The translations under genes were made by a program, and so were the position numbers. Shown in pieces: positions 1 through 64,000 of a stretch of DNA of 64,000 nucleotides (its first letter is position 1; the number at the start of each line of letters is the position of its first letter). The stretch is from Ascidiella aspersa (taxonomy: Eukaryota). The notes under the pieces are model-generated. The model did no database searches, was not told the origin of the DNA, and worked only from the letters and a program-made list of their open reading frames with translations. Location: assembly GCA_963924565.1 (NCBI GenBank), contig OZ004609.1:5580001-5644000 (forward strand), in the 5' to 3' direction.

Positions 1-1672
1 GGTATATTTTTGAGATATTTAACAATAGTAAATATGCGTTTTTACAGTGTTATTAATACAGCGTCCTTTATTGTTTAAGGCCTAAACTTTAGGCTTATGT
101 GCCAAGAAGAAGTAAAATAACAAAGTTTTTTTTCCGTAGTTTCGTAAACTACAAAGAACCAGTGTTGTAAACAAGTCACTTTGAAATGACGTATGTCCCG
201 GTCATGTCATTTGTAAAATAACTTAAGTACAACGCCATTCCTTTTGAATAGATATCATGTCAAGTCCTAATTAGAGCAAATCAATTCATAGTCAAGTGAT
301 TGTAGTAAAAATAAAACTTTAGACAATTAAAATTGGAAAACTCGTTTAAAATAATCGGAAATCGGAAACTCGTTTGATGTCATTTGATTACTCAAATAAA
401 AGTTAACTACAACGCAACATATACCAAGTAAGTTGATTTTATGTGCAAACATAAGATGAAAAACTCAATTTGAAAAAAAATCCTTGAAATCTCTTATTTC
501 AAAGTTCAAAGCAAAGTTTGAAATCCGGCCGGCGATCGAATTCAATGCTCTTCAACCTTAATTACCGTTGCATACCTTTAACAACCGTTAAATACCTGGT
601 TTGTATAAGAAAAACAGTAAAGTGGAGAAGGCACACTTTTTGTAGGAGGTTCCTGTACAACGTGATCTTCAATATGGAGCAGTGGTTTTCAAACTTAAAA
701 AAAATGCGCAACGTTCCCCTAGCAATTTTTAAATTGCTCACGGTCCCCCTAATAATATACAAAAAACATTTTGTTTTATTGGTATCAATGGGACGGGTGA
801 ACTTGCTTCTTGCTATCAGCCCGGCTATGTTTGGTTTTGTTGATTTTAGTATTGTTACGCTAACTAAATTTTTTTTGCTTCGCATGGACCAGTGTAGGCA
901 ATCAATTTTTAAAGATGGCGTCATAAATTTATATCATAATACAAACATACTTCAGAAATTTGCTGTTTCAGGTCCTAAATATGTGAAATGAAATAAAGTC
1001 TAAATATATTCAGAGCAAAAACGTTTTGTTTTTAATATAGCCTACTTTTTGTTGTTGAAAAATTAATTGCCTAAATATACGCTAATAGTTAAATTTGGCT
1101 TTCATGGACCCCCTAAAACTAGTCGTACATGGACCCCAGTTGAAGAACCCCTGAACTAGATCATTGGTTGCAACGGATATATTGTTACGTCATGATAATA
1201 CACATAGAAATCATATTACATTTATCACTGTAACAAGCATTAAAGATGTCAGCTAAATAAACCAGAGTGAATATAAAACTTAAGGTCTTAAATCGTTTTT
1301 ATGAGCCGGCGATTTTTACTTTTTAAAAACAAGGCATTAACTGCCATTGCAATCAAAGCAAACCAATTAATTTTACTGGCAGAGATATTCTATTCAAGGA
1401 CTTTAACTTGAGTTAAGAAGTTTTTGTAAAATACTTAAGTTTTCCTCAAGTTAAAAAAATGAATCACCAAGGTTTCGTGACGCTCAGTTTGAGAACCCCT
1501 GGATTAAAGATTGATATATCTTGGTATCATTTAACACAGTGTAAATCTTCGCCTTTTGCTAAATACAAAAATATTTTATATTGGTTGCATATTGCATAGT
1601 GGGCTTCAGTCGAAAACCTGTTTGAAAACCGCATTCTACGTTTTTAACGCCTAAAGGGAGAATCCTTTAAGG

Positions 1673-2152
1673 CAGGGATGTCCAACCTTTTAGCAGAATG
1701 GGCCGCATTGCCACTTTTAAAATTTCGATGGGCCGCAAAATCTCTCAAATTAAAGGGGTGACGTCATAAGTTGCGTTATATCGTGACGTCATAAAACAAC
1801 CTAACTTATAAACACGCGTTCTTCGAGAGTAAAATTGTGCGCAAATATGCGAAAATTTAAGTTTTTACGTGTTTGGGCTGACATATTATTTAAAACGGTC
1901 CGGAAAAACACACATTCAGAAAAACAAACATGTTGCTTAGCAATGATGGGTGCACAAAGTGCTCGATGGATGTTGAAATGCGACATTAGACTCGATTATA
2001 AAAAACACAAGATTATGCCTACATCAAATACTGCGCGATCTTCACGTTTTGATGATAGTCGAAACAACTGTTTTTAATAAAGGCTACTGAAAGTGAGAAT
2101 TAGTGGTGGGCCGCACGTAAATATCAGGCGGGCCGCAGGTTGGACATCCCTG
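1673..2152. mobile_element. Non-autonomous hAT-type MITE (480 bp)
   Basis: Perfect TIRs CAGGGATGTCCAACC / GGTTGGACATCCCTG, 8-bp TSD CTTTAAGG on both sides and subterminal GGGCCGCA motifs. Confidence 0.92.
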
Positions 2153-2640
2153 CTTTAAGGCATGCAAACAATATCGTGCTCACGGCTTCCTCATCGCCCT
2201 AAAACCAGATGACATAATCGGTACTTATCTGCTAAATCGATCCAAAAGTTATTTTTAATAAAAAAATTAGCTAAAGTTGTTTTTACGAGATATCAAAACC
2301 GTCGTGGAAAAACAAATTAAATCGGGGCAAAAAGTTAAAACTGAATGCTAACATCAGCAAAAGTGTAAACGGAACGAAAACATAGAATAATTGTTAAAAA
2401 AATCTAGAGCAACTGAAGGTTTTAATAGCAATTGTAGGTTTACTTTAGGCATCGAGTGAAACAATAAGTTTAGAAAGACAGTCTGAATAAAAACAAAAAC
2501 AAAAAAATTGTAACCTGCGACGTTTATTATGGGTCACGCAGCGTAGTTTTGCAGATCGAAAAGGCCTGTAGGTTTATCCAGCAATTATCCAATCTATCGA
2601 AGATTCTGGATAAAGGGCTTTTTGAACCTTATCTGGAATA

Positions 2641-5269
2641 ATGTCGAATTTGCTTTTATCAAGCAAAAAGCCGACACTCAAGTTTTAATAGAGGAAGCTC
2701 GTACCAGGCGACTATGAAGCGGTAGAATAAATTATAACAAAGCATTTTGTGAAGTGGGGTCCCTTCAGTGTAACGCTAGGAATTACTGTGGAAACCGGGG
2801 CATTCGACCTCGTCGACGACATGTGGGTAAATAAATTTCAATTTAAAACACATTTTTTGCTCTGTGATTGACTCAATTACCAACGTGGACAGTGCGTGTC
2901 AAACGATTCAAACGCGTTGTGTGGTTCATATAGGAATCCGCAGCCATTAGGGGGCAGATACAGTCGACAAGCAAACTTTTAAACAGAGTAAAACGTTTAC
3001 AGATTGTGTCCTTATATTGGCAAAGTATGTGATCGACCTACCAATAGAAATGTGCGGAACGTAAACCAAATACTTCACATTTTTTTCGCGATTCTGTATT
3101 CTGAAACGTACACCTTCCAAGCGATATATTCGGCTTAGAAATAGAAATTATGCTGATATACAAAAATAAATAGTCGTTTATGGTAACTAACCTGTGATAC
3201 GTTGCGTATTTTTTCCTACTTGAAATTAGTACAATCAAGAAAAGAATTGTAAATACCTCCAGGTACTCTTACTGCAGTATATACGACTTAATTTTGCAGT
3301 TTGACATCTCGATTACTCCTCTCTCCCTTTACTTTGCATGCAAATCATCGCTTTGATGTTTTTTTTAGATAATCTAATATAACAATTTTTTTTTTAGATA
3401 ATCTAATATAAAAATAAAAAATGTAAATTTTCGACAAAATAAAAGAACGTGACCCGGAAATGTTCGTTCAGAATAAATAAATATTACAAAAATACGTAGA
3501 ATAATATCGCAATAATGACAAAACGTATTTAAGTGGTTTAAATTGCCTTTGTGTAAATTAGTTTTGTTTTACAGATGGGGGTAAAATATGACCAGTCAAT
3601 ATGCGCGTACGATCCAAGAAACAACAACAAGATAGTTGGAATTCGCTTGGCATCAGGCCCTTACTCGCCGAGAAGAAGAAAGCCAAAGATGGGAGATGGG
3701 ATAAAACGACCTTTACAACTGGCGCAAGCCTACAGGGTAAGTAAATATTCATAAAAATGTAGGTACTTAATAGCTTGGTATAGTTTGCTCCACGAGTCGA
3801 CTGTTTTGTTGTTTTCAGAAATATTATTTGGAACAGCTTGTCCTTTTTATCCAATTCTTATGTTTTAAGGTACAGATAAATAACAGTCAATGTTGTAAGG
3901 ATTTGCTATGGTTTTGTTAGATAATTGAGTGTTTGTTATTTGGTTCAAATGATGTCGTGGAGTCATACGCTGGCTATGAAAAGTTCATGAAAGGAATGAT
4001 GGTATGTGTGGATGAAGAATACCATCAACTGGGCTTGGGCGGAGCATTAATGCACAAGTAAGCTACACCATAATTTACCAATGATATTAAAGATAGGTAA
4101 ATAGTTTTATAAGACAACTAAAATCATTCGAAGTTAGATACTGAGGATGCTCATAGCAGTGAAATATTTTTATCGTATAACATCTAAAGTTTAAACAAAC
4201 TAATTTTCGGTTCACCAAGTTTTGTACTTAGTTTAATCTTGACCATTGATGTGCAACGAGAATCGTTTGCTTTTTACCATTTTAGTTCTGGCTGATGCTG
4301 TTATTCGAAACAAAATTTTGAATAAATAGATAAAGTAGATAAAGTAGTATTAATAACTACCTTTCCAAAACGGATAAAGACCATTTTGCCTTGGGAGTCA
4401 TAAAAGGTTTTCATGTTGGGATAAGACATAGCAAAGTAACAATTGTTCTGCAAGAAAAAACAGTAGTACTCAAAATAAGTTGATAACTTATTACATTTAA
4501 CTGGTCATACCACTATTCATTTGTTGAATTTTAGTTGGGGAGTAGCAACAAAACGGTATACCAGATTAAAATGTGGGCCTAGTAAAGCTGCTTATAAATC
4601 CTTACCTCAATTCAACCTGCGTTATTAAGACAGCTGAATAAACTGATTAAAGCTGTTTTTGTAAACAGAACAGAACCCTCAAGGTAAATGCACAAAAAAA
4701 GCTTCACTTTAAAATGCGTTTAGAAAAAATAAACACTCACAAGCCCCAACACACAATGCAGAGTAGAGACTGCAACAATAATTTTAGCTCAAGGTTGATC
4801 CTGAACATAGACCTTACCTAATAAATTACATTTTTCCGATTATAGGCAAAGCTGAAAATTGTAGTTAAACAATTTGCGCAAAAAAAGACGCCGTCACTCA
4901 ATTAGTGTTATAAATGCAATTTCTTGAGGCGTTTTAAATACGGAGGACGATAGTTATACGAAGAAATGTTTCTTCAGGCCAAAAATCTTGCCCTACCACA
5001 GTATGACACGTAGTAGTGATTTAAAAACAACTATTGGATTGTTTTTAACAGATCGTGGGATCTTGCCAAAGAAGCGAGATGCAAATTTGTCTTTGCCGAG
5101 TTGTCGTCGGCTTACTCAGCTAAGATATTTGCTAAAGTAGGAGCAAATATTATAAAAGAGATTCAGTATTCGGAGTACACGTATTCAGTATCTGGCAAAA
5201 AGATCATAACCCCCGAATTTCTCTGCTAAAACCGTTGTTTTTGATCTCAATGAAAAATCATGGATGTAG
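2641..5269 (+). pseudogene. Insect-AANAT-like GNAT acyltransferase pseudogene (copy A1)
   Basis: Exons 2641-2826, 3575-3736, 3921-4057, 5052-5269 with GT-AG borders. Exon 1 reads MSNLLLSSKKPTLKF**RKLVPGDYEAVE*..., with three in-frame stops. Exon 4 is 11 nt shorter than in paralogs (frameshift). Confidence 0.9.
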
Positions 5270-5500
5270 TGGTGTGAATTTTTGGAAAAGCCATAGCTTC
5301 CAGCTATTGTTGTATTTATACCAATTGCTTTAGTTAGCTAAATGCATAATTGTTGGTTGACAATTAACGTTTATCGATTTTATAATATACGTTGTCGTAT
5401 TATTAATACCGTATCGAGAATGTAGTTGTTCATATCGCATTGAGTATGTAGTTGTTAATATCGCATTGAGAATGAAGTTTTTGTTAATCGTTCTTTTAAC

Positions 5501-5930
5501 ACAGGGGTCGGGACTCGCGAGCCATATATGGCTCTTTTTGTGACGCGGGCTCTTTTATGGCTCTTTCGATAAAAAAATCTTGCTTGCAGAAAAATTTAAG
5601 CTATCATTTCTTTGCATGATCTCAAATAAAACTGCACTCGACCACGGCCGTTTTCCTAAATTTATATTTCCTTTTTTATTACACATAATTGCAAATATTC
5701 GGCGCTTCCCGCGAATCCTATTTGTTATTCGAGACTATTATCCCATTTGAAGAAAAAATCTCTTAACATCCAAAAGGCCCTATTCTTGCAACAATCCGTA
5801 ATCAAAGTTTTGCAAACTTGTTCATTTTTGGTGCGTAGAATATATGTTTTGAACATGAGAACACAATAAACGGCTCTGCTCAATTTACTATTTTTTGCCA
5901 ACATATAGCTAGATGTAAAAAAGTCGACTA
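5501..5930 (+). mobile_element. Truncated hAT MITE related to 10451-10945 (second copy ~25529-25950)
   Basis: Shares the CAGGGGTCGG...CTCGCGAGCCATATATGGCT start and internal sequence with the full element. No right TIR found. Confidence 0.65.
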
Positions 5931-6754
5931 TAGGCATTATTATACAGGCCGAAAATTTATTTCTCTTCTTATCTCTTGTGTTTATTCAGTTTGATGGAAG
6001 GGTGGTAACTGAAAGGAATCGCACAACTTCCTCTATATCATTTTACTTCAAGTAAATTATTTGTACAATTAAGAGACAATACCTTACATATTGATATTGT
6101 ATATTATTACGAACACATTGATAAACCTTCCAATTAATATGGGAAGTTGGTTACTACTGGATAAAAATTTTAGGTCGTGTAGTTGGTCGACGTTCTGTTT
6201 GTTGAGCGACGCCGATGTGGTTGTTCTGTCAATTGCCGCGCTAAATGCAAGGCTAATGCGGCTTCGCAAACCCGTTTTAGTTCAGTGGTTAAGCACCTGG
6301 GCGAACTTGGCGCGCCTAGATTGTTTTGGGGCAATATTTCCGAGAGTTGTGACGATACAAAGTTGAAATTTTTACACAATCCTTATATTGGTTACATCTT
6401 TTCCAGCATTTTAGCGAAAAATATTTATATGCGCAGCAGTTTGGATGTTAAATTAAAAAACAAACTTTTTTGTTTTAACAGGTTTGGCCATTATATAAAA
6501 TCGCACATGTAAACAAACACATAATGTTGTGTTAAAAGTTTGCGACATAAAGTTAAGCACAATATAGTCTTTCTCAAAAGCAAACTTTATATATTTATAT
6601 ACATCCAGGAACGACTTTTTTACCAGTATTATTTTTTCAAACATATATATATATATATTTTTTAAGGCTTGACTTGGACTCACTGCGCCTCAAGTCATTT
6701 CAAAAGACTTGTTTACATCCCTGGGAATCTGCTTACCAAGGATTAGGTAATTTT

Positions 6755-7628
6755 AGAAGGACGCCAGCCATAAGACCAAGATATGAACAACACCAACTTC
6801 AGAATAAAACACAATTCGGAATAGGGCCAAAATAGGACGAATACCAAATGGTATTAGTACCGTCTAAATCGGAATAAGTCCTAAATCCGTCAGAATAAGA
6901 CCTAAAAGGTCAGAATCAGGCCTAAACAACACTTTAACTAACCCCAAACCCAACCCCTAAGTACAACACTCCCGTAATAATTTCAACAATAATCTATTTT
7001 ATAACCTCACCCATTACCCACCAATAACCCCGAATAGGATAAAAAAAATATATAAAAAAAAAGGATAAAAAAGAAAAAATCCGGCGCCAAAACAGCGGTG
7101 CCCTGACGGCGCCGGTCAGACTAAGGCGTCCAAACGTAGTCATAAAAACGGCCGAAACCAGACCAATGGCCCCCGATCGCGTATACCCTCTACCGACAGG
7201 TTCGGGCTTTATTTTGACCATTTAGGCTTTCGACCGATGGACTTAATCTTATTCAGATGAATTTAGGATTTATCCTGATGAATTTAGGCCTTATTACGAT
7301 GAATTTAGGCCTGATTTCGGTCAATTTAGGACTTATTCCATAAATTTAGGACTAATTCCGATGGATTTAGGCTTTTTCCGATAAATTTAGATCTCATTCC
7401 GAAGAATTTAGGCCTTATTTCGACAGATTTAGGTCTTATAGAGACGATTTTGATCTTATACTGTCGTGGATATTATTGCGTATTTGGCTGTACTATGTCG
7501 TTAATTGGTCTTAATACTATGGTTTCCTAGATTTTTACTGCATTAGGTATTGTTGCTTTTTAGGTCTTATTGTGTGTTTCCCCTTTTAAAATTTTTTAGG
7601 TCTTATTGTGTGTTTCCCCTTTTAAAAC
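6755..7628. mobile_element. Foldback/MITE-like element with long imperfect inverted arms and ~21-22 bp subrepeats (copies at ~26785-27657 and, degenerate, ~42670-43290)
   Basis: The left arm (ataagacc, ggaataagtcctaaat) is the reverse complement of the right-arm repeats (gaatttaggccttattccgat, ggtcttattgtgtgtttcccc). There is an internal aacccc/aaccct tract, and the right terminus is tandemly duplicated. Confidence 0.7.
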
Positions 7629-8541
7629 TGCCAAAGCACATTGCAATGTGCATCGTGCATTGACAATTCTATTAACGTGCAAATAGGCTCTATGAACATG
7701 TGCGCACGACTTTGCTTTTCACGTTTCGCATCAATCATGCCGTGTTGTCCTTTTAAACTGCTATGAAATACATATGTATTGTTATGTTACTGTCACGTTC
7801 AACTTTGCGCACAGTAAAGACTGAGGTTAACATGTATTTAACAAAGACTCAGATTAATATGTATATATATACATATATTATATATATGTATATATATTTA
7901 GAAAGATACAGGTAAACATATATTTAAAAGTGAAAAAGGTTATCATATATAGCCAGAAACTCTGCAATATGGTTTAATATTCATTTCGTTTTATTCCAAA
8001 AGTCCTGTTTAGTCACACACTGAAAAAAAATAAATAGGGCAGAACTGTTGAAGGAGATTGCTTGCTAGTGAATTCACTATACGGTTGTTCACAAAACTAT
8101 AAGAAAGCTTTATCAAATTTCATTTTTAACAACGATCGAATTTAGTAGCTAAAAAGCAAGTTGATGGCCGACAATGCATCAATTCGTAGATACGGCTTCT
8201 AAAGTACATTTCAGAACATGATATTATAATGGAGCCTACAGCGTATTATTCTCACACCTACTAAACTTTAGGTCGCTCAATAGTAAAGGAAACTTATATA
8301 ATAAAAAATAAATCTAAATTATTATGCATTTTTTTCTTTATTATACAAACGGACATTTTGAACGATCGCGGTAACTCTAAGTATGTTCAACGCACTGTAA
8401 TTCTAGTGTTCCAAAATTAAAAAAAAACAGTACATTCGCTTTGAACACCAAGAACGGTCTTATTAATTTACAATTGAGTCTGTTTGTATTGGTCAGTGTG
8501 CGTCATTTTGCTAACATTCAGCTTAAGCTAGTGATACTTAA

Positions 8542-8859
8542 CCTTTAGTGGCCCTTAAACGGTTCTTAAGTGGTACGAAGCACGAAAGCAGGGGGTACGA
8601 CATGCAGTGTGAAATTATGCGCTGTTTAGGCATATTTGTGAAGAATGTGTAATTTACAAAAAGCCATAAGAAAAAAGCCTTTAGTAAATTGACTGATCGT
8701 TGAACTAACAAGACTGTTTTTAATGCATTCAACACGTAATTTATAAATACACTGAGTTTAATTCCTACTATTAACATTTTATTTACTTCCGTCGGTCATC
8801 GTAGACAGGAGGTACAATAAAACTCCATAAAAGCACAAAGGGTACGAGCGCTAAAAAAG
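8542..8859. mobile_element. Possible degenerate piggyBac-type MITE
   Basis: TTAA|CCTTTAGTG at the left end and GCGCTAAAAA(A/G)G|TCAA at the right. The TIR and TTAA target site are imperfect. Confidence 0.35.
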
Positions 8860-9182
8860 TCAATAAACACTGCTGCAAGGTAATAATGCAGTACTTCATA
8901 CAACAATGCGTTATTTAAATGAATATATTACGGGTAGATCACAAAACAATTGTTTGAAATAATCGCCATACTTATCCTACAAGCTCGAAATGACCATTTA
9001 AATTTAAACTATTATTAGTCATTTTTACCACTGACATGCAATTCGTTTACCTCATAAATATATAAGCTAATTACATCGACGCATGTAGGTTTCTTTTCAT
9101 TAACCAGGGATCATCCAGCGTAGAGAAAATTTTGTTAACAATAAGCTTGTGAGGCCGGTATTTCACATTACTGGTCGCGATT

Positions 9183-10154
9183 ATGTCGGACATGCTTGTA
9201 ACTAAAAACATGACAAAAGAGTTTTACTGGAGGAAGCTGGTTCCTGGTGACTATGAAGAGGTGAAGGACATCATATTAAATCATACGATGAAGTGGGAAC
9301 CATTATGTGTGACGATAGGACTTACTGCGGAAACCGGCGCATTGAATATTTTTGACGGCATATGGGTAACTATATACTTAATGCGACAAACTACTGTAAG
9401 TCACCTTGGGACACAAGCCCCAAAAAACCCCAAGTGCTGCAATCAAGTCATTTTAAAACAAAAGTCAAAAACAAAAGCAAGGAAAAAAAGCGAAAATTGT
9501 TAACAGAAAAGAAGGAAAGTTAAGAAATACCAAACAGTTGAATGGTGTGCAATGAGTAAAAGTATAGGTGCACAAGGGTGAGAAAAAGTGAAGGAAAGAA
9601 TACAAACCAACAAAAAATATGGACAAAAAACTCCATCTTTTGTTGGTCGGTTCTTATTTAAACTTTTGCCATCTGTAGATCGTTGTTTTACGCTTTTCTA
9701 TGCTTTGTTATGTTGCGTACGCAAACAAGACAAGTACCGGTACCCACTAATTCTTAAGATTCCTAAACCGTGGAGCAACGTCTCTGTAATAATCGCGTCG
9801 AGTTTACGCCATCCAGAGTAAACTCGTTTATGTTTCGGTTGTTCAAACTTCGTCACGGTGATGTTTTAAGATTTTTCACGACATAGCAATCGCTCACAGT
9901 AAAACACAGGAGTCGCAGATCACTGTTGAGCAATCAGCATATGCAAACGGGGGGTGACAATATACTCGTTTTCAAGCTATTGATTTTTGTAGTCAGAGGT
10001 AACTGATTGCCAGTCAATCTGCGCGTACGATCCAAGTAACAACAACAAGATATTTGGAATTCGCTTGGCATCAGGCCCTTACTCGCCGAGAAGAAGAATG
10101 TCAAAGATGGGAGATGGGATAAAACGACCTTTGCAACTGGAGCAAGTCTACAGG
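9183..10154 (+). pseudogene. AANAT-like GNAT gene, 5' half only (copy B1; exons 1-2 open, exons 3-4 absent)
   Basis: Exon 1 9183-9365 (MSDMLVTKNMTKEFYWRKLVPGDYEEVKDIILNHTMKWEPL...GIW) and exon 2 9993-10154. The duplication breakpoint at ~10352 lies in intron 2. Confidence 0.85.
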
Positions 10155-10450
10155 GTAAGCCTTATAAATCTGTGTTAAAAATGTTAAAAATAATTGCCAG
10201 CGCATAAGATATCTTATAATGGTGGTTTAATTACTTGGTTAATGGAGTTTCGATTTGCTTCTGTAAAAATATCAAAATAATAAAGAAATGTTTTGGTCAT
10301 ATTCATCAACATGTGGCTGTTCGATTTTAATCTTTTATCAAGGTGGTCTGCTAAAAAGTGGAATTTTGACCTTGCATTCTGTCAATTAAGCTTCCGCGAC
10401 AGGAAATATTTGCAAACTCTGTGCTGGCCTTCTTACATTAGCTTCTAAAT

Positions 10451-10945
10451 CAGGGGTCGGGAACATATGGCTCGCGAGCCATATATGGCTTTTTTGTGAC
10501 GCCATATGGCCCTTTTGATGAACGAACATTGCTTGCAGATAAATATAATGATTTCTCAGCATAATCTGAATAAAACTGCACGCGGCCACGACCGCTTTCC
10601 TAACTTATTTCTCCTTTTAACACACATAGAGGCAAATTTGTTGGATACTCGCGTGAATCTTATTTGTTTTTCGCAACTGTTATCATCTCTTTACATTCAA
10701 AAGGCCCTGTTGTTTCCAACGAAACTTAGTAATCAAAGTTCTGCAAACTTAGCTAATTCATTTCTTCGTGCTAAGTATGGTATGTTCTGTCCTTTAAATA
10801 TGGACAAATAAACGACCCTGCTCAATTTACTATTTTTTTTTTCAACCTATCACTAGATGTTAAAAAAGTGTTGGCTCTCATAGAAATACAACTAAGAATA
10901 TTTGGCCTTTATGGTTCCCTTAGCTGAAGATGTTTCCGAGCCCTG
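10451..10945. mobile_element. Non-autonomous hAT-type MITE (495 bp)
   Basis: Imperfect TIRs CAGGGGTCGGGAACA / TGTTTCCGAGCCCTG and 8-bp TSD TTCTAAAT. Confidence 0.88.
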
Positions 10946-11640
10946 TTCTAAATTATGCGTTGGTGATGCTTTTTTTTAACCAGTTTGTGTCATTTTTTAC
11001 GGGCCAATCCGCCATCTTTTTGAATGTATTTAAACTAAGATTTCAGTTGCTTATTTGTGCACGACATTCATAATTAACCTATGTTTCCTGTAAGGTTACT
11101 TGTTTTAGGGGTCCCATTTTGACGTCATATTGTGGAGACAGTTCTGAAATATTTCATGCAATCCAGGTAGAGAGTTTTTATCGTTGATTTCATCTTTATC
11201 TCGTTGTCACAGATATATTGGGCGAACAGAACTGTATAATACACCACATGGATCAGGATTGTCGTGTATAGCATCAATCAACTTTAGCATTGCGGCGTTT
11301 ATTGCTTAACCGGGTTTGTGGCAATGGCCATAGCCTTTCGTGCAAGCCAGACGTTAACTTGTATACTCGTTCTCGCTCAGTGACTGGAATATACCACAGG
11401 CGTGTAGCATAGTGGCTGGGGAGTTTAGTGTAAAGCTGGGTTCTAGCGTTCTTGAAATCAGGTGACAAGGTTATCCAAAAATCAAAAAGTAAGAACTTAA
11501 TTTAACCCTCAAAATTTGGCCGAAATGACCTACAGATGTTGATATGCTTTCGTTTGTGCAGAATACATAGTCTTTTAAACTTTGCGTTCCACAGGTACCA
11601 AGTTCAGTGCACCTCGCATCGACAATCATTAACGTGCAAG

Positions 11641-12395
11641 AACGCGCTACGCACGGCTGCAGATGACTTTGGCTTTGTCGTGTCTATTCAATCGAAGCCT
11701 GGGTAAATTGCTCAGTTGTTAAACCGGCAGAGGGAATGGTCATGTTAATATGTTTCTAGCCTGTTTAAGGTTAGGTGTAAGTTCAAAGTTGAGATATAGC
11801 GCGTGCTCGTGAGGTTGTGCAATGCTTTTAGGTTTGCTTTATTTTTCGTTAAAATATGTTGAGCCTGTATTTCTGTCACAACAAATGTTTTGTTCACGAA
11901 TTGACCGCCACAGGGCAAATAACAGATGCTGCGTATTCATGGTAATACAATTTAGAAAAAATGCATTTCTTTAGCGAAATGTGCATGTCTAAAATGGCAG
12001 AGAAAGCTTTCACCGCCCAAAAAACGCGCTACGCACGGTTACAGATGACTTAAGTTTTGACGGGTCTATTCGATCGAAGCCTGGTGTCGATTTGCTCAGT
12101 TGTTAGTCTAGCAGGAGCAAATGAGTTTGCTAATATGTTCTAGGCCTGTTTAACGTTAGATTTAAGTCCAAGGTTGAGATATAACGCGTGCTCATGACGT
12201 TGTGCAATGGCTCCAAGTTTACTTTAATTTTTGTTAAAATATATTGCGTCTGTATTTCTGCCACAAAAATATTTTGTTCACGAAATGACCACCCAAGGGG
12301 AAACAACAAAAGCTGCTTATTCATGCTGAAGCAATTTAGAAAATATTACACTCTTTAAGAGAAAGTGGGCGTGCAAAATTGTAGAGAAAGCTAAA
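11641..12395. repeat. Two diverged tandem units of ~385 bp
   Basis: aacgcgctacgcacgg... at 11641 and again at ~12024, colinear through ...agagaaagct. Related sequence at ~7640-7750. Confidence 0.85.
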
Positions 12396-14286
12396 AACAT
12401 ATATACAAAAATAATAAACGTCATACGGATAAAAATGAAAGATTACTCAATAAGTTTTTAAAAACGTACAAGTTGCTCTCTCGTTTCACAAAGCCGTGAA
12501 CATTTAGTGGACCATCGCTTTTTAGACTGGCAAATTTTATTCGCTTAGTTGTGTCAGTTGAGAATACCTTATGTTGGTCTTTTTCGTTTTATATCGGATA
12601 AAAGTCAATTTTGTTAATAAATTTACACGTTATTCAAAAGTTGTCAAAATTTGAAATTTGTGAACGAAATGCCCAGCAAAATGAAACAAAATTTAAAAGC
12701 GTGTTGAAATTGTCTTTTAGCATAAGGCTTAGCTCGAATTGTTGCGTATCTCTGATTTTTGAAATGTATTAAACAATATTATCTGTATTTTTTCGGTGGG
12801 AATTTGCAAATTATACTATTTCCTATTCCAGTAGTGCGCTAAGGTTTTGTTAAATTTTGCATTTCTTTTTTTCTTGTATTTCAACTTAAACAACCTACTC
12901 AAGATTTTGCTAAATTTCACAACGTCTTGTTTTTGCATTTTTATATTTTTCTCTTTTTTTTTATATTTTTCTCTTTTTGATATAAAATATAACTAAGCAT
13001 TTTCTAGAATCTAGAGTTTTGCATACGCCTGAAAAACACACTGATTTGCGTTGCACCGGTTTTCAGTAAAACGTAAAAAAGTGGCTGCCACACTAAGACA
13101 CCAATTAATGCAGTACTTGGAATAACGCGTTGTTCGAATCAATGTATTCCTAACCGGCAGTAACTGGTCAAAATTATAATTTGATAGGTCAAAATTTATT
13201 CTCTTTTGGTAAAATAATAATGGCCCTAGTCATGACCACAAAAAGTAACTATCAGTGTGCAATGGTCAATTTATCAACCCAACCCTAAAAACATTTAAGT
13301 TGTTACCTTCATAACCCATACCCATTACCCATTCTTACAATTGACCTCTATCAGCAGTGAACTTAGCCTGATTGGATGTCCACGATCGGTATAGTAATAC
13401 ATTCTGCAAGGTATATGATTATAGCTGCAAAGGGGTCTCACGTCGAATATGTGGTCTTGCCCATTGCTGACAGTTAAAGTACGCACTGTCATCTCTTGCG
13501 AAATGGATACTGGAAAGTTCTACGAAGAACAGCGGCGTAGGGAACGGCGTTTATAGAACTTCCAGGACAGCGTAGACCAGCTCGCAGAGGTTTTGTTGTA
13601 ATTTGAGTCCTTTTGTATTGAAGCTTTCAATGCTGTCTCTTCAAAATTGTCTGTTGCGCAGCCGGCCGTTTAGTCGACCGTGTGACGTGTGTACATTTGT
13701 TGTTAGCTAAGTTGTAGAAGAAGTTTATAGCCAACTGCCAAAGCAAACCCGATGGTTTTATTTGCTTGGGGCAATTTGGCCAAAATCCGGATTGAGGTGT
13801 TACGACAAGCGAGGTATTTATTGATAGAAGTAAATACTGATTATACGTTAAACTGCCGGAGAATGTTGCACGCGACAGATTTAGAAAGCAATGGACGGTT
13901 ACACATTTGGGATAGGCAAAACATATAGTTTTGAACGAAGATAAAAAAAGAGAAAGAGAAAGCGAAAAAGCACTGTTTCAAATGGATACAAGCATTAGAA
14001 GAAGTATTTTTAGTCAAAAATTCTAACTTTTTAATTCAGACAGTACACATAAAGTGTGTGTATAGGTGGCACTTTCGCAAAACCGATTTGGTTAAAACAT
14101 TTAGCGCGACCTCTAACAGGCCTTACAACAAGGTTGATATTAGATGCTGCTATTTGTTTTGTATTACCGCCATTGGTATATTCCAACGTAGTAAAACTTG
14201 TTAAGATAAACCTAATACTTTTTTTTAAGTTGTCCCGGAAAAAATTTAGTTGCCCCGGAAAGACATCCACTGTTATAACCACCATT

Positions 14287-17200
14287 ATGTCTAACTTGCT
14301 TTTAACAACTGAAAACCCGACACGCAAGTTTTACTGGAGAAAGATAGTTCCAAGCGATTACGAAGAGGTGAAACAAATCATGATAAACCATTTCGTGAAG
14401 TGGGAACCGCTCAGTTCCACGATAGGAGTTACTCCTGAAACCGGAGCATTGGATCTTACCAACGACTCATGGGTAAATAAAATGCAGGAAATATTAGGTT
14501 CAAACCCTTAATAGAAATGTGGACAACTGCGAAATAAGACTAGTTTTAATTTTATTAAAAACCATAGCTATGCTGTACCGACAGGGTTTTATATGCCGAT
14601 TCGTATGCTGCATATACAATCAAGACACATTTACTTCTCCTTTCGGCGGAAAGGAGGTGCTTTATCTTTACAATTGCACGATTAAATTGAATACATTTTT
14701 CCAGTTTGACCACAGTAATGACGTCATTTTGTATCGTATCAAATGCCCACACATTTAACCCAAAAATAAGTAAAATTTTTTGATGTATCTTAAATACCGA
14801 GCCCAAATGTGATGGCCATAGTTTACAAACGTCGCTCATGTATATTTGGGTGTAAGACCAATACTTGGCAATTTACAAAAGCAATCTATGGAGTATAGAC
14901 TGTAAGACAATTGTCTCATTAATCTTCCGTTTTGTGACAGGCAAGTGTACAAGATGGCCAGTCAATCTGTGTGTACGAACCTGAGGACAACAACAAGATT
15001 GTTGCAATTCGCACGGCATCCGGTCCTTACTCGCCAGATAAAAGATTAAAAGCATGGGGAGGAGGAAAGAAACTACCATTACAACTGGAGCAGATGTACA
15101 GAGTAAGACCACTATAGGAAAAAAAATATTATGCCTATACTTGTCTACATGGTTATACTTTAGGTAAAATTTCCCGAATATATTCAACCCCACAAAATTA
15201 TGATACAAAAGTTTACATTGTATTGTTTTTCGGCCACAAAATATAAAAATACTAGCACAGCAAAATGTGTGCAACTTTTATTGTTTTAAGTTTTATTTTT
15301 GCAATTGCAGTAAGAGCGGAATTCTAGAGCAGTGGTTCGCAAATATAGTTGGTGGCGACCCAACATTTGTTTTTATATGGGCCGAAAATTTATTTTCGGG
15401 ACATATCTTGTTTTTGCCGCTATTCTTTTTTGGTTTCCTATGGTTTCCTATGGTTTGTTTCAGACCGAGTTTTGTCCGAAGCTTTATAGAAAAAGTAGAC
15501 ATCGTAGAACCTTCAAATTTTCAGACATGGCGTAGAGTGGTATGAAGGTGCTTTGTAAAAGTTTATGAGGCTGCACTCCCAGGGGCCTTTGCTTGGGGGG
15601 TAAAAACCTGAAATATTGCGTTTTAGCACTTTGTAGCTAACGACAGCCATCTAGCAGCAGAAAAACTTTCATACAGAATTCGTTCATATTCGCTTGCTTT
15701 GTCCAGCTCGCGTCGCGACGAGGCGGCTACTGGCATCCCTGCTGCGCCCTATTGTCCCGCGCGTGCAACATTTGTGTTGGAAGTGGCTTGCCTAGTAAAA
15801 CTATGCACATGCGACTTGCCTTTCATAAAGAGGCCTCTCTAAGTAAAAAAAACTATTGCTCTTACAACACAAAATATTTTACCACCGCAAATTTAAATGC
15901 GAATCCTACAGGCAGTGTACACATCTCTGTTAGCACATGTTGTAATTGTTGCACCATTCAAACATATCAACACCAGGTCTAAGCAAATATAATTATACAA
16001 GGGCCGCAACAACAAAAAGCTTAAGTTTAACGCATTCTTAACGACGACGTTACAAAGCTACGTCATAACATGGCGTCATAAATAAATAAATCTTGCGTTT
16101 ATTGGATTTAAATTGGCAAAACTTTCAATATAAAACGTGGCTTATTAGGCACATAACGTGTTTGCATATTGCTCAAAACTACAGATTTAAACTCTGTTTC
16201 AACAGTGATTGCTCAGACCAAGGCATGGTAAAAATTTACACAGTAAAAGTTGGAAAAAGTATAGCAAACCATAGACGTTAAATCATTTAGAGAGAATGAA
16301 AATATTGACTTTTTACACATGCTAGCTGACCAAAATGTAATAACATGGCCGTAAGCATTATCTACGTAAATTTTTATTGATCAAATGTATGTTTCGATCA
16401 TTTGCCAAAATCTACGCCATATTTGAACCCCCTTCGCTTCAAAGCCATAAGTTATTATATTATTATACACAACTCATAATTGTGTGTAGATATGTTGGAT
16501 TGGAGTAACATACAGAACAGGTGCAAATAGCAAATATTCTCCAAATACGATGTTTCCAATATTCTCCAAATCGTATTTCATCGTATTGTCGCGGTAATAC
16601 ACAAAGAGGTAAGGCCGTGAATAAAGTTTCACCCACCGTACAATTAACGGAGGGAAGCATTTCGAGTAGGGATGTTCAAGGCAGAATATCGGCGACACAT
16701 TTATAATGCTTGCTTTAAATGCGGCGTCAGCATTTTTTGGGGCGACCAATTACTTCGCGATAAGCTTCGCGTAATAATTAAGTGTCAATAGGGTGTATTT
16801 ACCGCCGCAAGTTTAAATGCGAAATCTTAAGGCAGTCTACGCCTCTCTGTTAGCACCTGTTGTGCATCTTGCTCCAACCAGCATACCAACATCAGACCTA
16901 AACTTATCTAGCAAAACTTTCGATTTAATAGTTTGCGTATTAGGCACGTAATAGTGTTTTTCATATTGTTTGAAACGACAGATTTAAAGCCTGTTTTAAC
17001 AGTGATTGCTCGGACCAAGCTATGGTAAAAAATTACCTAGTGAAAGTTTGCAAAAGTATAGCAAACCATAGGCGTTAAACCATTTTTAGTCTTTAAGAGA
17101 ATGATAATATTTGATTTTCAAACACGTAAGCTGGTCAAAATTTAATAAAATAGCCATATGCATTATCTAAGTAAATTCTATTTATCAAATATATGTTTCG

Positions 17201-19549
17201 ATCATTCCCCAAATTCTACGCCATATTTGAACCACTTTCGCATCAAAGGCACATTTTAAGTGGGGAAGTTTTCGGCCCATATCTGTTTTTGCTTGCAGAA
17301 ACAAGTTAAGGAAAATGAAAAACAAAATATATAATATAAAGTACACAATACAAAATATTAAAAAAAAAATTAAAAAAAAAAAATTAAAATAAAGTAAAAA
17401 TTGAAAATAAACACTAAGCCCTGAAAATATATCCCCTGACAAAATATACAACAACCGCACCCCCGTCTAGTTTTTATACTTACTTTAATCGCGTCTAGCG
17501 TTGTCACACGACACATACTCAGGCCTCGTAAATTTTCGAGCTTACCTTGTTGGACACAAATAAACTAGACGAGGCCCTGTACCCTAAATTTGTTTTTGAC
17601 CAATTGTAATTATTGAAAAACCAAACTGTACACTTAGCTGGAATCTATTTAGCCATATAGTTTGTTTTATTCGAGGAAATCTTTTTATCTTGTTTAGCTT
17701 TTTCTCTGTCGTCAAAGTATCGCAAGCATTTCGGCTGCTACGATTAAAAGTTATACAAACTAAATCTATTTAATTGTACGCTTAAAACGCAAAATCTTTT
17801 ATATCTTTACAATGCAAAGTGAACATTAAATACAAATTTTACCAAAGTGTTCGCAAAACTTTGCCGACATAAACTCGCTACTTCATTATGCTTCACGCGA
17901 ATCTTTACGTGGTTTGTGCGTTTCTATACAGCATGGTTGTTTAAAAAGCTATTCACCTAAAACAACAAGCGAATAAACATACTGTAGTTCCTTGAGTGCA
18001 TGTCATTTGGACCAGAACAAGTCGTCCAGAAATATGCGGGTGATGAAAAGTTCGTGAAAGGTGTACTGGTGTCAGTGGTTGAAGAATGTTTTCAACTGGG
18101 CCTGGGAAGAGCAATCCTTAAAAAGTAAGTTTCATCTTGTCACGTTACTGTATCGAATGTTGCTGGACTAACTGAGAACAATTGATCATCATATGCAGAA
18201 ACAGTCGAAAAAATTGTTCATAAAATGATAATATTAATGTTTTGTTAATGTTCAAGGCTGGTTATTTTCCAAACGACGCTAGATTTTTAAGGCATTTTTC
18301 TCAAAAAAGAGTTGCATTGATGGTGCTCTCATATAGTTATAACATCTTAAAAATTAAACCAAAGACGGTGAAATATTCGTGATTGGTTTTGGTAAAATCA
18401 TGTTTCCACTATCAGCCCAGTCTAGTAAAGTTTCACCACGCTAAATTACAAGCACGCATTTCGCCACCTGCAATACTAAATTAAGATCGGTTTACCTGGT
18501 GTTATTATGCCACGATTATCGCACATCTGTGCCGTGCAGTGTGCCAAGTCAGCTAAATTACAAGCTGCTGTAAAGAGAAAATAAGTTGTGTCAATTTCAC
18601 ACTAAACACATGGTCTTTGCTTAAAGAGAATAATCTTGCGATAACAATCGTTACATAAAAAGCCGACTTTGAATATCACAGTTAGACCACCTTGTAAGAG
18701 AATCTGCTTTACTTACAAAAAGTAAAACCCCCAACAACCCCCTGGATACGCTACTGAATGCAGCCACCCATAAAAAAGTTTAATTTCAAATGCAAAAAGC
18801 GGAGCTGGCAGGCAAGATTCGCGTGGTTGCAGCTGTAGTGCTTATTGCTATATAGAACCATATGGTTTTGGATAATGTTTACCGTATCAATAGCTGTAGG
18901 TATAAGTGTTACTCATAGCTGTAGGTATAAGTGTTAACCTAGGGCCTAGGCCTTAGGGTATATGACCAAACTCTGTTTACATTTTACAATCAAGATTCAT
19001 TTGTTCGAATCGTACCAATGCATTTAATTTGAAAATTGTTGTTCTGTCGCGACTGAACAATTTTTTTGTGACTTTTGGTGTACCTTCAACCTCCTAAAAT
19101 TTACACAAAACTGCAAAAACGCAATTTCAGAAATGGGCAATCTTTTTGTTTTGATTTGTCCCTTTTATATTAAATGTTTTAAGCGTCCTGACGTAGTGTC
19201 ACACTGGTTAAATACGTAGGCTACGATAAAGTGAAAACGACTTTAATTTTTTTTAAATTGTAAATTTTGTTTAACACTGTTTAATTCTAAGAGAACCATA
19301 AATTGATTTTATTTTCATAGATCGTGGGAGCTTGCCAAAGAAGCAGGTTGCAAGTATTTCTTTGCTGAATTGACATCGGCTTACACGGCGATCATATTCC
19401 GCAAAGCAGGAGCAAAAATCATCCAAGATATTCCCTATTGTGACTACAAGGATCCTGTGTCCGGCGAAACAATCATGTCTAAATGCAAAGAGCCTCATGT
19501 CTCTGGTAAAACCGTTGTAATTGATCTCGATGACAAGTCGTGGATGTAA
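14287..19549 (+). CDS. Insect-AANAT/dopamine N-acetyltransferase-like GNAT acyltransferase, intact, 237 aa (copy C)
   Basis: Exons 14287-14472, 14941-15102, 17988-18124, 19321-19549 total 714 nt, in frame, GT-AG. Motifs HFVKWEPL, motif A VSVVEECFQLGLGRAI, ELTSAYTA and KEPH correspond to Drosophila Dat FFKDEPL, LSVDTNYRGLGIA, CSSHYS and APH (recalled from memory). Confidence 0.9.
15880..17255. repeat. Diverged direct repeat in intron 2 of copy C (15880-16445 vs 16800-17255)
   Basis: Both units start acc(a/g)ccgcaa...tttaaatgcgaa and share long colinear blocks ending in ...ctacgccatatttgaacc. Confidence 0.85.
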
Positions 19550-21673
19550 TTGTGTTTGTTCTTTAATGTAGCCTAATTATATTTGCAATTCTAGCAAGTT
19601 TTTTATCTATATGTAACGGCAGTGCTATACACTATCATAAAAAAATGTTTTTTGTCCTATAAATTTGATTCGTAAACGACTAACACCAGCATCGTAAACA
19701 ACTAACAATTGTATCACTTTTGTTAAGACTTATTTTACCTGTTTTCAAAATGTCAACATTCCATTAAAGATCCAATAAATATAATGTCGTGGTTTTATTT
19801 CGTTGGGTTAGGGAAGTAAAACACGCCAAAATGTTTCGCAAAATTGATGATTTTTAATAAATTCTGTTTGTAAGTTTAAATTTGCCTTTTTATCTGAGTG
19901 TTGGCTGTTACTTAGTAGTTTTTTGTCAATAATATTTTCTTGAAAAAATATTTTTATACTTGAATGGTTTTCGTGGTCGCCCAATACTGCAATCATGTTT
20001 GGTATATTTTTGAGATATTTAACAATAGTAAATATGCGTTTTTACAGTGTTATTAATACAGCGTCCTTGATTGTTTAAGGCCTAAACTTTAGGCTTATGT
20101 GCCAAGAAGAAGTAAAATAACAAAGTTTTTTTTTCCGTAGTTTCGTAAACTACAAAGAACCAGTGTTGTAAACAAGTCACTTTGAAATGACGTATGTCCC
20201 GGTCATGTCATTTGTGAAATAACTTAAGTGCAACGCCATTCCTTTTGAATAGATATCATGCCAAGTCCTAATTAGAGCAAATCATTTCATAGTCAAGTGA
20301 TTGTAGTAAAAATAATACTTTAGACAATTAAAATTGGAAAACTCGTTTAAAATAATCGTAAATCGGAAACTCGTTTGATGTCATTTGATTACTCAAATAA
20401 AAGTTAACTACAACGCAACATATACCAAGTAAGTTGATCTTATGTGCAAACATAAGATGAAAAACTCAATTTGAAAAAAAATCCTTGAAATCTCTTATTT
20501 CAAAGTTCAAAGCAAAGTTCGAAATCCGGCCGGCGATCGAATTCAATGCTCTTCAACCTTAATTACCGTTGCATACCTTTAACAACCGTTAAATACCTGG
20601 TTTGTATAAGAAAAACAGTAAAGTGGAGAAGGCACACTTTTTGTAGGAGGTTCCTGTACAACGTGATCTTCAATATGGAGCAGTGGTTTTCAAACTTAAA
20701 AAAAATACGCAACGTTCCCCTAGCAATTTTTAAATTGCTCACGGTGCCCCTAATAATATACAAAAAACATTTTGTGTTATTGGTATCAATGGGACGGGTG
20801 AACTTGCTTCTTGCTATCAGCCCGGCTATGTTTGGTTTTGTTGATTTTAGTATTGTAACGCTAACTAAATTTTTTTTGCTTCGCATGGACCAGTGTAGGC
20901 AATAAATTTTTATAGATGGCGTCATAAATTTACATCATAATACAAACATACTTCAGAAATTTGCTGTTTCAGGTCCTAAATATGTGAAATGAAATAAAGT
21001 CTAAATATATTCAGAGCAAAAACGTTTTGTTTTTAATATAGCCTACTTTTTGTTGTTGAAAAATTAATTGCCTAAATATACGCTAATAGTTAAATTTGGC
21101 TTTCATGGACCCCCTAAAACTAGTCGTACATGGACCCCAGTTGAAGAACCCCTGAACTAGATCATTGGTTGCAACGGATATATTGTTACGTCATGATAAT
21201 ACACATAGAAATCATATTACATTTATCACTGTAACAAGCATTAAAGATGTCAGCTAAATAAACCAGAGTGAATATAAAACTTAAGGTCTTAAATCGTTTT
21301 TATGAGCCGGCGATTTTTACTTTTTAAAAACAAGGCATTAACTGCCATTGCAATCAAAGCAAACCAATTAATTTTACTGGCAGAGATATTCTATTCAAGG
21401 ACTTTAACTTGAGTTAAGAAGTTTTTGTAAAATACTTAAGTTTTCCTCAAGTTAAAAAAATGAATCACCAAGGTTTCGTGACGCTCAGTTTGAGAACCCC
21501 TGGATTAAAGATTGATATATCTTGGTATCATTTAACACAGTGTAAATCTTCGCCTTTTGCTAAATACAAAAATATTTTATATTGGTTGCATATTGCATAG
21601 TGGGCTTCAGTCGAAAACCTGTTTGAAAACCGCATTCTACGTTTTTAACGCCTAAAGGGAGAATCCTTTAAGG

Positions 21674-22153
21674 CAGGGATGTCCAACCTTTTAGCAGAAT
21701 GGGCCGCATTGCCACTTTTAAAATTTCGATGGGCCGCAAAATCTCTCAAATTAAAGGGGTGACGTCAAAAGTTGCGTTATATCGTGACGTCATAAAACAA
21801 CCTAACTTATAAACACCCGTTCTTCGAGAGTAAAATTGTGCGCAAATATGCGAAAATTTAAGTTTTTACGTGTTTGGGCTGACATATTATTTAAAACGGT
21901 CCGGAAAAACACACATTCAGAAAAACAAACATCTTGCTTAGCAATGATGGGTGCACAAAGTGCTCGATGGATGTTGAAATGCGACATTAGACTCGATTAT
22001 AAAAAACACAAGATTATGCCTACATCAAATACTGCGCGATCTTCACGTTTTGATGATAGTCGAAACAACTGTTTTTAATAAAGGCTACTGAAAGTGAGAA
22101 TTAGTGGTGGGCCGCACGTAAATATCAGGCGGGCCGCAGGTTGGACATCCCTG
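21674..22153. mobile_element. hAT MITE (duplicate of 1673-2152)
   Basis: Same TIRs and CTTTAAGG TSD as 1673-2152. Confidence 0.92.
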
Positions 22154-22641
22154 CTTTAAGGCATGCAAACAATATCGTGCTCACGGCTTCCTCATCGCCC
22201 TAAAACCAGATGACATAATCGGTACTTATCTGCTAAATCGATCCAAAAGTTATTTTTAATAAAAAAATTAGCTAAAGTTGTTTTTACGAGATATCAAAAC
22301 CGTCGTGGAAAAACAAATTAAATCGGGGCAAAAAGTTAAAACTGAATGCTAACATCAGCAAAAGTGTAAACGGAACGAAAACGTAGAATAATTGTTAAAA
22401 AAATCTAGAGCAACTGAAGGTTTTAATAGCAATTGTACGTTTACTTTAGGCATCGAGTGAAACAATAAGTTTAGAAAGACAGTCTGAATAAAAACAAAAA
22501 CAAAAAAATTGTAACCTGCGACGTTTATTATGGGTCACGCAGCGTAGTTTTGCAGATCGAAAAGGCCTGTAGGTTTATCCAGCAATTATCCAATCTATCG
22601 AAGATTCTGGATAAAGGGCTTTTTGAACCTTATCTGGAATA

Positions 22642-25296
22642 ATGTCGAATTTGCTTTTATCAAGCAAAAAGCCGACACTCAAGTTTTACTAGAGGAAGCT
22701 CGTACCAGGCGACTATGAAGCGGTAGAATAAATTATAACAAAGCATTTTGTGAAGTGGGGTCCCTTCAGTGTAACGCTAGGAATTACTGTGGAAACCGGG
22801 GCATTCGACCTCGTCGACGACATGTGGGTAAATAAATTTCAATTTAAAACACATTTTTTGCTCTGTGATTGACTCAATTACCAACGTGGACAGTGCGTGT
22901 CAAACGATTCAAACGCGTTGTGTGGTTCATATAGGAATCCGCAGCCATTAGGGGGCAGATACAGTCGACAAGCAAACTTTTAAACAGAGTAAAACGTTTA
23001 CAGATTGTGTCCTTATATTGGCAAAGTATGTGATCGACCTACCAATAGAAATGTGCGGAACGTAAACCAAATACTTCACATTTTTTTCGCGATTCTGTAT
23101 TCTGAAACGTACACCTTCCAAGCGATATATTCGGCTTAGAAATAGAAATTATGCTGATATACAAAAATAAATAGTCGTTTATGGTAACTAACCTGTGATA
23201 CGTTGCGTATTTTTTCCTACTTGAAATTAGTACAATCAAGAAAAGAATTGTAAATACCTCCAGGTACTCTTACTGCAGTATATACGACTTAATTTTGCAG
23301 TTTGACATCTCGATTACTCCTCTCTCCCTTTACTTTGCATGCAAATCATCGCTTTGATGTTTTTTTTAGATAATCTAATATAACAATTTTTTTTTTAGAT
23401 AATCTAATATAAAAATAAAAAATGTAAATTTTCGACAAAATAAAAGAACGTGACCCGGAAATGTTCGTTCAGAATAAATAAATATTACAAAAATACGTAG
23501 AATAATATCGCAATAATGACAAAACGTATTTAAGTGGTTTAAATTGCCTTTGTGTAAATTAGTTTTGTTTTACATATGGGGGTAAAATATGACCAGTCAA
23601 TATGCGCGTACGATCCAAGAAACAACAACAAGATAGTTGGAATTCGCTTGGCATCAGGCCCTTACTCGCCGAGAAGAAGAAAGCCAAAGATGGGAGATGG
23701 GATAAAACGACCTTTACAACTGGCGCAAGCCTACAGGGTAAGTAAATATTCATAAAAATGTAAGTACTTAATAGCTTGGTATAGTTTGCTCCACGAATCG
23801 ACTGTTTTGTTGTTTTCAGAAATATTATTTGGAACAGCTTGGTCCTTTTTATCCAATTCTTATGTTTTAAGGTACCGATAAACAACAGTCAATGTTGTAA
23901 GGATTTGCTATGGTTTTGTTAGATAATTGAGTGTTTGTCATTTGGTTCAAATGATGTCGTGGAGTCATACGCTGGCTATGAAAAGTTCATGAAAGGAATG
24001 ATAGTATGTGTGGCTGAAGAATACCATCAACTGGGCTTGGGCGGAGCATTAATGCACAAGTAAGCTACACCATTATTTACCAATGATATTAAAGATAGGT
24101 AAATAGTTTTATAAGACAACTAAAATCATTCGAAGTTAGTTACTGAGGATGCTCATAGCAGTGAAATATTTTTATCGTATAACATCAAAAGTTTAAACAA
24201 ACTAATTTTCGGTTCACCTAGTTTTGTACTTAGTTTAATCTTAATCATTGATGTGCAACGAGAATCGTTTGCTTTTTACCATTTTAGTTCTGGCTGATGC
24301 TGTTATTCCAAACAAAATTTTGAATAAATAGATAAAGTAGATAAAGTAGTATTAATAACTACCTTTCCGAAACGGATAAAGACCATTTTGCCCTGGGAGT
24401 CATAAAAGGTTTTCATGTTGGGATAAGACATAGCAAAGTAACAATTGTTCTGCAAGAAAAAAACAGTAGTACTCAGAATAAGTTGATAACTTATTACATT
24501 TAACTGGTCATACCACTATTCATTTGTTGAATTTTAGTTGGGGAGTAGCAACAAAACGGTAAACCAGATTAAAATGTGGGCCTAGTAAAGCTGCTTATAA
24601 ATCCTTACCTCAATTCAACTCTAAATTCAACCTGCGTTATTAAGACAGCTGAATAAACTGATTAAAGCTGTTTTTGTAAACAGAACAGAACCCTTAAGGT
24701 AAACGCACAAAAAAAGCCTCACTTTAAAATGCGTTTAGAAAAAATAAACACTAACAAGCCCCAACACACAATACAGAGTAGAGACTGCAACCATAATTTT
24801 AGCTCAAGGTTGATCCTGAACATAGACCTTACCTAATAAATTACATTTTTCCGATTATAGGCAAAGCTGAAAATTGTAGTTAAACAATTTGTGCAAAAAA
24901 AGACGCCGTCACTCAATTAGTGTTATAAATGCAATTTCTTGAGGCGTTTTAAATACGGAGGACGATAATTATACGAAAAAATGTTTCTTCAGGCCAAAAA
25001 TCTTGCCCTACCACAATATAACACGATAGTAGTGATTTAAAAACAACTATTGGAATGTTTTTAGCAGATCGTGGGATCTTGCCAAAGAAGCGAGATGCAA
25101 ATTTGTCTTTGCCGAGTTGTCGTCGGCTTACTCAGCTAAGATATTTGCTGAAGTAGGAGCAAATATTATAAAAGAGATTCACTATTCGGAGTACACGGAT
25201 TCAGTATCTGGCAAAAAGATCATGGCAAAATGCAAACCTCCGCATTTCTCTGCTAAAACCGTTGTTTTTGATCTCAATGAAAAATCATGGATGTAG
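22642..25296 (+). pseudogene. AANAT-like GNAT pseudogene (copy A2)
   Basis: Exons 22642-22827, 23576-23737, 23923-24059, 25068-25296. Exon 1 has two stops (TAG for Trp, and TAA). The exon 2 acceptor is mutated from AG to AT. Exon 4 is full length. Confidence 0.9.
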
Positions 25297-28200
25297 TGGT
25301 GTGAATTTTTGAAAAGCCATAGCTTCCAGCTATGTTGTATTTATACCAATTACTTTAGTTAGCTAAAAGCATAATTGCTGGTTGACAATTAACGTTTATC
25401 GATTTTATAATATACGTTGTCGTATTATTAATACCGTATCGAGAATGTAGTTGTTCATATCGCATTGAGTATGTAGTTTTTGTTAATATCGCATTGAGAA
25501 TGAAGTTTTTGTTAATCGTTCTTTTAACACAGGGGTCGGGACTCGCGAGCCATATATGGCTCTTTTTGTGACGCGGGCTCTTTTATGGCTCTTTCGTTAA
25601 AAAAATCTTGCTTGCCGAAAATTTAAGCTATCATTTCTTTGCATGATCTCAAATAAAACTGCACTCGACTACGGCCGTTTTCCTAACTTTATATTTCCTT
25701 TTTTATTACACATAATTGCAAATATTCGGCGCTTCGCGCGAATCCTATTTGTTATTCGAGACTATTATCCCATTAGAAGAAATCTCTTAACATCCAAAAG
25801 GTCCTATTCTTACAATCTGTAATCAAAGTTTTGCAAACTTGGCTAATTCCATTTTGGGGGGTAGCATATATGTTTTGAACATGAGAACACAATAAACGGC
25901 TCTGCTCAATTTACTATTTTTTGCCAACCTATAGCTAGATGTAAAAAAGTCCACTATAGGCATTATTATACAGGCCGAAAATTTATTTCTCTTCTTATCT
26001 CTTGTGTTTATTCAGTTTGATGGAAGGGTGGTAACTGAAAGGAATCGCACAACTTGCTCTATATCATTTTACTTCAAGTAAATTATTTGTACAATTAAGA
26101 GACAATACCTTACATATTGATATTGTATATTATTACGAACACATTGATAAACCTTCCAATTAAGATGGGAAGTTGGTTACTACTGGATAAAAATTTTAGG
26201 TCGTGTAGTTGGTCGACGTTCTGTTTGTTGAGCGACGCCGATGTGGTTGTTCTGTCAATTGCCGCGCTAAATGCAAGGCTAATGCGGCTTCGCAAACCCG
26301 TTTTAGTTCAGTGGTTAAGCACCTGGGCGAACTTGGCGCGCCTAGATTGTTTTGGGGCAATATTTCCGAGAGTTGTGACGATACAAAGTTGAAATTTTTA
26401 CACAATCCTTATATTGGTTACATCTTTCCAGCACCTTTTTTTAGCGAAAAATATTTATATGCACAGCAGTTTGGATGTTAAATTAAAAAACAAACTTTTT
26501 TGTTTTAACAGCTTTGGCCATTATATAAAATCGCACATGTAAACAAACACATAATGTTGTGTTAAAAGTTTGCGACATAAAGTTAAGCACAATATAGTCT
26601 TTCTCAAAAGCAAACTTTATACATTTATATACATCCAGGAACGACTTTTTTACCAGTATTATTTTTTCAAACATATATATATATTTTTTTTAAGGCTTGA
26701 CTTGGACTCACTGCGACTCAAGTCATTTCAAAAGACTTGTTTACATCCCTGGGAATCTGCTTACCAAGGATTAGGTAATTTTAGAAGGACGCCAGCCATA
26801 AGACCAAGATATGAACAACACCAACTTCAGAATAAAACACAATTCGGAATAGGGCCAAAATAGGACGAATACCAAATGGTATTAGTACCGTCTAAATCGG
26901 AATAAGTCCTAAATCCGTCAGAATAAGACCTAAAAGGTCAGAATCAGGCCTAAACAACACTTTAACTAACCCCAAACCCTACCCCTAAGTACAACACTCC
27001 CGTAATAATTTCAACAATAATCTATTTTATAACCTCACCCATTACCCACCAATAACCCCGAATAGGATAAAAAAAATATATAAAAAAAAGGATAAAAAAG
27101 AAAAAATCCGGCGCCAAAACAGCGGTGCCCTGACGGCGCCGGTCAGACTAAGGCGTCCAAACGTAGTCATAAAAACGGCCGAAACCAGACCAATGGCCCC
27201 CGATCGCGTATACCCTCTACCGACAGGTTCGGGCTTTATTTTGACCATTTAGGCTTTCGACCGATGGACTTAATCTTATTCAGATGAATTTAGGATTTAT
27301 CCTGATGAATTTAGGCCTTATTACGATGAATTTAGGCCTGATTTCGGTCAATTTAGGACTTATTCCATAAATTTAGGACTAATTCCGATGGATTTAGGCT
27401 TTTTCCGATAAATTTAGATCTCATTCCGAAGAATTTAGGCCTTATTTCGACAGATTTAGGTCTTATAGAGACGATTTTGATCTTATACTGTCGTGGATAT
27501 TATTGCGTATATTTGGCTGTACTATGTCGTTAATTGGTCTTAATACTATGGTTTCCTAGATTTTTACTGCATTAGGTATTGTTGCTTTTTAGGTCTTATT
27601 GTGTGTTTCCCCTTTTAAAACTTTTTTAGGTCTTATTGTGTGTTTCCCCTTTTAAAACTGCCAAAGCACATTGCAATGTGCATCGTGCATTGACAATTCT
27701 ATCAACGTGCAAATAGGCTCTATGAACATGTGCGCACGACTTTGCTTTTCACGTTTCGCATCAATCATGCCGTGTTGTCCTTTTAAACTGCTATGAAATA
27801 CATATGTATTGTTATGTTACTGTCACGTTCAACTTTGCGCACAGTAAAGACTGAGGTTAACATGTATTTAACAAAGACTCAGATTAATATGTATACATAT
27901 ACATATATTATATATATGTATATATATTTAGAAAGATACAGGTAAACATATATTTAAAAGTGAAAAAGGTTATCATATATAGCCAGAAACTTTGCAATAT
28001 GGTTTAATATTCATTTCGTTTTATTCCAAAAGTCCTGTTTAGTCACACACTGAAAAAAAATAAATAGGGCAGATCTGTTGAAGGAGATTGCTTGCTAGTG
28101 AATTCACTATACGGTTGTTCACAAAACTATAAGAAAGCTTTATCAAATTTCATTTTTAACAACGATCGAATTTAGTAGCTAAAAAGCAAGTTGATGGCCG

Positions 28201-29212
28201 ACAATGCATCAATTCGTAGATACGGCTTCTAAAGTACATTTCAGAACATGATATTATAATGGAGCCTACAGCGTATTATTCTCACACCTACTAAACTTTA
28301 GGTCGCTCAATAGTAAAGGAAACTTATATAATAAAAAATAAATCTAAATTATTATGCATTTTTTTCTTTATTATACAAACGGACATTTTGAACGATCGCG
28401 GTAACTCTAAGTATGTTCAACGCACTGTAATTCTAGTGTTCCAAAATTAAAAAAAAACAGTACATTCGCTTTGAACACCAAGAACGGTCTTATTAATTTA
28501 CAATTGAGTCTGTTTGTATTGGTCAGTGTGCGTCATTTTGCTAACATTCAGCTTAAGCTAGTGATACTTAACCTTTAGTGGCCCTTAAACGGTTCTTAAG
28601 TGGTACGAAGCACGAAAGCAGGGGGTACGACATGCAGTGTGAAATTATGCGCTGTTTAGGCATATTTGTGAAGAATGTGTAATTTACAAAAAGCCATAAG
28701 AAAAAAGCCTTTAGTAAATTGACTGATCGTTGAACTAACAAGACTGTTTTTAATGCATTCAACACGTAATTTATAAATACACTGAGTTTAATTCCTACTA
28801 TTAACATTTTATTTACTTCCGTCGGTCATCGTAGACAGGAGGTACAATAAAACTCCATAAAAGCACAAAGGGTACGAGCGCTAAAAAGGTCAAGAAACAC
28901 TGCTGCAAGGCAATAATGCAGTACTTCATACAACAATGCGTTATTTAAATGAATATATTACGGGTAGATCACAAAACAATTGTTTGAAATAATCGCCATA
29001 CTTATCCTACAAGCTCGAAATGACCATTTAAATTTAAACTATTATTAGTCATTTTTACCACTGACATGCAATTCGTTTACCTCATAAATATATAAGCTAA
29101 TTACATCGACGCATGTAGGTTTCTTTTCATTAACCAGGGATCATCCAGCGTAGAGAAAATTTTGTTAACAATAAGCTTGTGAGGCCGGTATTTCACATTA
29201 CTGGTCGCGATT

Positions 29213-31782
29213 ATGTCGGACATGCTTGTAACTAAAAACATGACAAAAGAGTTTTACTGGAGGAAGCTGGTTCCTGGTGACTATGAAGAGGTGAAGGACA
29301 TCATATTAAATCATACGATGAAGTGGGAACCATTATGTGTGACGATAGGAATTACTGCGGAAACCGGCGCATTGAATATTTTTGACGGCATATGGGTAAC
29401 TATATACTTAATGCGACAAACTACTGTAAGTCACCTTGGGACACAAGCCCCAAAAAACCCCAAGTGCTGCAATCAAGTCATTTTAAAACAAAAGTCAAAA
29501 ACAAAAGCAAGGAAAAAAAGCGAAAATTGTTAACAGAAAAGAAGGAAAGTTAAGAAATACCAAACAGTTGAATGGTGTGCAATGAGTAAAAGTATAGGTG
29601 CACAAGGGTGAGAAAAAGTGAAGGAAAGAATACAAACCAACAAAAAATATGGACAAAAAACTCCATCTTTTGTTGGTCGGTTCTTATTTAAACTTTTGCC
29701 ATCTGTAGATCGTTGTTTTATGCTTTTCTATGCTTTGTTATGTTGCGTACGCAAACAAGACAAGTACCGGTACCCACTAATTCTTAAGATTCCTAAACCG
29801 TGGAGCAACGTCTCTGTAATAATCGCGTCGAGTTTACGCCATCCAGAGTAAACTCGTTTATGTTTCGGTTGTTCAAACTTCGTCACGGTGATGTTTTAAG
29901 ATTTTTCACGACATAGCAATCGCTCACAGTAAAACACAGGAGTCGCAGATCACTGTTGAGCAATCAGCATATGCAAACGGGGGGTAACAATATACCCGTT
30001 TTCAAGCTATTGTTTTTTGCAGGCAGAGGTAACTGATTGCCAGTCAATCTGCGCGTATGATCCAAGTAACACCAACAAGATAGTTGGAATTCGCTTGGCA
30101 TCAGGCCCTTACCCGCCGAGAAGAAGAATGTCAAAGATGGGAGATGGGATAAAACGACCTTTGCAACTGGAGCAAGTCTACAGGGTAAGCCTTATAAATT
30201 TGTGTTAAAAAATGTTAAAAATAATTGCCAGCGCATAAGATATCCTATAATGGTGGTTTAATTCTTTGTTAATGGAGTTTCGATTTGCTTCTATAAAAAT
30301 ATCAAAATAAGAAAGAAATATTTTGGTCATATTCATCAACATGTGGCTGTTCGATTTTAATGTTTTATCAAGGTGGTCTGCTGTTACACGTTACCTATGC
30401 TAAGTGATCATGTTTTAGAAACCAAAATTACCCACAACAAAAACAATTCGGTAAACGTCCTGTCCGTCTGGTTTCTATTCCATTCCAATGTATAGGTTTA
30501 CTTAATACATAAAAAAGTGAATTTCCCGCATGGCTTTTAGCGATTTTCCTGCATGGCTTTTTGCAGATAAATATTTTAACACTTTTGTTTAAAGGTAAAC
30601 AATAATATTTAGCTTTGAAACGGTCTGTAATGTTGCTAGGTATTTGAGTGCATATCATTTGGTCCAACTAAAGTAGTGCAGTCGTACGTTGGCGATGAAA
30701 AGTTTATGAAGGGATAACTGGTGTCAGTGGTTGAAGACCACTTTCAATTAGGCCTGGGACGAGCACTTCTCCATAAGTATGTTGGTAAAGGTCTTACTAA
30801 TCACTATATTGTTTCAAAGGTATCTTAACTTACTTTTAGGCAAATTAAAATTAAACTCATTATTGTACAACAAAATGTTGGTAGTGTCTTACGATATTTT
30901 TTAACTGGATTTAATATGTTTTTAACAGTGTTGTAAGCAATTCATTTTGAAATGACTATAGTCCCAGTCAAGCCATTTGAAAAATAACAAGTCAAGTTCC
31001 AGTCATACGTTCCTCAAGTCATGAGCAAATAATTATAAAATAACAAAAACGCTTTATACAGCATGAAATTTGTTTTAAGTACAAAAATCGAGACAAATAA
31101 CCCAATTTGATTCAAAAATATTTAATGAAAACACTTAATTTTAACTTACCTTATTTGACCAAAACGAAGTTCAAAGTCAATTCATTCGTCCAAACGACTT
31201 AAGTCAAGTTAAGTATTTTTGGTCAAGGGACTTAATTCAAGTTAAGTCATTTGAAAACAGTGACTGAAGTGCAAGTAATTGACTTAGTCATTACAGCACT
31301 GATTTTTTTCTAGTAACAATCTAAGCTATTCAGATGCAACAGTATTTGTACCTCAACACAAGTGCAAAATACAATGTGTTCAAAACGTGATCTATACAAC
31401 GTTGTTCAAAACGCGAACTATAGTTAGAAGATATACCCGGTGTTTTAACACTACTTTTTCACTTTTATGACACTGTTGTAGGTGGTATCAAGATATTTTA
31501 AACAATATTACAATAACTCGTGTTAATTAACCTTCGAAAATCTAACTTGCCAGATCTTGGGAGCTTGCCAAAGAAGAAGGTTGCAAATATTTCTTTGCCG
31601 AGTTGACTTCGGCTTACACGGCAAAAGTATTTGCTAAAGCTGGAGCAAAAGTTTTAAAGGAAGTTAAGTATTCAGAATACACGGATTCAGTATCTGGCGA
31701 AAAGATCATGGCTCACTGCAAACCTCCACATTGCTCTGCTAAAACTGTTGTTTTGGATCTCGATGACAAGTCGTGGTTGTAG
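29213..31782 (+). pseudogene. AANAT-like GNAT gene with a single premature stop (copy B2)
   Basis: Exons 29213-29395, 30023-30184, 30640-30776, 31554-31782, with all splice sites and the frame intact. The only lesion is TAA at 30715-30717 (FMKG*LVSV). Confidence 0.85.
30926..31301. mobile_element. MITE-like element with AAGTC-rich subterminal repeats (relatives at ~160-300, ~20160-20300, ~53213-53601, ~62150-62265)
   Basis: TIR CAGTGTTGTAA / TTACAGCACTG with many aagtcaagtc motifs inside. The TSD is unclear. Confidence 0.65.
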
Positions 31783-31916
31783 TGGTGTGCGTTTGTTAAA
31801 ATATGTGCAATTGAACTAAATTTGCGCTTTCAGCGATATGCCTTGTTTAACTATATGGTTCATATTTTAAAGAAAAAAGTGACATGAATTACTAAACATT
31901 GTTCTAAAGTTTAAAC

Positions 31917-32594
31917 CAGCGGTCGGCAACCTTTTTCTAGTCGCGGGCCAAAACCAAACTCAGAAAGGTCTCTGCGGGCCGCACAAATTTTAACTAATGA
32001 TTGTGTTTTAACATGTTAGAAATGGGAATCAGGCAGGCCTCGGATCGTTTTTGCACTTAAAACGTGTTTCGTTTTTGCACTTAAAACGTGTTACTTTGAT
32101 GGAACGCGGTAACATTCACAGGGAATTTATAGCTCAGTGTTTGTTAACCTTTTGGGTCAAAGTAGACATGGCGAGCGAAGCAAGCGCGATTTTTTTTTGT
32201 TGTATACGGGCATTTCTTTTAAATTTCTTGCAAGTTTTCATACATTGCCGAAAATGAAAAATAAATAAAATGTTAAAAAATATATGTCCAATATTTTAGA
32301 ATAAGTATGTTTTCCGTTTTTCCGTGACGCACTTGGCAACCTTCCACGGCGCAACGGTAATAAAGAGCTAATCTAGTTCAAAAGACGGCAATCAAAAAAA
32401 AAGCATCAAAACGTAAACAAACCGGACGCAGAATGGTAAAATAATTTTTCGAAAATTTTTCGCTCTTACGTAGTTAAAATAGTCAAAAAGTATGTGAAAT
32501 AGACTCGTTTCTAATTTATCGAAGAGGCGGCGGGCCGGATGAATTTCATCGGCGGGCCGGATATGGCCCGCGGGCCGTAGGTTGCCAACCCCTG
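31917..32594. mobile_element. Non-autonomous hAT-type MITE (678 bp)
   Basis: TIRs CAGCGGTCGGCAACC / GGTTGCCAACCCCTG, TSD GTTTAAAC and GCGGGCCG subterminal motifs. Confidence 0.9.
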
Positions 32595-33289
32595 GTTTAA
32601 ACGATTAAACAAACACATTTACCAGCTATGTTGAGAAATTCGTGACATTGTAACCTTACTTGTTCTTTGGCTTTTAACACCGATAAGTGTACCTTTATAA
32701 TTGCTATCCGAACGTATAGTCTCTCGAACCACCAAATATAGTAAATACTGATAATACTGATAAATAGCATTCGTCGTCAACGAACAATATAGCAAAAAAA
32801 CGATTTTTTTTAAATATATATATTACACTTATCGAAAATTTAAACGCTAATTTAACATAATTATGCAGTAGTTTTATTTTGACGTTTTGTTAATACTAAA
32901 TAAAAGCGTTGCAATAAAACTATTTTTGATGTACTTGAGCAATAAGCTGTATAATGATTCGGCAACAAACCTGAACAAAGAGTTAAGTATTGGCAAAACT
33001 CACAAAAACAAGGAGGTACATGTTGCTTTATTTTCACTAAAATAGGCTATACTCGTTTTTCATCATTATGGGTTACATCCAGGATTTAGCAATTAGTAAA
33101 ATATAATTATGCAAATAATGAAACACAAGTAAAAGTGACACCTAGGTCTCCATTTTTGTGTAACTTAGAAACGACTAATGTCCATGCATTAAAAGGAGAT
33201 TAAAATAAACATTTTTACACACAAAAGTCCTAATTGCACAATACTAGAATATAACAAATCACCAAAAACAAGACCAAACCAATAATATA

Positions 33290-34589
33290 GTCATCTAGAA
33301 GTAGCGACGATGTGCATAACCCTTTTAAGCGTAGCGTGCTTCACCAGAAGGTCTTATGCTATCCGTAACACTACTTTTTGGTTATATGATGATTACCAGA
33401 TTTTTTTTATAATCATGGGCTACAATACGAGGCTAGCAGTTTAACATGTTACAACGTAATATACAATGATGAAGAGCCCACAGCATGATGGATTTTTACA
33501 CACTATTTATCACTCTAGGCAGGATATAACGCTGTCCGTAACATTACCTTTTAGTAACATGGTAAATTGCCCTTTTAAATTATCGGCAATAATACGCGGC
33601 TCAAGCAAATGACGTAGAGTACAACATAATATGTAATAGTTATTAGGAGGTCACAGCTTGATGAAATCATACATTTTGTTTAACCTATACTTGACAACGA
33701 TGTGGAGAATACAAATTTGTTATGGACACAGCGCCTTAATAATGTTGCTGCTTCACGAAAGCCGCATCCTACTTTAATTGTGGAAAGTGTTTACCCGACC
33801 CATTTTATACACAATACCGAACATTACTTTCGGTTACAATTTAAATTACACGCTTATTTACACTTACAAGGAAATGGTAAACAATAATATGCCATGGCGA
33901 TCAACAATCAACAGCTTGATGGCTTCAAACATTTTTAACCGGGGCAATTGCACGAAACACGAATGCACGTAATATATCGCGCTTATTGCAAAAGGCTGAA
34001 ACCTTTGCAAAACAAATTTTACATTTCCAACTTTTATGTTTAAGAACTTCTTGATGTCTGTGACCGCTCAAAATTTAGGTATAGAGTTAGGATTTTCCCG
34101 TTTAATGCGGTGGTTTTAATAGTAGTCAATTTTGCTAACGTTGGACGCAATATGGTGCCGGGATTACGTATTTGCTTTAAGGTTTTACGTTTGTGAGTGG
34201 TTTTAAAATTGCTTTTTGGTTACAAAATTTGTTGCATTGTATAGCAAAACTGTGTGAAAATAGTAATTTAATCTCACAAGACAAAGAAATAAATTTGTTT
34301 CTTTAAAAATTGCCTTTTAGTTACATACTTTGTTGCATATAAAAAAAAATATCCCAATATGTAGGGCCTAATATTTTTGCTGCTTTCACAAGGGCCGCAT
34401 CCTTCTTTAATTGTATATGCGATGGTGATCAACGATCAACAGCGTGATGGCTTCATACAAGTTGAACCGCGCTAAATCGTTCCATTACACGGATGCATGT
34501 AATATTTCGCGCCTATTGCGCAAGGCAGCGTATTATTGTTACAAGTAAATACCCTGTTTAACCTGGACAACGCCGGGTATTTTGTCTAG
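33290..34589 (+). mobile_element. Non-autonomous Helitron-like element (5' end approximate)
   Basis: 3' hairpin ACCTGGACAACGCCGGGT followed by CTAG|T (34586-34590). Internal diverged repeats: ~33350-33500 vs 33525-33680, and 33890-34000 vs 34420-34530. Confidence 0.65.
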
Positions 34590-35421
34590 TTATAATATAC
34601 GGATTATTTACAAGGGATACTGGTTTATTATTTAATGCAAACTAATTCTTTTAGAGGGAGTCATAAGGCAATTTTAGACTTGAAACAGGTGATTTATTTA
34701 TACAACACATGTTATAATATAGCGATATTAGTTAATTCGCACGGAAGCAAATATTAAATAAGGCAAGTTGCGCGTTTCAACGTGGCAACCCCTTTTGTGA
34801 GACTTAGCCTGCAGGCCGGCCATTAAAAGTCTACAGTACCCAATAGTTAAAAGTAATTTATAATAAAAATAAAGCGAAATTATTCTGCATTTCTTATTTA
34901 TTTCACAAACGAACATTTTGACCACAACGCGGTAATTCTAGTGCTAACAGCAATTTCTTAACAGTCACGTACAAACTTAACTTTGTCACGTTCGCGGTGC
35001 TCATTTTTGAACCACTGTCCGAAACTCAAGTTTGATCAAACGTAATAAAGAACACTAAGTTAAAAATTGTAAAAAAAAAAATTTCTACTTTTGAACTTAC
35101 CATAGCTTAATACTCTGCGAGTTTTAATTGCTCTAAAGCCAACAACGTAATTATTAGTTGCTTTCATTTTTTAGAAAACAAACAAACAATAGTTAGAATC
35201 GTCATACACAACAGTAAAACTATAGCTTACATAATAAAAACCTTTAAAGCACTATAAATGGTATACAGAATGTTGGTTAAAATGTTGTGCTTTTAGCGGT
35301 GTAAATAACAGCCATGATTTTTGTTCGCTTGTCGCCATACCCGAAATTTGGTTTACGCAATGTGTGAATACTATAAAAAACATAACAGTTAGAGTAATGT
35401 TCAATATTGGTAATAAGAAGC

Positions 35422-38400
35422 TCAGAGCAGAGATCGGTGATAGTAGGACTGATGGACAACAAGATTCCTTCCCTGCTGTAAGTCTTCGATCGATCTACAA
35501 CCTAATAAAACGAATAAAAACGATATTAACAGGTTGACTGGTAAACGACCTTATTAAAATAATCTTATGTATTTTGTTGTTGCGCGAAAAGATACGCAAT
35601 TCAAATGTGGAAGTGATGATTTATTGTAGAGCGTAAAAATAAATTTAAGTTGTTTCTACTTAAATTATTTTTACCCCCTTTTCGTGTTAAATAAATCTAT
35701 CTAACTATACTTTATTATTAAAATTGATATTTGAAGTGACATTTTATTTTGAGGCTAGATTTTTAACGTGTTTTTAACCAGTTGCAAAGTTAACCAGTTG
35801 CAAAAGTTATTAACCAGTTGCAAAGTTAGTATTTAAGAATGTGTTGAGTATACCAAAGCGCATTAATGTCACATGAACTGTTCGGCTATGCTCAGTGCTC
35901 ACCCATCAGTTGCAGAGACGTGCGAAACTCATCTCTGAGAATCGTTAGGACTTTTTTCACTCCTTCCTCGCCCTAAAATTTTGGAAACATATTTCAGCTG
36001 TTTGTCTAAATGTAATATAGACTGAATTGAGCCCGAGGAGACTATTTAGATTAAAGTCACCAAGTATATCAGTGAATATAGTTTTAAGAGACGTAGTAGC
36101 CAATTGGTTCATTGACTCAATTTCTTATTGGCTAGATTTTTATTACTTCGCTATTTTTATAGCATCTATATAATTGTTTATTCTTTTGTAATTTAGGTAA
36201 ACGTTTTCGTTAAATAGGTTTTAACTAATGATTAGGCTTATTTTCTTATAGCAACGTTAGCTGTGAATTTTTAAAGGAAATACGGTAATCCGGTACAATA
36301 TTTTGATTATTTTACACAGCTGCACGAAATCAGGTACTTTTTGATTTAAATAAATCGCGATTTGAGTTATTCGTTCAACTCACGTCATATGCAAGCCCCC
36401 ATATGACAGGTCTGCCGATAAACACAGCTCTTGCTCCCAAAGCTAGAGCCTTTAGTACATCGGTGCCAGTTCGAATCCCGCTATCCATGTAAACCTCACA
36501 TCGTCCGTTCACCGCCGCTACTACTTCACCAAGTACATCAATCTGTAAAGCGTTCAAAACAGGCTGTGATTTGATTTGCGTGGGGTCTCATATAAACCGA
36601 CTTTATAACTTAAACTTTTCCCTCACTTACTGTTGCAGGAACGCCATCAAGATGATGTGCTCCGTGGTTTGAAACAAGGATTCCATCAACGCCGTGCTCT
36701 ACTGCTTTTGCTGCCATCTCACCTACAAAAGTAGCCTATGATTTATCCTAGCGGATTAAACGATTCAATGCTTGTTTGGTATAGACTAGACTAGACTTGG
36801 TAGGTTGCGTAAGTATTGATAGCAAACCGGTAAACAACTAAACTTACTATAGCCTACAGTTTTGTACTAAACTTGCAAAGCACTACAACAGTGGTCGGCA
36901 AACTTTTTTGTCGCAGCCCCCCCAAAAAGTACTGCTACTGATGGCCCACTACGTAAAATCACTACGAAAACAGTGGCGGATCCAGGATATTTGTTTTAAG
37001 CTGGAAGCATTATAATGACGTCTTAAAGTTACATTACAACTGTTCGAACGAAAAGCTAAAATCCAGTTTTATTACGCCTTTCGCGAAAAAAATGTTTATT
37101 TATTTTAAGTTGGCAAACAGGGACGCCGGAGAGGGGGGGGCAAGCGTCCAGCGCTCCTCCTGCCCTTTTCTAAGGGGGACAAGGGGAGGGGGCGCATTTT
37201 TTTTATAATAAACTTGGCTCAAGCCGAGTACTAAAAGTTTTCTTAAATTGATACCATTTTAAGCCAATCTAGAGGGCGTGGCCGCAAATTTTTTTCCGGG
37301 GCAGTACTCCCGGACACCCCAATGTTTCGACTCGCTACGCTCGCCTGGGGTCTATGTTAGTGCCCTTACCAAAATAGTCGCCCCCCCCCCTCCCCCCCTT
37401 GCCCTGAAATCGCTCTTATGAGTCACACGACGCAAGAAATCATCGGAAATCGCTTTTGAGCTGATTAGATTTAAGTATAAAACCTGGAAAAATACATAAA
37501 AACTTAAAAAATATACGCGCAAAGCGCGTAAAATTTTGCCTTTATATATAGTTAAGTTTGACAAAAAATATTGTTTGACGGGCACTCTCAGGGCAACATT
37601 TGGCATGCGGCCCTATATCACGCTAAGACAATATAATTCTAAGCCAGATAAAATTGTAAAATACAGCGCAATAAATGTATACGGCTCTCACGGGGCCCAC
37701 AACTACATGATGACACTAAACTATTCAAAAGTAACTCGCGGCCGGCCCACTAAAAATAGCTCTGCGGCCCACATTTGGGCTGCGGTCCACAGTTTGCCGA
37801 GCACTGCACTATACAACATTAATGTTTAAATGTTTATTTATCTAAACACATATAATAAATACATATTAATGTGCTTATAAGTTATTGATTTAACAAGTTT
37901 ATAGGTGGTATATCAATTTGCTTTACAACACATCAAACAAGGATTTACAAGTATAAAGTTTTGACCTAGCCTATAATCAAAATTATAGTTTGTGAATAAC
38001 GTCTACGAATTTCTTATTTATTGCACTCAATAGTTATGAGCTTGAATATAAAATGTTATAGTGCAAATAACTTACCGGTAAGAATACCTTTAAGTACGAT
38101 TGGCATAGTTGTAATGCTTCTTAACCATTTTATATCCGACCATTTTAACGATAGATCCGCCAAGGTTTTGAAATAACTAAAGAGAGCGGAGTTCCCGTTG
38201 CTTTTAAAACCCTTTTTAATTGTTGCTTCTTGAAGGTCAAAGTTTGCAAGTCTAAAGTAAAACAAATTAAACTAATCGTCAGAAGACGATACCACAAAAT
38301 GGACAACTTCCAGGTATTTTTTTAGAAAGCAATTCAATCCTCGTTTACAATTTTTTTATTCTTTAATGAATAAAACACAAATAAAAAATAGCTTTAAACA

Positions 38401-39730
38401 ATTAGAATGTGCTAATGTGCACCATGTCTTTCTATTGTTAACCATATTTTCTCCAAATTGGGAGAAATCTTGTTCAGAACCAATTTCAATAAATCTAACC
38501 AGGTGATATTGCAGTCGGCACTCCAAGTCCAAAACCGACTGAATTTTTGGTCGCGACCCGCAGTGTGAGAAACACTATAGGTTAGGCTAGCATATATTTT
38601 ATTTTTGACTTGTGGTTTTAATTTGAAATTTTGTTTATACTGTTTATGTATGTACAAGTGCGTATTACCCAATGAGCAATCTGTATCTGTTTTGATGTTA
38701 TATGTAATATGGATTGAGTTAAAAAACAATAATTTAGTTTATTTCTAGTATTTTTTGACACTTACGTCAGGTGAGATGGTAAAGCAAATTTGGTGACGGA
38801 ATTCGGGTTTCTTGCTAAGTATCGGGTGACCAACAGTAAGAAATATCGCCTTGTAGCCACTTTCTTCAGCTCTTTTGACGAGCTGTCTGGTTAAATCCCT
38901 ATCCTACAAAAATAGAGCAAAAAAGTATTTAGAATCCAATGCAAACCAATAAGCTATCCATTTTCTGTACAATAGCACAATTAGGTTGGGGTATAGACTT
39001 ATTTATGTTTAAAGACGTTTAATATGATTTCAAGAAAAAAAATAAATTCACTATATCTGTAACAATCATGATTAAAAGCAGCTAAATTGGCATATTCTAC
39101 TGGTTAATTGGCATACTTGCGGTTTAGACGATTCTAGCTTACATATATTGTTAGCAAAACAACTAGGTAAAAAACAATTTTTAAATACCTTGTAAATATA
39201 AAGTTGCATCCACCTCAAAGAGTCGCCAGTGTTACTTGCAATCTCCTCAATACTTGTAGTTGACCAGGTTCCCAACATAAATCCTGTTCCCATCGATGCA
39301 GCGGCTGTGAGCAACAAAATTCAACAAACTGTGAATTTGTTTTAAAGACTTTTTCGCACTCTCAAGCGTTATTTTACCCTTAGCGACGGCAAGTTCCCCA
39401 TCAGGGTGAGCCATCTTGTTCATTGCTGTTGCTGAAATGCAAACTGGAAAAGAAATCTTTGAGCCGAGAACGGACGTAGATATATCAACAGATGAAACAT
39501 CGTTTAATACAGTTGGGCGCAAACGATATCTGAAAGTAGCATTAATTATAGGTGAAGCTCAACCAAAAAATTAAAACCGCTAAAATAAATACAAACCGTT
39601 TGAAGGCAGCGCAGTTGTCGTTCAGCGTTTGTCTATCCTCCGCTCCAGTTTTATAGAAGACCCAGGCGTTCTTAGGTAGTTTTTCACGAGCTATATCTTC
39701 GAAATCTTTTGAACAACCAGGTCCATCCAT
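35422..39730 (-). CDS. HAO1: FMN-dependent 2-hydroxyacid oxidase-like gene (HAO-A); apparent frameshift in exon 4, so possibly a pseudogene
   Basis: Exons 39730-39597, 39529-39378, 39304-39189, 38903-38766, 38251-38076, 36722-36631, 36542-36384, 35972-35903, 35501-35422. Motifs [21 protein letters not shown] and [26 protein letters not shown]; ends in SLL*. Exon 4 is 138 nt but needs phase 2. The symbol is family-level; orthology is untested. Confidence 0.85.
36889..37806. mobile_element. hAT-type element in a HAO-A intron with nested GC-rich repeat fragments
   Basis: TIR CAGTGGTCGGCAAACT / AGTTTGCCGAGCACTG with imperfect TSD (CACTACAA / CACTATAC). A second element end, CAGTGGCGGATCCAGG, starts at 36971. 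Confidence 0.7.
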
Positions 39731-40204
39731 ATTTTATTTGCAATCTAATGTGTAAAAATGTATTTCTGTCTGAAACAACTAGTGTAGAATTTAGTTAGCA
39801 TTTCTAAAACGATCCAAGAACCCTTATTGTTTAACACTTTTTAATTTGAAATGTATTTTTATTTAGTTAGCTTATTAACTTCACGTGATTATAGAAAAGT
39901 AAATGCATGTACAAAACACAAAATATTACACCATACAAAACAACGAGCACTCGTACAATGAATGCGTAACTGACCCTCAGCAAACACCTTTGACTGCGAA
40001 AAAACAAACAAACAAAATTCATGCAATAATAACTTGTGAACCAAAACGAAAGAAGACCATATTGTATCTATTCACTAAATATCTCAACGATTGAAACTGA
40101 AATGCTGGCAGTTTTCACTTTGGGCAGTTTTTAGGGTTACCTGCATTCCTGCGAGTCAACCGTCACACAACTAAAACACGCAACCGCGAAAACACAGTGT
40201 GTCG

Positions 40205-40218
40205 CTGTGACGTCACAG
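40205..40218. promoter_or_regulatory. CRE-type palindrome CTGTGACGTCACAG between the divergent HAO genes
   Basis: Perfect 14-bp palindrome containing TGACGTCA. It lies just upstream of a candidate HAO-A non-coding exon donor (CAG|GTAACC, - strand, ~40140). Function is inferred. Confidence 0.4.
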
Positions 40219-41928
40219 ACTGCGTGCTTTTCAAACCTTTGAACGATGCATCACCTGGGAACAAATGCAAGAAAAGAATGCGATGAAAGCGCTGTGTTAG
40301 CACTGATAATGTAAGTTAGGCTGGCTTGCAACACTAAACGAAGGATTGAAAAAAGTCGCAATGCTGTAAGTGTTTTAAGGCTCACTATTTGCCCAAAAAA
40401 ATAAAAAGTAAGATAAAAAAACAATATGACTTTAAAAAACATATTTGGTGTCAAAAGTTTAATTCGATTTTTGGATTTTTTCATTAGTTTTCGTACAGGT
40501 GTGGCTAAATCCATATTTTGCACAAAATGAAACATGATTTATTCGGGTTCGAAGAGTTTAGTCATTACTAAATTTACATTGTTTACGCAACCTACCAAAT
40601 TCATTGCTCGACCTAATATAGTATATTCTTTTTGGAAGAGCGTTTTTTAGCTTTACGTAAATTAAAACGTTGTGTCCATTTCTGTGCTTCTCAGCTTTGC
40701 TGTGAAAAAAGTGTCATTTCTTCTTTGCGAAATGTTTGTTAAAAATGAGCTCAAGTGAAAATTACTGGTGGGCACTGCAATGAAAAAAAAAATGGCGTTC
40801 CAAAATAAAATCGAACCTAAACATTACTAAGGATATGTTGATATTAAACCTATTGTTCATATTTTTCAGATTTGATTGAACTATTAGATCATAATTATTA
40901 GGTTAAACCCATTGGCTTTATTATAAAAAGGAAAAAATCGCCATGACTTATAAGGAGGCTAAATCGTATAAGGCTGTTTAAATATTTACAGTAAAATTTC
41001 TTATTTCCTATGAAACCTGTGGGCTTTTTAAAAGACAAGGTTTATCATAATAGGCTCAAACTATTAGTTAAGTCAAATTGGCCATTACGTTGATCATTTG
41101 CTCAACAAACAAAAAAACGAAAAAAGAACAAAAAGGAAAGAATGTGCCAGAGTGATTGACAACTCTGCTTGCTGCCATTGAGAATGTTTGAAGTGGCATT
41201 CATTTGGAGTTATCTACGTTAGTAAATTTTAGCTAAATAATTTGGCCAAGGCCGTAAAATTTCTCAATTGCTATTACATGAGGTCATAGAAAACATTGGT
41301 TATTTATTTGAGCTTAAAACAGTTTAACAGATAAAAAGGCCGAAGTGCATTTCAACTTCAAAATTCGTTGGTATGCTATGCGGTTATTTATGTGTTACAC
41401 AAGTATAGTTTTCATCTAAGTGAGCACACGTTAATTGATATTGAAAGGATTGGAATTTGTTTCATTTCTTTTTCACGAAACCGAGCCTAAGATGTGTGTG
41501 GATAGTTCATATTCTTTGGACGTTTTGGTAAAGCTGTATAATAAGTGTCGGTTATCATTTTGTCATCGGGCAATGCCAGGAGCAGACCTAGGGATATTGT
41601 TCGGGGAACACGAAAAATCATCCAGGGATTTCGTCACCAACTTACGTCATAAAATTAATTAACCTTCTGCTTTTGGGCAATTCAGAAGAGACCAGGCGCA
41701 TATTTGGCCGATTAAATATTCGTACTGTGCTTAATTCAATTGTATTTATAGTTTCATTTCTAAGAAATTGTTTGCAAATTTCTAAATACTTACTGAATAG
41801 TAGTATAAGAGTGGTTTGCTGTTAGTTCGCTTTATGCAGGTATTGAAACGCTATATTTTTTCTAGGGTATTTGGCCTTAATGGTGAATCATTTTTTTCAC
41901 AGAAGTACGTTAATCCTAATCCTATGAT

Positions 41929-44900
41929 ATGTGTGAACCAACATGTATAAAAGATATTGAAGATATAGCTCGTGAGAAGCTTCCAACGAATGCATGGACG
42001 TATTATCGAACCGGTGCGGACGAAGAACAAACATTGCAGGAAAACAATGTAGCGTTTCAACGGTTAGTATTTTCTTATAATGACATTTACATTTAGTGGC
42101 GCAAACGTAAAGGATGAAAGGGAACTGACAAGGAAAGAGGGACAAAAAATTGTTAAAAAATAACCTGGAGTAATACAATGTACGTAGTAAACTAAATTGT
42201 TCGTGTGTGTGAACCTCACCGCAGACTAATAGTTTTTTTCCTAGCCTTGCTTGCATCGTATTGTACGACCGGTTTGGTTGCTTTGATACATAAGCCGTTA
42301 TCGTTGGTCAACAAGCGACTTTAAAAGGGCAATATCCAAATTGTTTTACAGACATGTGAGTGTATCTTTTATTTACTGAACCTGTTGATCCCCTTCAATA
42401 TGGGTTATTTGTACTAACAGTATGCAGCAAGCATGGTGTCATGGTTGTTTCTCGACTCACGCTGTTTCTCTGAGTCTGCGTAACTCAGTTGGTAGAGGGA
42501 CGTTCCGACAAAAATGACTAAATAAAGCTTCGCTGTTTTACATACTGATCATTAATTTTAAGCAAATTAGGTGTAGAATTAATAAGTTACTTTTCGCAGC
42601 TCACATCTAAATTCACAAATGTGGCCTACGAATGACCGACCACCTTTTTCGCACTTATAAATCGAAAATCAAGGACACCAGTCATAAGACCGAAATAGGA
42701 ACAGCACCAACGTCGAGATAAAACACAGTTCGGGTTAAGATCAAAATAAGAGTAGGCCTAATACCTGTAATAATTGTCGTAATAACGTCTAAATAGGAAT
42801 AAGTGCTAAATGGTCAAACTCAGGCCTATACAACACTTTACCTAACCTCAAACCCAACCCCTACATCACTACATACCCTTTACATCACTACATACCCTCT
42901 TTATTTTAAGCTAACCCAAATTTTATCCCCTACCATAACCCATAACTAACCCCAAAACAAGGGCAAACAATCCGGTTGCAAAACAGTGGCGGCCCAACGG
43001 TGCCGGTCAAACTAGGCCGCCCAAACTTCGACACCAAAATGGCCAATGCCAGTCCGATGGTTTCCGATCGTGCCATACCCTACGATACGGTTTCAGGCGT
43101 TATTTAGGCCTCATTCCGATGAATTCATGACTTATTCCTACAGGGTTAGGTCATTAAGACGATTTAGATCTTGTTCAGCCGTGGATATTACTGTGCATTT
43201 GGCTTTATTATATAGTTAGTTTTAATATTATGGTATTTTAGATTATTTTGCCTAAAATATTGTTGATTCGTAGGTCTTATTGTGTTCACTTATTTGTTAC
43301 TTTAAGATATCGCTTGCGCCCAACTGTACTGAACGATGTTTCATCTGTTGATATATCTACGTCCGTTCTCGGCTCAAAGATTTCTTTTCCAGTTTGCATT
43401 TCAGCAACAGCAATGAACAAGATGGCTCACCCTGATGGAGAACTTGCCGTCGCTAAAGGTAAACAATTTACTGATATGGGCATATTGTTTAAGTTCTGTA
43501 ACATCAAATGTAATATCGCGTACACCATTTTGGCTGTCGTTTTTTTAAAACTTTTTCAATTTGATTTCTTCATTTATGGTTTATCTTGTAAACAGATCTT
43601 TCTATGTATTAATAAAGAGTTCCATATTGTCACCTAAAAATACTATGGTCTTTTATGAAAGGGTTATACAAAAATATAATCAAGAATTCTCTTAGACAGC
43701 AAAATGTATATACACTATAGCTTTGTTACGCCCTGGTAATGTCTAATAAACTTCTTTACATTATGTTCTATCCTGATTACTACTAAGTTGACATACTCTA
43801 ATTTATATACAATGCAGCCGCTGCAGCAATGGGAACAGGATTCATGTTGGCTTCCTTTGCAAATACAAGTATTGAGGAACTTGCAAGTAAAACTGGCGGC
43901 TCATTGAGATGGATGCAACTCTATTTTTGCAGGGTAATTTATGAACAGTTTTATGACTACAAAAATGTTTTAACTCTCAGATACAAAAACATCCTTTAAA
44001 GTGTGTAGGCCTATATGGCAGAATAGCATGTAAAGTGTTTGTAACTAAATTTAGGCTGTTTTTTGTACTGAAGGGGTTAGCTTAATTACAAAAGTACATA
44101 AATGTTTGTTTACATTTTATATTCATAACTTTTAAAGTATGCCAACAATAAAGGCATCGAATTTGTAAAATTACGCACTTTACAATTGATTTCATTTTGT
44201 CATAACTTAAGAAGACATATAACCTAAGTGACATCAAACTTTTAGCGTGTACACTGTTTATGGGTTCATTTGGGTTTTCATAGTTATGATATTAGCATTT
44301 AATCATTGGCTTTCTGAAATGCTAGTAACAAACAATAAATATAATAGGTATTAAACAGCCAAAAGGAGAATTTTGTAACACTGCACAGTTATCTTTTACG
44401 ATAGTGTTAAAGCTTTTTAAATTTTCATTGAAAACAATGTTCTTCTTGAAACACCTTTTCAGTACATAGTACACGCGTTTAATTTCTTGTACGTGTTAAT
44501 CGCAGAACAATAATTGTAGAAGACTATATGCACTTAATGCTCGAAGGTAATACATTATTGTCGTTTTTAGAATCGAAATCTCACACGGGAACTCGTGAAA
44601 AGGGCCGAGGAAAATAATTACAAGGCGATATTTCTAACTGCTGAAATCCCGGGTCTTGGCAAAAAAAACGTGGTTTGTCCGCCTCACCTAAAGTAAGCAA
44701 GTTTTATTAGAACAACGTCGGGCTGTTTTTGTATTTTTTTATTCACCCCTCAAAACCCAACTCAACTCAACAGTAGTTGCGTTTCACGTCCGTTAAAGTC
44801 TTGTCCGTTAAGCACCCTGTGTTTTTGATCCCCCCGATTGTGTCATTCTTTACCTCATTGCCTTGATTTTCACCCCCCAATAACATGTACCGGTATGCTT

Positions 44901-47900
44901 TTTCAGCCCATTTCTCAGTTTTTTCAGCACGAAAGAGATGTGTGTCCCTTCATGCAAAGTTTAATTACTATGTTCACTACCACCAACAAAAGTTGTGTTC
45001 TTCAACCTAACAATGCGTCTTTCACCCCCGACTAAGGAAATACATTGGCACATTAGGTCAAAATTTGTCAAAATTATTTCAAGTCAAATTCGTTTACAAG
45101 ATTCACAAATGTAAAATTAAACCAAAATTCACAATAAAGGCAGTGAGCTATTTGAAATTGTCGTTTAGTTTATTATTTCATAAAATTTAGTTCGTTTTTG
45201 ATTCAGATAGCTGTTTATCTGATTTCGCTATTGTATTGAGCAGCATGTATAGGGTCTACTGTGGTTTTTCACCTTTTTTCCTATTTGGTATTTCAACTAA
45301 ACTGTTTGCTCAATAACTGTTAAAAATAATGAACGTCTTGTTTTTCTTTGACCTTTCAGTAGTTGTTTGTCTTTTTAATATGCAAAAAATATCAACTAAG
45401 CAATTTCAAGAGTTTTGCATAATCTCGAAAAATAACCGAATTCTGTAAATACCAAAAACTATTACAGACGACGCCAAAATACTAATGCAGTATTGATTTA
45501 CACAACTAATGGTTGTTAAAATCTCTGTTTTCCGATTAGGTCAAAATTTATCAATGTTTAGGTCAAAAAAGATTGGCCCTACTGATAACTGTACCTTTGA
45601 GCCCCCTAAAAATTGCGACATTGTGTTTTCGAAACTGTGATTTTCACCTTAACAAATTCCCATTGCTTAGTTCTTTACGGCAACAAAGGCAATGTCATTT
45701 GCCAAATTGGGGTCCTTCACCCAACAAAAGATGTGTCCTTCACCCCAACAAAACATGCGCATCCATCCAATACTGTGTACTTTAACAAACAAAACAAAAA
45801 ATTCTCCTTAGCCCTTAACAATAGTTGCGTCCTTCAACTCCAGCAGCAAAAGGTTTTCCCTTAACCCTTAACAATGGGTGTGCCGTCTGTACCCTGTGTC
45901 TGCGTTTTTCACCCCAACAAAGGTTGTGTCATTTACACAAATACTGTGTAATTCACCCCGGAACAAAAGCTACATTTTAACCCATCACTTTGTTGTTCAC
46001 CGTTACAAACTTTGTCTCTTTTCCTTTTACCTCGACACCCAAACACCAGAAGATCGATGCTCCTACGAAGCATCTTTCTTATATTTTCTCTGGTTCTAAA
46101 AAATTGATATGTTGCTTTAGATTTGCAAATTTTGCTGGTGAATACAGTTCTCAGATCTACGATATCGCCACTTTCGCCAGAACAATTGCGGATCTTTCTT
46201 TTCAATGGTCGGATATCAGGTGGTTTAGAACTATCACAAAGCTGCCAATTGTTCTCAAGGGCATCCTTACAGGTAGGTTCATTAAACATTTCGTTTTACC
46301 GGACTTTAAAACTAAACTTAAACATGTAGATTTATGCATCAAAACTAACATAACGGAGGAATCGATTGGTTAAATTAACATTTTTAACTATTGTTGTAGG
46401 TGAGATGGCAAAAAGGGCAGTAGAGCATGGTGTTGATGGGATTCTTGTGTCAAACCACGGTGGCCGACATCTTGATGGAGTTCCTGCCGCTGTAAGTGGA
46501 AATAATTCTACCTTTTTTCTGAAATTTTAGGCTTAAGGGACAACTACGTTGAATTAAGAGTTGAGTTTCGAACACAAAAGCTCTACGTGGAACTTACATA
46601 AAGACCACCGCCATTTTTACCCTGGTCAATTCATGCATTATTTTGCATAATCCACGTTGTTCGTTTAAACGGATATACAGTTGCCTAACTTACAAACCGA
46701 TATTTTTGTGTTTGTAGATTGATGCAGTTCCTAATTGTGGCGTTAGTTTGATGAAAGTATTTATTATTCTGTAGTGACTCTATATGTCTTATTAATTGCT
46801 TTAAATAAAATATCTGCATTTGCTGTTGAGGACTATTAGACTACTACACAGATGGTAGCGTCCTTTTGTATGAAAAGGGGGACATAAGAAAAAGTAACAG
46901 AGTGAAGTCTTAAAAATGTTTACAATTACGTTGTTCTATCATATACCAGTATTTTGCAAGCGAGATAACCTGACAATAGATGTAATGCATGTATCTTATG
47001 CACAATTTCACAATTAGCCTACATCACAATTTGTGTTAACTTTTTTGCTAGATTGATGTACTTGCTGAAGTAGTGGCGGCGGTGAACGGACGATGTGAGG
47101 TTTACATGGATAGCGGGATTCGAACTGGCACCGATGTACTAAAGGCTCTAGCTTTAGGCGCAAGAGCTGTGTTTATCGGAAGACCTGCCATATGGGGGCT
47201 TGCATATGACGTGAGTTGAACGAATAATTTAAATCCTGAGTTATTTAATACAGTTTGAATTTCAATTCAGAGATTTCTTTCTGATACTAAAACTGTCGCA
47301 AAGTCTTGGAAATGTCATACCACAAATAGTTGGATGAATTATCATGTATCTAACGTGTTTAGAACAATCACTCATTAGTCGTAATTTAAGGAGTAACTAT
47401 GAATATAAATTATTAGTCGGAAAGACAAGACCATAGCCCAATGAATTACCAAGTAACTACCATACCATGAATTATTATATTTCAAATGCCGACAATATGA
47501 AAGCCTTTGCAAACCAAGTTGGTTGTGCGAAGATAAACGTTTATATTAACTACAGCTTTTATCTATGAAGTTGAGTTTCATGTTTGCTTAGAGATCATTT
47601 GCTTAACAAAGCTTTTAAGTTTTGCCGAATTTCTAATACTATTTTTGATATTTTAATTTAATATAAGGGCGAGGAAGGAGTGAAAAAGGTCCTAACAATC
47701 CTAAGAGGCGAGTTCTGTGCTGCTCTGCAACTCATGGGTGAGTAGACCGAACTAAGTAGTGCTAAATTGTGTTTTTTGCAAGTAGTGCTAATTCTGTTGA
47801 CGTAACATAGTTTTTAAGCAAATTGTGCCGAGAGCTATACGCCAACTTAGGCTCGTTTCGCAAAAAGAGGTCGTTTACATGGTTCAAATGAAACATAACA

Positions 47901-48247
47901 CACAACAAACATAATATTATATTACAATAAACATGTTATTAACCCCTAGTTTAAAGGAACAAATTTTAAATTAAAAATATTCTTTATGCATTTGATAAAT
48001 GCTCATAAAGCTGTATTATTGGCGAAACCTAAGAGTTTAAAACGCAATTAATCCCGAAGAATTGGCCCACAACGAAGCGGCAGAGCACTACATTACTTAT
48101 GACATCATGGCCATACTGTAAAAACAGTACAGATTCGTCAAAAGTTGTTTTTAATTTTATTTCGTTTTAGGGTGTAGATCCATCGAAGAGTTGCAGCAAG
48201 GAAGGAAACTTGTTGTTCCACAGTCCTACTACCGCTCGTTACTATAA
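41929..48247 (+). CDS. HAO1: FMN-dependent 2-hydroxyacid oxidase-like gene (HAO-B), intact, 357 aa
   Basis: Exons 41929-42062, 43307-43458, 43818-43933, 44571-44692, 46121-46272, 46400-46491, 47052-47210, 47668-47737, 48171-48247 total 1074 nt in frame. Motifs [14 protein letters not shown] and [10 protein letters not shown]; C-terminal SLL. The symbol is family-level. Confidence 0.93.
42199..42510 (+). repeat. tRNA-derived repeat unit with halves in permuted order (tRNA 3' half first, 5' half last)
   Basis: gaacctcaccgcagact at ~42211-42227 and agtctgcgtaactcagttggtagag at ~42473-42497. The flanks are homologous to the copies at 49.3 kb and 60.6 kb. Confidence 0.6.
44740..46020 (+). repeat. 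Degenerate minisatellite (ttcaccccaacaaaagttgtgtc-like) in HAO-B intron 4, interrupted at ~45036-45600
   Basis: Recurrent ttcacccc / aacaaa / ttgtgtc motifs at ~22-25 bp spacing. Confidence 0.65.
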
Positions 48248-48249
48248 AC

Positions 48250-48291
48250 CAGTGGTCCCTTCACCTTGCGACCCCAGGTTGAGAATAACTG
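48250..48291. mobile_element. Minimal 42-bp hAT MITE remnant at the HAO-B stop codon
   Basis: CAGTGGTCCCTTCACCT...GGTTGAGAATAACTG flanked by CTATAAAC / CTCTAAAC. Confidence 0.55.
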
Positions 48292-48777
48292 CTCTAAACT
48301 TATTTATCACAGATATATATGTAGTATAGCAAAGACCTGTTTCATCTTACACTGCTTTAATATATCCAGTATATAGGCCATAATTAAAGCATTTTTGTGT
48401 CACTTTTATACGAACTATATTTGCTATGGCTTGTAGCCGCATGCGCTAAAACGTTCTATGTGCTTTGTATATTAGTCAACACCCGATTTATATTAGTACA
48501 GTCTAAAACAGCGGTTTGCTACATAAGAAAACGTATGCGCAAAAGTTGGCTTTGGCCAAATTACATAAACGTATTATTGAACAACTTATTTCAAAAAATG
48601 CACAATTTATATTTTATACTGCTTTTAATATGGTGAAATTGCATACAAATGTACACACGATAGAATAATTTCTAAGTGTTGTTTTATGGGAATACAAAAG
48701 AAAATCTAGGAGATTATAAGGTCATGCTTCTCCCAGAATTAATTGATAAATTAATATTCGTTTATAGGTATTTATAT

Positions 48778-51259
48778 CTAAAGTTCTACCACCACTGTTT
48801 TAGCAGAGAAATGTGGAGGTTTGATGTTAGCCATGATATTTTCACCGGAGACAGAGTCACTATACTCGGAATATTTAAACTCCTTTATGACCTTTGCTCC
48901 TTCCAATCTTAGCCGAATATGTTAAAGTCACCTCGGCGAAAAAATATCTGCAACCCCCTTCTTTGGCAAGTTTCAACGATCTGTTAAAAATCAACATTAG
49001 TTTTAGATTTTTTGTGCTGCACCTAACACCTATTTTGAATTGTATTTTTTTCAGTGTTTGATTTAGTTGTTCGTTATTTGGGGATCCGCTTTAATTCAAT
49101 ATTATATAAAAAAAGAAATCTTAAATTTGTCGCTGTATAATCTCTTACAAGCGGCTGAATTGCGTTTTTTTTTCTTTTAACAAACCCTAAACAATTGACC
49201 AACTTAAAAGCCAGTTCGAAACAAAGACAAGACGCGTGTGACGTTTTTGCAAGTTTATTGGTAAATGGGAGAGTTCCAGGGTCATCGAAATCTGTTGATC
49301 AATAGTGCAAAGCAGGGTAGGCTAGAAAACAACTAGCCTGCATTGAGGTTCGAACTCACGACCTCCGATCATATCGGGACGGTCGCTCTACTAACTGAGC
49401 TAAACAAGCTCAGAAGGCAGCGAGTCGAGAAGCAACCATACCCCAATGCTTGCTAGATTCTGTTAGTAACTTCGTATTGAAGGGGATATACAGGATAATA
49501 TTTTACTTAATTAAAGATGCACACATAGGTGTGTTAACAACTGTGATCTAGCGTATATGTTATATATCTTGTGCTGGAAATGTACATCTAAGGTTGGTAA
49601 TGAGTGAAATTCAGAGTCGATGCCCGCAATCTAGTGGAAGTTTCGGCGATACCATGTGAGCATCGGGGCCGATAAAAAATTAATACCAGAATTCGAGTAT
49701 CGAAACAAGTTGTACTGGACATCTGAAAGTGGAATATTTTTTGTATTAATAATTCATAACCAAACTACAGTTTCCCATCAGCGTTAAAAGCGATGTTGGT
49801 TTCTCTAATTTGGTATTAAATAATGTTTTGAATGGACTTGGTTTGACAATAAACTTGTTACTTATTGCAAATTACCCCAGGTATTGGATTACATTAACAA
49901 CACTGCTAACGGAATTTGTCAAACCAAAATTCAAGGGGTTAAAAAGAAAAAGATTCGCCAATTTATGTTTTTTAAAAATAGATTTAGATTTGCTGAGTCG
50001 TACAATATTATTAAAACTTAATTTTAATATTTTTTTTTTATCTTTTTTAACCTGTTAAAACATAAAGTTTATCTTTGCGGCATAGGTTGGCTGTGGCAAT
50101 ATTGAAGTCGTAAAAACAGCAAAGCATTCTTAATACTCTGGATAGATTTGGGAAGACATAACGTTCTTTCGAATGAACAGCATAAATAAACACTAAACTA
50201 GACTATAGGTTGTCGTTTCATCTTACTTGTGAATAAGAGCTCCACCCAAACCCAAATCGAAGAAATCTTCAATCACGGAGACCCCTAAACCTGTCATGAA
50301 CTTTTGTTTGCCAGCATAAGACTCAATGACGTTATCCGGACCGAAAGACAAGCACTGGGACAACTGAAACAATGATACAAAGCTTGGAAAATTGACTCAA
50401 AAAAAAAATTAAATGTTTATTGTCACCGAGATGCTTAATTCTAACAGCTATTGTTTTTATTTATATCAACTGTTGCAAGCAAGAATTGCCTCTGGTAGAT
50501 AATTGTAAATTTAAATAATAAAATATATGCTGAATAGGGAGATAGATTTGTTTTTGCCTAACTCAAAATCGCAAAAGATTTTGGCCTTTTTACTAGATAT
50601 AGTGATTGCTTGCTGATACCCTGTGCAAATAAAGCTGGTTATAAATGGCAACTTAGATAATTAGCCATCCTCTACACACTACACAATGACCCTTGGGCCT
50701 TAGGTTACCTGATTAACATAAAATGTTAACTTCAAACCTACCCTGTATATTTGTTCAAGTTTTTTTTAAGTTTCCTTCCATCACCCCAACTGCATAGTTT
50801 GTTACTTGGCGAATAAGGACCGAATACCATGCGAACGGCAACAATCTTGTTGTTTTTGCTTGGGACGTACGCAGAAATTGACTGGCCATCATTTTTACTT
50901 CCCTAAAACGTACATTCGAGGTTATTAGGGCAGTCCAAACAGCTTTTTTGATCAAACTAATAAACAAATATTGAAACGACAAATGTAAAGCACTTAGAAC
51001 ACTTATCTTATCCGAAATATAGCAGTATTTCTTTCCAAAACTTTTATCAACCGATAAATAAATGTTAGGGCTAGAAAATACTAGTTGTTTACCCAGTATA
51101 TATTGAATTGATCCAATCCGGTGTTTTCCGTTTTATGCAAGTCCAACCGTTGAATTAGAAGGTTCCAATTTAATGTAGTGATTCACCATAATATCTTTCA
51201 CTTCTTCATAGTCATTTATCACGTCTCGGGTTTCCAATTGTTAAAAGCAAGTTTGACAT
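48778..51259 (-). pseudogene. AANAT-like GNAT pseudogene (copy D)
   Basis: Exon relics 51259-51093 (deletion and stop), 50902-50742 (frameshift), 50363-50227 (open: LSQCLSFGPDNVIESYAGKQKFMTGLGVSVIEDFFDLGLGGALIHK) and 48980-48778 (frameshift). Confidence 0.88.
49305..49545 (-). mobile_element. tRNA-derived SINE-like repeat
   Basis: The - strand reads agcttgtttagctcagttagtagagcg...gtgagttcgaacctcaatgcaggct (A and B boxes, acceptor-like stem, poor anticodon arm). Flanks are shared with the other copies. Confidence 0.7.
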
Positions 51260-51396
51260 TGTTGCTTGTCGCCGGTAGCTGTTTTCCTCGTTATTTAACG
51301 GATCGGGTAAACGCTATTTTATCGGGTAAGCGTTATTAAAAGGACAGTAAGATTTTCCTAGTACTCAGAATAGCCTACCTTGAATGACCGTTACAG

Positions 51397-51523
51397 GCAA
51401 GTAATAACAACAGCCAGTCAATAGGATCGTATGAACCGAGCTAAAAAACAAATGTCCTTTCTCACTAAAAAGAAAATCACAAAAAAAAAACGGCAACTTT
51501 TTAAACTTGAACAAATGTTCAGG
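51397..51523 (+). pseudogene. Highly decayed relic of GNAT exon 2
   Basis: acag|gcaagtaataacaacagccagtcaataggatcgtatgaaccgagc (ASNNNSQSIGSYEPS) and ...aaacttgaacaaatgttcagg (KLEQMFR). A possible exon 3 trace, gtatttgagttacatcatttg, lies at ~51868. Confidence 0.55.
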
Positions 51524-52840
51524 ATTAGTTCAATAATTTAACCTTTCTCAATTTTAACCGAGAGTCTAACTTAGCAGCCACAACTGTTTAAAAAAATGGT
51601 AAAAAAACGACCAAATCAGTCAGAACAGTTTTGTGGTTTAAAAAACACAAAGTATTAGGTAAAAGTGTGCTTTTCGAACAACCTGAAAACAAATTGAAAA
51701 AATCCATGTCATAAATCCTCTTGTAGAAATACGTGTAGCCTTATCAATAATTATTAATATAGAAACGTCCCTCTTGAGCTCTTTACACGTTTTCTATAAT
51801 AGACTAGTGTCGAGTTTTCACATTTTGCTGTTTGCACCAATTTACAATGCTTTACCAATACCGCCATGGTATTTGAGTTACATCATTTGAAAGATAAACG
51901 CCATGCATGATTTGTTGAACTTAGCGAGATTTTTTATGTGTTTTCCATACAGACTTAGAGCTGTTTGGGGAATTTCTCACTCAACATGTTTGTTCAAGCA
52001 ATATATGTACCACATTAAACCCATAAATTCAATATGTTTTGCGCTATGCGCCATTAACAATTTAATTCATCTGCATATTTGCACACGAGGTCGCTCGGTA
52101 ACAGCTGGTTTCTTATAATTACATGATTTATGGCGCCCATTAACGACTTTGCATTATCTTAAAAAATGTTTCGTTGTTTAAAATGTATTAAAGGCGAAAA
52201 TAAACGTAAAACATAAGTAGTATACAAAGGTTATAACATTTATTTGATCAAAAGTTGTTTACATCTTTGGAACACAATATACGTTTTTTACTAATTATGA
52301 TGAAAATATTAAAGCCATAATATTCGCTAAAATCGACATTTCGCCGTTTTTAGTCTTTTCAGCAATACCTCATGCCATCATCTGTGTAAAATTGTGAAGT
52401 TAAACGTCATAAAAGATAAAAAGGAGAAAAGATGATTGTATGCGTAGCGCTAGGTATTAAAAAGATATAAAGGTGCCGAGGTTGTATCGATGTTGAGTTC
52501 TGCTTTGTGATGTTGGATATTGGGTTCACGACATGACAAATATCGTTTATATTTGCTGGAGTCTCTGAAAAGCAAATGTATGGCTTTTGGAGAAAGTAAT
52601 AAGATGCCGCAAATAAAACGCCTATAGTATTCTTTAAAAATATATAAATTTATATTCACAAAATATCAACATGAATTGTATATTTTGGCTTAAAAGAACA
52701 AAAAAAAATAGGTAAAAAAAGTTCTGTAATTAATAAATAAGCGCAACGTCGGAGAACCAGCAAAATCTAATGTTCGCGAACATAATAAAAAAAAAGTTTT
52801 TTAAAGATTACTAAGAGTCACGTCACTGTTCGGCAACTTA

Positions 52841-55800
52841 TCATGAAGTTACTGTTTTGCGTTTGTCGAAAAGACACGACTGTAGAAAGGCTTCGCATTC
52901 TTCTTCGTACAGTTGTGGATACTTTCGAAGGTGAAGAACGTGCTTGGAGTCCTTAAAATCGACGCCTTTAACCGATGTATTGCCGTGTACACGAAGTTGC
53001 TTTATCGCAGCCTCAACATGCTTTGGGCCAATTACCACGTCCACTTGAGAATAAAGAAATAGATGCGGCCATTTCATGTCCGGGGTGACGTGCATTATCT
53101 GTATAACGGATACAACAAGTTTATAAAATCATGAGAGGTTGTTTATAGGTTACATAAAAAGAAAAAATAATACTAATCAGTGTGCGTCACCCAACAAAGA
53201 GAGCAACCATTGCAGTGTTCTAAATATTTCAGTCACTTGTTAAATCACAAGTCCAATTCAGGTATTTTTAAATAACTAACAAGTCATGTCACATTAAAAT
53301 CATACTTAGAGCAGGTCAAAGTGAAAAGCCCCCATTAAAAACGGCTAATAATTAAATTTGGAAACTCGTCACACTATGACCAATATAACCAAATATATAG
53401 CAGATAGTTTATTTAATGTGCAAAAATCAGGAGAAATATCAAGTTTTTAAAACCTAATTAATGGAAACAACTTTTCTTCACCCAACTCATTTGTTCTCAA
53501 GTCAAGTCAAGTCAAGTCAATTTACCCAAAATACTGAAGTCAAGTAAAGTCACCAAAACACATTGACTTAAGTGAATTTAATTGAAGTCATTGTAACGCT
53601 GACTTTGGCAGACACAACCTGCTGTCAATTGCCTCGTATTGTATAATGTGCGTGGGATGTTACAAGCATATAAGGCGAGAAAGTTTTTATAGCAACTACA
53701 ACAATAAACAGACTAAGTTCCTGTATTTTGCTATCAAGCTTACCTGCGTATTGCGCAATTGTTTAACCTGAACTTGTCACATTCGCAAATAAAACATTTA
53801 CAAGGCACCTTATTCGGCGTTATATATCACAGAAATCTTTCCACACAAAACCTTAAATCTTCCCAAAATAAATCAAGTTTGCTCTCATTTGACGGAGTCG
53901 AACTCGGAACTCTCTAAACGAGCGAGATCGTTCGAGAACTAAGTGTGACATATTTGTGCATTACCAAGTTCGTAACCGATAAAGCAGCACATTATAAACC
54001 GTTATGGTAAAAAAGCACAATTTCCACCCATTTAGGTTTACGGGGATAGATAAAATGCTAGGATAATGAGTCGGGGCCGGACACATGACTCGGTTAGTTT
54101 TCTGGGTGTCGGACTAGAGTTTATTTTATCGATCGGAGTCGGATCAGGGTTAATTTAAACGAGGGGTGGGCAACTTACGGTCCGCGGGCCAAATCAGGCC
54201 CGCCAACGCAAATTATCTGGCCCGAGATCTATTTTACAAACTGGGCACGAGGCCATTCTCCATATATTTTTGAATATTTCCACTACGTAAAAGCAAATAT
54301 TTTTTATATGTGATTAATTGTCGATTTGGGTAAAACTATGCTTACATAGTTAACATTTAACGGAGACATTTAACGGAGATAGACCTTTCTGAGTTTGGAT
54401 TTGGCCCGCGACTAGAAAAAATTGCCCACCCCTGATTTAAACCGACTTCGGTTGCAACACTTAGTTACCTCTTCCATTCCTTTGATGTCTTGCGCAAACG
54501 CGGCTAGATGAAGTCGATAAGCCCAGAAAATTGGCCACGTAATCAAAGCCGCAACTTGGCTAGAAATTCCCCATTTTCCCTTTAAATCAGCTACTATTGA
54601 GCCACGACCAAGTTCTAGAGAAAACTCAGATGGGCAGCTGTCCAGGACTGCGCCGATGACGTTGGAGTTTCCCGACTGCAAAAAATCGTTCAATCATTTT
54701 TCCATGTCTCTACAGTAATAAAGTTTGACGTTAGGGACTATAGGTTTAACATCAATTGCCACAACAACTAAACAGGCAAAATCAATTTTTAATTATGTTT
54801 GGGGGAGTTGACATAAAGTTCATTTTACGCAGACTGAACAAGACAGTTTTGTAAACAAGACATTTTGAAATAACTTACGTATGATTTAGGTCTAAATAAT
54901 ATTTATAATAATAGCTCCAAATCAAGTATTCTTGCAAAAAATTAATTCTAGTGATTTGTTTAAAAGCATAAGTTATGCAAGAATTTTTGCCCAAATAACC
55001 TAGGTGACGAGAAAAGTGCACGTAAGTGATTGACTTAAGTCATCAGATCACTGAAATACGATATGCTGTATACTGAAACCCTACCTGTGGTTGAATTTTT
55101 AGAAAGTTGCGGTAAAGATTAAACCCGCCATTGCTGAACACGTGGAACATAATCGGGTTTGACGAGAGGTTGTTTTTTTCCAGAACTTTCCAGCATTTAA
55201 TCGCTTTTTCCGTTCGTGTTTTTGAGTTCGGGTCTGAGAATTTGTTTCAATTATAACAAAACTATTATGACCATTTTATATTATTATTTCAAAAAATCTC
55301 TACTTAAATCAGGTATATCCTGCTTAGCTAACCTAAAGCAAAACAGTAATATTTTTATAACATTATGTTGTTGTTATGTGAGTGTTAATTATTATAGGCA
55401 CTAACATCGTAAAAATTCCATAACGCCGGGTAAACCACAGGTTATTGTGATGCAATCTTTCCTGAGGTACAAGTCCTGATATTTAGTCATCTGTCGACTT
55501 TCAGAACCAACCCATCCAAAAATGAAAACCACCGGGGTTTGGTCTGTAATGTCTGAAAAAAATCGTTACCTTTTTAGTGTCCTTAACCTTGGGGTGAACA
55601 TATCCAATTTAAAACGTCTGTATTTTATCAATAAACCAACAAAACTAGAATAGCCTTACGATTCGTACTCAAACAACAAATTAAAAGAATGGATACTCGA
55701 GTTAAGGCAGTAAAACAAAGCATCTTATTAACATTCGTAAAATTACCACTAAAAGTTTGCCCGTACTCACCTGAAGGAAACTTTACATTTGGAGCTACGT

Positions 55801-56168
55801 CTTTAATGAGGAATCCTGTAAATGCCTATAAATAAAAACATGTAGCCTACCGGGCTTTGCTTTTTAATTCATGGGCCCTGTATTATTTTCAGCAGATTGG
55901 AACAACAAACTGCTTTTGCTTAAATGGGTTCTATATTACTTAACACGAATACTATTTTTAAATATTTACGCTACTTCGCCGTGAAGGTCTTGTTCGAGTT
56001 GAATATTATACCACGAGCGTTTATTTTCTTAAAGATTTATTTCCATTTAAAAATTTAATACAGAAGCATTAGAATGTGGTTTACCTTTTGGAAGAACGAT
56101 ATTAACCTTACTGTAAAGTAACGAACCAAGTATAGAAGTTTGGATCCAATGGTATACAAAATATCCAT
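52841..56168 (-). CDS. TMEM53: TMEM53 / DUF829 alpha/beta-hydrolase-fold protein, ~299 aa
   Basis: Exons 56168-56085, 55825-55771, 55552-55406, 55233-55085, 54675-54469, 53098-52841 total 900 nt in frame. Motifs PVVFIFGWVG, FHVFSNGG, VLDSCP, LFLYSQVD and SKHVLHLRKYP. The first two exons are less certain. Confidence 0.9.
54161..54434. mobile_element. hAT MITE (274 bp) nested in an older ggagtcgg-rich element
   Basis: TIR GAGGGGTGGGCAA / TTGCCCACCCCTG and TSD ATTTAAAC. Confidence 0.88.
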
Positions 56169-58735
56169 TTTGTCACAAATCTAAGCAACACCTGCAAAAG
56201 CAATTATGCGAAATTAATATTATCTTGAGCACTACTTCAACCAATTTCCCTATTCGATACATATAGGTAATAAGCTTTTCCACAAATTTAGCATCAGGGG
56301 CGGATTAGGATTTATATTGGGGAGCATGAGAATTTCTTAAGATGTAAAGGCCCCAGAGAGCAGAATAAAAAATGCAGTTGTTACAAAACATAAGTCCCCA
56401 AAACAAACTAAATGACGCCACAAAGCCACAAAAATTCAAGCAGACCGCGAAAATATTTGTACTTAAGTAGGAAAAATATGTAACTATACATTTTGCCATA
56501 TAGCCTCGTCTACCCGCAGCTTTGCTTGCTGCATTCTGGTTAACAACGCAAATAACTTCATATTGAAGAGGATCTACAGTAACATATTAGGGTAGTAAAA
56601 ATACAAAAACAAAAAAATGCGTAAAGCGATCATTTTCTGTTATGCAATAAACCCTTGGCCTAAACAAAAAATTGGCAGACGCAAATGTATACTACATGAA
56701 CTTGTACTTGGAAGTATTTCTTTTTGTGTTTCATTTGTTATCTATATATTTATTGGTTGTAGTTCACCTCAACGTTTAAACAAGTATAAAAGAAGGGGAG
56801 CATCAAATAAAGCTTACTAGGGGTTTGTCAAGAATAATATTTGTAGCAAAGTATATGCGGTACTTGCAAAAACAAATTAATTTCACCAAGCAACATTGTT
56901 TATTAAAATCGTATCCGACCAGTTCGGGCTTGCAAAATTGCAGCTGTATAACAAATCTTCACTAACTCACCACTTAACAGCATCACTGTGTTAATCTAGC
57001 TTACCGGTAATTGTATTTGTAAATTAGCGCAAGCTATATGCTATACAAACCGCCTGCGTGTAATAGCTGCTTTGTAACGGAAGTCACGAACGATTACAGC
57101 TCAGTATTTCACGTCGCGTGTAAGCATGACATGCTAGCTCTGGTTTGTTTGAGATTTTTGACATAGTCTTACAATGTTTTTACTGAAAGGCTATCATCAA
57201 TCAAAGAAATTGTACAATGACGTTCTAATAGTCGGTATACTGTTTCAATGTTTCTTTTAAAGTTTTTAAATATTTTTTTGGAATATCGTAAGTTCTGCGA
57301 TGAGTTGACCTGTTCAGCTAAACTTCGGTCTATTCTACAAGTAACATCTCAATGTACACTTTCAAACACAACTGACGTTTCATATTGGCAAAATGGAATT
57401 AAATACTGCATATAAATCTAAGTAAAGTTGTTGCGCCCCCGCCGCGAACTGCGCACTGGGGCCTGGCCCCTGACCCCATACAGTTGCCCGGCGGGTCGCA
57501 ACCGCGCGAGTTCTTGTTGTTTGCAAAGGTTTCTGGTCAGATATGCTACCTGTCATAACCACAACTAAAATTCCAATCAAAAGTATATTGTTACAACGAA
57601 TTAAAACGTTATCAAATAGCATTAGTGAACGTTATTTTCAAGTTAATGTGAGACAGGCAGCCACCGCCTATTGCAGCGACTGTCGGCTAAAACTTCGCAA
57701 AAGACTTCTCTAGAGAAAAAGCTCGGGAGTAAGAGGTCAGCAAAACAAGTGACTTGTTTTGCAGAACGTGAGAATATCGCCCACAAGACTGACAGTTATA
57801 GATTACGAGATTAAAGGTTACATGTCAAGTTTGACACGAGGCGAACTAAAGCAGAAAAACTTAGGAATTTTACACACAACAATACAGAAAACTTTACATC
57901 ATCAAATATGTTATTTTGTAACTGAAGAACATATTTGGCAAACGAAAGCTGAAACGCGTAATCTAAAACCCTATTTATCACATCGTAAAATCACTTAATG
58001 AACTCTAAGATTTGGCTTATGGCAATTAATTAATTTAGGTGTTTAAGTGTTGATAAACACGTAACAAAAGTCCAATAGAGTTTTCATAGTAACAGTAATT
58101 TTACTCAGTGAGTTTTGTCCTGCCAGCGCCAGTTATTCATACAGGATATTTACGGCGTGGTCAGTTTTCGAATCGGGCTGTGTTTTGCCTTTAGGCTAAC
58201 AGTCGTTTCAGAAGCACATCGAAGCATGTTTCATATACGTTACATACATAACCATTTTGTCCTGGCTCTACAAACAGTTGAACCTACTGGCGTCTCGAAT
58301 GGACTCCAGGGAAATAATTAGACGCCACCAAGTCCCGAGTCTAACCCCGAATTCGCAGTCCCTATTTCTCCCTCTTTGGTATACAGCAGAAGTGCGCAAA
58401 GCACTGCCCCATTTCTGTGAATTATCTTGATTAACAGTGATATAAACGATAACCGCCTTGTATTGATATTGCTAATTTTGAATTCGAATTTGTAGTTTGT
58501 CCCAAGTAACAATTTCTGTGAACAAGTTTCCGACAAGGCTATAGAAATATATTTCGTAAGTGGTGCAAATCCCTCATAACACTATCAACTGTTAGTCGTT
58601 AATATAGTATACAGTGCTAGTGCGACAAAGGATTTTCAGGCATTTATTAACTAAATTGCCTCAAAAACTGTTTAGGCAATTGAGAGCATAAACAGCCTGC
58701 TAAATAACACCACACAAACAGCTACAAGTGGGAAT

Positions 58736-60959
58736 TTATTTATAAAGTTCGATAACCGCAGTTTTAGCAGAGAAATGCGGAGGTTCACATTGAGCCATGA
58801 TCTTTTCACCCGTTACCGAATCCTCGTACTCCGAATACAGAAGCTCTTTGAGAAATTTCGCATCGTGGTGTTCAAATATCTTGGTTGAGTAAGCCGAAGT
58901 CAACTCGGTAAAAAAATACTTACAACCAGCCTGTTTGGCAAGCTCCAGTGATCTTTAAAGAAATACATTAAAGTTTTAAAAAAAGCATTGTGCAGTTTGT
59001 GTAACACTGCTGTGGTGATAAAACTGGTGGTTAACAGGTTATATGATTTATTAAAACAGGCTCCGTAAAGACCCTGCTAGAAAAATGTTCTGTTATTAAA
59101 AACAAAAATGCTCTTATTACAAAGTCTTGAGCTTAAAATCAATTGCCAAAACCCCTTGGATATAGAATACCTTATTTCTATGACGCTGCTATATTTTGTC
59201 ATAGCGGGACGTGTAACACAAGACAAACTACGGAAACCCAAAATTATTGTATGATGTACTGCACCAATATACAACTGAATTAATAGTTGAAATGCATTCA
59301 TGAATATGGCAGGATGGTCTCTAAAACACGAAAATAGCCCGAACAAAATTTTTTTTTTTCTTAATATTATTTGACCGAAACGCCATTCCATTTTACTGTA
59401 ACCACTAGTTTTACCTTACTTGCTAGTTAGAGCTTTAGCCAATCCATAACAGAAGTATCCTTCAACAACGGAGACCATCAATCCTTTAACAAACGTATGA
59501 TCTCCAGCGTAGGACTCCACGATTTTGTCCGGGCCGAACGACATACACTCCATCATCTAAAAAAAGACGAAGAAACATTTACTGGTATAGCTGTTGTGAA
59601 CGCAGTAGGTAATAGTAATAACAAAACGCCTGGTACTGCAGCTCATCTCTCTAGAAAGTCAATTCAGAATACCAGATTTGTAAGTCAAGGAGGTCAGTAT
59701 TTTACTTACCTGGAAATCTTTACTTGTTAAATGACTTTATTAACTGTATTAATCCATGGGTACGTTGCTTACTTTTACATTGAAATTAAAAAAATAATTA
59801 ATCTCATCACTTGTTGTATGTACGCCGTACGGACATCGATTAAAATGCTTTACTATAGTGGTATAAGGAAACGTAGTATATTGTGATGCGCTGCTGTATA
59901 TATTGTGAAACGCAGTTTGTAGCGATACGCCTTCATCATTTGCCTAATTTTAAACAACGTTTGTTGGTTTACAATTATAATTATGGACTCAATGTGATCT
60001 GATGTGAAAAAAATTAGTCATTGAAAAGTCATTTTGGTTAACAACAAGGGCAACTGAGGTACTTACCCTGTATATTATCTCAAGTTTTATTGGTTTCTTT
60101 TGTTGATTTCCCCAGTTGGATGCTTTATTGCTTGGTGAGTAAAGGCCTGATACCATCCAAATAGCCACAATCTTGTTGTTTTTGCTGGGATCGTACGCGC
60201 ATATTGACTGGCCATCCTTTACACTTAACTGTACATCAAAATCGTACATTTTAAATAAGAACTATATAAACACATTTTTTGAGTAAAATATTTTGCAATC
60301 TCCATAGTGTCATAAAGACAATAAATTGGACATATAGATCTGTAAATAAAACATTTTCATCTTATGCCACAAGATTTAACCTTTATTATTTACAATTCAA
60401 CACCTCATCGGTTTCTGAATTTTGCGCATGGGTAGTCGGACTTGGGACTTGGATACTTTTACTTGAGTGTCGAGTTTCGAGTCCGATTCAAGCCAAATAA
60501 ACCTATTCCGTGGAGACGCGAGTTTGCAACACTGCTTATACCCAGGTAAAGACCGGAAGCCTTCGACAGATTAACCAAATCGGAGGATCAAACATGCAAG
60601 CAAGGTAGGCTAAAAAAACAACTATCTGCGGCGAGGTTTGAACTCACAACCTTCGCCGTACCCGGACCGTCGCTCTACCAGCTGAGCTACAAAGGCTCAC
60701 AGGGGAGCACGTTGAGAACCAACCATGACGCCCTTGCTTGCAGCATCCTGTTACAAACAACTTCATATCTCACCCAAATATCGCTGACAAGGTCCAATGC
60801 CCCGTTATCCACTGTAAGTCCAACTGTAGAATTAAGGGGCTCCCACTTTATGTAATGATTTAAAATGACATCCTTCACTTCTTCAAAGTCGTTTGTAACT
60901 AGTTTCCTCCAAAAAAATTTACGTTTCGCGTTTTCAATTGTCAAAAGTAAGTTCGGCAT
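58736..60959 (-). CDS. Insect-AANAT-like GNAT acyltransferase, intact, 233 aa (copy E)
   Basis: Exons 60959-60774, 60228-60067, 59556-59420, 58952-58736 total 702 nt in frame, GT-AG. Motifs HYIKWEPL, VSVVEGYFCYGLAKAL, ELTSAYST and EPPH. Confidence 0.9.
60590..60768 (-). mobile_element. tRNA-derived SINE-like repeat in intron 1 of copy E
   Basis: The - strand reads agcctttgtagctcagctggtagagcgacgg...gtgagttcaaacctcgccgcagat. Flanks are homologous to the 49.3-49.5 kb copy. Confidence 0.7.
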
Positions 60960-63900
60960 TTTTTATAGAAATTATACACTCTAAAAAAATATAAATTGAT
61001 GTAATACACAGCAAAGCATGCAACTTTGGAATAAACTAACCGGCCAGATAAAGTTCACATACTAAACCACATTTAAGCCTAATGTCATCCCCAAATTAGA
61101 ACGGATACAGGAAAAAGAAGCTTAAAATTCCCTGCAGTCAATCTATGAAACCTGGTACACACCACATGGAACAAAACAACAGATTGTTTATTACCCATAT
61201 CAAATATAACTTTCTCAACAAAATATCCTAAAATCTTATTGCGAATATATGGGTTGTCACTTTGTCACAACAAACTCAGCATGAGCTAGGGGAAAATCCT
61301 ATGCCACAACGGAAGATTCCTATTATGTTGTGTACTATTCCTTTAATCATTTCGTTAATTTTAACGTGTTATAATTGTTGTAGTGTTTATATATTTAAAT
61401 CCCTGTTTCTTAAATGCTATGTTTTGTTCTCGCAGTATACATAAAAATAGATATGTATCGATCTTATACTGTAACTTGAACCACAAATGCAAGCAATTTT
61501 TTTTTATCTCACCATGGTTACCACAAAAAGACTGATGAATAAATTTCATAAATTAAATACATAAAAACTAAGGTTGACTTCAACAAATACACATCCTGAT
61601 TATGCTTAACAATATGTCAATAAATGCTATTGCTGACAAACAAGTCCAAATATTTTAAAGTTTCCTAAACAACAATGCCTGAAATTCACTTAAAATAGTC
61701 AATAATAGCCTGTGGCTATAGGGCGAATACAGACAGGAAATGCTGTCGGTTGCAATAGGGCTGACGTTAATAATTAAATGCTTGTCATATTTCGCACGGA
61801 GCTAGTTCATTTTTACGCCCTCGCTTTTGTGATATGGCAATGTTGAAAGGTTAAATTTGTGATGTGAAGATCCTTAAACTGTAGCTCTGGCTTATGTTAT
61901 TTTAGAACAATAGCTCTATGATATTCGATTTGTAAACTTGTATTGGGAAATTTGTGTAACTTCAATGCCTTATGTTTATGTACTAAAGTTACGGTTTGCC
62001 GTCAACATTGCATTAGTGTTGCTCGGTTACTAAAGTTACATGTTGTTTTTCCTTATTTGTTAGTTGACTTATTGCTCCAAATCGGACGAGTTTACCAATT
62101 TTAAGGGTTTATTGTTTGTTTTTCATATTAGTGATTGACTCTAATAATGACTGACTGCGGCTTGACTTGTCATTTTTTTTAAATACTTGACTTCAACTTA
62201 AGGTATTTCATAAATGACTTGACTTGAAGTTTAGTCAGTTCAAAATGACATTCTTACAACCCCGACAATGGACAAGCTAAGACGTGATGAGTATTTATAG
62301 TTACAGACGCCAAACAGGGGTTTCAACCAGGGTAACCAACCACCAAGGGCTCTTTGAAACAATGGAAGGGCCAGGGATTATTTTGACAGTTAACAGAATT
62401 TAAGCAACCACACTTTTAACTAAATGGTATAAAAGACATTTTTTAGTCAAAGGACTTCTGTTCAAATATCATCAAACCAAGAAAAATATTTAAATTATAT
62501 ATAAAAAAGGATTTTACTGCCAAATTTAATTTTTTATACGCCTATCTGTTGGCTTTGCAAAATGTATTGATAAAAGTATGATGTTTTTTTATTCCTTTAA
62601 TTTAATTAATAATATTAAATACAATTTTTATTTTCTCTAGACAACAACTTACATAAATTTGACGTCATTTTCGATAGAGCATATAACAGAGAGTTTAATT
62701 TGTATTCTCAGAATTACATTAAAATATTAATACAAACGTTATTTTAGCAAACTAAATTTGTAGGGGGGAATTAAATTTGAATAACGACTGAAAGGGTGCA
62801 CAGGACGAAAAAGGTTGAGAGCGGCTGATGTAGGTTGTACATTAGCAAAGGCACCGTAAATTTTCTGATTTCCAGCCGATTAAAGGAACCACGTTTATAA
62901 CATCTTGCATGGAATCTGACAATTTTGGGGTAACTTGTCGTGGTGTGAAATGTGCTAGCCAGTTGTACTTATCCAAAGCGGATGGCACAATGATATTATT
63001 ACAAGTCGTATATAGGACTTATAGTTTAAATTTCATTAATTTAACGTTATTCGATATTTATCCTGATTATCAAAAGTTCTGGCATTAGTGTTTTTGGTCT
63101 GCTAAATTTCTATCTATTCTACAAATCACATTGTAAAATTAAATAGTATATTAACGAACGGATTTCAAATCCTACTACCATTTAACCTTAGTACAATTTA
63201 AGTTACCTGTCTAAATCACGTGCACATGTACAAATAAAATGGAGTCGTATATATTCAAAAGGAAGGACGGTACCGTTGAACGAAAAGAAATTATTTGTTA
63301 TTAGGTTCAAATAACTAGATTCTTATTTAGATGAGACGTGACGTATTGATCATACAGCAAACTGTTTGCCCGAAGTACAAAATACGTAAAATGCGTTTAG
63401 CGTGTTAAAATTGGGCAGGTGTTAATCAATAAAAGCTATAGGTCGCCAGGCCTATTCACGGAAACTTGGGACTGAAAGGTTTCTTCAACATTGGATAAAC
63501 TGACAATTAGCCCTAAATGATTCGACTAAATTTTACAAAAAAAAGAAGAAAAGCTGAATGTATTTCCATTTACTTATTTAGAACAGGCCAAAAATACAGT
63601 TTAAATAATAGGGCCTTGTTCCCCTCCCCCTGGATAAGCAACTGATTCCAGTTATAGGCTGCAAGTCATGTAGTAATTTTTGTTTTCGGGCAGGGGGGTT
63701 GACTGGAAAGAAAAAATAAATTTTGCAAACAAAAACAACATTGAGTTTACGTTTTGTGTCAAAGCGCCGATAAATATTCTTCTAAAAAATGGGCATAAAA
63801 TCTGCACACGCGATGATGTTTTGAAGAAATTTAATTATAAAACTTGTGTAAAATACGCTCAAGCATACATAAACGTCACATATGAGTTTTGAAAGTGTTT

Positions 63901-64000
63901 TTTTCATAAAATGTTAATCTAAAATAAAAATATTTGTAAAAAGTAAAACTACTTGAAGAACAATCTTTTACATCAAGCTAACGATTATTGAGTGAGCACT

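Follow-up and report, generated by a model that had tools for sequence, protein, structure and literature searches.

The window analysed here, a 64,000-nucleotide stretch of chromosome 3 (C3:5.58-5.64 Mb) in the 308-Mb genome of the ascidian Ascidiella aspersa, holds seven loci of AANAT-like GNAT acyltransferases, two hydroxyacid oxidase genes of the HAO/FMN_dh family and one DUF829 gene. The GNAT-like first exons begin at 2641, 9183, 14287, 22642 and 29213 on the plus strand and at 51259 and 60959 on the minus strand, and the locus is bounded by the start codons of the first and last GNAT (2641 and 60959). Every gene named in the initial annotation of this DNA was found where it had been placed. 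Its guess at an ascidian origin was also borne out, as the closest relatives are proteins of Phallusia, Styela and Ciona. All searches were run exon by exon and not on joined spliced models. A Pfam scan of ten open reading frames of at least 90 aa, lying outside or opposite the coding exons, brought none of the ten to the cut-off.

Seven or more GNAT copies had been announced. Seven loci are indeed present, but only two are intact; one carries a single stop, one is truncated and three are pseudogenes. The first intact gene, GNAT-3 (14287..19549, plus strand), has four exons (14287-14472, 14941-15102, ~17988-18124 and 19321-19546), all of them open with GT-AG solutions at each junction, and keeps the EPL glutamate and the G-x-G motif. 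The second, GNAT-7 (58736..60959, minus strand), is also of four exons, with homology-defined cores at 60959-60774, 60231-60061, 59556-59419 and 58954-58739 whose splice ends are not uniquely resolved. GNAT-5 (29213..31782, plus strand; four exons) has a single in-frame TAA, at 30715 within its motif-A exon. GNAT-2 (9183..10160, plus strand) is a 5' half consisting of exons 1 and 2 and cut at the duplication junction at 10352; its exons 3 and 4 were not found downstream, and from 10354 onward the sequence matches the region upstream in the next unit. Among the pseudogenes, psiGNAT-1 (2641..5248, plus strand; exons at ~2641-2826, 3572-3742, 3921-4058 and 5050-5248) has in-frame stops at 2686, 2689 and 2728 and a frameshifted last exon. 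Its duplicate psiGNAT-4 (22642..25296, plus strand) has in-frame stops at 22690 and 22729 and reads GPF in place of the catalytic EPL motif, while psiGNAT-6 (48781..51259, minus strand) is frameshifted in exons 1 and 4.

Three of the seven loci are owed solely to a recent tandem duplication of an 18-20-kb unit. Unit 1 begins ~7.6 kb to the left of the window, and its right-hand part fills positions 1..10352; unit 2 (10354..30382) carries GNAT-3, psiGNAT-4 and the first half of GNAT-5. By self-blastn, the stretch from -7614 to 10352 aligns with 10354..30382 in collinear blocks, and exon and intron divergence between the units is 1-1.7%. An alternative reading is that the two units represent both haplotypes of a highly heterozygous animal, misassembled in tandem, in which case the true count for the window would be four GNAT loci; such an artefact would be compatible with other explanations of the locus. 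The units do directly adjoin, their identity of 94-98% lies inside the range of heterozygosity between ascidian haplotypes, and the introns of the psiGNAT-1/psiGNAT-4 pair are identical. However, block identity is uneven, from 94% to 98%, unit 2 contains an insertion of ~2.1 kb at 15377-17470 by self-blastn, and the junction cuts through one gene. Each of these features fits a real duplication by unequal crossover, and we regard misassembly as unlikely.

The GNAT loci had been assigned to the insect AANAT-like family, and this assignment is upheld by full-length collinear similarity to Dat/aaNAT structures, reached indirectly from window exons to ascidian homologues and from these to the insect structures. 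A profile of exon 4 recovers only ascidian proteins and their relatives, as full-length homologues. In a structure profile search, the alignment of the full-length ascidian homologues matches Aedes aaNAT2 (E 5e-34) and Drosophila Dat (1e-28), and the same profile matches 4fd5, 3te4, 6v3t, 4fd4, 5k9n and 4fd7 with E from 5e-34 to 2e-16. Window exons 1, 2 and 3 are collinear with positions 5-47, 57-88 and 115-147 of that alignment, with probabilities of 95.7, 95.7 and 82.9%, and the exon-4 profile by itself matches AgmNAT (E 0.005). Searched singly, none of the four exons was assigned to a family by Pfam, single-exon and exon-1/exon-3 profiles gave no significant match in the structure database, and a protein homologue search with the exon-4 alignment yielded nothing within the length range of that search.

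At the motif level, WEPL is invariant in all five open copies aligned, corresponds to the eP of the family profile and is replaced by GPF in pseudogenes. Motif A keeps G-L-G or G-L-A, with F, Q or H at the leading Arg/Gln position; the ascidian homologues share the loss at this position. The intact copies retain both the catalytic EPL glutamate and the CoA-binding G-x-G/A loop, and acyl transfer from acyl-CoA to an amine is therefore their most likely activity. A peroxisomal link between the GNATs and the oxidases was considered and is not supported, the C-termini of the window GNAT copies being SWM, SWL or LYK.

The two oxidase genes lie head-to-head with 2.2 kb between their start codons. 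HAO-A (35422..39730, minus strand; nine exons at 35425-39730) has an open frame, and HAO-B (41929..48247, plus strand) likewise comprises nine exons; PF01070 is above cut-off for both, with exon-wise scores of up to 81 bits. The claim that both enzymes are altered at carboxylate-binding positions stands when anchored on structures of human HAO1, whose numbering is used here. HAO-A carries Y26F, D160G, R167K and R263H and keeps H260, while HAO-B carries W110F, D160E and R167K, keeps Y26, Y132, H260 and R263, and has a loop 4 about eight residues shorter than that of HAO-A. The genome holds five HAO genes, of which one, on C1, is canonical and keeps Tyr26 and Arg167. R167K is common to all three chromosome-3 genes, namely HAO-A, HAO-B and a paralogue at C3:8.98 Mb. 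The C-termini of HAO-A, HAO-B and the canonical C1 copy all read SLL, which is outside the PTS1 consensus S/A/C-K/R/H-L/M.

The ratio dN/dS is 0.2-0.4 between GNAT paralogues and 0.1-0.35 between HAO paralogues (0.1-0.26 for HAO-A against its paralogues). Low ratios at dS of 0.4-1.5 indicate that both families contain old copies kept under constraint. The chromosome-3 HAO clade has exchanged a near-universal substrate-binding arginine while under purifying selection. The initial annotation had taken the altered residues to suit a substrate with a masked carboxylate, such as an amide; this step is not supported, since R167K keeps a cationic side chain and so gives no pointer to a masked carboxylate. 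HAO-B, with the His260/Arg263 catalytic pair in place, probably remains a 2-hydroxy acid oxidase whose specificity has changed. D160 and R263 are catalytic in the HAO family, and as HAO-A has lost both, it is unlikely to oxidise anything canonically. A dead pseudogene was considered for HAO-A and rejected: the gene has an open frame with GT-AG solutions, and its dN is no higher than that of HAO-B or the C3:8.98-Mb copy. Having lost three further active-site residues and yet remained under purifying selection, HAO-A probably serves a non-canonical role.

Between the last two GNAT loci lies the DUF829 gene, of the TMEM53 family and alpha/beta-hydrolase-like (52844..56168, minus strand; PF05705). 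Four exons were mapped between 55565 and 52844 with GT-AG solutions at each junction, and further upstream, near 56168, lies a probable start exon that the two left-flank paralogues share. PF05705 exceeds its cut-off on exons 1, 2 and 4 (27.3, 29.3 and 54.3 bits). The Ser, Asp and His motifs reported earlier are present as FSNGG, YSQVD and SKHVLH and would form a catalytic triad. The gene named TMEM53 in the initial annotation is, however, one of an expanded DUF829 family, which has 19 exon-level matches in five clusters of the genome, and not a shown orthologue; in the tree it falls within a tight local clade.

Expression at the right end of the locus was assessed in one RNA run (X8, sampled at 6%), in which GNAT-7 drew zero to ~2 reads and the 5' exons of the DUF829 gene none. 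Substantial RNA reads between 55 and 61 kb are confined to two parts. One, the read-depth table shows, is a high-copy repeat between the DUF829 gene and GNAT-7 (57401..58200). The other, at 60601-60800, contains the tRNA-like head of a high-copy SINE in intron 1 of GNAT-7 (60623..60696, minus strand; Rfam tRNA, 32.1 bits), whose DNA depth is ~100x that of unique sequence.

The GNAT family has at least 80 matches in the genome, in ~35 clusters, 11 of which lie in C3:1.4-9.2 Mb. Outside the window, 9 kb beyond its right edge, is an arylamine N-acetyltransferase (NAT) gene (PF00797); it extends the theme of amine acylation, counter to reading the locus as a duplication-prone island. A second neighbourhood of HAO, DUF829 and GNAT genes lies at C3:8.97-9.10 Mb, so that members of the three families occur within ~35 kb of one another at two loci. 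HAO and DUF829 genes are at most 25 kb apart at both. The p value for this is ~1e-5 against a genome-wide null and 7e-4 against a regional one, and becomes 4e-3 if the two loci are treated as one event. Their proximity is non-random, and this range of p is a further observation that runs counter to the island reading.

Transposons and unrelated genes are interspersed along the second locus, which spans 120 kb. Its GNAT is a distant, intronless member of the family and no sister of the window GNATs, and its DUF829 copies, in which Cys replaces Ser, are not recovered in the tree as nearest relatives of the window's gene; on both counts, a simple block duplication does not explain everything. With no sister DUF829 sets in the tree and an AU test that does not reject a common origin of the DUF829 genes at the two loci (p 0.07), simple duplication of the whole neighbourhood is neither supported nor rejected, and common descent of the two blocks is compatible with the data. 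Metagenome contigs bearing a homologous GNAT had no HAO or DUF829 within 12 kb.

Taken together, the locus is best explained, with a probability of roughly 60%, as a duplication-prone island on this ascidian chromosome, made up of enzyme paralogues specific to the lineage, rather than as a demonstrated pathway. The GNATs, as insect-type arylalkylamine N-acyltransferase-like genes, would constitute a tandem array shaped by birth and death, HAO-A and HAO-B a pair of old head-to-head paralogues from the chromosome-3 clade defined by R167K, and the DUF829 component a set of hydrolase-like paralogues. The families would adjoin as a result of local duplications that expanded each of them within one 10-Mb part of the chromosome that is rich in gene families, and each enzyme is taken to work on its own substrates. 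Several points of the initial annotation are supported, namely its family assignments, the ascidian guess and the altered residues, and the families adjoin beyond chance; the masked-carboxylate step is not supported. In this ascidian, insect-type AANAT-like genes have undergone a huge expansion and turn over fast. Together with the arginine exchange in the HAO clade and the non-random adjoining of the three families, this supplies concrete, inexpensive candidates for enzyme assays and expression profiling, and is not yet a pathway finding.

A looser functional grouping is possible, though doubtful. Here, the AANAT-like GNATs, the arylamine NAT, the oxidases and the hydrolases would form a co-regulated neighbourhood for amine conjugation or xenobiotic defence, sharing chromatin or induction without a linear pathway. 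The nearby NAT gene speaks for it, as does the fact that GNAT, HAO, DUF829 and NAT are all expanded, multi-copy metabolic families in this genome, and low basal expression would suit inducible genes. However, the theme was spotted after the fact, and NAT and GNAT members are also scattered over many loci that have neither HAO nor DUF829.

Least probable is a pathway cluster proper, in which the GNATs would attach a 2-hydroxyacyl group to the nitrogen of an arylalkylamine and a re-tuned HAO would oxidise the amide so formed into an alpha-keto or enol amide, which the DUF829 hydrolase would then tailor or release. In its favour, three unrelated enzyme families adjoin twice on one chromosome with GNATs that are non-sister and DUF829 genes that are not clearly sister, the distal carboxylate-binding arginine is gone in all three chromosome-3 HAOs under purifying selection, and the taxon is an ascidian, as had been guessed. 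Against it stand the cationic nature of R167K, the loss of D160 and R263 from HAO-A, the five of seven GNAT loci that are broken, the near absence of GNAT-7 and DUF829 5' exon reads from the single RNA run, and the dispersal of the second locus over 120 kb. Equally improbable, in our estimate, is an animal-encoded small-molecule pathway whose enzymes act in sequence on N-acyl amines. Insect-type amine N-acyltransferases, a K167-type HAO clade and DUF829 hydrolases would then have been assembled by ascidians at two loci, which do not look like simple copies of each other. Were this the case, HAO-A, conserved though lacking D160, R263 and Y26, would represent either a novel type of FMN_dh enzyme or a partner with a regulatory role. 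To our knowledge, true metabolic gene clusters that combine several families are seldom seen in animals, and the genes behind most ascidian amide natural products have yet to be found, for which reasons a real cluster at this locus would be valuable.

Animal-encoded metabolic gene clusters do exist, for example those for octocoral terpenes. As in such clusters, non-homologous enzyme genes lie side by side in the window and recur at a second locus; unlike in them, most copies of one family, the GNATs, are pseudogenes. The DUF829 gene resembles TMEM53/DUF829 proteins in its PF05705 match above cut-off and in having its Ser, Asp and His motifs in the expected order. It differs in belonging to a lineage-specific expansion. 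The family is placed among the alpha/beta hydrolases, and its members are regarded as likely esterases or lipases associated with membranes (PMC11878206).

All nine exons of the window oxidases match human HAO1, rat HAO2 and spinach glycolate oxidase, and human HAO1 was the top structural-database match for the five exons searched, including exons 1 and 6 of HAO-A and 3 and 4 of HAO-B. His260, Tyr132 and the lysine of PIVLKG are kept as in these enzymes. Both window genes differ from them by R167K, HAO-A further by Y26F, D160G and R263H, and HAO-B by W110F, D160E and the shorter loop 4; their C-termini read SLL, against SKI or SRL.

The closest known systems for the GNATs are the insect AANATs (Drosophila Dat/AANAT1 and AgmNAT, and Aedes aaNAT2, 5b and 7) and their tandem paralogue arrays. 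Shared with these are a length of ~215-240 residues, collinear similarity over the whole length through the ascidian profile (E 5e-34 to 2e-16), the N-terminal EPL glutamate, the G-x-G/A loop and the C-terminal TSxYS segment. Unlike the insect enzymes, the window copies have the first Arg and Gly of R-G-x-G replaced (F/Q-x-x-G-L-G/A), and their single exons are too diverged for Pfam. The window genes have four exons, whereas most paralogues in the same genome are intronless. Two insect-type AANAT genes have been reported from Ciona (PMC4394704); with its 80 or more matches, the family is far bigger here.

The genes and the residue changes of this region are real, and the region most likely represents an island of enzyme paralogues specific to this lineage. 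The initial annotation had gone further, proposing that insect-type AANAT-like acyltransferases (GNATs) acylate amines and that altered hydroxyacid oxidases (HAOs) oxidise the resulting amides. This pathway reading, in which a neighbouring hydrolase also takes part, is a hypothesis that gains some support because the linkage of the three families recurs at a second locus on the same chromosome (C3). The window (C3:5,580,001-5,644,000) has a G+C content of 35% with zero N and belongs to an assembly of 308.6 Mb in 75 contigs. One marine metagenome contains a minor fraction (0.12) of the sequence words sampled.

No GNAT exon searched singly matched Pfam. A profile of the last exon retrieved four insect AANAT-like structures as its top matches in a structure database, aligned at their C-termini (best AgmNAT, E 0.005). 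Searched against a protein library with 1.84 billion representatives, it matched 57 proteins; the nearest relatives of the window GNATs there come from the ascidians Phallusia mammillata, Styela clava and Ciona intestinalis, members of lineages that stand far apart from each other, which identifies the genome as that of an ascidian, as had been suspected initially. Nineteen full-length proteins drawn from these matches were aligned, and the alignment corresponded to Aedes aaNAT2 (E 5e-34) and Drosophila Dat (1e-28), as well as to aaNAT5b, AgmNAT and aaNAT7, in all cases over their whole length. Exons 1, 2 and 3 of the window GNATs are collinear with positions 5-47, 57-88 and 115-147 of this alignment, and their match includes the Glu of the EPL motif, the general base in Dat. 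Further, a Styela homologue resembled clusters of arthropod aralkylamine N-acetyltransferases both by features (0.98) and by predicted structure (TM 0.86).

Searching with the first-exon peptide located seven GNAT loci in the window, with first exons at 2641, 9183, 14287, 22642 and 29213 on the plus strand and at 51259 and 60959 on the minus strand. The count of seven overstates the functional content, as the intact copies within the window number just two. Paralogue comparison gives a gene model of four exons (~62 + 57 + 46 + 72-76 codons), and all exons are open with a GT-AG solution for each junction in GNAT-3 (14287-19549, plus strand) and GNAT-7 (60959-58736, minus strand); another intact copy is situated immediately beyond the left edge of the window (-3867..-472, negative coordinates counting leftwards from the window start). 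The remaining copies show various degrees of decay: the one starting at 29213 has a single TAA at 30715, inside the motif A exon, those at 2641 and 22642 are each interrupted by two or three stops in their first exon, the former additionally carrying a frameshift, that at 51259 carries frameshifts, and that at 9183 is limited to exons 1-2. Three of the seven loci are products of a single recent tandem duplication, because -7614..10352 recurs at 10354..30382 with 94-98% identity and a 2.1-kb insertion, and it is the duplication junction that truncates the copy at 9183. The insertion (15377-17470) lies in intron 2 of GNAT-3, is absent from the sister unit and contains a 330-bp repeat (16116-16444 vs 16911-17248, 81%). 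Exons and introns diverge about equally between the two units (1-1.7%), and older GNAT paralogues have a dN/dS of 0.2-0.4 at a dS of 0.4-1.5. Taken together, the states of the copies, the duplication, the divergence and the dN/dS values describe a birth-and-death array.

The two oxidases, HAO-A (39730-35425, minus strand) and HAO-B (41929-48247, plus strand), are PF01070 genes of nine exons each, arranged head to head, with all exons open and a GT-AG solution at all junctions; the genome holds five PF01070 genes. Residues were numbered by anchoring on human HAO1 structures together with a paralogue alignment. HAO-A carries Y26F, D160G, R167K and R263H; HAO-B carries W110F, D160E and R167K and keeps Y26, Y132, H260 and R263. 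The reported alteration of residues binding the substrate carboxylate is therefore borne out in both genes, through R167K in each and Y26F in HAO-A. Y26F and R167K also occur in the paralogue at C3:8.98 Mb; the gene at C1:30.93 Mb is of the canonical form. Among the residues lost from HAO-A are some with a catalytic role in the HAO family. Because Lys 167 retains the positive charge and HAO-A lacks catalytic residues, the changes do not point specifically to an amide substrate. HAO-A is not a decaying pseudogene, since its evolution is not accelerated relative to the other chromosome-3 HAOs; all three of these genes show old divergence (dS 0.5-1.0) under constraint (dN/dS 0.2-0.35). A clade of R167K oxidases under purifying selection, HAO-A above all, was unexpected. 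DNA identity between HAO-A and HAO-B is about 94-97% in exons 2 and 7 (39373-39541 vs 43295-43463; 36346-36544 vs 47050-47248) and 66-84% in the others, a mosaic that suggests patches of gene conversion.

The hydrolase-like gene belongs to the DUF829 (TMEM53) family, a class of alpha/beta hydrolases (PMC11878206). Its PF05705 exons span 55565-52844 (minus strand), and the Ser-Asp-His motifs noted initially are all present (FSNGG, YSQVD, SKHVLH). Near 56168 lies a probable start exon, which is also conserved in the pair of paralogues that sit 16-24 kb outside the window's left edge, and the genome yields 19 exon-level DUF829 matches in five clusters. Expression was sampled over a 6-kb stretch using ~6% of the reads (7.8 million) of the species' one RNA run. 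In this sample the 5' exons of DUF829 had zero reads and the intact GNAT at 60959 had about two, with substantial depth only at a high-copy repeat (57401-58200) and a tRNA-like SINE (60601-60800). The head of the SINE (60623-60696, minus strand) sits in intron 1 of GNAT-7; it and the nearby 800-bp repeat have a DNA depth ~100x unique, and both are transcribed. A separate whole-genome DNA run, under another sample code, gave unique-level read coverage of the region.

The left flank of the window holds two additional DUF829 genes and more GNAT remnants, and an arylamine N-acetyltransferase gene (PF00797, E 8e-22; ~72939-74377, plus strand) lies 9 kb to the right, one of at least 16 such genes in seven clusters. 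The second locus (C3:8.97-9.10 Mb) combines a third HAO with R167K and three DUF829 genes, two of which have intronless AANAT-like genes 3-5 kb away. All three DUF829 genes there have Cys at the nucleophile position (FCNGG), and one DUF829-GNAT pair is duplicated in inverted orientation. For the proximity of HAO and DUF829, seen at two of the four HAO loci, p is ~1e-5 against a genome-wide null, 7e-4 under random placement within C3:0-10 Mb, and 4e-3 when the two loci are taken as a single event. The linkage of the families is real, but it is equally compatible with selection for clustering and with an old block common to both loci within a region rich in duplications. The second-locus GNAT is a distant subfamily member, the DUF829 sets of the two loci are not sisters in the tree (an AU test did not reject a sister relation, p 0.07), and transposons and unrelated genes are interspersed at the second locus. 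Transposon-like open frames flank both loci. By eye, an open frame rich in Cys at about -39492..-39055 (minus strand), for which Pfam gave no match, appears GIY-YIG-like, and a piece at the second locus (L011:2977-4715, minus strand) has a retroviral gag-protease appearance.

Across the genome, the last-exon profile gave at least 80 matches in ~35 clusters, 11 of them within C3:1.4-9.2 Mb, and many are intronless open frames of 230-290 codons. Big arrays of such frames occur at C6:27.57-27.67 Mb, C6:26.06-26.11 Mb and C1:31.53-31.59 Mb. The size of this expansion is another unexpected result: whereas two insect-type AANAT genes have been reported in Ciona (PMC4394704), the family in this genome is far larger.
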